A stretch of 64,000 bases of DNA from Alloascoidea hylecoeti (Eukaryota): NCBI GenBank assembly GCA_001600815.1, contig BCKZ01000001.1:540613-604612 (forward strand), given 5' to 3'. Below the pieces are notes generated by a model that saw nothing but the letters and a program-made list of their open reading frames with translations, was not told the origin of the DNA and made no database searches. Numbering within the stretch: the first letter of the stretch is position 1; every line of letters starts with the position of its first letter. The position numbers and the translations under genes are program-made. Of the stretch, positions 1 to 64,000 are shown piece after piece.

Positions 1-1954
1 GATCATTGATCACAGAATCACAAATATTAAATTTCAGAAAAAGAGGCGACTTTAAAAGAACATTATTTTATATACAGTTATTATTTCAAACTTGATAAGA
101 TCTCGGGTGAAATTTTTGGTATAAATGAAATGGAGTTGAAGCCATCGTGATGCATTTATTGAAAAATGACATCAGTTACTCTTCTGCTTAATCTTGTATC
201 CTTGTTTTTAATTTGGTCAGATCAACTCACTTTAAATGCATTTCTATGATGTAGTGGGATGATCACGTTCTCTTTTAAGGGAATAAAAGAAATAAAACAC
301 ATTCCAGTGCATGTTGTCCGACCAATAATTAGTTTCAAAACCTGTTGAAATCCATTAATTAATGGTAATAGATCGAAAAATAACAAAAAAGCTTATAGAA
401 GTAAATAATTATTATTACATAAACTATTAATGGTGAAACTTTCCAGTTGCAATGTAAATTTATAATTTTCATAGGTAGTCTACAATTATATGCATTAACC
501 CAATTACAATTTCAAATTATTTCAATTTATACTTACTAATGTTACTTTTTAACTACAGATATATATAGCTATGTTTTTCTTATAATAATCTTATCCCTTT
601 AAAATGTCTTCTTATGCTATTTAAATGAAGGCAATACATGTAGGAAGATTTTCTATCACTTATCAAGCTAAATCTAGACTCATATCTTTAGGTTTCAATG
701 CAAAAGTTGCTTAGAGCACTGGTCTCAGACTTTCATAGTAACCAAATTTAAATGGTTATCTAACACATTGACTAGATGATATAAAAATGTTCTAGATTAT
801 GACGACCTGAGAAAAGTTTTATGTTCCATACATATAAAACAACACAACAGAATCGAAGTTTTAGATCAAATTTAGGTTATCCCTTGCTTTAGCCTTATTT
901 ACTGTAGTGATTCACAAGTTACAATTAATCTAACTTAGAGTATTCATGCCCTAAGCTTGTAAGGAATTTAAATATGGTATGAATTCATCTAGTTCCAAAC
1001 AACAAAAGAATATATATAAGAAGAGACAACAATTTGTTGTGATCGATTCCACTCATTTGGCACAACATCCAAAGACCCAAACGGTATGAAGATCTGCTCA
1101 CAGCATCCTCAGATGAAGTTTGAGACGGTGAGCGTAAAAATAAAATAAAACGATAATTATTATAAGTATAGAGCGGTTATAATCTGAGCTCAATGAGGAT
1201 TTCTACTTTTATTTCTCACTGGGCCTATTTTATTGCCTTCTCATTCAGGAAAATGCTCATATAAACGGCGAAATTGCTTATGAGATTGATGATTCTATGG
1301 TTGTTGTCGTCTTCAGTTAAATTTCAAATCCAAAATTATAACTAGAAAAATAAGATCATTAACCATTCTTTGGAAAGATATTTATTAACCTTTTAATCAC
1401 CTTCAACGAAAAAAAGTGTTCTTCAACTAGTTATAATTAAGTCAATTATACTCTCAACTAGTTATGCCTAGCAAAATAGATTAGATATAAAACTATTGCG
1501 ATAGGCTTAATTATGAATGTACTGCAACTAGCTGTAATATTAATCTGTTTTTGTTTTAACATCCCTTTATCCGCAATTCGATCTCGGTAAAGACAGCAAA
1601 AACCCGAATAGGTCGTTCCGTGCGGATGCTGTTGATGAAAAATAAGTGAGAAAGGATTCTTTTGATGAATTTTGGGAGTAACACCAGCTTTTAGAACACT
1701 ATATAACCCCTAGAAAAGTTCCAAGCAACCTCTATTTTATATATATAACCGTTATTTTTGTTAACTGTTAAGGAAACATTAACGTTGATTATTTTTGTCC
1801 GTTAAATTTGAGTTGATTCGTAAGCATCTATTCACTCACCCCACATTGGTGCGTTTATATTTGGTGGGGAAGGTTGTATTTCACAAGCAAACCTTTAAAT
1901 ATCTACTTAAGATTAAATTTTCAACGGTTTAAGAAACGTTACATCGTCTGTATA

Positions 1955-3423
1955 ATGGCTTTGTATACAGACCTGAAATTGAACAAACAAAAGACAGATA
2001 ATGGTACTCAGCTAACACCAACAAATAATACCTGCGATCCTGGACATCTTGATACACTGTTAGTACCACAAATCACTCACAAGACAAGTTTGGAATCTTC
2101 AGAAGCACAAAGATCTCCTAATCAAATAAGTGTTGTCACGCCGCACAAAATAGATAAACAGTCTTTGGAATACATACTGAAAGGAGGTTTAGCAGGTGGC
2201 GTAGCTGGTTGTGCTGTAAGTTTTACTTTAAATTTGGTTTATGAATAAATAATTGATGCCATAGGACAGGGCTGATCTTGTTGATCACCTCTTGACCGTA
2301 CTTCACATATATATTTATCTCTTTTTGCTATTCGGAAAAGAATATAATATGTATCTATATGCTAACCAGCTAATAGGCAAAAACATTAATTGCTCCACTA
2401 GATCGGATAAAAATACTTTTTCAGACACAAAATCCTGACTTTAAGAAATTCTCTGGTTCATTTAAGGGTCTTTTCCAAGCAGGCAACCATATTAAACAAA
2501 CAGATGGTCTAATCGGGCTATTTCAAGGTCATTCAGCAACATTACTTCGAGTATTTCCTTATGCTGCTATAAAATATATTTCTTATGAACAAATAAAATC
2601 AATACTAATACCAAGTGAAGAATATGATACCCAAATACGGCGTGGACTATCAGGTTCATTAAGTGGTGTTCTAAGTGTTTTTTTCACTTACCCTTTAGAT
2701 TTACTTCGAGTTCGACTGGCTTATGAAACAAAATCGACTTTTCAATTGAATAAAGAGGGTAAAGTTCAGCATAATGATCATTACCACAAAGGAGGAAGAT
2801 TAGTTCAAACTGTATGGAAAATCCTAGCAGAAACTCCACCCACAAGTATACACGATCCATTATTAATTAGAGTATCAAGGAAAATCTTACCAGAGTCATT
2901 GAACAGAATTAGTAACTTTTACAGAGGATTTACCCTTACTATTATAGGTATATTACCTTATGCTGGAGTTGCATTCTGGGCACATGATTTAGTTCAAGAT
3001 TTCTTTAGATTACCTATGTTAGCTAAATATGCTGTTTTATCATCATATGACATAAGTGCAATTGGTGATGTCGAGGATGGAGATGAGATCACTTCTCCAG
3101 GGAGAATACAACCAACAGTAATGAAAAGAAAACAGCCTTTGAATTTTTGGGCGGAATGGATATCTGGTGCAATTGCTGGTCTAGTTTCTCAAACTGCCTC
3201 TTATCCATTTGAAGTAACACGACGTCACATGCAAGTGGGTGGTGTAAGCAATGGGGGAAAATATGTAAGTGCTTGGAAAATTGCTGCGAATATATGGAAT
3301 AATCAAGGGTATAAAGGTTTTTTTGTTGGATTAACTATTGGATATTTGAAAGTTGTTCCAATGGTTGCAACATCATTTTTTGTTTATGAAAGAATGAAGT
3401 ATTATCTTCGTATTTATGATTGA
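1955..3423 (+). CDS. LEU5: Mitochondrial carrier, coenzyme A transporter (Leu5/SLC25A16 type); join(1955..2215,2377..3423)
   Basis: GGLAGGVAGCA|AKTLIAPLDRIKILFQ is restored by removing a GTAAGT(2216)...GCTAAC...TAG(2376) intron. Three Px[DE]xx[KR] carrier signatures are present (PLDRIK, PLDLLR, PFEVTR), plus Leu5-type GHSATLLRVFPYAAIK and GFFVGLTIGYLKVVP. Confidence 0.9.
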
Positions 3424-3570
3424 TTAATTATGATCACTTCACATTTATAAATTGTGAATCATACAGTTGATTGATATATAACAATTTTAGGTGATTGTAT
3501 AAGATAATTTAGGACAAAAAGAAGATGTTTTGCATTTAATTTCTACTATATATGTACTTTATAACATCAA

Positions 3571-3590
3571 TATATATATATATATATATA
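3571..3590. repeat. (TA)10 microsatellite between the convergent LEU5 and MFS genes
   Basis: Read directly from the sequence. Confidence 0.9.
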
Positions 3591-3961
3591 CTATACCATA
3601 GTTTATATTCTAATAATTTTATCAACATTGCAATACCGTTGGCAATATAATGACTGAATATATCTGTATATTATCGGAATGCAACTGCAATGAAAATAGG
3701 TAATTGCAAGGTCAAAAATACAATATTCCAAAGGCCGTACATATAAATTCAAGATCACACAAGATCGGTGGCCCTATAAACAACTTAGTTATATATTATA
3801 TCAGTTGGAGTCTGGAGATAATAGCAATATTAATTATATTAATTATATATATCACAACTTCAAGCTATATTTCAACATCAATATATAAGATACAAAAAGA
3901 GACATTAGTAGTATAGCTAATTATGTATTAATTAAACGAAAAGCATTTTTTTTTGATGGGT

Positions 3962-5491
3962 CTATATCTTATTCATGAAATTGTCAACATATTGTAATCG
4001 TTTTCTTCCCAATTTTACATCCATAATTTGACAGATAACTGCAGCAATTATGCTAAGTCCCAGGATTGCAACCATCACCATATTACTATTTCTATAAAGA
4101 TGACTAGAGTCTCCTTTCCAGCCAGAATAAAGAGCATAAGTAGTCATCACCGATCCTAAGTTACCTAAACCAGATACTAGGGCGGCGCTACTGGCAGCAC
4201 CAACATCACCATACAATGGCGCATAAATTGCTGAAGCCCAAGTCATGCATATCGGAACTGTAGGGCCAAGGCCGAACCCACAGATTAATAGTCCACCATA
4301 TCTAGACCAAGAGCCCGGTGCGTAAGTAGCAACACAAAGTCCAACAATAATAATAATGCAGCCAAGTATAAAGAAAATAGATCTATATTTCTTATATTTA
4401 TCTGAAAATGGAGTGATCATTAAAATACCAGCAAAATCAAACAACCAAATTGGCGCATACAATAAAGAGAGATCTATATCAGATAAAGATGGGTTATTCA
4501 CCGCAATGATAGTTGTTGCAAAAACAGCTAATCCATATCCAGTACCAACAACTCCAAAATACATAATAATTATAGGCCAAATTCTTATATCAATAATAAT
4601 TGGAGTTAAATCCTTCCAGCTCCACTGTATATTTTTATAGCGATTAGTTATATCCTTCATGTGGATAGCATGCTCTTCGGGGGTTAATGGCTGTGATGGG
4701 GTTACAGTAAGCTTCTTCCAATATTGGTGAATAACACCTCCTTTATTTTTATCATCTAAGGTATCCGCAGTAGTAGGACGATCTGGCAACCACCAAAGCA
4801 AAGTAAAGCCTACACAGATACAAACACACCCGTAAACGAGAAACATCCATTGATACCCATAATATCCTCTTTGACCGTCCATTTTTTGGAACCCTGCGGC
4901 AACAAGGCCAGCAACAGCATATGCCAATTGAGCAGCTGTATAATAATATCCAATCCTCTTTGCCGTTCTGTCTGATGGATACCATAATGTAATATAATAT
5001 GTCATGCCAGGCCAGCATCCAGCACCAGCGATACCGGTGAATAATCTAATTGCGATCAAACCTTTACCATCGACCAATGCAGTGTAGCAAGCATATATAA
5101 ATCCAACCGAAATAACAATTCTACTTAGCCATTTCTGTGGAGGGAGTCTTGTCATAGCTAAATTCATAGGAAGATCAAATATAATGAACCCAACATAGTC
5201 CAAAGCACTTGCTGTGGACAGTTGATGCGCCGTAAGATTTAGATTTTGTTTCATAGAATGACCAACACTAGCATTCATTGTTAATGAGTTACCATATGAT
5301 GCACCACCGAATGAAGTCATAAAGTATAAAGTCCAAAGAGCTGGAATAATTCTCCTGTCCAATTTTTTGTATATGGCATCAAGGACGTGAGGATCAACAG
5401 CTTCATCATCCGAAACGTTGACAGTTTCTGGATCGTTCATGTTCTTTGACTGCAAAGAATTTGGTGTAGAGTCAGACAATTCTAATTCCAT
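3962..5491 (-). CDS. MFS transporter, anion:cation symporter / allantoate permease (Dal5/Tna1-like) family; substrate unknown
   Basis: 509-aa ORF with KKLDRRIIP, YYITLWYP...AKRIG, GYYGYQWMFLVYG and WLPDRP motifs and about 12 hydrophobic segments. Confidence 0.85.
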   Translation of the reverse strand: MELELSDSTPNSLQSKNMNDPETVNVSDDEAVDPHVLDAIYKKLDRRIIPALWTLYFMTSFGGASYGNSLTMNASVGHSMKQNLNLTAHQLSTASALDYVGFIIFDLPMNLAMTRLPPQKWLSRIVISVGFIYACYTALVDGKGLIAIRLFTGIAGAGCWPGMTYYITLWYPSDRTAKRIGYYYTAAQLAYAVAGLVAAGFQKMDGQRGYYGYQWMFLVYGCVCICVGFTLLWWLPDRPTTADTLDDKNKGGVIHQYWKKLTVTPSQPLTPEEHAIHMKDITNRYKNIQWSWKDLTPIIIDIRIWPIIIMYFGVVGTGYGLAVFATTIIAVNNPSLSDIDLSLLYAPIWLFDFAGILMITPFSDKYKKYRSIFFILGCIIIIVGLCVATYAPGSWSRYGGLLICGFGLGPTVPICMTWASAIYAPLYGDVGAASSAALVSGLGNLGSVMTTYALYSGWKGDSSHLYRNSNMVMVAILGLSIIAAVICQIMDVKLGRKRLQYVDNFMNKI

Positions 5492-5587
5492 CTTTGATTA
5501 ATAAGATAAACAAATGCTGAGGGCTAAATGAAAAAAATGAAGAGTGGAAATGTTGCTTCTTTTATAGTTGAAGTTTCTTGTGTAGGG

Positions 5588-5938
5588 TGACTCGTACTTG
5601 TGCCTATTCTTAATATTTCAAAATGACTACTCAATAAGGTATATGATTGTGAGTCATTTGAGTCATCTGTCTGATGAGCCTATGTATGATTGGATGGAAA
5701 TTTGAATTGTGCAGTGACCAAGATATCCGGTGTCCACCAATAAAACTCAATAATTTTGCAAACCCACATAAATTGAGCATAAATTAAGCCTTCAGCTGCA
5801 TCTTTTACAATTTACATTCCGATAAAAAGCGATCAATCAATATTAAAGTTGGACTCAACAGTTAAGCTGGACTCAACAGATCCGACGGTGAGACATGACT
5901 CAAGAATTACACTGAACTTTAACCTAGCTCATGACTCA
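5588..5938. promoter_or_regulatory. Cluster of Gcn4/AP-1-type TGA(C/G)TCA sites upstream of the MFS transporter
   Basis: TGAGTCA at 5650 and 5659, TGACTCA at 5896 and 5932 (another at 6389), TGACTC at 5588, GGACTCA at 5851 and 5869. Confidence 0.7.
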
Positions 5939-8116
5939 AGCTAAGTTGTATGGAAAATTCCAAATTATACCAAAAATAATAATAATACAACATTGAAGAT
6001 CATATTGCCTTAACTAGTTATTTATGCGTTTATAGCAACTTATGCACTTATATTTACACATATACATAATTTTTTCTAGACAAAAGAGTCGAGTTAATTA
6101 ATTCCTCTCCATTTGGTTTCGATTATCACCTTTTTATAATAGCTGGCGCTAGCTATATCTATATTTTATATTTTACATTTCACAATCCAACACCACCCCA
6201 AATTATAGGAAAAATACCAATATGAAATTATATTTTAGCGACAATTGCAACATAATTATTAGTTTAGTTCTTTTATAAACTACTAATATTTATTTATATA
6301 GGGAATGATATAAAATAATTTTTGCTCTATAAAAAAACTACGTGAGACAGATAGAATCTATCTATTCTCTATGTTAAAGTGTGAAGAATGACTCAACCTT
6401 AAACAGTGATAAACACGTATATAAATAAATCGTTTGTGTATTCCTGCTAATTAATTACTTATTACTTTAATCAAAATTTATCAAAATATATTATACCAAA
6501 AATGTTAGGAAAAGCTTGAGGTATTAATTGGAACTTAGTTATATCTATATAATTACCTTATACGGTATATCTAGAATATATATTACAATTGTTTGAGAAC
6601 CTTCATATACATGTATTATTATTATTACAATGACTTATAAGTTAAAATAAACATCAGTATCAATATAGTATACGTATAAATTTGTGATCATGGTAAAGGT
6701 TGGGGTAAAATACAAAGTTTTCATTTTGGGTATAAACTATTCATACATACATGTATAAGCTGTAGCGTATGCATTAAACTATACATCTCCAACTTACAGG
6801 TATACTCTTCAGAGCGGCAAACCATAGTAATTATATAATATATATTACGAAAAATTTGACGAAGATAAACACCATCTCATAATAGCGCGAACTAACCCCC
6901 TTATAATCATGGTAAGTGATACGTAAGTAAGTTGCCTAAAATAGCAGAGACTATATAAATCTCCAGCTTTATAGAAAGAATTCCTCTGTATTAAGTTATA
7001 GCATATCTCATTGTATACGTATAAAGCGAAATGGAATCTAGACTTTTAATTTCTTTATGTTGTTCGAAATTTTCTGAGCCATTCATGTGAGAAATACCAG
7101 CTTGCTCTCGCTCAAAACTAGGGTATACCCATTGTCCCAGGCCACCGATACGCAGAAACGCAAAATCTAAATCATTTTTAAAAAAAATTTGACAAAATTA
7201 TTTACTGTCTATATAAAACGTAGATATCTTTAGTGAGACACAGGAGAATCTGATGGCTATTTTTTTATATATTTTAGAAGTCTTCTTCGCATAATTGACC
7301 ATTTCCACGACTTCATTAATGTTAAGAATAAATACATTCTCGGAATCCCCCTCACATCTTCAGTAACTCTAGAAATAGCTCATTCAAGTTTCCAGTGGAT
7401 TCAGTGCTTTGAAAAGCGCTGGCACATCTATGATAGTATGAATTAGCGTCGACAGGACTGCAGCTAGTAGATCTAGATGAGCAGCCTTTTCATCAGAAGT
7501 CGGATTTTATTCCACAAAATAGGCCAACTACCTCAGTTAGTAGCTAGTGAATCCTTGGTATACGTAATACGTATGTAATAGACGTATTTTCAATCGGTTT
7601 AGCTGTGTTCTTTCCATCACTGCACTTCTTCAAGACTTCTTCTAGATTGATTAGTTTTTTAAAAAGAGAGAAAGCATGTTTTTCGGACGTCAATTCCGTA
7701 CCGAGATAGCTGACTTCTTTAAAATACATGATGTTTCCATGCCAGTTTTGAAATATACTAATTAGATTCACTTCTTTTATGATAGGGAACTAATTTTGTT
7801 CGGAGGTCTGGCATTTGCTCCTAATAAGGTAATTATCAGTTTATTTATATCAAAACAATTTCATGGAAATTCACATGACAAGCTTTGCAATAGTCGTAAA
7901 AGAAGAAGACAACAAAATAAAGTTGATCTGAGTATCCTAAAATATAGTAAACAGTGATTTTTAAAAGAAATTTAATGTGGTTAAGATTCAATTTATATAC
8001 TTACATGTAGGTAGTGTCAGAAAACATCTGGACAAAGTTACAGCGAGGTGTCACATGATTCAAAACTTCCCATCATCAATATGAAACTAGGGAAGCACCT
8101 TTAATAGAACAAACAT

Positions 8117-10194
8117 ATGGCCAACATGAGCCGCTATACTTCTACACAACAAATACTGGGGAAGGAGACATTTGATGCATTGAGAAATGTGAGTTTGATT
8201 GCAAAGAAGATTATATATTTTTTTCTATTATCTCTAATGTGGTTTTATAGGCAAAAGTTTTGATGGTTGGAAGTGGTGGTATTGGTTGTGAATTACTAAA
8301 AAATCTTATTCTAATGGGTTATGGTGAAATCCACATTGTAAGTTACGCGCCATTTTATTTTCGAGGATTACACAAACATACTAATGAATTAAAGGTTGAT
8401 TTGGATACAATTGATTTATCAAATTTAAATCGACAATTTTTATTTGGACGCGAAGATATTAAGAAACCAAAATCAACAGTCGCCGTCAAAGCTGTTGAAC
8501 CATTCAATGCCAACTCATCTAAGCTGGTGGCTCATCATGGGAATGTAATGGATACCGAGTTGTTTGACTTATCATGGTTCTCACAGTTTTCTATCATTTT
8601 TAATGCGTTGGATAATTTGGAAGCAAGAGCATATATTAATAAAATTGTACTTACGTTAGCAATACCTTTGATTGAAACGGGGACCATGGGATTTAATGGA
8701 CAAGTTCAAGTTATTTTACCAGGCAAATCTGAATGTTTTGACTGTAATCCAAAACAGAAACCAAAATCATTCCCGGTTTGTACTATTAGATCTACCCCCT
8801 CACAACCTGTACATTGTGTTGCTTGGGCTAAGAGTTTTCTTTTTAATCAACTTTTTGGGCCTCCAGAAGATATAACAGAGGAGAAACAAGAGGACGAAGA
8901 TGACCCTGATAAACGAAAAGAATTGGAGAACCAGAAACGCGAGTCTAATGAATTGAAGCAATTACGTGATTTATTATTGGATTCTAAGGATGCCAATAAT
9001 TTATTTGAAAAAGTCGCAGCAAAGATATTTGTTGATGATATTAAAAGACTTTTAACACTGGATACACTATGGAAATTCAGAGAGGCACCAAAAATTATTA
9101 ATTTGGAGCAGGAGGTTTTTTCAAAATTTGAAAATCTTAATCGTAAAGAAGTATTAGCTTCGATATCAAAGATTTGGTCTCTGGAGGAAAATTTTCTTGT
9201 TTTAAAAGACTCAATTGAAAGGCTTCAGGCACGCGTTTTATCGACGTATTCAAAAACCAATGAGATTCCTGAGTTAGAATTTGATAAGGATGATCAAGAT
9301 ACTTTAGATTTCGTTGTGGCTGCAGCTAATATAAGATGTTATATATTTCATATCACTGTTAAATCTGCCTTTGATGTTAAACAGATCGCTGGGAATATTA
9401 TACCTGCAATTGCCACAACAAATGCCATCATTGCAGGTTTTGCAGCAATGCAATCCATTAAGATTTTACCTTTGAAGGGGCAGAATGAAGAAGAGAGTAA
9501 AGCCAACAGTACAGGATGGACTTTTCTGAAACGACTGGATAACTCATTAATTTCATCATCAAGATTGCATCCTAGAAATCCACATTGCCCATCGTGCTTC
9601 AATATATCTAGAGCTGTTGTAAAGATAAACCCCTTAAAACTTACTTTAAAGACTCTTATCAATGATTTATTTATTTCTAAATGGGGGTTTACAGAAGAAC
9701 TATCAATCATCAAGGAATCTAATTTAATTTATGATGTTGACTTTGATGATAATATTGATAAAACAGCATCAGAGTTGGGATTTAAAGATTCTTCTTTCAT
9801 TGTTCTCATGGATGATGATGGTGTTAAAGTTAATGTGGAAGTATTTTTTGATATAAGTCTCAAAGATGGATATAAAGACTTTGCAACAATAATTAATGAT
9901 ATTCCAGATAAAATCACAATTCCCGAAGAGGAAGCAGAGGAAGAAGGAGAAGTTGTCCAATCAACCACCAAGCCGGTACAGGTTGACTCGAATGGGATTA
10001 TCTCTCTTGAACTCGATAGTGAAGTGACAAGTCCAACCGAAGGGAAACGCAAACTAGAGATTCAGGGCGAGGATACTCTTTCTACAGAATCGCCTTCCAA
10101 GAAGATTAAGTTGAATGACTCGGATGGCAACTCTGTTCCTATAGATACCATCACATTGGAAGACGAGGATGATGGAGCAATAGTCATAGATTAA
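8117..10194 (+). CDS. UBA2: SUMO-activating enzyme E1 subunit 2; join(8117..8188,8251..8337,8395..10194)
   Basis: VGSGGIGCELLKNL, DLDTIDLSNLNRQFLF, catalytic FPVCTIRSTPSQPVHC, FDKDD and IAGNIIPAIATTNA. Introns are GTGAGT..TAG (8189-8250) and GTAAGT..TACTAAT..AAG (8338-8394). The start could instead be the ATG at 8126. Confidence 0.95.
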
Positions 10195-10470
10195 TCATTG
10201 TTAACTAACTTATTGGAAACAATCTTGTCAAATTAGTATAATTACGAACAGTATGCATGCATCTATAAATCCAAATACTTCGTATAGCTGTATAATCAGT
10301 GTAGATAAATATAGAACATCAAGACAGCATGGAAATATGCCATAATCTAGTATTTTTAGGGTCTTTCTTCAGGGGTCCAGGTTTACATGCATTGCCATTT
10401 AACACCCGAACACCTATATACTTTACCTCTTCTTGGTCCTTCTCCAAAAAACTTCATACAATTCCAAGAA

Positions 10471-13332
10471 ATGGAGAGCGAGTCACCAGATCCACAAAAG
10501 TCGCTATCACAGTGGTGGAAACAGTTCAAGTCAAAGGACTCAAATACTTCGAACCCCCCGCCTGGGAATTTTACTAGACCTGTTCTTATGTATAAGTCGA
10601 AGTCATCAAACAGTGCGCTTAGACCTATCTCAACTATTGCTCTTGATTCCGACTTGCAGATTCAGAGGGATAAATATTTCAACGAAGTTGCTGCTGCTTA
10701 TTCAGACTCTCATATTTTTGCTACCGAACTAGATGAGTCGGTGAGATTTGCATCTGCTAATATCATTTCTACGAATAAAGATGGTGTCGACTACCGTTAC
10801 GGCAAGATTCCAATTGTTGTGGCCAAATGTGGTGTTTTTCTGAAATCAAATGGTTTGAACATTGAAGGTATCTTCAGAGTTGGTGGGTCTGCTAAAAGAA
10901 TCAAGGAATTACAATATATATTTAGTTCTGCTCCAACTTATGGTAAAAATCTTGATTGGGATGGTTTTACGGTTCATGATGCTGCTAGTTTACTACGACG
11001 CTTTTTGAACGCATTACCCGAGCCTATAATTCCGCTGGATAAATATGAACAGTTTAGAGAACCCTTGAGAAGTAGACCGAGTATTATCAAGTATATGAAG
11101 AAACGAGCATCACAAAGAATAAATTCTTCCGTTCCACAAAATCAAGGTGCTTCACTACAACAGACGCGCAATAACGGAAAAGAAAAGCTTAAGATGCCAC
11201 AAACCACAGAAGACAATATTGCATCCCCAACTCAAAATGCACCTTCCTTACACCAATATTTAGAGGAGAAAGATGGGGTTAGTGAAAATCGACCAGAATT
11301 TGAGATAGAGTCAGAATCAAAAAATATACCATCTCAACAAAAAAAGGCCACCAAACAAGAATTTCAGTCAGCAGAAGAACCAACCAGCAATGTTTCGGCG
11401 AATATAGATGAATCTGAAATAAATACTATTTCTAAAAAAGGAATACAAGTTGTGGGACATATGGCCAAAGATAAGTCAGAATTAAAGGAAGCTAGCGAGG
11501 CTGACGACGGCGACATTGATTCAGAACCCGATTCAGAATCCAAGATAAGGAAATCTCACAAACATTCCCAATCTCAATCATCTAATCATACACAGGACAA
11601 TAATAAAGATGAAAGACGTTCACGACGCGAGAAAAAAGAACGGCACTTAGCCCACGAAATTAAAAAATCACTAAAGGAATACGAACTATTAATTATATCT
11701 TTACCCCATCGAAATCGACAATTGCTAATGTATATCTTGGACATGTTATCTATTTTTGCTGCTCATTCAGATGTAAATCGCATGCCTACTTGGAATCTAG
11801 CTGGAATATTCCAACCCTCAATTTTAAGTCATCCCAGTCATGACATGGTAATAGAAGAGTATGATCTCTCGAGGAGCGTACTAACTTTCCTAGTAGAATA
11901 CTGTCACAGACTGAGTCCCAAAATCGAGGAATATGTATTTAAAGGTATTGAAAAGAAAAACAAAAATAAACAAGAGCAGGAACAGAGACAACAACAAGAA
12001 CAGGAACACCATCACCTAGATAATCCCCAGAATGAGAGTCAACAGAAGCAAAATGAACCACTCCAAGCCTCTGAGATAGCAACTTCAACTCTAGAAACTC
12101 CTAATCCAAATAGTCTAGTGGCTTCACCTACAGTAAAAACACCACCCCCAAGGCCCGATTTAAGTCACCAGAATTCAACTAGTATAGCTCGACATAAAAT
12201 CAGATTATCATTGGACCGAGGTTCTCCTCATTCATCTCAGCAACCCATTTATCCAATATCAAGTCCACCGACTGTGGTGCCCACTGTGCACCGTCATCGT
12301 AGTTTAATCTCAAGGCCCCATAGAAGACATTCCAAGTCTTTGAGCAGCGCAAAACCACCCGACCTACCAGATTCTTTGACGATGAATGTCAGTAAAGGGG
12401 GGATAACGGATAAAGTGTCATTGTTCAGGCATAGGCAATCAAATATACCTCGATCAGCAAACGACAAAGCGAAATTAAGTAATACAATTGAAGATGCTAG
12501 TGAGTCGGAATACGAACATTTCGATAAGAACAGATCTTTAATGACGGTGACCAACAACTCTGGAGCTACTAATGGTAAGTTTTATAAGAATCCTAGCTCA
12601 AGTACGGGAAGTATTAGCGATGACGGCAAACGAAACACACCAAATTATACTCAAAGGCAATATTATTCACAGTTAAGTCCCATTTCGCCATCTTCCCCAC
12701 TGGACTCTAATTTAACGCGCCCTGTACGACCATTTTGTAATGATAGAAATATATCTAACTCTAGCATTTCAACGGTACTAAGTGATGAGGAGTTAACTAG
12801 TCCAGGATCTGATAGTAGACTATCCAGATGGCGCAGAAGTTTATTACATCTTAACAGTAGTAATGAAAATACAACCACAACTGCCATCACAACTTCAACT
12901 GCAGCCACTTCTGCTACTCCTGTGGCACCGAGTAATACTATTGCAATTACTACATTTTCCAACCCTAATCATCATGATGGCCATGTTTTTTCCATGGTTG
13001 ATGCTGCTTTGGGGAGTGATTCTGATCCAAAGTTGCCTGTAACCGTCACAAGACACGCAACCGTTACCTCAATAATGACAGCAAAACCAAAACTTAAACA
13101 TTCGAATACCATCTCCCTTTCTATTGACAAGAATCAACAGTATGATTCTCATGCATCATTATCAGGCTCTTCACCAATGTCGCCAACTAATTACGAGCAA
13201 TCGTTGACTTCGGCAGGAGATTCTAAATTTGATAAAGATAAAACCAAGGAGAAAGAAAAATTGAAGGATAAAGAATCCGGAAATTGGTTTCGAAGACTTC
13301 GGAGTAGAAGCAGAAGTAAGGAAAAATTATAA
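10471..13332 (+). CDS. SAC7: Rho GTPase-activating protein, Sac7/Bag7 family, with a split GAP domain and a long Ser-rich tail
   Basis: YGKIPIVVAKCGVFLK...EGIFRVGGSAKRIKELQYIF...YGKNLDWDGFTVHDAASLLRRFLN and NLAGIFQPSILSHP. An in-frame upstream ATG at 10387 is a possible alternative start. Confidence 0.85.
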   Translation: MESESPDPQKSLSQWWKQFKSKDSNTSNPPPGNFTRPVLMYKSKSSNSALRPISTIALDSDLQIQRDKYFNEVAAAYSDSHIFATELDESVRFASANIISTNKDGVDYRYGKIPIVVAKCGVFLKSNGLNIEGIFRVGGSAKRIKELQYIFSSAPTYGKNLDWDGFTVHDAASLLRRFLNALPEPIIPLDKYEQFREPLRSRPSIIKYMKKRASQRINSSVPQNQGASLQQTRNNGKEKLKMPQTTEDNIASPTQNAPSLHQYLEEKDGVSENRPEFEIESESKNIPSQQKKATKQEFQSAEEPTSNVSANIDESEINTISKKGIQVVGHMAKDKSELKEASEADDGDIDSEPDSESKIRKSHKHSQSQSSNHTQDNNKDERRSRREKKERHLAHEIKKSLKEYELLIISLPHRNRQLLMYILDMLSIFAAHSDVNRMPTWNLAGIFQPSILSHPSHDMVIEEYDLSRSVLTFLVEYCHRLSPKIEEYVFKGIEKKNKNKQEQEQRQQQEQEHHHLDNPQNESQQKQNEPLQASEIATSTLETPNPNSLVASPTVKTPPPRPDLSHQNSTSIARHKIRLSLDRGSPHSSQQPIYPISSPPTVVPTVHRHRSLISRPHRRHSKSLSSAKPPDLPDSLTMNVSKGGITDKVSLFRHRQSNIPRSANDKAKLSNTIEDASESEYEHFDKNRSLMTVTNNSGATNGKFYKNPSSSTGSISDDGKRNTPNYTQRQYYSQLSPISPSSPLDSNLTRPVRPFCNDRNISNSSISTVLSDEELTSPGSDSRLSRWRRSLLHLNSSNENTTTTAITTSTAATSATPVAPSNTIAITTFSNPNHHDGHVFSMVDAALGSDSDPKLPVTVTRHATVTSIMTAKPKLKHSNTISLSIDKNQQYDSHASLSGSSPMSPTNYEQSLTSAGDSKFDKDKTKEKEKLKDKESGNWFRRLRSRSRSKEKL

Positions 13333-15181
13333 GAGAAATGATGTTCCCTTAAATGAGAGGGATTAATCGCTTAGCACCTTTGAAAGACAGTTCAATTTTC
13401 CCTTCTCGTTGTTGAACCATATAATTCTTCTCCATTATAGATAACTCACTCAACCTTTTGTTTCTTTGTACTATTTATAATTGTTTATGTTGATAATACT
13501 AGATTTTTTTTTAAAATATTCTTTTCTGTCTTAATTTTCTCAAGTTTACAATGTTAACGTTATATTTTGCTTTTTGAGATTATTTGATTTGTTTATTAAC
13601 AACGTTCTAAGTTCTAATTCACCGATTTTCCGGTAATGGCTATTTTTTAATATTTTTATGCTCTAGCTAAATAAGAAATTTTTTTGAATTATTGCATTTT
13701 ATTTTTACGTTAATTATAACTTATATTTAATATTATTAATAATACTTTATATATAGGCTCTATAAATAATGAGTCAATTGACATACGACTCTCATGTTAA
13801 AATGAAAAATTAGTTAGTCGTACAGTTGGATTTAGTTCCAGACTTAGAATCACCTAATAATAAGCTATTAAATATATAGGTAAAATTTATAAAACCTGAA
13901 GCCTCATATTAGTTACCTCATTCTTGATAGGTGTAAGTTGTGAAAATATTAATTTACAATGATGTTTTTGATAGGAGATTTAGTTCCTTTTATGCACTGC
14001 ATTGAATTCTCCAATCTGAGATTCAATTGAGAGGAGCCTATTTGACTATTTCAATGGAATTCGAAGCTGATTAGTAAAAATGAAGCGAATTATTGTGGAA
14101 GTGCACAAACCATCTTTCTTGTGTCGATATTTACTCTAATGCTCATAAGCCTTATGTCTTCCCTTCGAACCTGACTAGAAGGTTGTGTTTGAATTCCAAT
14201 ATCTAGTTAATTATTGAGATTGAATAATATTTGTATTCGAATAAAATAATATCCAAAGCTTGAGAAGACTCTTCTTTCGTTTGGAATTAAATGAAGCCCA
14301 AATATAGACATAATATCTTATAAATAAAACTTCAGAATAAGTTAATCGTATTAAAGAGATTTTAGGGAATTGAAATTAACATTAAGCTTGATAGTAGTGC
14401 GCATATTTAATTGCTAGCTAATTAATATATGTTATAAAACCATGAATCAATATTAACATTACGTAACTTCGGATAAGGAGTAGTAATAAATTTAGTATAC
14501 CCCGATTATAAGCAATTTCAAATAAAGAGGTAAAGTCTCAAGAAAAATGTGGGAGATAAATCCCTATAGTTAAGTGAGTGGAAAAGGAAACGCCAGGAAT
14601 ATAATTAACTGTTTCTTCTCCACGTTTTAAGATATCCGAAGATGTAATTGCAATGTCGGAAGTAAAGCCGAAGTTTCCGGGTATGTGTGCATATGCATAG
14701 TAATGTGGAGAGGATCGGATAGTAAATCTTCGTTGGTGTGCGCTATAACACCCATATGTTATGCGTAAAAACTTATACCTAGCTATAATATGATACCAAA
14801 ATGCAAAATGAAAAGTCACCCGAATTGTGTTTGGTGCTGATATATAACTATGCTAATTATAAGAAATTGTACAATTGGACCAAGTCTTTCTGTATTATGA
14901 TTTCATAGAGCCACTAATATTGACAATATTGCAACTGGAAGCGAAAGATCTAACTTTTGAAATTGAATAAAAAAAAACTGGTCTTTGATTTAATATTAAT
15001 GTTCAAAATTTCAGACTATTAAAACTCTTTACTGTATTGTATATAATAACAAAAATGGCTATACTTGAAAGCATGAGTATAACTTATATTATACGCTTTC
15101 AATTATAATCAATCGAGATTGTAATGAATTGCTAAGGAAATTATAGCTGCAAGTCCATCTACATCCCAAACTTCTTTCAAT

Positions 15182-16883
15182 TTACTGGTTCAGTCTAACG
15201 TAGTTTCCAGGGAAAACTCCTACTACTCCATTTAGCTTACCTGTCCACCACCCATTGGCGTCTGGAGTTCTTTGAACAATCTCAATTAAATCACCGGTTC
15301 TGAAAGTCAAATCGCCAGTAGACTGTGCGACAAAATCATATAAAGCTGTACAGGTTTCAGCGCCTGGTGTGATACCTGGTTTTGGTGCAATTGGTGGTGC
15401 TCCATATGAACCACTAGCAGTTGGAGAAACAGGTGACAACAGTTGTTGATGTGGTTGAACATAAGAAATTGGTCTTGTAGTTTGTTGTGTATACTGCTGC
15501 TGTTGAATTGACTGATCATAAGCACCTACCTGCCCATAAACAGGTGGAGCGGAGCTAGGGGCTTGTCCAAACTGTGATTGTGCTTGTGGTGTGAATTGGG
15601 TTTGAATGCTTGAAGGTTGTGGTTGGCCATACGTAGCCTTTTCATTTCCATATCCACCTGGTACATATGAGGGACCACCATTCGAAGCCGGTGGAGTATA
15701 AGGTGGTAAAGTACCACTACTGCTGGAAACAGAGCCATATGTAGACGAATTTGCTTCCTGATCTTTACTATACTTTTTTTTCGTCAATTCCAATTTTTGT
15801 TTGGCATGTCCAACACGAAAATGTGTAATACCGATAGCATCAGCTTGATCGGCGATATCACCGCTTTTATATGTGAATCCTTCGACAAGGTCTGATTGCA
15901 AATCAAAGTATGGGATTTTCAAATCTTGCGTTTTCCCATATAAAACATAAAATACGTTTAATTGCATATAGTAAAAACTCACAAACAGAGGTCTGATAAA
16001 TTCACTTTGTAATTGAAATAAAAGTGGCAGATCTTGTTTCAGCATATCATTAAAATAATCATATTCTTGCTTAGCAATTTCAAAATCAGATTGTGCTTTA
16101 TACATTCGTTCCTCATCTTTGACCGTTTTTTCCTTTTTAGTTTCATATTTTTTCACTGTGCCTTCAGTTCTATCATAATCTAATTTCTTGTGTGATCTTT
16201 TCGTTGCCAACTTCCTAATAGAATTAATAATCTCTAATAATTGATTAGCAGGAAGAATAATTCTAGTCTCAATCAACTCAAGTTCAGGTTTCAATGTTTC
16301 TTGTAAATCTTTTACGATGGCCGAATATTTCTCAGCTGCGTCAATGCCTTGAGGATTTCCCTCGGGTATAGCAGAATTTGGATCCGAAGCTTGACTTGGT
16401 ATAGGCTTGTATAAATCTTCTACAGCCTTTGAAAACTCAAGCTGATGAGATAACATTCCATTGATGGAATCAAAATATTTCTTTGATTCCGTATGTAATT
16501 TTTTGGTTTCTACCTCTAGCTCTTTAAACCGTCGTTCTGCATCGACATATACTGAATCATCATCAGCTCCCTACAAAGAGAGTTATAATTAACATATTAC
16601 CATTTAAAGTTTAGACATTGAAGGGGACTTAACTTACCTTGTGAAACCTTTGTTTCAAACTTTGAGGGGCCTATATGAAGATGGAGGAGTAACAATTAGT
16701 TGTCTATAATTCCGAGATAGTCCACTTGTTTTGTACCTGTAAGCGAAAGATCCGAAAAAAGTCAATTCAAATCTGAAGTTCCCTTTTATTCCGGTGCAGG
16801 TTACAATAAATCTTACAAGTGGTTTGTAACTCAAACTGAACACTTACTCTTACCACCCCTTTTCTAAATCCTTTAAAACTCAT
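15182..16883 (-). CDS. RVS167: Amphiphysin, BAR-GPA-SH3 protein; complement(join(15182..16570,16638..16670,16848..16883))
   Basis: The spliced N-terminus MSFKGFRKGVVR|APQSLKQRFHK|GADDDSVYVDAERRFKELE matches Rvs167. C-terminal SH3 domain (ALYDF...GDLTF...WWTG...GVFPGNYV). Both introns are GTAAGT..TAG. Confidence 0.95.
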
Positions 16884-17002
16884 GTTATTGCCACCCGATA
16901 ATTGTGAATGAGAAAAATGTACACAAAGAATTAGGATATGGGAAAATTTAAATACGCTATAAATCCTTCGTTGTCAGACACACAATCACTGCCCGCGCGG
17001 GC

Positions 17003-17009
17003 CACGTGA
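17003..17009. promoter_or_regulatory. CACGTGA bHLH (Cbf1-like) site in the 172-bp divergent RVS167/transporter promoter
   Basis: GCCCGCGCGGGCCACGTGA followed by TATATAT about 35 bp before the ATG at 17056. Confidence 0.45.
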
Positions 17010-17055
17010 TGCTGGGATTATATATGCATAAGACAAGACGTAATGAATAATTGCA

Positions 17056-18777
17056 ATGCTTCCATCCTCCCCCGAAGCTCCTTTACTGTCAGAGCAGAGA
17101 TCACCTCTCCGCTCTTCTCCTCACCCATCCCAGGAAGATACCTCGATTTTCAATGAAAGCACGTCTACGGACTATGATTATGACTCCATAGAGGCAACAG
17201 AAACCGGCACTTACCTCATTATCATTGTCGGAGCGGCAGCAATAGGAGGACTTCTCTTCGGCTATGACACAGGCGTCATTTCCGGGGTTTTAGTTTCTAT
17301 AGGAAATGATCTTGGCGGAGTGCCACCAAGTAATCATTCCAAGGAACTGATCACTTCAATAACTTCCGCGGGTGCCTTCTTGGGAGCTATCATTGCAGGT
17401 AGCCTGTCGGATAAGATGGGGAGGAAATATACTTTAGTTTCTTGTTGTTTGGTCTTTTTTCTCAGCTCTATATTAATGGCCTTTTCCTCTTCAGTTCTGA
17501 TGTTAACGATAGGAAGAGCTATTGTTGGAATAGCCGTGGGTGGTTCGTCTATGGTTGTGCCTGTTTATATAGCGGAGGTTTCTCCATCTGCACATCGGGG
17601 AAGGTTGATAACGTTGAACTCGGTCTCGGTCACCGGAGGACAATTGATTGCATATATATTGGCGATTTATTTTGACCGACTAAAGGGTGGTTGGAGATAT
17701 ATGCTTGGATTAGGGACTGTACCGCCTTTCGTATTCATGCTATTAGTTGGGTTCATACCCGAGTCTCCAAGGCTATTGGTTATGAAAGGTGATACGATGC
17801 ACGCTGGTAAAGCTTTACATAAAATATTTCCCAATGCTACAAAATCACAAGTTCAAGATAAGTTGATATTAATTCAAAATGATTTAAAACATCTGAATTT
17901 AAGCGAAAAGAAACCTATTAAATATTACCTTTTAAAATTGTTTACTATTCCAAGTAATTTTAGAGCTTTGTCGATTGCGTGTGGATTAATGGCATCACAA
18001 CAACTATGTGGATTCAATGCATTCATGTATTATTCATCGACATTATTCGCCATGGTTGGCTTTGAAGATGCAATAAGTGCCAGTGTTGTAGTTGCGATGA
18101 CCAATTTCCTCTTTACATTTGTTGCAATTAAATATGTCGATACAGTTGGGAAAAGAAAAATGCTACTAGGAACAATGTGGATACTAGTAATAACTCTATT
18201 AATTGTAGCAGTTACTTTTTTATATCTGCCATTAGATGATAATTTAAACGTCATTACTGAAAAAGCAGCACCATGGGCTCGTAATACTTTATTGGTTGCA
18301 ATAATGATATACGTGGCTGTTTATGCTGCTGCCTTGGGTAACGTTCCTTGGAGTAGCATTGAATTTTTACCACTTGAGGTTAGATCACTCGGTTCCATGT
18401 TTATGTCTTGTACTAATTGGCTTTTTAATGTCGTCATATCAGGATCGTACCTATCAATGATGTCAAAATTCACACCATCAGGAACATTTTTGTTTTACGC
18501 AATATTGGTTTTTCTTTCATATGTTGGGATATGGTATTGCTATCCTGAAGTATCAAATATACCATTAGAAGATATAAGGCATGTTTTTATTCAAGGATTT
18601 GGATCAATTGTTCACAACGCTGAAGTATTGAGAAAGGAACAAAAACAATTGCAAGTGACAAGAAGTTTACCAACGGGACTAGTTGATGCTAGACAATATA
18701 CTGGTGTGGCTAATGAAAATTCAGAGAGAGCCTCTAGTATTGATAGTGATAGCTTTACAATTGATTATTCTGACTAG
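17056..18777 (+). CDS. Sugar porter family transporter, myo-inositol transporter (ITR-like)
   Basis: GGLLFGYDTGVISG, SDKMGRK, PVYIAEVSP..RG, PESPR, QQLCGFNAFMYYS, VDTVGKRK and YPE sugar-porter motifs. Confidence 0.85.
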   Translation: MLPSSPEAPLLSEQRSPLRSSPHPSQEDTSIFNESTSTDYDYDSIEATETGTYLIIIVGAAAIGGLLFGYDTGVISGVLVSIGNDLGGVPPSNHSKELITSITSAGAFLGAIIAGSLSDKMGRKYTLVSCCLVFFLSSILMAFSSSVLMLTIGRAIVGIAVGGSSMVVPVYIAEVSPSAHRGRLITLNSVSVTGGQLIAYILAIYFDRLKGGWRYMLGLGTVPPFVFMLLVGFIPESPRLLVMKGDTMHAGKALHKIFPNATKSQVQDKLILIQNDLKHLNLSEKKPIKYYLLKLFTIPSNFRALSIACGLMASQQLCGFNAFMYYSSTLFAMVGFEDAISASVVVAMTNFLFTFVAIKYVDTVGKRKMLLGTMWILVITLLIVAVTFLYLPLDDNLNVITEKAAPWARNTLLVAIMIYVAVYAAALGNVPWSSIEFLPLEVRSLGSMFMSCTNWLFNVVISGSYLSMMSKFTPSGTFLFYAILVFLSYVGIWYCYPEVSNIPLEDIRHVFIQGFGSIVHNAEVLRKEQKQLQVTRSLPTGLVDARQYTGVANENSERASSIDSDSFTIDYSD

Positions 18778-19996
18778 ATAGATGTACTACTATAGTTCTT
18801 TATTACAATTCAGCGAAAGCGCTGCTACAGTTGTAATTTCTTATTCCATTTTTATGATATTCAATTATGTTTTTTATGGTCAGTTTTAGCTTATTTGATT
18901 ATAAGTTATCGCAAGATTTTCATAGTTAAATAATGTAGTTTTATAATCTTTCTTTTAGTTCATTTATAACGTGAGCTGATCGTTACAGTCATATCACTTA
19001 ATTTCGGACGTTCTGATTAATAAATATCGGACACTCCCACAACTAATTCTCGTATCCTTTTAGGTATAGGATAGCCGCTGGGTTTTATTACACCCCTCCT
19101 GAGAATAGCTGTAAGCTCCCACTCGATAGTCGCACCCCCTGGAAACCTAATTATATATTTATTATTATTATTATTATTATTAATTATCTAAAATATTATC
19201 ACTAAAATCTATTTAATTTCATAGTTCTGATATTAAATGTTCGAATATATTTTTAATTTTGTATTCCTTGTTAAGGTGTGCCGGTAATAGACCTTCGTTT
19301 CTAATGTTTAGTCTCAATTTCAAGCATAATACGATTATCTGATAAGACTGATACGGGAATAGCAAAATGCCCCTATGTTCGTAGAATATTCTTCATATTT
19401 TATTCTTTTCTAATACTGTAGTGAAAGGTGAGAAATGAGGAGATAGTTATAGCTATGGCAATAGAACTTGCCTCGAGCAGTGGTCCTGCTTTGACTAATT
19501 TACCAGGTAGAAATCAACTATAACATCTCCTGCTTAAGCAATGTGCGATGTGCATTCATTCTGCCTTATTCAACACCATTTCATCATCTCCATCGCTTTC
19601 ATCATCCTTTATCATCCCTGTTTCAATGTCACCAACGGAAAGCTGATCTTCATCAATAAGAAATGTTAGTAGATTACATCTTGATAACATACACTGGGTT
19701 AAACCCATAATCATCATTATAATGCTCCATTTCAGATGATCAAGTTAATTATATCAAACAACAGTTAGCTCATATGATGCACTTTATATTTTGGTTAAAG
19801 TGAAAGAATTTAGTATCATCTAGTTAGCATCGGTATAGACAATGTTAACTTTTGTGTTCTCGTAATATTAATTTCACATTACAGTAACGCTAAGGGTGTT
19901 ATACATATGACATTTTATAACTGTGGTTTATTCAATGTGATTGATTATATAAATAAACTTATATTATACTTCAAGACATCAGATTTCTATATCATT

Positions 19997-21947
19997 ATGA
20001 ATTCGAAAAAGAATACAAAAAGCGAATTAAATCCACACAAGAACACCAGGAAGAAAGGAGCATATTCAAATGTATCAAATATATCCAAATTTAAGGCATT
20101 GGTATCAAGCGCTCTACTTTTCCCTTTGCTGTTGGCACATTTTGTTATCAACAAAGTTTACTTTATTATCAGACGATTGTTCAAACCCCTGTTTGCCAAA
20201 CCCTTTCAATTTGGAAGAAGTTGCTTCAAAAAAGTCTGTTCGATAACTTCTCATGAACCCTTCGAGAAGCACTTAACAAATGGTTATAATGGAAATATAA
20301 ACAATTGTAACGATTGCAACAAGCATATGCCGACCATGACTTGTGGTTTCAGTAAAGAGCTCGAGACACCAATAACGTTGGTAAATGAAATTACAGAGAC
20401 TAAACTTCATTCAGATACCATAATTTCTAGAACTAGTAGGGTCAAATCAAATGATGATGATACGTTTCATTCATCAGGGCCCTCGCGAATCCCTGGTGTT
20501 TCGGATCTTTACAAAGATGAAAAGCAAGATATCGACAAATATATTAATTTACATGATGAACCTGATTATGATTTGAAGCCTCTACAGCTAAGGTTGAGAC
20601 ATAAAACAATGAAAGAGAAATTAAGCAGAACTTCTGGAGAAAATTTTCCCAGAGTTGAGGAATCACAACGTCAATTCAACGGCGCCTGTCCTTTTCAAAC
20701 TTTCCAAAAACAATTTGACTTGGGTGAGAATTACTCAGACGTTTCAGCATATACTAATACTGATGATACCGCCGATAGCGCCTATATAAGATCACATTTT
20801 GAATCACCTCCTCCCTTACATATTAATTCCAATGCAGTTGAAAAGTTCAATGCAAAATCATACAAAGACACGGAAACTTTATTTGCTTCTAATCCTAATA
20901 AAAACCACCTTTTGGGAAAATTTAGGAAGATGAGATTAAATACTGAGAGTAAGAAACAAGACCCTCAAAAGAAAGTACACTTGGGATGTAATGAAGCTCG
21001 ATATGATGCTAAACGCATGGAATTACAAAATTCCCATAAACCAAATCCCCCAAAGTATATACCAGATGGCTTTTACAAAACCCAAAGGAACTACAAAAAT
21101 GTTAAGGATGCGATTAAGAGAATTTTGTCACAACCTGATTATGATGATGGGTCTGTAGGGCCTATTATTGTTAGATTATCGTTTAACTGTGCTGCAACTT
21201 TTGACTATGAAACTGGCACCGGAGGAACAAACGGAGCGACAATAAGGTAGTGATATGTCATTATTTAAATTTAGCTTCAAAATACTAACATAATGTGAAA
21301 ATATTCATTCTAGATTACCCCCTGAATCTACAGATAAACAAAATGTTGGGCTCACCGAAGCGAGGAAGTTTTTGGAGGTAGTAAAGCGAAAGTTCCCATG
21401 GCTATCATACTCTGATTTATATACTCTTTCTAGCTGTGTCGCCATAGAAGAAGCTGGTGGACCTTCAATCGAATGGAATCCTGGCCGAATTGACACTTAT
21501 GATTTAAGACGTGTCCCATCAAATGGGAGATTACCTCAGGTATTAGAGAGCAGAGATCATATAAGAGATACTTTCTTCAGAATGGGGTTCAATGATTGTG
21601 ATATTGTCACATTGATGGGTGCACATTGTCTTGGAAGATGTCACACTAAATGGTCTGGTTGGCATGGACAATGGACACGGAATCCTACAAGATTTAGTAA
21701 TGAATACTTCAAAGTACTTTATAATGAAACCTGGAGAGCATATGATTCTACAGATACCGGGAAATTTCAGTACTTTAATGAGGATCGTAGTTTAATGATG
21801 CTGAGCTGTGATATTGTATTAATTCGCGACCCTGTTTTTAAGTATTGGGTTCAGCTTTATGCAAATGATGAAGCGTACTTCTTCCAAAATTTTGCAATTA
21901 CATATGGAAAGTTGATAGAATTAGGTGTACAAAGAGAAGATGTATAA
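19997..21947 (+). CDS. Class I heme peroxidase (cytochrome c peroxidase / CCP2-like) with a long N-terminal extension and an altered distal site; join(19997..21246,21314..21947)
   Basis: YDDGSVGPIIVRL, TGGTNGATIR|LPPE, FPWLSYSDLYTL, GGPSIEWNPGRID, proximal MGAHCLGRCH and LMML.CD. Intron GTAGTG(21247)..TACTAAC..TAG(21313). The start is uncertain (upstream in-frame ATG at 19907). Confidence 0.85.
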
Positions 21948-22147
21948 GAATATTAATATATTTTTGCATAACTAAATTAAATTAAAAAAAATCTGTTGTA
22001 ACTTTATTGCGTGAACTCAAGAAGATGTTTGGTGGTCTAGTAAACAAACTATCAACATAAAAAGTCATATTAGTAGCACTACGTATACTACGAGAAAGAA
22101 CTGTGAAATACCAATATAATTACAAGAATATAACCGCTTAATAAGAT

Positions 22148-24046
22148 ATGGATTTAACTGGTCCTTTAAACCACATGTTTTTAGAATGGCTCGAGGAATG
22201 GCAAAGGGAAGCAACACAAAAACAACTTCGAATTGCATCATCAATAAATAGAGCGGCAGATGTGTTAAAGGCTTGTCCAATCGAATTCAAACATCCCAAT
22301 GAACTGCTGGATCTTAAATATTTTGGGCCGTCTATAGTTGGAGTGTTGCAACGTCGGTTACAAGAATATTGCACGGCGTATGGTTACAAACTACCAGGTA
22401 AATAATAGGTCTTTAATTTTAGTTGAACTCCAACTAACATATTTTTAGTTAATAATGCTTTACTCTTACCTACATCATCAACTGGGAAATCAACCGATGG
22501 GGTACCGGTGAATGATAAACCCACAAAAAGGAAGAGAAATAAAGAGAACGAAGATAGAGACAAAAATAAGAAAGGAACCAAGAAACCCTATATTCCAGCT
22601 TACCGGAGTGGTGGCTACGGAATTCTTCTTACATTATTTCGTCACGATAAGAATCGTGGTGGGATGAGCAAAGATTTAATTATAAATCTAGCATCTCCAC
22701 TGTGTGACAGAAGTTTTACTTCTAATCCAAGCTCTGGAGTTTACTATTCGAGTTGGAATTCAGTCAAGACGTTGATAAATAATGATCTGGTATATGCAAC
22801 TAATAGACCAACACAATATTTTATCACTGATGAAGGTGAGCGAATTGCTGAAAAGATGTTAGAGGTTGCAAGTTCCAATAAAAATAACAAGCATAATACG
22901 GCTAATCTTAACAAAGAGAATCCACAACGTATTACAACACCAACATCAACACATCTTAAAATTAATAAAGATAGACCTGCCATATCTTTACTGGATGATA
23001 ATATTTATGCCAATCCCAATAATAGAAGAGAATTAAGTCGAGCTAATAATTCGAAGATACTTCAACCGTTGGACTTGCATAACCCAAGCAAACAAACTAA
23101 CATCTCAATACCTAAAAAATCTTCTCATAGCTCAAATTCTGTAGTCTTAAATCCAATTTCTTCAATAGCAGACCACACTGTATGGGAACCTGGATCGTTC
23201 AAGGTTATACTTGTAATTGATAATAGAGAGGTAAAAAGTCAAGATGAGAGAAACTTCTTTCAAGAACAAATATCGTTATTAGGTGTTGAAAGTTGTGTGA
23301 GGCCATTAACAATTGGTGATGCTTTATGGATAGCGAAAAACTTAAAAACAGGTCAAGAAACAATTTTGAACTATATTTTAGAAAGAAAAAGATTAGATGA
23401 TTTAATGCAGAGTATTAAAGATGGAAGGTATGAGGAACAAAAAGTAAGAATGCGAAGATCAGCCATTGAAAATATTATTTATCTTGTAGAAGAAACAGGT
23501 GCTGATCGAGGAATAATGGCAGAGGCAATACAAACTTCTATGTCGAAGGTTATCATGATCACCAACTTCTTTTTAAAAAGGACCTCTTGTGTGGAAGAGT
23601 CAGTAAAATATCTCGCACAAATCACAGAGCAGATTAAAGAGGTTTATAAAACGAGAAAGTTATTAGTTCCAAAGATACCTCCGTTGGAAACCCAGGTGGC
23701 TTTCAAAAAGTATATTAACGGACTTCAACATAATTTTAAAGGCTATGATATTTCTGTAGACTATGGACAATTTCAGGAAATGATGTCTAAGACAGGTAAC
23801 TTCACGTTGAAGCAAGTTTATCTACAAATGCTAATGGCTACAAGGGGTGTGTCATTAGAGAAGGCTAAAACAATTCAAAGAAAGTACCCTACTCCTAGCC
23901 ATCTTCTTAATTCATATTCGAAGCTAACGTCTATATCTTCTCGGAAACTATTATTATTCGAACAATTTGGTAAAGAAATTGGAAATAAGAAGATAGGGAA
24001 AGCACTGTCAGAGAAAATATATGAAGTATGGGGTGCAGGTGCCTAG
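22148..24046 (+). CDS. MUS81: Crossover junction endonuclease Mus81; join(22148..22397,22449..24046)
   Basis: N-terminal HhH (LKACP...LKYFGPSI), winged helix (YIPAYRSGGYGILL), ERCC4 nuclease (IDNRE, GDALW, ERKRLDDL, SIKDGRYEEQK). Intron GTAAAT(22398)..ACTAAC..TAG(22448). Confidence 0.95.
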
Positions 24047-24283
24047 AATTAACAATTTAAACTTATGTCATTATATATCTTAGACGTATATATATAATCC
24101 ATAATCCAATTTTTTTATATTGGGATTAATAGATCTAGTGGAAGGCAAAGCAGAATCAGATAGGTGCGATTGAAACATGTTTATATGTATTATCTCTCGT
24201 CAAATTACAAACTATTACCCGGATTTGAGTTTTTTTCACCTCTAACAAAGTGAATCGTCACTAAACCACCTTTTTAAATCAGT

Positions 24284-25192
24284 ATGGGAAAGGGATTTTT
24301 TAAGTATGGCAAGTCGGGTATTTTACCCAAACCTAGGCCCCTTTTTAAGACACCAGTTAAACCGTCACTGATTCCAAACATTGTCACTAATAACCATGGA
24401 TATGCTCCTGATATTGTTGAACCAAAGGGATCACATCGAGATCCATTACCACCTAAATATGTCTCTCTTGAGAAAAGAATCGAGTTGACGGTCAAAGAAC
24501 CAAAACCCCGAATCTCCGTTGGAAACGAATTCAAAGCTCGGAGATCTAGTGTGCGTCGTGAATTTTTGAAGGAGACATTAGCAAAACAAGTTGAGCTAGA
24601 TGAGATTGCAGAAAAACGTATACTATCAAAACGTCATAAAGAAAAAGAAGACTTGGCGAATGCCATAAAATCAGTGAGGAATGATGATATCTCAGAAGCT
24701 ACTCGATTAACATTGCCAACAATTGATAGTTTTCTTAATGGCCGTTTGATCGAACCTCTTACAGCGGAGGAAAAACAATTAATAGCTGATAAAAAGAAAG
24801 CAAATTACTTGACACAGAAATTGAAACTGCAGAAAACAAAGGCCGAGAATTTATTCACACTTTATCAAATGTCCGAAAGGTTTATTGTAACAGAAGATCA
24901 TTTAGATGCAGCTATTGATGCGGCTTTCCCTTCACCCAACGTGGACCCAAATGTTGCTGTAAAAATGGTAGCCGATAGCTTAACTACAAAGAGGACGGTA
25001 AAGAGTGCAAGAGATAATACTGGCTTAGATAATGTTCATGTTGGTCTTTTGGATGCCATTAGGGCTACTACGGCAAATGGTAAAGTATCATTGACAGAGG
25101 TGGACGAATTTCTATCTGGCGAGTCTGAAAATTGGAAAAAGAATGTCTCAAAGGCAGAAGCCTCAAGAAGAAACTCAGGAGGGTCTAGGTAA
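24284..25192 (+). CDS. PET123: Mitochondrial small ribosomal subunit protein mS26 (Pet123)
   Basis: N-terminus MGKGFFKYGKSGILP...GYAPDIVEPKGSHR and internal LTLPTIDS resemble yeast Pet123. Confidence 0.8.
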   Translation: MGKGFFKYGKSGILPKPRPLFKTPVKPSLIPNIVTNNHGYAPDIVEPKGSHRDPLPPKYVSLEKRIELTVKEPKPRISVGNEFKARRSSVRREFLKETLAKQVELDEIAEKRILSKRHKEKEDLANAIKSVRNDDISEATRLTLPTIDSFLNGRLIEPLTAEEKQLIADKKKANYLTQKLKLQKTKAENLFTLYQMSERFIVTEDHLDAAIDAAFPSPNVDPNVAVKMVADSLTTKRTVKSARDNTGLDNVHVGLLDAIRATTANGKVSLTEVDEFLSGESENWKKNVSKAEASRRNSGGSR

Positions 25193-26262
25193 TGTTCCAG
25201 ATTACTGGAGTTTCTAAATGACATCAGAATTTTTAGAAAAAAATATAAATAGAAAATTCACTGGAGCCTTTTTGAATTGCATTTTGTGTTCCGAAATTAT
25301 AAAAGTTTGTAAATAGAATTTATGCATGATTATAAGCTTGTAGGTATAATTAACGTTAATGGTATCGATCGTGTTTCTCTAACTATTTAGTATTATTGCA
25401 AAGAAATAATGACTATAGCTGAAGAAACAAAATAAAACAATTGCAATAATTGAAACATAATCTAATTTAACTTATAACTCGCGGCCATGAATCAAATTTA
25501 TAAGAAGAAAAGTCAACTACGGTTAACTTGCGCTAACTATAAATATCAACAATATATGAAATAAAATAAAAATTGTAAACAAATGACTAAGCTTGAAGAC
25601 AATAAATAAGAGGGCTCTTTGACTCCGAAATATCGACAAAAGAATCGGACAAATTTGAAAGCAAAATGAGAAAGCACTATAATCATCGTCTTCTAGATTT
25701 CTCATCTCATTAGTCCTATACATACTTGTAAGAGCTAAATCTCAAATTTCTATGTCATAATAACTTTCCCTATGATACATATGAAGAACTTCAATCAAAC
25801 AGAACTTTGCTTAATAAAATTATAATCTGTAGCTAACGAGAACACTGACTGTAGAGGTCTCATGGCCAAACTTTAGCAGCTAATCAAATTACTGAAATTG
25901 AAACGGACTAGTTCAGTTCAATTAACAGATCACTGTTTGGCTAATATCCAACTAATATATACATATAACCCACGGTTCTCACTTAAGAATAAAAAGTATA
26001 AGAAAATGATGAAGATGAGAAAATGGCCAAGAAATTAGACAAATTGTGCATTAATTAATATTTAAGACCAGTCACGTGGTACGAGATACGCTCGCTTGTG
26101 TTTTATAATACCATGATCGAAAACGACATTAGCCAAAAAAGTTGGGATATATGACCGACTGTTGTCATCAGAAGTTTCAATATCTACGTGACTCAAGCAC
26201 TTCAGGTTAGTGGATACAGAATTCCTTAAATATATACACTTTTAGAAGGATCTAGCTATAAT

Positions 26263-27132
26263 ATGAGTATTGTGCCATCATCCCCATCATCCCCTGGTGA
26301 CTATAATAATGATTATATCCTTCCTTACAATAATACATTAACACAAGATAATTTAAGGTCCAAAGACACATATAACTCTATATCCGAAGAAAATTCGGTT
26401 AACGAATCCCAGTTTTATCAATCAGTACTAGGTTCAACCGCCAGAAGGATTGAAATGCTCAGTTTAAAAGACGATAGAAAAGAATCTGAACCGTGCCCTC
26501 CCAATTTATTTGCAACCCATGATCATATGGATATTGATGATATGAACGAACCAGAAACTTCCCAAAACATTGGTTCTTCGGAACCCAATCCCGACGAGAT
26601 ATCATCTCCAAAACAGCGATCGAGAAGGTGGAAATCGGACACTAGTATCAAAAAGTATTCATCACCGTCAAGAATAAGAAGAAGGCGAAGAATGAGATCT
26701 CCCCCTCCTCCACTTAGTACAGCTAAATCACAACTAGGAAATCTGGAAAAGATAAATGGTGATTCTGGGGGCGTTATTTCATTATCATCCACATCTGATC
26801 GGAAGTTGCCTGATCAAGAAGAACAAGAGATTGAGAAACTTTATCCGCTACCTCGACAGAAAACTGAACATGAGAAATATATAAGAAATCAAAAGCGAAT
26901 GGCACAGATAATGGCTTACAAAGCAAATGAACTACGGGAAGGAAGAATAAAAAGATATAATAATAGAGAAAGTATACGGAATAGAGGTCGGGTAGTAGTT
27001 TCTGCACCACAGTCAGAAAATTCACATCAAGTACCTATCGGAAAAGGAAAAGGAAATGGAAAAGGAAAAGAGAGTACCACTACTGACGACACCCCTCCCG
27101 ATTCTCCTAAACAGGTGCGATTTGCCGAGTGA
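26263..27132 (+). CDS. Hypothetical 289-aa disordered protein with a basic helix and C-terminal KQVRF
   Basis: Uninterrupted ORF with a good start context (ATAATATG) and GTCACGTG at 26071-26078 upstream. No family recognised with certainty. Confidence 0.7.
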   Translation: MSIVPSSPSSPGDYNNDYILPYNNTLTQDNLRSKDTYNSISEENSVNESQFYQSVLGSTARRIEMLSLKDDRKESEPCPPNLFATHDHMDIDDMNEPETSQNIGSSEPNPDEISSPKQRSRRWKSDTSIKKYSSPSRIRRRRRMRSPPPPLSTAKSQLGNLEKINGDSGGVISLSSTSDRKLPDQEEQEIEKLYPLPRQKTEHEKYIRNQKRMAQIMAYKANELREGRIKRYNNRESIRNRGRVVVSAPQSENSHQVPIGKGKGNGKGKESTTTDDTPPDSPKQVRFAE

Positions 27133-28645
27133 TGTTTTAACGAACGTTCTGATTGCTATGAAGTAACAGAAACTGAAATTATTCTTACACTAAATTGGGA
27201 TTGAATATTATACTCATATTGATAATATGATTGAAAGGATGCCATGCAAAAATGCATCTAAAATGTATTATATTTAAAGCAAATTTCTAGTTGACAAAAA
27301 CTAGCAATTTTCAAAGGTGTTTAAGATAAATTGGAAATATTAGCACAAAAAGAGCATATGCGATTAAAATGATAACCTATGAGAAAAAACTATTGTACAC
27401 GGTAAACATTTCAAATCTAGGCCTCAAGACTAGATATCAGTGTGATATTGTCACCTTTTAGAAGTATACGTCCTTTGAAAATGAGTATAAGTATTAGTAA
27501 AATAGTAGAGAGAGCATTGAAAGAGTAACACTTACCCAAATCTCGTCGTGATGCATCTTTTTGATCAACTTCAACTGCATTGTAAACAACCAAGTTCATA
27601 AATTCATCAAATCCCTATCATATAATTAGTTATTTAAATTCTTGAAGAATATTGTAAGAGGTGTACATACTTTTATTTGACCTTCAATTCTTGAATCTAC
27701 CTGTTCATATAACCATATGCTAACTTTAGACTCTAGTTGTAAATATTTGAAAATGAGATTAATGGGAGGAACCATCTAATTAAGGTTAGTGATAATATCA
27801 TCCAAAAGTAATCGTGCTAAGAATAACATACTACTCTCTGTTGTCTTCTTCCTGACATTTTGACGTTTATGAAATTCTGTTGTGTTTGCCTTGGTGAAGG
27901 AGTTTTTTCTTTTTGGCTTTTACAACATTACATTTTTTACTGGTAGCAAAATTTACAAGATCTCTCAGAGCACTTGCGTCAAGAGAAAAAAAAAAAAGGG
28001 ATGCTACTAAGCACCATCTCAAGAAGTCGTGTTGAGCCGAATACATCGATAGATTGCTAGGGACCCCGGATTGACCCGTTTTACCTTCAATTACCCTATC
28101 AATGGATTACAATCCTGATCATCGACTTACACTGAAGGGAACAGGCATTTCACTATGCATAACTATCTCTATTCACTAGATACTCCCATAACTCACTTCT
28201 GGCTCTTTATATGAAATGCATGTGAAGTATCATTTCTTCTAGTATTTATTTGACATCTTTTAAATGCCGGTTTACACGATACCAATCTTTCATTTTTCTT
28301 AATCTGTTTTACTGTATTTTCTACGTAATTCTATTATTTACTCTGATTCAACCTACTTTTGGTGTTTCTATCCCATACTCCAATAATTTAACCCTACGCT
28401 CTGCCCAGGTATTTCGTGGCAGTTCTACGGATTTCAAACGTAATCATCATAGTATTGTTCTTTTGGAGTTCAAAAATAAGGTTTAAAATTTGTAAAGAGA
28501 ACAAAATTTTGTAAATTGTGTTACCCTGATGAAAGCAACAAATTGAAAACACCAAGCAGATCAAAACTTATTCATAAGAATTCAAGTATCACCATCAAAT
28601 TATTGTATTTTCAGCACTACTTCTAAATTTGCTTTAGTCTTTACA

Positions 28646-31600
28646 ATGGCGACTCTGGAGCAATCGATACTACGTCTTAGAGACGCTTTGCAAACTATGT
28701 ATAGTAATGCTAATAGGGAGGCCAAACAAGAGGCGGGAACCCTACTTGAAGAATTTCAAAAGAGTGTATGTGATGTGTTAGAAAAAGTTTGAAATATTAT
28801 AATCATTAAAAAATATTGATGTCTATATTTACCACTGGTAAAGGGCAATAGTTATTTATAATGAAAACAATGGAAGGAAAAAAAACTATAAGAAAAGTTT
28901 TGATGATCTGAAAATTTACTAACCATTAATAAAGTCTGATGCTTGGAACGTTGTACACGCTATTCTCTCTGGTTCAGACACTGATTTCCCTATTCAGGTT
29001 AAGCTGTTTGCTGCTCAGACTTTACGGAGCAAGGTATGTACTTATTTCGGATATTGGTAGCTAGCATTGTTAAGCTCTATATTAACAATATTTGTCCCTT
29101 AAGATCACATATGATTTGAATCAAGTTCCTATAGACGCAAGATACCAGTTAAAAGAAACACTTTTAAATTTATTAGTTTTATATAAAAATGGCCCCAGAG
29201 TAATGCGTGTTCAATTATCCTTATCACTAGCAAATTTCAGTCTACAATTTATACAATGGAAGAATTCAGTTGATGAGATTATACAAAAGTTATCTAGTGA
29301 CACTTCTTTAATACCTTCTTTATTAGAATATTTAAAAGTTCTTCCTGAAGAATTAACAGATGCTAAAAAGACCCCAATTAGTGATGAAGATTATCGAGAT
29401 CAAATAGATGAAATAATCACAAAAAATACAAAAAAAGTACTATTTGTATTACAAAATTGCTCCGCAACTGCAACTTCAAGTTTTTCGATACAGGCTGAAG
29501 TTCTTGATTGTCTTAACTCTTGGATTAGCGAAACCCCAATTGAAGATATTCTTTCAACGCCCTTAGCTTCATTAATCTTTTCGGCATTAGAAGCACCCGA
29601 ATCATTTGAAAGTGCTATTGATTGTTTATGTTCAATTTTGCGAGAAACCAGAGACATCGATAATATGGAAGTTATAGAAGCGTTATTTCCTCGTATAATC
29701 GCGTTGAAGCCATTGCTTGAAGAACACCAAGATGACCCCGAGAATTTCAAATGCTTAACAAGATTGTTTGTCGAAGCAGGTGAAGCATGGCATATTCTAA
29801 TTGCTAAAATGCCTAAAGATTTTAAGCCTTTGGTTGATATTATTGCTAAATGTACAGCTTATGATGAAGACTTGGAGATAGTTAAGTATACGTTTGGATT
29901 CTGGTATTACTTAAAGCAGATAATTACTATGGCTAAATTTAAATCTGCCAGAGATGAATTCGCTGATGTGTACCTGGGGCTTATTGACACTATCATTAAA
30001 CATCTTCAGTATCCAATAGTTAAGGAAGGTGAAGATTTATTCGGAGCTGATCGTGAACAGGAAGATAAATTCAAAGATTTCAGGTATGATATGGGTGATG
30101 TTCTAAAAGACTGTTGTGCGGTTGTTGGTTCTAGTAGAGCATTGAAACAAGCTCTTTCAAAGATAAATGACTGCATTATTGCACAGAGTAATGGACAAGA
30201 ACCCCATTGGCAATCTATTGAAGCGCCTTTATTCAGTATGCGTGCAATGGCAAGAGAAGTTAGCCCAAGCGAAAAGGAAGTATTACCAATCATTATGAAC
30301 CTATTGGTTCAATTGCCTGAACACGAAAAAATTAGATATGCCGCGACCCTTGTTTTAGGAAGGTATACTGAATGGACGAATGAACATCCCGAATTTTTAG
30401 AACAGCAGTTAAATTATATTATTAATGGTTTTTCAACCGCAAATTCGGATGTAATGAAGGCCGCAGCGCAAGCTCTCATGTTTTTCTGTCAAGATTGTGC
30501 TACATTATTAACCAACTATATTGAACAATTGTACACATTTTATAATGGGGTTGCGTCTCAATTAGATGTAGAATCCCTCTATGAAGTTACAGATGGTATT
30601 GCACATATTGTTGCTGCCCAAGACTATAGCAATATTTCCAGGGCCGCTGAAATGTTCCTCAAACCAATTGTGGGCAGGCTGCAAGAGAAGGTTAAAGCTC
30701 CTGCTTCAGAAGAAACACGGACTGCGATTGCCGATGAGGTTGAACTATTAACTATATTTGTTCGTGTTATTAAGCCGGAAACATTGCCTGATTCCTCTGA
30801 TAATCCAATGGCTACTCTCGTTATTCAAATATTTCCTATCATTTCTCTTCTACTTCAAAATCATGGTCAATCTGCTAAAGTATCCGAAAGATGTTTAAAG
30901 TTCCTCAAATACTCAATGCATTCATATGGCAGATTTCTCGATCCAATTCTTCCAGACATTGCACAAACACTGATTTCTGGATTTGAAGCAACACACTTTG
31001 GATGCTATCTTTGGGTTACAGGAACTGTTATTAGAGAATTTGGCGATGAGTACTCAGATGAAGCGACACAAAACTCAGTTTGGGCATTCACTTATCAGCA
31101 AATGCTTAATATTTTTAGGTATTTGAATGGGGTTACCCCAAAGGATATTCCTGATGTTATTGAAGACTTTTTTAGAATGATGGCAGATGTGTTAATGTTT
31201 TTCCCTTTTAAGTTTATAGCTAGTGATCTGTTATCTCCAACATTTCAATCTGCAATGATATCATTGAATCTCGAACAGTTTGATCCCTTGATTACAACTC
31301 TCCACTTTTTGATTGATCTAATTTCCTGGGGATTTGAATCTCCCCCTATTTCAATATTTGACGAGGTTCCAGAAAATATAAGGTCTATAGTAATATTATT
31401 TGCCTCAAACCATGGTTCAGACTTAACAAGCAAGCTATTATCGGGGTTAATCTTTAGTTTTCCCAAAGACACCCATCCAGATGCTTCCGAGCTATTATTA
31501 AAACTATTGAAATTGACTGACGATCCAAATAAAGTGGCTGAATGGCTAGCACATACTTTAGATTACTCTTTACCTCCTGGAACGGTGACTTCTGAGGAAA

Positions 31601-31761
31601 AGGAAAAATTATTACTTACTGTTCAAACAGCGTTAGGCTCTGGTGATTACAAGAGAGTTAGATCTAGTATCAAAGATTTTGTTACATGGTATGCTAGAAG
31701 AAATGTTACGCCAAGAACACAATTTGCTGGTGCGCAACAGGACTTTCATTTTGCTGATTGA
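28646..31761 (+). CDS. MTR10: Importin-beta family nuclear import receptor Mtr10/transportin-SR; join(28646..28765,28935..29033,29104..31761)
   Basis: LEEFQKS|SDAW...KLFAAQTLRSK|ITYDLNQ, EDKFKDFRYDMGDVLKDCC, EAPLFSMRAM and IRYAATLVLGRYTEWT. Two GTATGT..AAG introns. Confidence 0.93.
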
Positions 31762-33323
31762 CATATATGATTAAACTAGTGTCATCTCTTCTTGTATAAA
31801 TCTATTGTTAGCAAGTTTTTAATTAATCAGACACCTATAGATATTAAAATATATAATATTTGAGAATATATTAAAATCTTGCAATCTCAACTGTTAATTA
31901 TAAGTGTTATCTTTAATATTTCTGATTATAATTATAAATAAGTTAAATTATGAACTTCATGATCATGATAAATAGATTAGTGATATATACCTATACCTAT
32001 GGTTTAAAATCTTAATTAATATATGTGTAAAGCCGGAGTATGTAAGGTCAATCTTCTAGAGTCAGCGGATCTGTGTTATAAGAGTTGTAGTGTAGTTCTT
32101 GGACATGATATAAGTTTTTCCTAATTTTTAGCTCCGTCCAGGATGGGATTTGATTAAGACATATGGAATGTGTCACAAAACTATCGGTCTAAAACTTCAA
32201 ATTTTAATGCCACCTCTACCGCGGATTGGCTTAAGAATAAGCCCGTCAAATTCACCAGAAAGATGATCACAAAATGTTACTAAATTACTACTAATGTTTT
32301 GGAGAGTAGTGAGGGTATAAATTAGAAGCAAAATTAAAGGAGTTGAATCCAAATTTATTCAGAGGCAAATCTAAACTTAATAAATATGTCAACAATTGAT
32401 TTTCTAAATACATGCCGGGGTATATGAAACATTTATTTCCGATTTATGATAATTATAATAGCTCTTCCAATTATAGTAGTACGTAATTACGTATGCGGTA
32501 CGTTCATGTATAGAGAATCCAGAGATTCAAGTATATTCAGAGAAGTGGAGAAAACCTTTATGTGTAGATCTAAATATATTTACAACGCCTAATTATAAGA
32601 GCTGCTGCCAATCAATCGATATCTTATAAATATCACAACGAATCCTTTAATTATCTTCTCCTTGTAGTTATTAATAACAATCTAGCTAATCAAGTTTTAT
32701 TATCGAGAATTATGACATCGTACGAAACAATTACTATATTAACATCCAAAATATAGCTTTAACGTGAAAAAGTAATTCCTATTGTTGTTTATTAATTGTT
32801 CACGATTCAAAAATCAAAAAAAAACATCAACAATTTAAGTGCGATCTCTTATTCATTATCAGAATCTTTGGTGAATGACGAATTGAGCTCTTTGTCCTTC
32901 AAAACAATTCAATCAAGTTTATTTCTATCGATTTATGGCTGGTCATGTTTCAAGGCCATGGACCTTCTATGGACTTGGGCTTACATTTAGCACCATAAAA
33001 AAAATTCGATTGGGATGCTTCTCAAGTCATCGAATTGGAAATGAGGCTTTACAAATATGTATAGGGCAAGAAGGCTCATTTGAATTTACTTATTTTACTT
33101 GAAGCCATTTTTCTTGTGTTTTAGATGACGTATAAGTATGAAGTTACTATGAACTGATGAATTTGGTGAACCAATCTTTATTAAATTAGAATAAATGGTG
33201 ATTTAAGTATAATTTTTGGAGAACAATTACAAGAAAATACAAAAAAAATCATAGATTTTAATATAATTAAATTAAATAAAAATTATAAACAAAAAATCAA
33301 TTATATATTTAAATACATTAGTT

Positions 33324-33477
33324 GCAAAAATGTGAATTTGAATATGAATGTGATATATAGCAAGATTATAAGCGAAAATGTGAATGCTGTATACGTGAGA
33401 ATATAATAAGCAAAAATGTAACAATATGATGAGCAAAAATGTGAATGCTATATATTTATAGTAATATGATAAGCAAA
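33324..33477. repeat. Degenerate array of AGCAAAAATGTGAATGCT-like units
   Basis: Copies at 33324, 33371, 33409 and 33432, with a partial copy at 33471. Confidence 0.75.
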
Positions 33478-33647
33478 CGTTAGTGTATGTATTATTTGCA
33501 CAGTTAAAGAAGAACTTTTTTTTTTTTTATATAAAAGATTTTAAATTTTTCCCTGGAACTCTCTATTTATATATATTCCGATATAATGACCATTTTTTTT
33601 TTCCATTTTATAAACATGTTATGTTATACAAGAGATTTTATAATAAT

Positions 33648-33992
33648 TTATAAACCATTTTTCAATTTCATAGCTAAACCTAATAATTCAACAGCTTCTA
33701 AACCATTTTTTGAACGTCTTGTATTATGAGTACGAACAGGACTAGAAAGATATTTTGAAGAAATATTGTTGATATTATTTGTTGTTGAATAAGAATAATT
33801 TTGTTGTTGTGGATAAATTGAATTATTTGTAGATGTATTTGTATTTGTAAGAGATGATAAAGAATAAGAATTCATCATTGATTGATTACCAATTGATCTA
33901 GATCTTGTATAATTTGAATTTCCAGTACCATTTCCATAAGTTGGTGAAATTGGATCAAAATAAGTATAATTGGAATTCATTAAACCATTTGA

Positions 33993-34034
<42 letters not shown>

Positions 34035-34820
34035 TGAAGAATTTAAATTGTTTGATAATGAAGAATATGAATAATTTCTTGGATATTGATAATGTGAAGA
34101 AGTATTTGAATATTTCAAAAAGTTAGAGTTTGATCTATGGATATTATTAAATGGTGAATTATCGCTATCACTAATATTAATATTGCTATTATTATATTTA
34201 TAATTGTTATAAGGGGAGTTAGAAGTAGAGGAAGAGAAAGAATTTGCAGGTTGAAATTGAGTAAAAGAATTATTAGAAATATTATATTTAAAAGGATTTT
34301 CTTGTGACCAAGCCAAAGGAGATGGTTTTGATTTTTTAGATTTTCGAGATTGATATTGAGATTGAGATTGCGATTGAGATTTTAATGGTTTCATTTTATT
34401 CATCCAAGGATTATGAATTTTAAAGATTTGTTTATAAGAATTTGAATCCTCATACTGTGTTGATAAAAAAGCGATATCAGAGGCTGTGATAGCTGGGGAA
34501 GATAGTTTAATGAATTCCTCCGTTGTTATACCGACTAGATTCAATACTTGGTCGAGGTCATCGGAAGAATTTGAGTTTGAAGAGTCTGAAGAGTCTGAAG
34601 AGTCTGAGGGTAAGGAATCAAAGCTCAAGAGAAGGAGGACGGAGGGAGTGAGGCCATATAAAGAGGTGGTTGAGTCGACCAGAGGATTGGGGACGGGAGG
34701 TTTCATTTGGTCAGAATGGGAGGAGGCACGTGAAGGAGAGTGGTTTGAGGGATCCCTCTGGCGGTTTGGGTGACGTCTCTTTGTTTTCTTCTTGTGCGCG
34801 TTCAGGTCTCTCGGGGGCAT
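33648..34820 (-). CDS. Hypothetical Ser/Asn/Tyr-rich low-complexity protein (390 aa)
   Basis: Long ORF through very AT-rich DNA. Basic N-terminus (HKKKTKRRH), a poly-Asn tract from (AAT)n, and a TATAAAA box about 40 bp upstream on the minus strand. Confidence 0.7.
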
Positions 34821-34945
34821 TTTGGGAGGGTGGGAGAAAAGAGGAGGGAGGAAAGCGCAGTTTTATACACCACGGTAACGGGGGATGCTGGAGGGGATAC
34901 CGTGGGAATGGGGGGATGGGATGGGCTGCCGACGGTGGTTGCAAC

Positions 34946-35617
34946 TCACAGCTCATTTCTCGAGCGCAGCACTCTGTCGGCCAACCCCAGCTCCACGGCC
35001 CGGTCCGCGTCCAGAAAAGAGTCTCTGTCCAGCAGCCTGTCCAGTTGCGGCGCAGAGATGTCCGCGTTGGTGGCTTCCATGTGGTGCAGGTACAGCTGGG
35101 TGATCTTGGCCCGTGTTTTGGCCATGTGCTCCGCGTGGATGGCGACGTCGCTGGCACTCCCGCTGAACCCCCCGCTCGGCTGGTGCACCATGACAACACT
35201 GTTCCGCAGCACCAGACGCTCCCCTGGCTCCCCCCCACACAGCAGCAGCGACCCCATGGAGCACGCCTGGCCCAGGCACACCGTGCTGATCGGACAGCCC
35301 ACGTACTGCATGGTGTCGTAGATCGCCAACCCGCTGGTCACGCTCCCCCCGGGGCTGTTGATGTACATGTAGACCTTGGCCCGGGACTGGGCCTCCAAGT
35401 ACAGCAGCTGTGCCGTAACAATCCCCGCGGTCTGGTCGTCTATGGGCCCGTACACGCAGATAATCCGTTCTTTCAGCAGCCGGGAAAAGATGTCGTATCC
35501 TCCCTGTCCTTCCGACACAATTGGAAGCCCAATCCTTCTGCTGGCCGACTGAGAAAACCCCCTTCGCACCCCCATGTTCGCCGTTTTCTTCACAAGCCCG
35601 AAAGTCTTCATCATCAT
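34946..35617 (-). CDS. CLPP: ATP-dependent Clp protease proteolytic subunit, mitochondrial
   Basis: DIFSRLLKERII, YINSPGGSVTSGLAIYDTMQ, and an intact Ser-His-Asp triad (GQACSMGS, HQPSGG, LDRDSFL). Arg-rich, acid-free presequence. No introns. Confidence 0.95.
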   Translation of the reverse strand: MMMKTFGLVKKTANMGVRRGFSQSASRRIGLPIVSEGQGGYDIFSRLLKERIICVYGPIDDQTAGIVTAQLLYLEAQSRAKVYMYINSPGGSVTSGLAIYDTMQYVGCPISTVCLGQACSMGSLLLCGGEPGERLVLRNSVVMVHQPSGGFSGSASDVAIHAEHMAKTRAKITQLYLHHMEATNADISAPQLDRLLDRDSFLDADRAVELGLADRVLRSRNEL

Positions 35618-35659
35618 CTATGGTCTAGCAGTTGTCCGTCAATGCTTAAGACTACTACT

Positions 35660-35754
35660 GTCAAGGGTCAAGTGTCAAGTGTCAAGTGTCAAGTGTCAAA
35701 AGTCAGGAGTCAAGAGCCAAGACCAAGACCAAGACCAAGACTCAAGACTCAAGA
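35660..35754. repeat. Compound 6-7 bp minisatellite in the divergent CLPP/DJP1 promoter
   Basis: GTCAAGG, (GTCAAGT)4, GTCAAAA, GTCAGGA, GTCAAGA, GCCAAGA, (CCAAGA)3, (CTCAAGA)2. Confidence 0.9.
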
Positions 35755-35873
35755 GTAGGGAGTGTCTGGGTGTTTGTTTGCCTTTGTGTCTGAACATTTG
35801 AATAATCGAAACCTCCAATATTTCAATCCTCGAACCCGCCACTTTTCCATTAACTCCAACATCATATCTAAAA

Positions 35874-37645
35874 ATGGCGGTTGATACGGCTTATTATGAT
35901 TTACTACTAGTCTCCCCTACTGCAACTCCACTGGAAATCAAAAAATCTTATAGAAAATTGGCTGTGAAGCATCATCCCGATAAAAACCCGGATGATCCAA
36001 AAGCTAGTGAGAGGTTCCAAGAGGTATGTATTCAAACTCGGTTTGTCATTTTTTGTTTCATGTTAAATCTTTACTAACAAATAATTCAATAATTTTAGAT
36101 TGGTGAAGCTTATCAAGGTAACTAAAACTGACTATTTACATGATTTTATACTAGTCATTTATAATTAACTTTTTTCACCCTTTATATTCATAGTCCTAAG
36201 CGATCCTGAACTTCGTAAAAGATATGATCAATATGGTAAAGATCAAGCTGTTCCAAGCGCTGGCTTTGGTAAGTTATTCTTAATGGTTAAACTTGTTATA
36301 TTTATGAATGCTAATAATCTTTTAGAGGACCCAGTAGAATTTTTCTCAATGATCTTTGGTGGTTCAGCTTTTAAAGATTTGTAAGTTTATTTCTAACTAT
36401 TGATGAATCAAGAATAAAATACTAACTGATATGATATTATATTATATTATATTATAAAGAATCGGTGAATTATCATTTTTGAAAGAATTAACACGTACTG
36501 CTGAACTATCTGAAATAAATCAAGATAAAACTGAATCCACATCTGAAAATTCTAATAATTCCAATGATTCTAATGATTCACCATCAAATTCACATCAATC
36601 AAATACAAATACAAATATAAATTCATCTTCAAATTTATTATTAGAACACGGTTCTTCAACAACAGATGCAAATCAAGTTGATAAATCAAAAGAAAATAAT
36701 AAAAATAAAAATGGTTTAACCCCTGAACAAGAAGAAAAAATTGCAAAATATGAAGAAGAAACAAGATTAGCAAGAAAAGAAAGAATTGAAACATTATCAT
36801 CAAATTTAATTTCAAAAGTTTCTTTATATACTGAAACTGATAAACAAAAAGATGTTATATATTCTTTTAAATCAAAAATTAAAATTGAATCTGAATCTTT
36901 AAAAATGGAATCTTTTGGTTTAGAAATTTTACATACAATTGGTAAAATTTATATATCAAAAGGTGAAACATTAATTAAAAAACAAAAATTTTTAGGTATC
37001 CCTGGTTTTTTCAGTGCTTTAAAAGAAAAAGGTACACTTGTTGCTGATACTTTTAAAACTATTAGTAGTGCTATGGATGCTCAAGCTTCTTTACAACAAA
37101 TTGCAAAGATACAAGAAGATAATTTAACTAAACAACAAAGGAAAGAAGAAAAAGAACAAGCTAAATCTTCAGAATCTTCAGAGTCTTCAGAATCTTCAAA
37201 ATCTTCAAAATCTACTGAAAAAGATAAATCTACAAACAATACTATAGATACAAAAGAGAATGACAAGAAAGTAGAAGAAGATGATGATGATATATTAAGT
37301 CCTGAAGAGCTAGCTAATTTAGAAAGAACAATGATTGGTAAGGTCTTATCAGCCGCATGGCATGCTTCAAAATATGAAATTCAAGGTGTATTAAGAGAAG
37401 TTTGTGATACCATTTTATATGATCCAAAAACACCATTAGTTAAAAGATTAGAAAGAGCAAATGCTTTAATTATAATGGGTGAAATTTTCATAAAAGCTGA
37501 AAGAACTGAAGAAGAAGATGAAGAAGCAAGAGTTTTTGAAGAATTGGTTGCAGAAGCAACTACAAAACAAGCAAAAAATCATACTAAAAAAGAGAAAGAA
37601 GAATTATCAACAAAAGAAGTTCCTACAACTTCAACTTCAACTTAG
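35874..37645 (+). CDS. DJP1: J-domain protein with DnaJ-X domain (Djp1/Caj1 family); join(35874..36023,36099..36117,36194..36268,36326..36380,36460..37645)
   Basis: HPD motif. The spliced product [24 protein letters not shown]...[27 protein letters not shown] is continuous, and [15 protein letters not shown] is present. Djp1 versus Caj1 orthology is not resolvable by eye. Confidence 0.9.
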
Positions 37646-39120
37646 CCTTCATCTCATTAATTAATTTATATTTTTTTATAAATTTGTCTATGATAGTAAT
37701 TTTGTTTGTTTGTTTGTTTTTTCTTTCCTGTCTCTTTTGTTTAGAATTGGTTGTTACTGTCGAATTTTTTTTTGACTGTTTAAATTTAGTATGCAAATAT
37801 AATATATATTTTGTTCTATTTTCAAGTTACCTATTTAAGTTTAAACTTGGAATAATTACTTATACCTATACGTATACGTCTAGGTAGAATGTTTGATTTA
37901 CTGGTTTATATCGTTTTTTAATTCAATGCATAGAAAAAATACTTAGAATTATAAATGGAAATACATATCATCTAGACTTACCTACGACGTCTTTTAACTT
38001 TCTTAGTTTTTTGCCTACGATTAATTTCATTATCGATAATTTTATAAGCATCTTTAGGACGTAAATGGTTATCAATACATGTATGTATGTTCAAAAGTTT
38101 CTACAGTTGATTTTGGTATACTTAAGCTTCCAAACTTAATATGCATATGCATCAACCATACATGAAAGTTAAACCAATTTGTACAACCTTCAAGAAAACG
38201 ACATCTTTCCCTAATCGGGTCTTCTCCCCATTTTTCAATGCGAATCGTTGGAATTGCAACTTCGATATTAGGGTCAGTTGTCATTTTATCATCTTCACTT
38301 GAACTTAAATATTTTAATCTAAAGAAAAATTCATATCCGCACTGCTGGATACATCAGAGAATGTTCAGTTACTAGAATCGGATACATTTGATCTTGATTC
38401 GTTTGAATCATTATCTTCATTGATATTAATATTAAATACATCGCTATCAACTATCTGATATACAGTGTATAGCCGTTGACCATAAGAAGAAGATCCACTG
38501 AAATTTGGACATCCCCATACATTATTCGCGAATTCTGTCTTCCTCATTATAATCAACATTTGGAAAAGCAAGATAATCCTCTGGAGCCTATGAGTCTTCA
38601 ATTAATAATATTTTTTTTTTTTAAAATGGCCATTAAGGCTCTATATTAAACTGCTTTTTCTATAAATACTATATTTATAACAACCAAGAAATTGTGAAAA
38701 TAAAATGACCTATTGCTAGGCAAAAATACCTATTACTAATGTTATAGGTTCACTCTTTTTTGAATAATGTTGTTACATTTTATAGTATTATTGCCACCAT
38801 TTCCAACATTATCTTTGTTATTATAATAAATAATGATGATGAGAAAAATACTGAAATATTTTTTTGACATTAATATTTCTTGTAGTTTCCGGATACGATA
38901 TCACTGTCCATAATTATAAGGCCTTATAAAATTTTTTTAAAATATGTAGCAAACAAGTGTAGAACATTAAGATTAGTAACATGGTTGCTCATATTTTCAC
39001 TATTTACTCTAGAGTCTATAGAGTCTAGACTTTATACCCATTTCAATAACTGGCTCATGTTATCTTAAGTCTTTCAATGAGGAGGAAAAAGAGAACTGTC
39101 AAAAAAATAGAAAAAGAAAT

Positions 39121-39192
39121 TGCCGTTGCCCAGAATCGAACTGAGGTTTCATCGGCCACAACGATGTGTACTCACCACTATACTACAACGGC
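39121..39192 (-). tRNA. tRNA-His (anticodon GUG), intronless
   Basis: Minus strand reads GCCGTTGTAGTATAGTGGTGAGTACACATCGTTGTGGCCGATGAAACCTCAGTTCGATTCTGGGCAACGGCA: 7-bp acceptor stem, CATCG/CGATG anticodon stem, TTCGA T-loop, and a T-run terminator just downstream. Confidence 0.97.
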
Positions 39193-40132
39193 TTAATTTA
39201 TCACGTGTAATCCCACACAAATTTGTGAGCAAAATATTCATCCGATGGTGTCTCTTGCTCCCAGTTCCAATCAAGCCACCAAAGAGGATCTACAAAATGT
39301 ACACCCAGGATACTATCAATATCTGATGATCATGACTCAAAATATACTTCTTAAACTTTGGTGATATACACCCAGAACGCGTAAACCTCTTTTTTTTTTA
39401 CTTTATTCAAAAATATCTCATCGAAACCTTAATCAAACATTCAAAAATATAAATGCTGACTACGAATATCAAGTCTATATGGTCAGAGCGGGTCATACCT
39501 ATGCCGAAACTGGTTTTGTAATGAAGCCACATATAATTTTCAGTAATTTCTATAGTTGGTGATTCTAATGCTCCGATATCTGCACTTAAGCTTTATCACT
39601 GTATTACAAATGTTGTCAAAAAGGTTCCATCATTCCCGTAGAATTCAACCGAGTTCCTAGGTTTCACTTAAAGAATTGTATATTAGTCCAAAGCAATGTT
39701 GATGATTGCAAATGGTAAATTTATCAAGCGATGCTGTGGTATTCTAGTTGTTCTCAATTAAAAAGGATAGAGATATAGAGTAAACAATTGACATTTCTGC
39801 AGCCTTTCTCTTATTATTTAAACGTATGAAAGAGTATATTTGAAAGAGATACTGATAAAAGGAAGATTAATATTTCTCCTTGGATACACATTTTCATTAT
39901 GTCTGAATGAATAAATTTAGCATCTAGATCTAATTATAATCATGTTAGATATTCCTCAATATTCATTAGCGCTGCACTATGTGGCCCAAAGAGGAAATAG
40001 TAGGCTGAACGCCTTATTACCCTGCCGAGGTAAACTTTTTTTATGAAAAACACTAACTTCACGTGATTATTAAATAGGGATTGTGACACTTTTGCAAAAT
40101 ACTTTACTTTATAATTACCAAATAAGATTAAA

Positions 40133-41704
40133 ATGGACAGTGAAGCAGACAAAATCGCTGCGCCCTTGAGCTCGTTATGGCTCAGCACGCCAAGAGTGAA
40201 AGACGTGAAACCGGCGAACCAAGTATTTGAGGTGAAAGTCGAAAACCTGCCGTTGGACATGACCCAGCGCGAGTTTCAGTTGGTATTCTCGTTGGCCTCG
40301 CAACTAATCGACACCAAGTTACAAAAGCCCTCCACCGTGGATCAAAATGGTCAATTTAACGGATCGCGTCCGGGCTCGGCCCACCCCAACCCCCCAGCCG
40401 GCCTCACTGGTGTCGCCAGGTTCTCCTCGTTGATCGACGCCTCCCATGCCCAGTCCTTGCTGGATGGAAGAACTTTGCTACCTGAGTCCTCTCCCGTCAA
40501 GGCTGAACTCTTCTACCAACACCCCGGTTCGGCCCCCATTTTCCCCCCGTTGAACTCCACACAGACACAAACCTCCAAGTTCCCTCCTTTCAACGACCCC
40601 TTCTCCAGCTCGGCCCATCCTCATTCGCAGGCACCTCCTGCCCCCTCGGATTTCGCCTTCGACCAGAAGCATAATTATTCGGGAAAGCACCTTCTGCAGC
40701 TGGAGTCGACTGGCGAGGAAGACTGGTTCCCTCGCCACTCTCAGGACTTGATGCAACAGCTAGGACCATCGCATCAACCCCAATCGTCGGTGAGCAATGT
40801 TCTTTGGGATAAAAGAAACTTAAGGCAAGGGTCTTATCCACCTTATAATCAACCCGCTAGACCCATATCGATGATTGACTCTCAAATAAACAATAATCCT
40901 GGCGCCAGTAACAAGTCTCAACCCAATACACAGGTGAATAATTTCATCTTACCTCTTTTAAACCCTGCTGATCAAAACCCTCCCTGTAACACTCTCTATG
41001 TTGGTAATATTCCACAGCAAACCGTGGAAGAGGAGCTAAAGGAGCTGTTTTCTACCCGGGAAGGTTACAAGAGACTCAGTTTTAAGAACAAGGGTAATGG
41101 AAATGGTCCCATGTGCTTTGTTGAGTTTGAATCTGTCGAGTACGCCACTAACGCCTTAAATGAGTTATATGGGAGAACTTTGGTCCACAGTGTTAAAGGT
41201 GGCATTCGACTTAGCTTCTCAAAGAATCCTCTTGGTGTTAGAAGCAATCATAATCAAAAACATGCTATAGCTAATCATCCTTCAATTCAGACTCATCATC
41301 CACAAATCCCTGCAGGTGCAGCTCCCATCAATGATGAAAGACCTAATCTGCAGTTGTTTAAACATGAATCTTTTTCTGGAATTCCATATAACAATCATGT
41401 ACAAGCTCAAATCCCTCATTCATTTCAAAATAATTCTTATCCAGCAATTCCATCACAATCATTTCAAAATATGAACAATCCTCCAATTGTAACTGAAAAT
41501 ATTACTAATACCCAACAAATGCTATCCTCTATGCCATTGTCTCCAACTGATGATCCTAATAGTTCTACTTCTAGAAATCCATTTGGACTTAACCCCCAAA
41601 GTATGGGCAATGGTAATATTAATGGTAATGGTAATAGTAATTCGCAATTGAATAGTACTAAAATTTTTAATGGCAATGAGCATATGTCACAAGACAGATT
41701 TTAG
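40133..41704 (+). CDS. WHI3: Whi3/Whi4-family RRM RNA-binding protein
   Basis: [18 protein letters not shown]...GYKRLSF...GPMCFVEFE...[26 protein letters not shown]. Degenerate N-terminal RRM ([20 protein letters not shown]) and Q/N/P-rich regions. Confidence 0.88.
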
Positions 41705-43146
41705 TCAGTTTCTTCATTCGCATATGCATATGCATTTGATTGCATTTTCATTTTCAGCTTCATATTATTTCATTTGAATCTTTTCCTAATTTCATAATAC
41801 TAATATGTTCATTTATTATTATTTTTGATCTTGGAAGGTATGTACACTAAACTGAACAAACTCTAATACTCATTTATTGTATCATCATTGGTTTTTCTAT
41901 TATTATTTTTACTAAAAATGATAACTTCATGGATATTTTATTTGAGAATTTGAACGACATTTAAATTGTTTTATTATTTTTTTTTTCTTTGTTTGATAAT
42001 ATCAAGACTTGTAACGTTATTATTATTATTATTATCTTATTGTTTACCCTAGTATTTTATTAAAACTAAACTACCCTATAGCTATATCTTTATACCACCT
42101 TTTATTAATTTATTTGTCTTTTATTTTTTCTTCCCCAAAAACACATGAAGTGAATTATACGATTTTATTCACCGTATCTTATTATTAATCTTTTTTTCCC
42201 TTCTATTTCTGTGTTATAATTATATTATGTTAATAATATCTAACCATTAATATTGATACTTTTTCCTCAATGATTTGATTTTTTTTCTGGTTATTAATGA
42301 TAATTAAATTTTTATAATATTATGTTTCGATTTGCTACAAATATTTGAATTGCAAAACATTTATTCAGTAGCTCAAGATCATCAATTTTTGATTGAGCTA
42401 ATGACATGTAGATCAGCAATCAACCAGTAGTACTATAAGGCCTTCTATGGTTTAATGTGATGAGATATGGAAATCGTAGCATAGCTTCTTATAGAAATTC
42501 TACACTTATTCTACGGTTGTAAAGAGGCCTACAAGGCATGAAGTTGAGCTGGTGTTCCGTATTAATATGTCCAAGCAATTGAAAGGAAGTTAATAATTAG
42601 TTTGCAATAAACCCTCCGGAATATCAATTTTTTAAATTTTACTTTTTGTGACACACACCTATATATTTTAATCGAATTTATATACTGTATAGATTAATTT
42701 CAATTATAAACATTCTTTAAATTTTAAATATAAATATATAAAGTGCACGGTTTCAATATACATTTAATTATGATATTTGATTATTATACGGTCAATGTCG
42801 GCCATTCTAATTACCAAATTTTGGCTGACACATATACTAGCGCTGGATTTAGCAAGCATAGCAAGCTTTTTAAGCAAGTAGGTATTTCCAGTAAAATGCT
42901 CCACCGTCCTCCGCAACGTGGTCGTATAGTCGTACCCAGTGCTTGTGATATTCCCGATTGCTAGCAAAAGTGTGTAATCTGGAGTAATCGTGAGGAGTTC
43001 TCAAAACAGCAAAGAATATATATGTATTACGCTCTAATCGGATAAAGTAGTCTTCCACCTTCCATCTTTTGGTCGACCCATTCCTTTGGTAATGGTATCT
43101 TTCGTAATTGTGGTCAACAAAGGGTTAAACCTGCTGAATCTATTAA

Positions 43147-44160
43147 ATGAATTCCCTTTCTAATATTCCAAATAAATATAAAAATGCTAGAAATTCACTT
43201 CTTAAATGTTATTCAATCCACAGGTCAATACAAATGTCTGCAGCTGGCAATTATTTGGCCTCTAATAATTCCTCTAATGGCATTAGAGATTCTCTTAAAA
43301 AATCAAAAAAAGAGATTTACATTGAAAAAATAAATATTCTCTCAAATGAGGTTCAGGAAATGAGGTCAATGTTATCTCGTTTAGTCTTTTCAATGTCTTT
43401 TCAATTGAGTCTGCAGCTGAATAATTCACACATGAATGGGGGTGAATTTACATCTACATCTTGTAAATTACCAACTAATGATGATATTAACGTTCAGGTA
43501 AACAACAATAATGACGAGGCAGTAAATTTAGATCAAGTTTTCATGGTTAGTTATGGTACTAAAGATGATAAACCACAATCATGCATTGATTTAGAAGAAA
43601 CACCTTTCGCGATTTCACCGTCAACAGACATAAATGAGATTCAATCTCAATCTCAATTTCCTATCGATGTCAATATTAGTACTGATGATACAAATTCAAA
43701 ACTAGGTAGAGTTAAAATGTCAGATTCCTCTAAATTCCCTATTGAAGATAATAAATCTTCTGTAGCAATTACTAATAGCGAAGCGGATTTAAATTTAAAC
43801 GATTCTGCTTCAATTGTAACATCTGGTGAAGATAATAAATCACCAAGAGCTAACAATGTATCAAATGTTTCTTCTCAAACTTTCAGTTACAGTGTATACA
43901 ACAAATCTCTATCTATAATTGAGGATCCTGAGGTAGAGATAGAATCTAAAGATTCAAATATTACACATTCTGCTTTAAATGAAACTTCGGTAAATGGTGA
44001 AGATAAAAAGGACCTTCACTTACCCATAGTTACAAAAAATCAAACCTTTAGTATTAATATTAGAATGCTTTTCCTGTTAGCTCGCACATTATATCATCGA
44101 ATTACAATACATTTTATACATGTTTATAAATTTTTGAGACCTGGAATAAAAAATGTTTGA
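43147..44160 (+). CDS. Orphan 337-aa Ser/Asn/Asp-rich ORF with a short predicted coiled coil; may start at ATG 43234
   Basis: A 1-kb ORF in AT-rich DNA is unlikely by chance. No recognisable family. Confidence 0.5.
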   Translation: MNSLSNIPNKYKNARNSLLKCYSIHRSIQMSAAGNYLASNNSSNGIRDSLKKSKKEIYIEKINILSNEVQEMRSMLSRLVFSMSFQLSLQLNNSHMNGGEFTSTSCKLPTNDDINVQVNNNNDEAVNLDQVFMVSYGTKDDKPQSCIDLEETPFAISPSTDINEIQSQSQFPIDVNISTDDTNSKLGRVKMSDSSKFPIEDNKSSVAITNSEADLNLNDSASIVTSGEDNKSPRANNVSNVSSQTFSYSVYNKSLSIIEDPEVEIESKDSNITHSALNETSVNGEDKKDLHLPIVTKNQTFSINIRMLFLLARTLYHRITIHFIHVYKFLRPGIKNV

Positions 44161-44747
44161 AATTGGGATAAATATTTTTATAATCATAATCATACATATA
44201 AATTATAATCATAGACTACGTGTAAGTAGCGAGGCTCAAGAATCATCTTCAATAACAGTACTTTATGCTATTAACATCTTTATGTGAAGTTAAATGATTA
44301 TTGAGGAGGAGTTGATATCAAATCCTATTTTGTCTGATTGACCATGGGTGAAGATGCAATGTTAGCAGTTTATAACACGGGATCCTTGACTCAAAACTTC
44401 TATCTAACATGCTGGTTCTTTTTGGTATAAAGCTAACAGTGTTATGCAGGATGGCATCATTCTGTTCTAGAGATGAAGGATGATAATCTGAATCTCCTCC
44501 TCATTTCAAAAAAACAGATATCGCGGATCCTTACAATTAACTCTCTCACATTATAAATACTACAAATATTGACTCTTTTTGATTTTATATACATGTATAA
44601 CTTTATCTATAATTGTACATATATCCAATTAAATATATTTACCAAAAATTAAACTAAATAACTCAAAAATCTTAACAAAAAATCGAACGGTAAGTAAACT
44701 GTAAAGTAAAATGATATTAAAATGAACACGTAAATGTATATGACAAT

Positions 44748-44820
44748 AATAGTAATAGTAATAGTAATAGTAATAGTAGTAATATTAATAATAGTTGATA
44801 ATAGTTGATAATAGTTGCTA
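44748..44820. repeat. (AATAGT)n and (AATAGTTGAT)n simple repeats just downstream of the 1971-aa gene
   Basis: Read directly from the sequence. Confidence 0.8.
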
Positions 44821-44836
44821 ATAATATTTCAGCCTC

Positions 44837-47800
44837 TTATGAATACATCATTTTATTTAGTCCCACAGCTAAAGTTAACCCTAATGTCAGTTGCCAAATA
44901 CCCTTCTTTTGCAGTTCTTTTTTGCAATCATAAATAGTTATCCAACCTAGTTTATCATCACTAGGTGCATCATCTTTTGGATCTGTAATCATCATACCAT
45001 CACCTGGCTGAAAATAATGAACTTCTTCCGATTTCTTATCTTTGATGAAACTTTTAAAACTATTTAAGCTGGATGATGAGCTACGTCTTTTTGGAGTTAA
45101 GATCTCATCTATTTGATTTTCTTCAAAGAAAGAATCAGTTCTTGAATGTCGTCGTCTTTTAACATCCTTTACTAATTTCTTTTTCATTCTTGTTTCTCTT
45201 GGTCTGAATAAACCTAGAATTACACCACTCGAATCATTTGTTGGTTCGAAAAAATAAACGTTTGATTTTTTGATTACCTTTCCTCGGCGTTTGGAAATTT
45301 TAGGGATAGATCCAATAATCCATTGTTTCCCAGTAAAATCTCTTACTTGATATCTTTCAAGACTATATTGAGCAGATGAATCAATGGCTGTACTAATAGG
45401 TGCACCAAATTTAGTAGCTTTTGTAACCCAAGGTTGACTTTTTGTAATTCTACTAAAAGGTTGTTCTTGATCAAATGTATAAATATTTCTAGTTTTAGCA
45501 ACTTCAAAATCGAATAAATCATCATCATCATATTCTGGCTCATCAATCATTTCAACTATAAAAAGATCAGAATCTTGAACTGGATCACTTTTTTTAATAA
45601 TTTGCATAACAGGTTTACTATCAGATTGTTGAATAAATAATAATTTAAAACCATGTCTAGTTTCATTACTTGAATAAGTTTCAACTTGAACACAATATCC
45701 AGGACCAGGACGACAATATAAATGTTGTTGACCAGGATTTGTTGATAAAAATAAATCTTTACCAAGAGTCATAATATGATACTTCCAAAAGTTTTGTTCA
45801 TGATAAATATTTTGTGATGAAATAGAAGCAGCAGTATTTGAACTTTTACGAGTTCTGGTTTTTGAATTTGATCGAAATGATAAACTTGCACTTCTTCTTA
45901 AACTATCATATCTTTTCTTTAATGTATCAGTTTTTGCAATTTTTGTAGTACCAGCTTGAGCTCCATTATCCATTACAGCTAATGTATCATCATTTTTTAA
46001 ACCAAAATAACTGTGTCTATCTCTTCCTCTTCCAGATTGCTCGGTTGCTTTAACACTATCAATACTTCTAAATGAAAAATCCCTAGCTGATGAATCTAAA
46101 CTTCTTCTTGGTTGTGATATCTTTGGAGTTTCAGACATTGAAGCTGGTGAAAAAGCAACATCCTTTGGAAATTTCATTGTATTGAAACTTTCATATTGAA
46201 TGGGTTGTTGGGATTCAGAAGGTCTTACCCTTCTATCATTAGATTTTACGGTAGTCGTAGCTGCTGCAGCCGGTGGTGGGGAAGGTGGGGGCTGCTCTGG
46301 TTGCTGTGGAAGTATTATTTGAAGGCTCTTCCTTTTATCCTCTTGCTGTTGTTGTTGTTGCCTTTCCTGTCGTTTAACTTTATCGTATAATGAACCTTTT
46401 GATTCCAAAGTCTTCAATAAAGGAGATTCAGATTCAGAATCCTCATAATTAAAATCTGAATCAGATTCAGATAATGATTCTCCAGGAACATCCGCACCTT
46501 TATATATAACACTACCTCGTCTATGAATAACAGACCCATCAGTTGAAACGCAACTTTTTAAGGTTCTAGCTAATAATTCATCTGTGGAACAATGTCGTGG
46601 TGGGTGATGAACAACAGTATCATTTCTCTCTAGCTCTGCAGAAAGATTAATATTTGGAAGAGAAGGTTGATTATTATTCTTATTGAGATTAACGTTTGAC
46701 GTTGTATCCCATGATGGGAAATCAATTCTAGAAGGAGATGAACTTTTTTGCTTTAAAATAAGATGATTTTTTGGTGGAGATTGACGTAATTTTCTACTTC
46801 TTAATGGTTGTAATGGTTTAACAGGAGAATCAAATGTTGGCTGATCTTGCATCATAACTTGTCTTGGAGGAGGTGTAGAAGGTGATAGTGATGAAGAGTT
46901 TGAAGAAGATCCTGGAAATTCAACCAAACCATTACCTGGAATTGGAGAATCATTATCACCAAGTGCTTCAACTAAAACTTCTGACATTAATCTTTTTGCA
47001 CTTGCAAGACCATTTTGAATTGCTTCATTATCTGTTGTGTTTGATTTTGGTACAAGAAACTCCCTTGATGTTGACGGATATATAAATTGTGCAGGAGATT
47101 CAGTTAATCTAATTAACGAATCTGATGAGTTTGGAGTAGATACAATTTTTGATGGTGTATTACGAATAGGAGTTGGAGCATATAAATGAGGAGAAGATTT
47201 ATCAGGTAATTTACCTTTAGTTTTAGCAGGTGATATTTCCCTACCAGCTGGTTGATATAATAATGATGAATCATCATCAGTATCAAATGATAGAGAACTA
47301 GCGACAAAACTTGAACTTGAACCTTCATCAACAGTAACTTCTGTCATTTGAGATTGTTGTAATACATCTGCAGTTAATGATTCACCCAAAATATCAGGAT
47401 ATTGAATAGTTGCTTGTTTAACAGTTCCAAAACTACGATTCACGGTTTGAGATTCATCAAAATTATTATTATTATCTGGAGGAGTCAATTTTGGTGGTGA
47501 TTTATTTTTCTCTTTATATCTAAGTTTTGTATAATGTTGATCAAAATTTGAATCCACTGGTGATGTTTTCTTTAATTTTTCAGCCAATTTATCTAAATTA
47601 GTTTTACTATTATTTGCTGAAGGATATGGTTGTAGAACTAATCTATTATCACCATTTGAATTATCATTATTAGCAATACCTGAAGTTGAATTTAAATGAA
47701 GGGTTGCTTTCATATTATTAACAAAACTAACTGTTGAATCATTAATTATTTTAAGTGGTGATGATGAACGTTTTGGTGATGGTGATCTATTTCTATCTTT

Positions 47801-48893
47801 ATTTTTTTCAGGGGATCTTGATCTTCTAAATGGTGAACCGTTTCTAAAAGGTGAACCATTTCTGAAAGGTGATAAATTTCTAAAAGGTGATCGTGATCTT
47901 TTAGATGACGATTGAGGAGGGTTTTCTTGTTCTTGCTGTTGATCAAAATTTCGATCTTTACTTCTACTTCTACTTCTTTCAATAGAGCTTCTATTACCTT
48001 CATATTCTGGTGGGATTAAAGGAACAGTAGGTGGTAATGTTTTTGCTTTATTTTTTTTAAACCATGAAAATCTTTTCTTTTTCTTTTGAGATCCTTGTTC
48101 TTGGGATGAAGTATCATAATCATCTTCTAAAGTTTGAGGATTTGAAGTTGAAGGAGTAGTAGTAGTTGCAGGTGTAACTGTAGATCCAGTGGCAACTCTT
48201 GTAAGAGCTCTATCAAGGGGTGGACTAGGACTATGACTAGGTGTATATGTAGGACTTTGAGAATCTTGATCTCTTTCTTCTTCTTCTCTTTTCTTTTCAT
48301 TTTCTTTAGCAGTTAATTGTTTTTGTCTTTCTTCTTGTAATACACGTTCATTTTCTCTTAATTGTTTTTCATTTTCTTCTTCTTTTTGTTTTTGAAGAAA
48401 CAAAGCTTGTTGTTCACGTTTACGTTCCTGACGTTTTAAATCTTCTTGTTGTTGAAGTTGTTTTTGATTATGCATTTCTTCATCTTTCCATTTAATTTTT
48501 TGATTTCTTTGAATTTCTTCTTCTTTTTCAGATTCTGAATGATTATCAACATTATTATTCATATTCATATTATTATTATAAATTTCATCATCAGAATTTT
48601 GATTTTGATTTTGATATAAAATTTTTTTATCTTTATCTCTTTTCATTTGTTGTTCTTTTTCAAATTCTAAATTTCTTTTATTATCTTCAGCAATTTTTTC
48701 TCTTTCTTTTTGTTCATAATCTTGTTTTTTCATTTCTTTTAAATTTTGTTTTAATTTTAAATCTTTTTGTTTTTGTAATTCAACTTCTTCTTTTGGTCCA
48801 ATTGTTATTGTTAAACTTGGTAAACGAAATTTACTTATTGCTTCAATTATACTTTTTGATTTTCTATGACTTTTTTTAATTTTTTTAGATTTT

Positions 48894-48925
<32 letters not shown>

Positions 48926-49428
48926 GTTGTTGTTGTTGTTGTTAATGTTATTATTATTAGAATATAAAAGTTGTGGTGATGGACTTTTACCATTTAAAGT
49001 TGAATCTGAATTTGAAGTTGAATCTAAATTTTTAAAAACTGGTGGTTTATCTAAATCAGAACTCATATTCATAGGTAATGGAGAATCAGTTGGTTGTTGT
49101 TTTAAAATTCCCTTTGGCATAACTTTTGCAGGTGTATTTGTATTTGTATTTGTATTTGGACTTGCAATTGTATTTAAATTAACTTCTTTATTACTATCAG
49201 ATTGTTCAAGTTGTGATTGTTTATCATCATCTGGATTAGGAAATCTTAATTTTTTATTATTTCTCATTATTGGTGGTTTAGGTGCTGGATAAGTAGGAGC
49301 TTTTAATTCTAAACTTTTTCTTGGGTCAACTGGACCTAATTCAATTTCATTACCATTTTTATCAAATGTTGTTAAATTTGAGTAACGTTTACCTTTATTG
49401 TTGTTATTATTATCATCAATATTAGTAC

Positions 49429-49462
<34 letters not shown>

Positions 49463-50752
49463 GTTACTGGTAGTTGAATTTCTATTTAAATTTAATTTTG
49501 GTAATGGTGGTACATTAGGTCCATATTCATATTTATTCATCCTACTTGGAGAAACGTTATAATCAATATTCGCTACTGAACGATCTCGAGAATGTGAAGG
49601 CATGAATTGTTGTTGTTGATTATTATTATTAATATTATTGTTTTTGTTTGAACTAGAAGGATTTTCGAAATTATCTGGACTAGGGGATGTTTCGTTATAC
49701 GGTAAATGAAAAGCAGTAGGTGGTGATTGAGAATCATTCCGTTGGTTAGTATTATTTATTACGTCTTGTGTCCTAGGAAATGCAAAATTAGGTGAGGTTT
49801 CCAGGTCAACATTATTTGTATTTGGTATACTCTGTGTATCAGTTTCATCATCTTGTTCTTCAGTATCATAATCTTCACCATAATTAATTTCATCTTCAAT
49901 ATGATCATCAGGTACAATGGGGTTAAGGTTTGAATTGGAAGTATAATTTTGATCAAAGTTTAAAGAATGTTTATTGTTTGGAGATGGAATTTGAATTGAT
50001 ATTGGAGATCTTGAAGGTGATCTTGAAATTGAATAATAATCAGTTGCAGCAGTTGCAGTTGAAGTTGAAGAAGGTTTTTTAATTACTCTTGATGAAACAT
50101 AATTATTATCAGAATAAGGAGCATCTTGGGTTATATTTGAATTATAACTAATTGGAGATTGATGTTTAAAAGAAGATAAAGATTGAATAGAATTTTTTTT
50201 TGTTTTAGATTTAGTCGAATTTAAATCGTTTGGTATGGGAGGTTGAGGTAAAGGTTTATTAACATCACTAGATCTTCTTCTATGATGGGTTCTATCATTT
50301 AATTTTTTAGGACCAATAATTACACTTTGATCAGTATATTGAGAGGTAGTGGTTGAAGAAGAATTATTATTGAGACGTCTATATTCTTCAGATGGCCAAA
50401 ATATTTGCTGTTGAGAACCTCCTTTTGATCTTGAAGATGAAACACGTCGCTTATCCTTTTTTTTCTTATTCTTCGATATATTATGAACTCTTAGATCCGA
50501 ATGATTATCATCCCACTCCTTTTCACTGTTCAGTTGTTGCTGTACGGCCATTTCTCTTTCGACCTGTTCAGGATTAATGGTTATAAATTGATATTCGTTT
50601 TCATCAAAGTCGTCGTTTATGGTATGGGCTTTCTGGGGGGCTCTTGAAGACACGGCAGGCGCACCATACCGACGGGGACGGATGCGGGAGGTCAGGTCAG
50701 CATCGGTCGGAGAAGTGTCCTGGACGACAGAGAACCTGGATTCATAGTTCAT
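44837..50752 (-). CDS. Very large (1971 aa), mostly disordered N/Q/S/P-rich protein with a central charged coiled coil and an apparently globular C-terminal domain
   Basis: 5.9-kb uninterrupted ORF. The last ~315 aa (FWKYHIMTLGKDLFLSTNPG...KLGWITIYD...LTLGLTLAVG) have folded-domain composition. Confidence 0.85.
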
Positions 50753-51015
50753 TCTGTTCTTTGCTGAAGTGATAAGTAGTATACGGTGGTAAAAGTGCTG
50801 AATAAATGTAAATATTAATGTAAATGTACTGTTCCAGCCTCGTTATTAATGCCATTTCCTGGTTGCCAGGCGGCACAGCGCAGAGATGCAGAATGCATGT
50901 GTATACAATTACTACATGGAGCAGCATGCAGCAGCATGCAGCAGCCAAACACCCGTCCATTTGCATTGTTGGTTTAACTTCTATTTTCACGGAATTTGTT
51001 TGCTCACTAATATTC

Positions 51016-52703
51016 ATGGCTGACTCTTTGTTTGTTACGGGTGTTGAGGATGCTGTTAGAGACTCAGTCTCGCAGTCAAAGCCTCTGATAGTGTACATCA
51101 CAGGTATGCACTTCACATAACAATACTACTAGCTAGTTACTAACATCAATAATTAGACAACACGTCAAGTTCAAATGAATGGGGAAACAATCATTTTTCA
51201 AATAGTCATCTTCTTGAACTATTATCTGAAAATTCAATCTGTTTGAAATTAATTTCATCAACTAAAGAGTTTGATTTTTTTAAACAATTATTCCCTTCAA
51301 CAAATACTCCAAGTGTTTTCATCATATCAAATGGTCAAGTTTTAGATTTAATTTTTGGTGATATTTCAAAAAACGAATTTGTTGAACGTTTAGATAAAGC
51401 ATTAAAAATTGATGTTAAAAAAGAATTGGAAAAATTACGATTAAAAGAGATTAAAAATGATGATAATTCAAATTCCGGATCTGAGGCTGGTAGTAGTAGT
51501 ATTGTTCAAGCAGATGATGCTCAAACTAGCAATGTCCAAACTAGTGAAGATCCAATACCTCAAGAGCCATTACAATCACAATCAGCGTCTCAGGAAACAA
51601 ATGTAAATGTTAGTTCAATTGCGAATTCGCATGATCAACCCTCCTCGGGTTCCCCGGCACCTACACCTACACCTACACCTACACCTACACCTAAATCTAA
51701 ATCTAAATCTAAACCTACAACACATAAAACATTAAAAGAACAAGCAGCAGAAGCATCAGCACAGAGATATAATGAAGAATTAAAAAAGAAAAAACAACAA
51801 GAGATTGATGAAAGAAAACGAATTTTACGATTGTTAGAATCAGATAAAGAAGAAAGAAAATCAAGATTTGAGAAACATAGAGATGAAAATTCCAATCGAA
51901 ATCAAATCACCAGGAATCACCAAAATCGAAATGTAAGTGAAAATAAGAATAAAAAAGCCAAACCAAACTATGATGAATGTTCACTTGTTATTAGATTATT
52001 AGATGGATCTACTATCAGGAATACATTCAAGGCATCGGATACACTACTTGATATACGCAAATGGGTTGATGATAATAGAACAGATGGCACCAAGCCATAT
52101 GTGTTCCATAGAACCATACCGCGAACAACGTTTGGAATTGTCGATGAAGAAGAGAGTCTGCAGCAGCTCTCGCTGACACCGCGATCAGCGCTGGTCTTGA
52201 AAAGAGCCGGCAGCAGGAATGGGGTTGGGTCGGAGGCAGTTGGGGCTTACGAGCAGAGTGCTGGCGGGTGGGTGTGGGGGATGGTCAGATCCGCCGCCGG
52301 GGCCGTTGCAGGGGTTTTCTACAAGCAGGAGAGCAGTCCGTCGGTGGACGAGTTCCACACCGAGGAGTTCTACAACCGTTTCCGGGAGGAGGTGGAGTCC
52401 GAGGGGGCCGGGGGGGCCGGGGAGACGTCGAAGAAAGGGAAAGGCAAGGAGAAGGACGGCGGCCATCACCTGTCACACAACAAAGAGAAAAACAGCCCGG
52501 TTGTGTCCGGGGCCACGACGCCCATCTACTCCGTTCTGAACGACGACGAGCCGATACCGGCGCTGGGGCTGAGCATCCCGAGCAGCGAGGAGCTGGGGCG
52601 GATCAGGACGCTCCGGGACAGGGACGCGGCGGACGCAGGACAGGACGACGACCGGCTCACGTACAACGGCAACACCGTTAATTTGGAGGACGACAAGAAG
52701 TAG
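51016..52703 (+). CDS. UBX7: UBX-domain Cdc48 cofactor (Ubx7/Ubx6, UBXN4-like); join(51016..51103,51157..52703)
   Basis: N-terminal thioredoxin-like region, ERKRILRLLESDKEERK coil, UBX domain (CSLVIRLLDGSTIRNTF...LTPRSALVLK) and a YNGNTVNLE tail. Intron GTATGC(51104)..TACTAAC..TAG(51156). Confidence 0.85.
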
Positions 52704-52834
52704 CTTAGCAAAACAGGGCGCGTGATTGGCTGGAGATAGTCCCCGCTGCCGTCACGTGCGCGCCCGGGTATAGAAAAGACATTAATTTTTCCTCTTTCAA
52801 GATCAATCGTCGAATTCGAATCGCTTATCGAAAA
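52704..52834 (+). promoter_or_regulatory. Compact 131-bp UBX7-GLT1 spacer with a reverse CCAAT box, GTCACGTG and a TATA-like element
   Basis: ATTGG at 52725-52729, GTCACGTG at 52751-52758, TATAGAA at 52769. Confidence 0.55.
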
Positions 52835-55800
52835 ATGAGTGCCAGTACTACCGATCTTGATGGTGCCCCGTATTCCTACGACGAGACCCCCGAAAACACG
52901 TCCTGGGCCCACGCTCTGCCCGTCAAACAGGGCTTGTATGATCCAGAGTACGAGAAGGATGCCTGTGGAGTCGGCTTCTCCTGTCACATCAAAGGAACTG
53001 TCTCCCACAAAATCGTCTCCGATGCTAGATATTTGCTATGTAACATGACTCACCGAGGTGCCGTGGGGTCCGATGCCAGGGACGGTGATGGTGCCGGCGT
53101 GATGACTTCAATCCCCCATCTGTTCATGAAAAAAGAGTTTGAAAGGGAAATTGACTTTAAACTACCCCCATTGGGCCAATATGCCGTTGGCAATATCTTT
53201 TTCAAAAATGATAATGACGTCTTAAATCAATCCCGTATAACTTTTGAACAAATCGCCAAAAGTTTAGATTTAAGAGTTTTAGGTTGGAGATATGTGCCAA
53301 GGGACTCCTCAATCCTAGGTCCTGCGGCCTTATCTAGAGAACCCTTGATCTTACAACCAATTGTCGTTTTGGAAGCAAGTTATGGTAACTCTAATTCTCC
53401 CATAGAATCCTATAGCGATGAACAATTTGAAGAAAAATTTGAAAAATTATTTGAGAGACAATTATATATTTTAAGAAAACAATCAACCCACACAATTGGC
53501 CTACATAATTGGTTTTATATTTGTTCTTTATCAAATAAAAATATCGTTTATAAAGGTCAATTAGTACCTGCTCAAGTTTATAATTATTATTTTGATTTAA
53601 ATAATGTTGATTATGAAGCCCATTTTGCTTTAGTTCATTCAAGATTTTCAACAAATACTTTCCCATCTTGGGATAGAGCTCAACCTTTACGTTGGGCTGC
53701 TCATAATGGAGAAATTAATACTTTACGTGGGAATAAAAATTGGATGAGAGCACGTGAAGGTGTCATGAGTTCAAAACTATTTGGTGATGAATTAGATAAA
53801 TTATATCCAATTATTGAAGAAGGTGGGTCTGATTCTGCTGCTTTTGATAATATTTTAGAATTATTGGTAATTAATGGTGTTTTATCAATGCCTGAAGCAA
53901 TCATGTTATTGGTTCCTGAAGCATGGCAAAATAATCCAAATATGGATCCTAAAAAAAGAGCTTTTTATGAATGGGCTGCTTGTTTGATGGAACCATGGGA
54001 TGGTCCTGCTTTATTCACTTTTGCTGATGGTAGATATTGTGGTGCAAATTTAGATCGAAATGGCTTACGCCCATGTCGTTATTATGTAACTGATGATGAT
54101 CGAATGATTTGTGGGTCCGAAGTTGGTGTTATTCATATTGAACCTGATAAAATTATTAAAAAAGGTAGATTAAGACCTGGTAGAATGTTACTTGTTGATA
54201 CAAAAGAAGGTAGAATCGTTGATGATAGAGAATTAAAACAAAAAGTTTCAAAAAGATTTGATTTTAAAACTTGGAGTGCTGGTAATTTAATTACAATGGA
54301 TGAATTATTTAAAAAATTAAATTCAAGAGGTTTATCAAAAGAATCTTTGAATCCAATTTTAAAATTTAATACTATTCAATCTGATCCAAGATTAATTGCT
54401 TTTAGTTATTCTTTTGAAGAATTATCTTTATTATTAGTTCCAATGGGTACTGATGGTAAAGAAGCTTTAGGTTCAATGGGTAATGATGGTCCTTTAGCTT
54501 GTCTTGCTGAACAACCTCGTTTAATTTATGATTATTTTAGACAATTATTTGCTCAAGTTACAAATCCTCCAATTGATCCAATTAGAGAAAGTATTGTAAT
54601 GTCTTTAGAATGTTATATTGGTCCCCAAGGTAATTTATTAGAAATGAAACCAACTCAATGTAATCGTTTATTATTACCATCTCCTGTTTTATCAATGCAA
54701 GAATTTAATGCAATTAATAATATTTCAACTGTTTATCCAACTTGGACAATTACAACAATTGATATTACTTTTGAAAAAACTGAAGGTTTAAAAGGTTATA
54801 CAAATGCTTTAAATAGAATATGTCAAGAAGCAAGTCAAGCAATTATTGATGAAAGAAAAATTATCATATTATCTGATAGAAACACTGATTTAAATCATAT
54901 ACCCGTTTCTGCTTTAATTGCTTCTGGTGCTGTTCATCATCATTTAGTAAGACAAAAACAAAGATCTAAAGTTGCAATTATTGTTGAAACTGCTGAAGCA
55001 AAAGAAGTTCATCATATTTGTGTATTGGTTGGTTATGGTGCTGATGCTATAAATCCTTATTTAGCTTTGGAAACTTTAATTCAAATGAATCATGAAGGAT
55101 TAATTAAAAAAAAAATTTCAAATGATGAAATTGTTGATAATTATAAACATTCTGTTGATGGTGGTATATTAAAAGTAATGTCAAAAATGGGTATTTCAAC
55201 TTTAGCTTCTTATAAAGGTGCTCAAATATTTGAAGCTTTAGGTATTGATAATAGTGTTATTGATCGTTGTTTTGCTGGTACTGCTTCAAGAATTAAAGGT
55301 ATTACTTTTGAATATATTGCTCAAGATGCTTTTAGTATGCATGAACGTGGATTCCCAACTCGTGAAACTATTAAACCAATTGGTTTACCTGAAACTGGTG
55401 AATATCATTGGAGAGATGGCGGTGATCCTCATGTTAATGAACCAAGTGCAATTGCAAATATGCAAGATGCTGTAAGGAATAAGAATGAAAAAGCTTATGA
55501 TGCATATTCTAAAAAAGAATATGAAGCAATTAAAAATTGTACTTTACGTGGTTTATTAGATTTTAATTTTGAAGATTCAAAACCTGTACCAATTGAACAA
55601 GTTGAACCATGGACTGAAATTGTTAGAAGATTTGTTACTGGTGCAATGTCTTATGGTTCAATTTCAATGGAAGCTCATTCAACTTTAGCTGTTGCAATGA
55701 ATAGATTAGGTGGTAAATCAAATACAGGTGAAGGTGGTGAAGATCCAGAACGTTCTTATGTTAATGAAGATGGTGATACAATGAGATCTGCAATTAAACA

Positions 55801-58800
55801 AATTGCTTCTGGTAGATTTGGTGTTACTTCTTATTATTTATCAGATGCTGATGAATTACAAATTAAAATGGCTCAAGGTGCAAAACCAGGTGAAGGTGGT
55901 GAATTACCTGGTCATAAAGTTTCTAAATCAATTGCAAAGACAAGACATTCAACTCCTGGTGTTGGTTTAATTTCTCCTCCTCCACATCATGATATTTATT
56001 CAATTGAAGATTTAAAACAATTAATTTATGATTTAAAATGTTCAAATCCAAGAGCAAGAGTATCTGTTAAATTAGTTTCTGAGGTTGGTGTTGGTATTGT
56101 TGCTTCAGGTGTTGCTAAAGCAAAAGCTGATCATATTTTAATTTCTGGTCATGATGGTGGTACTGGTGCTTCAAGATGGACTGGTATTAAATATGCTGGT
56201 TTACCATGGGAATTAGGTCTTGCTGAAACTCATCAAACTTTAGTACTTAATGATTTAAGAGGTCGTGTTGTTGTTCAAACAGATGGTCAATTACGTACTG
56301 GTAGAGATATTGCAATTGCTTGCTTATTAGGTGCTGAAGAATGGGGTTTTGCAACAACCCCTTTAATTGCAATGGGTTGTATTATGATGAGAAAATGTCA
56401 TTTAAATACTTGTCCTGTTGGTGTTGCAACCCAAGATCCTGAATTAAGAAAAAAATTCGAAGGTACACCAGAACATGTTATAAATTTCTTTTATTTTATT
56501 TCAAATGAATTAAGACATATTATGGCAAAATTAGGTTTTAGAACAATTAATGAAATGGTTGGTAGAGCTGAAAAATTAAGAGTTCGTGAAGAATTAAGAA
56601 ATACTAAAAATGCAAATATTGATTTAACTCCAATTTTAACACCTGCTCATACAATTAGACCTGGTGTTGCAACAAGAAATGTTCGAAAACAAGATCATAA
56701 ATTACATGTTCGTTTGGATAATAAATTAATTGATGAATCTGAAATCACTTTAGAAAAAGGATTACCTGCAACAATTGAAGCAGAAATTATTAATACTGAT
56801 CGTGCTCTTGGTTCAACTTTATCTTATAGAATTTCTAAAAAATTTGGTGAAAAAGGTTTACCTCATGATACTGTTCATGTTAATGTTACTGGTTCTGCAG
56901 GTCAGTCCTTTGGTGCATATTTAGCTCCTGGTATTACACTAGAATTAGAAGGTGATTCTAATGATTATGTTGGTAAAGGTTTATCTGGTGGTCGTTTAAT
57001 CATTTATCCTCCAAAATCTTCTGTATTTAAAGCTGAAGAAAATATCCTTATTGGTAATACTTGTTTATATGGTGCTACTTCTGGTACTTGTTTCTTTAGA
57101 GGTATTGCTGCAGAACGTTTTGCTGTACGAAATTCAGGTGCTACTGCTGTTGTTGAAGGTTGCGGTGATCATGGTTGTGAATATATGACCGGTGGTCGTG
57201 TTCTTGTTTTAGGTTCAACTGGTAGAAACTTTGCTGCTGGTATGTCTGGTGGTGTTGCTTATGTTTTAGATATTGGTCAAGAATTTTCTGAAAATGTTAA
57301 TCCAGAAATGGTTGAATTAACTTCAATTACTGATCCAGAAGAAATTGCTTTCGTTAGAGGTTTAATTGAAGATCATAGACATTATACTGGTTCTGAAGTT
57401 GCAGATAGAATTCTTAATGATTTTAATCGTATTTTACCATTATTTGTTAAAGTTTTACCAACTGATTATAAAAAAGTATTGGAAGAAGAAAAAGCAAGAC
57501 TTGAAGCAATTAGAAAACAAGAATTATCTAATTTTATTCATCAATTTAAAACAGATCCTGAAGCTGATATTACAAATGGTGAAATTTTTGGTCGTCGTAC
57601 TCCAACTGTTATTGATAGAAGACATAAAAGAGAACCTAAAGTTCAAGATTTAGAAGATGCAGTTATGGATATTAATGCTGAAGAACGTAAAAACAAAATA
57701 TTAACTATTGATAAAACTAGAGGTTTTATGAAATATAAAAGAAGAGCTGAAAAATATCGTGATTCGAAATCTCGTGCTAAAGATTGGAATGAACTATCTT
57801 CAAGATTAACAAAAGAAGATTTAAAATATCAAACTGCAAGATGTATGGATTGTGGTGTTCCATTTTGTACTTCGGATACAGGTTGTCCAATATCAAATGT
57901 TATTCCACAATGGAATGAATTAGTCTTTAAAGATCGATGGTTTGATGCTTTACAACGATTATTGATGACAAATAATTTCCCTGAATTTACTGGTCGTATT
58001 TGTCCTGCTCCATGTGAAGGTGCTTGTGTTCTTGGAATTAATGAGGATGCAGTTGGTATTAAAAGTGTTGAAGCAGCCATTATTGATCATGGTTGGGCCC
58101 AAGGATGGATCAAACCAAACCCACCAACTAAAAGAACTGGTAAAAATATTGCAATTGTCGGTTCTGGCCCAGCAGGTCTTGCCGCTGCTGATCAACTTAA
58201 CAAGGCTGGTCATAAAGTCACTGTTTATGAAAGATCTGATAGATTAGGTGGTTTATTAATGTATGGTATTCCAAATATGAAATTGGATAAAAAAGTAGTT
58301 AAGAGACGTACCGATTTGATGGAAGCAGAAGGAATTGATTTTGTATGTGGAGTTACAATCGGTGAAGATATAACTGTTGAAGAATTAAAAGCTCAGAATG
58401 ATGCAGTTATCTTAGCCGTTGGTTCAACAATTCCTAGAGATTTAAGAATCCCCAATAGAAATTTGAATAATATTATGTTCGCTATGCAATTATTAAAATC
58501 TAACACTGCTGCTTTACTTGATGATAAACTTGATGAAGTTAGAACAACTCTTGAAGGTAAACATGTTATTGTTATTGGTGGAGGTGATACTGGTAATGAT
58601 TGTTTGGGTACATCTGTTCGACATGGCGCTAAATCAGTTGCAAATTTCGAATTATTACCAAAACCTCCAGCAACGAGAGGTAAAGATAATCCATGGCCAC
58701 AATGGCCTCGTATTTTTAGAATCGATTATGGTCATTCTGAAGTTAAGGCACATTATGGTAAAGATCCTCGTGAATATTGTATTTTATCAAAGGAATTTGT

Positions 58801-59221
58801 TGATGATGGTGAAGGAAATGTTAGAGGTATAAATACTGTTCGTGTTGAATGGAAGAAATCGGAAAGTGGCGTCTGGCAAATGGCCGAAGTTCCAGGATCT
58901 GAAGAATTCTTCCCAGCAGATGTGGTTTTACTTTCTATGGGTTTTATTGGTCCAGAAGCCCAGAACTTAACTGCTGCAAGAGATGGTCGTGGTAATATAC
59001 ACACTTCAGAACCAACTTCATATCGTGTTTCAGAGGAAGAAAATCTATTCGCAGCTGGCGATTGTAGAAGAGGACAATCATTGGTTGTTTGGGGCATTCA
59101 AGAAGGAAGGCAATGCGCTAGAGAAGTTGATACATATCTTTTGGGATCGAGTAGATTACCAGGTAATGGAAGTATCGAAAGAAGAGATTACAAATTATTA
59201 GAAGAACTTTCCCATCAATGA
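52835..59221 (+). CDS. GLT1: NADH-dependent glutamate synthase (GOGAT), fused alpha and beta domains
   Basis: EKDA/CGVGF Ntn nucleophile, HSRFSTNTFPSW, FMN domain (QGAKPGEGG), 3Fe-4S CIMMRKCHLNTC, and beta-subunit ARCMDCGVPFC, GSGPAG and GGGDTG. Confidence 0.99.
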   Translation: MSASTTDLDGAPYSYDETPENTSWAHALPVKQGLYDPEYEKDACGVGFSCHIKGTVSHKIVSDARYLLCNMTHRGAVGSDARDGDGAGVMTSIPHLFMKKEFEREIDFKLPPLGQYAVGNIFFKNDNDVLNQSRITFEQIAKSLDLRVLGWRYVPRDSSILGPAALSREPLILQPIVVLEASYGNSNSPIESYSDEQFEEKFEKLFERQLYILRKQSTHTIGLHNWFYICSLSNKNIVYKGQLVPAQVYNYYFDLNNVDYEAHFALVHSRFSTNTFPSWDRAQPLRWAAHNGEINTLRGNKNWMRAREGVMSSKLFGDELDKLYPIIEEGGSDSAAFDNILELLVINGVLSMPEAIMLLVPEAWQNNPNMDPKKRAFYEWAACLMEPWDGPALFTFADGRYCGANLDRNGLRPCRYYVTDDDRMICGSEVGVIHIEPDKIIKKGRLRPGRMLLVDTKEGRIVDDRELKQKVSKRFDFKTWSAGNLITMDELFKKLNSRGLSKESLNPILKFNTIQSDPRLIAFSYSFEELSLLLVPMGTDGKEALGSMGNDGPLACLAEQPRLIYDYFRQLFAQVTNPPIDPIRESIVMSLECYIGPQGNLLEMKPTQCNRLLLPSPVLSMQEFNAINNISTVYPTWTITTIDITFEKTEGLKGYTNALNRICQEASQAIIDERKIIILSDRNTDLNHIPVSALIASGAVHHHLVRQKQRSKVAIIVETAEAKEVHHICVLVGYGADAINPYLALETLIQMNHEGLIKKKISNDEIVDNYKHSVDGGILKVMSKMGISTLASYKGAQIFEALGIDNSVIDRCFAGTASRIKGITFEYIAQDAFSMHERGFPTRETIKPIGLPETGEYHWRDGGDPHVNEPSAIANMQDAVRNKNEKAYDAYSKKEYEAIKNCTLRGLLDFNFEDSKPVPIEQVEPWTEIVRRFVTGAMSYGSISMEAHSTLAVAMNRLGGKSNTGEGGEDPERSYVNEDGDTMRSAIKQIASGRFGVTSYYLSDADELQIKMAQGAKPGEGGELPGHKVSKSIAKTRHSTPGVGLISPPPHHDIYSIEDLKQLIYDLKCSNPRARVSVKLVSEVGVGIVASGVAKAKADHILISGHDGGTGASRWTGIKYAGLPWELGLAETHQTLVLNDLRGRVVVQTDGQLRTGRDIAIACLLGAEEWGFATTPLIAMGCIMMRKCHLNTCPVGVATQDPELRKKFEGTPEHVINFFYFISNELRHIMAKLGFRTINEMVGRAEKLRVREELRNTKNANIDLTPILTPAHTIRPGVATRNVRKQDHKLHVRLDNKLIDESEITLEKGLPATIEAEIINTDRALGSTLSYRISKKFGEKGLPHDTVHVNVTGSAGQSFGAYLAPGITLELEGDSNDYVGKGLSGGRLIIYPPKSSVFKAEENILIGNTCLYGATSGTCFFRGIAAERFAVRNSGATAVVEGCGDHGCEYMTGGRVLVLGSTGRNFAAGMSGGVAYVLDIGQEFSENVNPEMVELTSITDPEEIAFVRGLIEDHRHYTGSEVADRILNDFNRILPLFVKVLPTDYKKVLEEEKARLEAIRKQELSNFIHQFKTDPEADITNGEIFGRRTPTVIDRRHKREPKVQDLEDAVMDINAEERKNKILTIDKTRGFMKYKRRAEKYRDSKSRAKDWNELSSRLTKEDLKYQTARCMDCGVPFCTSDTGCPISNVIPQWNELVFKDRWFDALQRLLMTNNFPEFTGRICPAPCEGACVLGINEDAVGIKSVEAAIIDHGWAQGWIKPNPPTKRTGKNIAIVGSGPAGLAAADQLNKAGHKVTVYERSDRLGGLLMYGIPNMKLDKKVVKRRTDLMEAEGIDFVCGVTIGEDITVEELKAQNDAVILAVGSTIPRDLRIPNRNLNNIMFAMQLLKSNTAALLDDKLDEVRTTLEGKHVIVIGGGDTGNDCLGTSVRHGAKSVANFELLPKPPATRGKDNPWPQWPRIFRIDYGHSEVKAHYGKDPREYCILSKEFVDDGEGNVRGINTVRVEWKKSESGVWQMAEVPGSEEFFPADVVLLSMGFIGPEAQNLTAARDGRGNIHTSEPTSYRVSEEENLFAAGDCRRGQSLVVWGIQEGRQCAREVDTYLLGSSRLPGNGSIERRDYKLLEELSHQ

Positions 59222-59492
59222 TGTATTTATCAATACGATTTATATTTCATTGTCATGTTTAATAGAAAATTTACTTATATTATATAATACTACTATACAT
59301 ATTTCAATAGTTTTAAATCATTGTCAATATACTTTATATGTAGAAAACTGTTATATATTTATTGTTAATTGGATGTAATAATTATAAGGAGGACCTTATA
59401 GGTAAAACTGTAAATTTCCACAACACCACTTTAAAATCAAAATCAAAATCAAAACCATCACCAAATTTTAAATATAAAATAATTAATATAAA

Positions 59493-61028
59493 ATGGCGAT
59501 TCATAGTGAAGACTCCCCTATCAATCATCCTTCGACCTCTCAGTATGATCCTCCTTCATTGGTAGAGAGGGTCAAGGATAATTTAGAGCATGTCGTTCAA
59601 GAAAAATTTCCTTTCAACCTTGATCTCATTAATAATCTCACTCTAAAACTATCACTTGATAAATCATATTACCATGATAAAGATGATAAGTTCTCAATTG
59701 GAGTAGTCGCTTATTTATTACCAGCGATTAATGGAGTTTTAAGATACTTTAATCTCAGTACAACCCCGGAGGCGTCAGCCACTCTGGAGTTACTTTCACA
59801 ACTTATGGAACCATTATCGTTTGAGAATATCTTATCATTAATCAATATAGATCTCATAATCGAGGCATTAAAAACACCCACCCCAGCTTTACCGGTTGCT
59901 TTTCTAAAACTTTTGGAAAAAGCTCACCCATCAGACATGTTGGCAAATACGCCAATAATAAAGGCTATTGTTGAATTGATTGCTGATAAATATACAAATA
60001 TTCCAGTGGTTAACGCTGCCGAAAAGGCTATATCTGTCATTTCTTCTGGGGAACTTGTTAGACGAAGATTACTTTCAGATTCTGTTCTAAAAATATTGAT
60101 GAAAATGAAAGATAGTAATGATACTACTCTACTCTTCCGTTTACTTGACTTAATAGAACCTTTAATTATTGCAGCACCCAATGAAATTCCAGAGTCGTTA
60201 TATCATATTGATCCTGAAATTATTGTCAAGAATCATGATGTCATATTGACTCTACGACTAATTCAATTCTATACAAGTCTGACAAAACTATCAATATTAA
60301 AAATGGCTGAATTAAAAGGTGATGAAGCCTGTGCTTTTAATTACCCGTTATTATTGACAACTATTACTCCTCAATTGGAAGCGATTTTTAAACTTTACAG
60401 TACAAAAAATATCAATAGAGATATTTCCAGTTTTTTAGCAAATGACATTGCATTACTATTCAAGACTTTATCAAGATCACCTTATACTGAAACTTCTATT
60501 TTTGAAAAATTTGATGAAAAATATCATGTCGTCAAAGATTTAGACAGTAGAACTGATCTATCATTGTTAATATTAACTGTTACTAACCCAAAATATTTAG
60601 CTGCTCATAATCGATCATTGATTATTGATATTCCCTTAAAAACTAAGTATGTTAAAGTCTATCAAAATCTAATGTCATCTCCTGAATCATTTAAATTGAT
60701 TTATCCTTCGATAACTACATCGCCATTAAAATCTCTGCCAAAATTAGAGATGTACCAAACATTGGAATCGATTGCATCTTATAAATGGTCTGTAATTAAA
60801 CTGCTTCATGACTTACCTCAAATTATGAACCTTATTATCGACGAAGAGGCTACTAGGGTAGTTGATGTCAATGTATTAAGGAGTCGTTGTAGAGTATTGG
60901 AAAAGTTGAGTCAAAATTGTGATAAATCAACCTTGGGAATCTGGTATAAAGGGATATATGAGGAATTATCGAAAGCCAAGAAAGATGTGTATGAACCGAA
61001 AGTTCTTGTTCATGATAAAGCTTTTTAA
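59493..61028 (+). CDS. HSM3: Probable proteasome base assembly chaperone Hsm3 (PSMD5-like helical-repeat protein)
   Basis: 511-aa Leu-rich helical ORF with PSDMLANTPII and ELVRRRLL segments that I recall from fungal Hsm3. The assignment is from memory, not a search. Confidence 0.6.
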   Translation: MAIHSEDSPINHPSTSQYDPPSLVERVKDNLEHVVQEKFPFNLDLINNLTLKLSLDKSYYHDKDDKFSIGVVAYLLPAINGVLRYFNLSTTPEASATLELLSQLMEPLSFENILSLINIDLIIEALKTPTPALPVAFLKLLEKAHPSDMLANTPIIKAIVELIADKYTNIPVVNAAEKAISVISSGELVRRRLLSDSVLKILMKMKDSNDTTLLFRLLDLIEPLIIAAPNEIPESLYHIDPEIIVKNHDVILTLRLIQFYTSLTKLSILKMAELKGDEACAFNYPLLLTTITPQLEAIFKLYSTKNINRDISSFLANDIALLFKTLSRSPYTETSIFEKFDEKYHVVKDLDSRTDLSLLILTVTNPKYLAAHNRSLIIDIPLKTKYVKVYQNLMSSPESFKLIYPSITTSPLKSLPKLEMYQTLESIASYKWSVIKLLHDLPQIMNLIIDEEATRVVDVNVLRSRCRVLEKLSQNCDKSTLGIWYKGIYEELSKAKKDVYEPKVLVHDKAF

Positions 61029-61164
61029 TTATGATAATTGTTGTTTATTTTGCTAATATTTAATAATAACGTTACAGTAGATTTGTTTACAATTCTTTTA
61101 AGATATTTATTATTATATTATTGTATACATAATCTATATTCATAAAGGATGCTATATGATTTCT

Positions 61165-64000
61165 TTACAAGTAAAGAGAACCCGCAGATACAATATCTCT
61201 GTGAACCAAAGTCAATGCTTTTTCCATCTTTTCCTCCAACATACCATTTCCAATTGTTTTAGCAGCTGCTGACATCTGTCTTAACATCTCCTCTAATCTC
61301 TTAAACATTCTAATTAAACTTCCTTCGTAAACATCAGTCATTTTACATATTTGTGTAAAACTGGCACCCTTACACCAAGCAAAAACAACTTCCATTAATT
61401 CTGACCTGAATGATTCAACATAATCTTTTTCAACAATATCTAATTTGGAATCTTTTGAAATTTTAGCTATTCTTGTAGCCATTTCACGCATTTGCTTTAG
61501 CGGTTCTTCTAACTCAGGTTTTAATCGTGGGGATTCTTTGGATCTCTCCTCAAAAACAAAACAACTCATCAAAGCTGCAGATTGCTCTGGAGTCAGATCA
61601 TTAAAAGTACCATTAAATATCAGTTCAGTGAGTAATAATTCATCACCAGTACTAATTTCACAGGCAACACGTCCTTTTAGCTCAATTATATCCTGCTGCG
61701 AAGTAAAATTCAACCTTCTTAATACTCTTTTTCTCTTCTTTAAATCATCCAATTGAATGACAGCATTAGCATCTGAAATCTTGTTCTTTATCTGCTGAAT
61801 ATCTGATATAAGACTAACTTTTTCGGAATAACTATTAAATAAATCCTTCAAACGAGAGGAGTTATGCAAAGGATTCGCGTATAACTTAGCTTCTAGAATT
61901 TCAATTTTCCTAAGAAGCTTTCTAAATTCATTATCGTCAATTTTCATGTCCTCTACTGGATCCAATAATGGAACACCATCTGGATAACGATTGGGGAGTT
62001 CATTAAGTAATCCCTTAATTCTTTCTCTATGCTTCAATTGTGTAAGATCCAAGCTCTTCAGCTCTAAACGCATCAAACCGATAGCTTCTATACCCTCCAA
62101 GGTAATTGGAATGACCTCACATCTTGTTTTTTCGCCATGTTTAGCGGGTCTAATACCTTCGGCAAGGTCAGGTATATGTGGCTTAATAAGGTTAACTGGT
62201 GAATCAGCATATAAAGTAGCAACCAACACGTCAACAATGAAAGACTGGTGCTCGTTTAGTACAATGTTTGCTCTATGCTTCTTTGGAATGGTTCTCTTTT
62301 GAAAATTAACAACCACTCCCCAACCATATTCATCCTTTCCAATTTTGACCTTTATTACTCTACCTGGCTGTATAAATCGTAAAACATGAGTAGGGTGTGT
62401 AATAACATGCCTAAAGTCTTCACCATATTTTGTTAATTGAGCCTTTAAGTCATAATATTCTTGAATTGTACCTTCATCCTCAATGACAGTCTCAGCTAAT
62501 TTAGTATTAAAATCTGCTAGTTTTTTCTCTAAAACAGGGACCGCAGCAGCATTCTGAAATTGATAAAATGATCGTTCCAGCATGAATTCGGGTGAAATTC
62601 CTTCGACTCTCATCAAATTCAAAATCATATTATATCCTAAATGGAAGGCGGAATCTAGTCTATCAGCTTCACCTTTAACCATTCCTTTAGCAACTTGAGG
62701 TTCCATTTTTTCATCAATCATCATAATAACAATACCACGATCATCAAGACCACGACGACCTGCTCTTCCTGACATTTGAATATATTCACCACCAGAAACC
62801 CAACGGAAATCTTTTCCATCCCATTTACGAACACTTGTAAAAACGACAGTTTTTGCAGGCATATTTAAACCGATTGAAAATGTTTCTGTTGCGAAAAGAA
62901 CTTTTAAAAAACCTTCTTGGAAAAGAATTTCAATAATTTCTTTTAAAATTGGTAATAAACCGCTGTGATGAATACCAATACCACGTTTTAATAGGTTTAT
63001 TATCGAAGTGATTTGGGGTAATCCTTTATCAGAATCAGGTAATATACTAACTGCATTGTCGTAAATCTTTGTAAGAGCTTCTTTTTCTTCCTCAGTATTA
63101 AAATCTAGTTTACTCATTTTCAATGCTAAAGATTCACATTCACGTTTACTAAAACTAAAAACAATAACTGGATTGAATTTTTTGTTCCAGATCATTTTAA
63201 TAATCTTATAGATGTCTGACTTTCCATCTTGTTTACCACCTTTATAGCTTTGCCCCTTCTTTCCCCTTTTGGATTCAATTGCACCAGGGTCATCGCCCAT
63301 GTTATCACTAATAGAAGCCATTGCCTTTTGAAAGTTTTCTTCCCTAAAGCCCCCCTTTTCATCCACAACCAGATGAATACCATTGCCATTGGCAGGAAAT
63401 AAATAATGCTGTAATGGAGTTGGTCTAAAGTTTGTATAAACAACATGACATGGTTGTGTATGGATTTTACAAATCCATTCAGCAAATTCCATAGCATTAG
63501 GAATTGTAGCAGATAAAAATACATAATGAACAGCATCGGGCAATAAAATAATTGTTTCTTCCCAAACAACACCTCTTGCTTTATCTCTCATATAATGAAC
63601 TTCATCAAAAATAACCCATGCAACTTCTCTCATCATTTCTGATCCTCTATAGAGCATCGATCGTAAAATTTCAGTGGTCATAACAATGCAACCGGCATCT
63701 GGATTTATCGTAACATCACCTGTCATCAAACCAACATCTCCAAACTCAGCAGAAAGTTCACGATATTTCTGATTACTTAAAGCTTTAATTGGAGATGTAT
63801 AAATTACACGCTGTTTCTGTTGTAAACTCTGGGCGATGGCATATTCAGCAACAACTGTTTTTCCTGCAGATGTGTGAGCAGATACCAAAACACTCTCATT
63901 GCGATCAATACAAGATATCGAAGTATCTTGAAAAGGATCCAAAATAAAGGGGTATGTTCTTGCTTCATTTTGTCGCTGGTGCTGGCCAATTGGAATATAT
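61165..64000 (-). CDS. MTR4: Ski2-like DExH RNA helicase Mtr4; the 5' end lies beyond the window
   Basis: [37 protein letters not shown], arch/KOW region and C-terminal [11 protein letters not shown]. The frame stays open to the window edge. Confidence 0.98.

What the first reader, a model, noticed from the sequence alone, without database searches (positions are those of the whole stretch)
34600..53150. Sharp GC islands beside extreme AT troughs that ignore gene boundaries
Seen: GC peaks at about 34.6-35.65 kb, 40.15-40.76 kb, 50.62-50.75 kb and 52.15-53.1 kb, with a weaker one near 17.0-17.4 kb. Hand counts of G+C in 60-mers: 38/60 at 35101, 41/60 at 40381, 39/60 at 50641 and 44/60 at 52381, against 7/60 at 33961, 9/60 at 36841, 12/60 at 51361 and 11/60 at 54301. 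The switch happens inside single ORFs: UBX7 goes AT to GC, while GLT1, WHI3, the 1971-aa gene and the Asn-rich gene go GC to AT. The first ~32 kb look much more uniform. Inference: a position-dependent process sits at gene starts and short spacers, such as GC-biased gene conversion at stable recombination hotspots or local protection from an AT-driving mutator. Per-gene codon selection or gene transfer would not produce this pattern.
Basis: partly seen in the sequence, partly recalled or inferred. Interest (0 to 1): 0.75.

Follow-up and report, generated by a model that had tools for sequence, protein, structure and literature searches.

The report
Sharp GC peaks at yeast promoters
In this AT-rich budding yeast, four roughly 1-kb spikes of GC-rich DNA sit over promoter regions and spill into the ends of neighbouring genes, an unusually strong footprint of the kind GC-biased gene conversion leaves at fixed recombination hotspots.

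Summary
All eight hand counts are exact. Three islands (34.55-35.75, 40.15-40.85 and 52.05-53.2 kb) reach 61-68% GC in a 34% GC window, and a weaker one lies at 50.5-51.1 kb. Within amino-acid families, four-fold sites are 65-75% GC in the islands. They are 4-10% GC in the rest of 33-59 kb and 21-26% in the flanks.

The islands are not mis-assemblies: contigs from two independent samples cross their borders. They are not foreign, because they run through native conserved ORFs and ClpP is fungal-type. They are not repeats. They are not codon selection, because spacers, a gene 3' end and amino-acid content shift too.

They are graded bells rather than blocks. The hot spacers all contain promoters.

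Best reading (about 0.6): GC-biased gene conversion at long-lived promoter hotspots, acting over a strongly AT-biased background. Simple protection from an AT mutator is disfavoured. No recombination map, genome-wide profile or sister species could be examined. This is a known kind of process at an extreme amplitude, in an unstudied, culturable yeast lineage.

The parts
34551..35750 (.). GC island 1. It covers the 5' end of the Asn-rich gene, the 128-bp spacer 34821-34948 (59% GC), the whole ClpP gene and part of the ClpP/DnaJ divergent promoter (44% GC).
   Evidence: 200-bp GC reaches 0.68 and is 1.94x the 10-kb background. GC3 is 0.74 and four-fold GC 0.75. The fitted centre is 35260, and a graded model beats the best block (nll 376-381 against 399). 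One X3 contig spans 34044-38656.
40151..40850 (.). GC island 2. It covers the first ~240 codons of the WHI3-like RRM gene and starts at the start codon. The upstream promoter is only 31-36% GC.
   Evidence: 200-bp GC reaches 0.615 and is 1.78x background. GC3 is 0.64 and four-fold GC 0.66. The fitted centre of 40420 is constrained on one side only. X3 contigs 39143-40454 and 40436-43964 cross both borders.
50501..51100 (.). Weak GC island 4. It sits over the divergent promoter between the 1971-aa gene (-) and UBX7 (+), including both 5' coding ends.
   Evidence: 200-bp GC reaches 0.52 but only 1.36x background, which fails the 1.5x rule. GC3 is 0.53 in the first 60 codons of the 1971-aa gene and 0.48 in UBX7 exon 1, against 0.08-0.17 just inside. 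The spacer is 41% GC. The fitted centre is 50820.
52051..53200 (.). GC island 3. It covers the last ~200 codons of UBX7, the 134-bp UBX7-GLT1 spacer (GLT1 promoter, 48% GC) and the first ~120 codons of GLT1.
   Evidence: 200-bp GC reaches 0.66 and is 1.91x background. GC3 is 0.87-0.90 at the UBX7 3' end and 0.63 then 0.50 at the GLT1 5' end, falling to 0.09. The fitted centre is 52600-52615, and a graded model beats the best block by 46-50 log-likelihood units.
16951..17400 (.). Weak peak at the RVS167/sugar-transporter divergent promoter and the transporter's 5' end.
   Evidence: 200-bp GC reaches 0.495 and is 1.33x background. Transporter GC3 runs 0.48, then 0.40, then 0.20 from 5' to 3'.
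33000..59200 (.). Segment in which synonymous sites outside the islands sit at an AT floor. It is a 26-kb GC3 trough that contains the islands.
   Evidence: Four-fold GC is 0.04-0.10 here, against 0.26 (1-32 kb) and 0.21 (59.4-64 kb). Many 40-codon windows have GC3 of 0-5%. Spacers here are still 0.27-0.33 GC.
33648..34820 (-). Asn-rich ORF (390 aa, no Pfam family). Its 5' end lies in island 1.
34946..35617 (-). ClpP (223 aa), lying entirely inside island 1.
   Evidence: Pfam CLP_protease, E 2e-64. The top named hits are mostly fungal at 54-60% identity, with some plants, animals and Alphaproteobacteria among them. Overall GC3 is 0.82, with one 40-codon window at 98%.
35874..37645 (+). DnaJ/DnaJ-X gene with five exons (35874-36023, 36099-36117, 36194-36268, 36326-36380, 36460-37645 including the stop). 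GC3 falls from 0.33 to 0.00-0.07 with distance from island 1.
   Evidence: The spliced ORF is intact. Pfam DnaJ-X matches. Intron interiors are 18.7% GC, close to the neighbouring exons' GC3 of 17-20%.
40133..41704 (+). WHI3-like RRM protein (523 aa).
Evidence: Only Pfam RRM_1 matches.
44837..50752 (-). 1971-aa low-complexity ORF (no Pfam family). Only its 5' end is GC-rich.
51016..52703 (+). UBX7 (exon 1 51016-51103, intron 51104-51156, exon 2 51157-52703). Its 3' third lies in island 3.
   Evidence: Pfam UBX and UBX7_N match. The exon structure was read from sequence and the frames checked.
52835..59221 (+). GLT1 glutamate synthase (2128 aa). Its first ~120 codons lie in island 3.
   Evidence: Pfam matches. 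Yeast orthologues are 82% identical over 99% of the length. In residues 1-120, 77 columns have a consensus and the window differs at 1.
51531..51934 (.). Interval holding a haplotype switch among natural strains. X4 matches the window strain to the left and X3 to the right.
   Evidence: From 34000 to 51531, X4 carries none of X3's listed variants where it is covered. From 51934 to 53827 it carries all 6 SNPs and 2 indels where it is covered.

Best explanation
The islands are footprints of GC-biased gene conversion (gBGC) at a few long-lived recombination hotspots located in promoter-containing spacers. The background is a strongly AT-biased mutation process.

Inferred mechanism. Meiotic breaks form repeatedly in the same spacers. 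Heteroduplex tracts of a few hundred bases to about 1 kb run into whatever lies on either side, whether gene 5' ends, a gene 3' end, or a whole small gene lying between two hot spacers. Mismatch repair slightly favours G/C alleles. Over long periods this drives unconstrained sites towards GC and also pushes some amino-acid replacements GC-ward. Away from the hotspots, synonymous sites fall to the mutational floor of about 4% GC.

Shown here: the islands exist in three independent samples. They affect every site class and both strands. Their shape is graded. They sit next to promoter spacers. Protein evolution is GC-ward inside an island and AT-ward outside. Natural strains show a recombinant haplotype.

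Inferred only: that the centres are DSB hotspots, that repair is GC-biased in this species, and that the hotspots are old and stable.
For: 1. The compositional shift acts on site classes that codon or protein selection cannot explain together. Island four-fold sites are 0.65-0.75 GC against 0.04-0.10 nearby. Island spacers are 0.41-0.59 against about 0.27. GC1 is 0.55-0.58 against 0.21-0.47.
2. The shift holds within amino-acid families. Gly GGC+GGG is 52 of 71 in islands against 15 of 226 in troughs. Ala is 56 of 69 against 15 of 228. Val is 43 of 58 against 12 of 203.
3. C and G are equal at island four-fold sites (0.35 and 0.36), so there is no transcription-strand signature.
4. The peaks are graded. 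On a logit scale, an exponential or Gaussian peak fits better than the best four-parameter block for all four islands, by 17-23, 4-6, 4 and 46-51 log-likelihood units. Decay lengths are L 300-1020 bp (exponential) or sigma 230-605 bp. This is the scale of conversion tracts and the shape predicted by the published model in which GC3 decays exponentially from breaks in spacers (PMC3020949, abstract and passages).
5. Placement. Of 10 spacers between 31.7 and 61.2 kb, 5 of 7 promoter-containing ones have a flanking 60-codon GC3 of at least 0.48, and 0 of 3 convergent ones do. This is my tally and is not significant by Fisher's test.
6. GC is actively driven. GC3 reaches 98% in ClpP. ClpP's changes from a 20-fungus consensus raise codon GC12 33 times and lower it 11 times. 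The trough part of GLT1 shows 32 up and 53 down. Fisher p is 8e-5 at consensus threshold 0.5 and 0.048 at threshold 0.7.
7. Introns on the flank of island 1 (18.7% GC, n=251) match neighbouring exon GC3 of 17-20%, as a regional neutral process predicts.
8. Exchange occurs in nature. Strain X4 switches from window-like to X3-like between 51531 and 51934.
9. Listed X3 SNPs are denser in islands 1 and 3: 13 of 37 fall in 2.35 of 20 kb.
Against: 1. No recombination or DSB data exist for this organism, no genome-wide profile could be made (no genome is held), and no close relative is in the protein database. 'Hotspot' and 'stable' are therefore inferences.
2. Spacers in the trough are 27-33% GC while four-fold sites are 4%. 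If both were neutral they should agree. Yeast spacers are reported to vary much less than GC3s (PMC2997560 passage), but the cause is not established.
3. Islands 1 and 2 peak inside coding sequence, not in the spacers. The WHI3-like promoter itself is only 31-36% GC.
4. GC bias of conversion in S. cerevisiae is small and disputed (PMC9246145 passages citing tetrad work). A logit shift of 5-7 needs a large product of population size, outcrossing rate and bias.
5. The promoter-versus-convergent contrast rests on 10 spacers.
6. Islands 2 and 4 carry 0 listed SNPs.
7. Differences between X3 and the window are asymmetric. The window has G/C where X3 has A/T at 28 places, and the reverse at 11. In islands the split is 11 to 1. 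A symmetric equilibrium model does not predict this.
8. The ClpP and GLT1 comparisons use different orthologue sets.
Confidence: 0.6

Rival explanations
1. Locally GC-biased mutation. Error-prone or biased repair synthesis at recurrent breaks, promoters or replication origins creates G/C directly, without any transmission bias between alleles.
For: It would also give position-dependent, strand-symmetric, graded peaks that ignore gene borders. SNPs and indels are denser in islands 1 and 3.
Against: At 11 of 13 listed island SNPs one strain has A/T where the other has G/C. That fits AT-ward mutation inside the islands, although the differences are not polarised. I know of no repair process (from recall) that drives GC3 to 98%.
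Confidence: 0.1
2. Local protection. An AT-driving mutator erodes the whole region except short protected patches, which simply keep the ancestral composition.
For: The background is extremely AT-rich at synonymous sites (four-fold GC 0.04), so a strong AT pressure exists.
Against: Protection cannot lift GC above the ancestral level. ClpP GC3 is 0.82 with a window at 98%. ClpP amino-acid changes against the fungal consensus run GC-ward 33:11. The bordering segments (four-fold GC 0.21-0.26) suggest a moderate starting point, not a GC-rich one.
Confidence: 0.05
3. Selection for GC-rich DNA or RNA at these places, for example for nucleosome positioning, promoter or origin function, mRNA structure or expression of particular genes.
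For: The islands sit next to promoters. CACGTG boxes lie at 17003, 34727, 40060 and 52753, near four of the peaks.
Against: The effect is strongest at synonymous sites up to 600 bp inside genes. It includes the 3' third of UBX7 and shifts amino-acid content. The promoters themselves are less GC-rich than the adjacent third codon positions. The CACGTG count is not above chance: 7 found against 3.4 expected, and 6 of 100 shuffles reach 7.
Confidence: 0.07
4. Foreign or introgressed patches, or an assembly chimera. On this view the islands are pieces of a GC-rich genome.
For: ClpP, a gene S. cerevisiae lacks (recalled), lies wholly inside island 1. X4 depth drops in islands to 2-5, against 8-10 elsewhere.
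Against: Contigs from a wood-decay metagenome (X3) and a second isolate (X4) carry the islands joined to their AT-rich flanks. The island borders fall inside continuous conserved ORFs: GLT1 residues 1-120 differ from the orthologue consensus at 1 of 77 consensus columns. The top named ClpP hits are mostly fungal at 54-60% identity, with some plants, animals and Alphaproteobacteria among them. Edges are graded rather than stepped. The islands share no sequence with one another. The depth dips fit ordinary GC bias of short reads.
Confidence: 0.02
5. CpG-island-like escape from cytosine methylation, or a RIP-like process in the background.
For: CpG observed/expected is 0.82 in islands against 0.50 in the troughs.
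Against: G/C loss in the troughs is not limited to CpG. All four-fold G and C are lost, with C at 0.048 and G at 0.024. TpA is not raised, at 0.77. The low CpG follows from A/T at nearly every third position. That budding yeasts generally lack cytosine methylation is recalled, not tested.
Confidence: 0.02

Closest known systems
GC3 decay from gene ends caused by gBGC at intergenic meiotic breaks in yeasts (Marsolier-Kergoat 2011, PMC3020949; abstract and passages read)
   Same: GC3 is highest at gene ends next to spacers and decays roughly exponentially into genes. Both 5' and 3' ends are affected. The model was applied to S. cerevisiae and Candida species.
   Different: That pattern is an average over many genes. 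Here single loci swing from about 4% to 75-98% GC3 within about 1 kb, and only some spacers are hot.
'GC peaks' of about 1 kb at recombination hotspots in dogs, which lack PRDM9 (as described in PMC4053742, passages read), and stable promoter-like hotspots in birds (10.1101/023101, search listing only)
   Same: The size is the same, about 1 kb. Three islands meet the operational rule of a 500-bp window at 1.5x or more of its 10-kb background. They are associated with promoter-like regions.
   Different: The organism is a fungus and the peaks are not vertebrate CpG islands. No recombination map links these peaks to hotspots.
Regional GC3 peaks and troughs along yeast chromosomes, including GC-poor troughs at centromeres (Lynch et al. 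2010, PMC2997560, passages read), and the 'higher/lower GC3' gene regimes across Saccharomycotina (Cope & Shah 2022, PMC9246145, passages read)
   Same: GC3 varies by region, independent of the gene. Spacer GC varies much less than GC3. The 33-59 kb segment is a 26-kb GC3 trough of similar width to the 36-48 kb troughs reported for C. lusitaniae.
   Different: Those features are described with 15-20-gene sliding windows. Here the islands are sub-gene in size and lie inside a trough. Whether this trough marks a centromere cannot be tested from one window.

Membership tests
gBGC-type GC peaks at recombination hotspots | A short (~1 kb) region whose 500-bp GC is at least 1.5x the surrounding 10 kb (rule quoted in PMC4053742). 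| tested here: met
   Met by 34451-35840 (1.94x), 40041-41090 (1.78x) and 51921-53150 (1.91x). Not met by the peaks at 50.86 kb (1.36x) and 17.2 kb (1.33x).
gBGC-type GC peaks at recombination hotspots | All site classes shift together regardless of gene borders or strand (synonymous, non-synonymous, non-coding). | tested here: met
   In islands against troughs, four-fold GC is 0.65-0.75 against 0.04-0.10, spacers are 0.41-0.59 against ~0.27, and GC1 is 0.55-0.58 against 0.21-0.47. C and G are about equal at island four-fold sites.
gBGC-type GC peaks at recombination hotspots | Graded decay on the scale of conversion tracts. | tested here: met
   Graded models beat the best block for all four islands. 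L is 300-1020 bp and sigma 230-605 bp.
gBGC-type GC peaks at recombination hotspots | Coincidence with measured DSB, crossover or conversion hotspots. | not testable with these tools
   No map exists for this organism. One haplotype switch among strains lies at 51531-51934, between islands 4 and 3, but a single event carries no statistical weight.
gBGC-type GC peaks at recombination hotspots | An excess of AT-to-GC fixation, shown by polarised substitutions or allele-frequency skew. | tested here: inconclusive
   At the protein level, ClpP changes run GC-ward 33:11 against 32:53 in the GLT1 trough. At the nucleotide level, only unpolarised differences among three strains were available.
gBGC-type GC peaks at recombination hotspots | Location at promoter-like, nucleosome-poor spacers in species without PRDM9. 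| tested here: inconclusive
   5 of 7 promoter-containing spacers are hot, against 0 of 3 convergent spacers. There are too few to be significant.
Horizontally acquired or introgressed island | Foreign best hits, stepped borders, and borders that respect gene or element ends. | tested here: not met
   ClpP is fungal-type. Borders fall inside conserved native ORFs. The edges are graded. The islands are present in independent samples.
Vertebrate-type CpG island / RIP-type AT isochore | A CpG-specific (or TpA-generating) decay outside the islands. | tested here: not met
   CpG observed/expected is 0.50 against 0.82, but all G/C at four-fold sites is lost regardless of context, and TpA observed/expected is 0.77.
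Centromere-linked GC-poor trough (for the 33-59 kb floor) | One trough per chromosome, centred on an unusually large spacer or retroelement cluster. | not testable with these tools
   Only a local 26-kb GC3 trough is seen. Its largest spacer (37643-40132) holds tRNA-His and a short repeat at ~6-9x depth. There is no chromosome-scale view.

The most novel reading that the evidence does not exclude
The islands are made by a promoter- or origin-anchored GC-driving repair process that does not depend on meiosis. An example would be biased mismatch or break repair at recurrent mitotic lesions. On this reading the 26-kb AT floor around them is the cold shadow of that process. This yeast would then expose a new, strong, site-specific force on base composition.
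Probability: 0.08. Interest if true: 0.85.

Novelty: new member of a known kind. Interest (0 to 1): 0.55.

Why it matters
Whether recombination raises GC in yeasts, or GC raises recombination, is still argued. The passages I read in PMC2997560 and PMC9246145 show this. In S. cerevisiae the signal is faint. Here four-fold sites swing from about 4% to 65-75% GC within a kilobase, and GC3 reaches 98% in one 40-codon window. If gBGC is the cause, hotspot positions could be read from a single genome sequence. The organism has been isolated more than once and also turns up in a wood-decay metagenome, so tetrad or Spo11-oligo tests look feasible.

The locus also shows gBGC-like pressure reshaping proteins, in the ClpP replacements and the GARP-rich UBX7 tail. 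There is a practical warning too. Short-read depth drops and contigs break in these islands (X4), so such loci are easily lost from draft yeast assemblies. Per-gene codon-usage measures will also be misleading here.

Tried and rejected
1. Whole-genome profile: no genome is held for this window, so GC3 and island statistics could not be extended beyond 64 kb.
2. Earlier notes on this genome: none exist, and none match the ClpP sequence.
3. Naming the organism or finding a sister species: GLT1 best hits are only 82% identical and spread over several yeast orders. ClpP best hits are 54-60%. HSM3 finds only itself and one 32% hit. No cross-species test of island conservation was therefore possible.
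4. Expression: no RNA holder was listed for the stretch, so nothing can be said about expression.
5. tRNA or RNA genes as the cause of the peaks: the only one found is tRNA-His at 39121-39192, outside the islands.
6. Islands as copies of a repeat or mobile element: each matches only itself.
7. GLT1 residues 1-120 as a protein-level test of GC-ward change: the region is too conserved, with 1 change in 77 consensus columns.
8. CACGTG boxes as a hotspot motif: 7 were found against 3.4 expected, and 6 of 100 shuffles reach 7. By a rough hand estimate, their nearness to islands is explained by composition.
9. Transcription- or replication-strand asymmetry: T exceeds A on the coding strand in genes of both orientations, and most strongly in GLT1 (0.69 against 0.27). 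G and C are equal in the islands. This is not informative about the islands.
10. Literature: three searches listed no paper describing kb-scale islands of this amplitude in a budding yeast. I read only the listings and the passages cited, and the library lacks most subscription journals, so this is not proof of absence.

Full report
**What the window is.** It is nuclear DNA of a budding yeast with 34.1% GC. It has short introns with GTATGT...TACTAAC signals. No close relative is in the protein database. GLT1's best hits are 82% identical and spread over several yeast orders. ClpP's are 54-60%. HSM3 finds only itself and one 32% hit. No whole genome is held, and the scan has no other notes on this genome.

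**Check of the observation.** Every one of the eight 60-mer counts is exact. Stretches where 200-bp GC is at least 0.47 are:
- 34551-35750 (max 0.68)
- 40151-40850 (0.615)
- 50501-50800 (0.52)
- 52051-53200 (0.66)
- weak ones near 17.0-17.4, 4.1, 12.2 and 15.5 kb

In 100 first-order Markov simulations the highest 200-bp value was 0.515, against 0.685 observed. By the operational 'GC peak' rule used for dog hotspots (a 500-bp window at 1.5x or more of its 10-kb background; PMC4053742, passages), three islands qualify at 1.94x, 1.78x and 1.91x. The peaks at 50.86 and 17.2 kb do not, at 1.36x and 1.33x. The switches inside single ORFs are as described. The first 32 kb are indeed more even, with a 200-bp GC sd of 0.055 against 0.102.

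- *Is GC3 flat once amino-acid composition is controlled?* No. Four-fold sites are 0.65-0.75 GC in the islands, 0.04-0.10 in the rest of 33-59 kb, 0.26 in 1-32 kb and 0.21 in 59.4-64 kb. The contrast holds family by family. Gly is 52 of 71 G/C-ending in islands against 15 of 226 in troughs. Ala is 56 of 69 against 15 of 228. Val is 43 of 58 against 12 of 203.
- *Are the islands mis-assembled or foreign?* No. Contigs from a wood-decay metagenome (X3) and a second isolate (X4), both independent of the likely source runs X1/X2, carry the islands joined to their AT-rich flanks. Examples are X3 34044-38656, 39143-40454, 40436-43964, 49534-51648 and 52403-53999. X4 depth falls to 2-5 in the islands and its contigs break there, as ordinary GC bias of short reads would cause. 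The island borders lie inside continuous native ORFs. In GLT1 residues 1-120, 77 columns have an orthologue consensus and the window differs at 1 of them. The top named ClpP hits are mostly fungal, with some plants, animals and Alphaproteobacteria among them. The islands match nothing else in the window.
- *Is there an AT-to-GC excess at the peaks?* This could be tested only in part. Against a consensus of 20 fungal ClpPs, the window's ClpP (wholly inside island 1) has 33 replacements that raise codon GC12 and 11 that lower it. The trough part of GLT1 (residues 220-1800, against 22 yeast orthologues) has 32 up and 53 down. Fisher p is 8e-5 at consensus threshold 0.5 and 0.048 at 0.7. The two orthologue sets differ, which is a caveat.

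**Anatomy of the islands.** Non-coding DNA inside the islands is enriched too. The spacer 34821-34948 is 59% GC, 35618-35865 is 44%, 50753-51152 is 41% and 52701-52834 is 48%. Spacers elsewhere in 31.7-44.8 kb are 27-33%. C and G are equal at island four-fold sites, so there is no strand signature.

On a logit scale, a graded peak fits third positions better than the best block with the same number of parameters:

| Island | nll, exponential | nll, Gaussian | nll, best block | Fitted centre |
|---|---|---|---|---|
| 1 | 381 | 376 | 399 | 35260 |
| 2 | 462 | 460 | 466 | 40420 |
| 4 | 388 | 388 | 392 | 50820 |
| 3 | 458 | 463 | 509 | 52600-52615 |

The exponential length is 300-1020 bp and the Gaussian sigma 230-605 bp. 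The peak-to-floor logit shift is about 5-7 for islands 1 and 3, 2.4-3 for island 2 and 3.4-4.4 for island 4.

**Position relative to genes.**
- Island 3 is centred 100-230 bp upstream of the GLT1 start. It covers the UBX7 3' end (GC3 0.87-0.90), the spacer and the GLT1 5' end (GC3 0.63, 0.50, then 0.09).
- Island 4 straddles the divergent promoter between the 1971-aa gene (first 60 codons 0.53) and UBX7. I read UBX7's 29-codon first exon from the sequence, and its GC3 is 0.48.
- Island 1 covers the Asn-rich gene's 5' end (0.60) and all of ClpP (0.82 overall, one window at 98%). It fades through the five-exon DnaJ gene, where GC3 runs 0.33, 0.20, 0.17, 0.05 and so on. ClpP lies between two promoter-containing spacers 800 bp apart. 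My inference is that conversion from both sides explains why the maximum falls in its middle.
- Island 2 starts at the start codon of the WHI3-like gene. Its promoter is only 31-36% GC.

Between 31.7 and 61.2 kb I count 10 spacers. Of the 7 that contain a promoter, 5 have a flanking 60-codon GC3 of at least 0.48. Of the 3 convergent spacers, none does. This is suggestive but not significant. Weaker versions of the same pattern occur in the first 32 kb. The UBA2 3' end and SAC7 5' end reach 0.42 and 0.43, and the sugar transporter's 5' end reaches 0.48.

**Strain comparison.** X3 differs from the window at 47 places in the 20 kb. Of these, 38 are listed. Leaving out one in a repeat gives 37.
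- 13 of the 37 lie in islands 1 and 3, which make up 2.35 of the 20 kb. None lie in islands 2 or 4.
- In the islands the window has G/C and X3 has A/T at 11 places. The reverse holds at 1, and 1 is a G/C swap.
- Overall the run totals are 28 (window G/C, X3 A/T) against 11. These differences are not polarised. A symmetric equilibrium model does not predict the asymmetry, and I leave it unexplained.
- X4 carries none of X3's listed variants from 34000 to 51531 where it is covered. From 51934 to 53827 it carries all 6 SNPs and both indels where it is covered. The strains' history therefore includes a recombination breakpoint at 51531-51934, between islands 4 and 3. This shows genetic exchange in nature. 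As a single event, it says nothing statistically about hotspot position.

**Best explanation.** The best explanation is GC-biased gene conversion at long-lived hotspots in promoter-containing spacers, over a strongly AT-biased mutational background. My confidence is about 0.6. It accounts for five features: indifference to gene borders and strand, the shift in every site class, the graded decay on a conversion-tract scale, adjacency to promoters, and GC-ward protein change. It is the published model for yeast GC3 gradients (PMC3020949, abstract and passages) and for roughly 1-kb GC peaks in species with stable hotspots (PMC4053742 passages; 10.1101/023101 seen in the listing only). In S. cerevisiae the bias is attributed to mismatch repair at crossovers (PMC3649680, abstract). 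That meiotic breaks favour promoters in S. cerevisiae is my recollection and comes from no call.

**Points against the explanation.**
- There is no recombination map.
- There is only one window.
- Spacers in the trough are far more GC-rich than four-fold sites (0.27-0.33 against 0.04). Lynch et al. report the same damping of spacer GC in other yeasts (PMC2997560 passage) but do not explain it. Introns on the flank of island 1 (18.7% GC) do match neighbouring exon GC3 of 17-20%.
- Two islands peak inside coding sequence.
- The strength needed is large, while GC bias of conversion in S. cerevisiae is small and disputed (PMC9246145 passages).

**Rival explanations.**
- Local protection from an AT mutator cannot produce GC3 of 98% or GC-ward amino-acid change.
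- Locally GC-biased mutation is not excluded. It fits poorly with the A/T alleles seen at 11 of 13 island differences.
- Selection on DNA or RNA does not explain synonymous sites 600 bp inside genes, or the UBX7 3' third.
- Foreign origin or assembly chimera is largely refuted.
- CpG-island-like or RIP-like decay does not fit, because G/C loss is not context-specific and TpA is not raised.

**The 33-59 kb AT floor.** Outside the islands this segment has a four-fold GC of 0.04-0.10, against 0.21-0.26 on both sides. It may be a recombination-cold domain between strong hotspots. It may instead be a centromere-type GC-poor trough like those of Lynch et al.. One window cannot decide.

**Novelty and interest.** The kind of feature is known. 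The amplitude is unusual and the lineage is unstudied. My three literature searches listed no budding-yeast report of kb-scale islands this strong, within the limits of that library and of listing-level reading. Two earlier notes of this scan on other genomes (e1-618627 on Giardia, e1-552067 on Saccharomyces RSO55/PTH3) reached similar gBGC readings. I did not test them and do not count them as support. I rate this a new member of a known kind, with interest 0.55.

Noticed in passing
window 34946-35617 (-): An intact ClpP protease gene (Pfam E 2e-64). The top named hits are mostly fungal at 54-60% identity, including Kuraishia capsulata and Candida boidinii, with some plants, animals and Alphaproteobacteria among them. 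S. cerevisiae has no ClpP (recalled), so this lineage appears to keep a mitochondrial ClpP.
   Followed up: partly
window 33000-59200: Outside the islands, synonymous sites sit at an AT floor (four-fold GC 0.04-0.10) against 0.21-0.26 on both sides, while spacers stay at 0.27-0.33 GC. This could be a cold domain between strong hotspots or a centromere-type GC-poor trough. It remains unexplained.
   Followed up: partly
window ~38657-38807, beside tRNA-His 39121-39192 (-): A ~150-bp piece is covered by short contigs at about 6-9 times single-copy depth in all four runs, and contigs break there. It is probably a dispersed repeat, perhaps a solo-LTR-like element next to the tRNA gene.
   Followed up: no
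window 35874-37645 (+) and 51016-52703 (+): The DnaJ/DnaJ-X gene has four short introns (57-79 bp) within its first 590 bp, and UBX7 has a 53-bp intron after a 29-codon first exon. That is a lot of introns for a budding yeast locus.
   Followed up: partly
window 34000-53999 (strain comparison): Differences between the metagenome strain X3 and the window are asymmetric. The window has G/C and X3 has A/T at 28 places, against 11 the other way, and 11 to 1 inside islands. A symmetric model does not predict this.
   Followed up: partly
window 51531-51934: Strain X4 switches from window-like to X3-like here, which is a natural recombinant haplotype. Both X3 and X4 also carry a 9-base insertion behind 52700, at the UBX7 stop, and a 1-base insertion behind 52762.
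   Followed up: partly
window 35655-35750 and 34575-34605: Short tandem repeats sit at the island edges: 7-mer and 6-mer units in the ClpP/DnaJ promoter, and a 9-mer unit in the Asn-rich gene. X3 lacks 7 bases at 35667.
   Followed up: no
window 17003, 34727, 40060, 52753 (also 26073, 39202, 53751): Four of the seven CACGTG boxes lie in or within ~100 bp of GC peaks, three of them in promoter spacers. The total count is not above chance (7 against 3.4 expected), and GC richness may explain the placement.
   Followed up: partly
window 52100-52703 (UBX7 C-terminal tail): About 165 residues after the UBX domain form a Gly/Ala/Arg/Asp-rich tail encoded entirely by island 3. It may be a protein segment shaped by the compositional drive.
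   Followed up: no
window 53495-58234 (GLT1): GLT1 four-fold sites are 69% T and 27% A. Other trough genes are about 50% T and 43% A. This hints at some T-ending codon preference on top of the AT floor.
   Followed up: no
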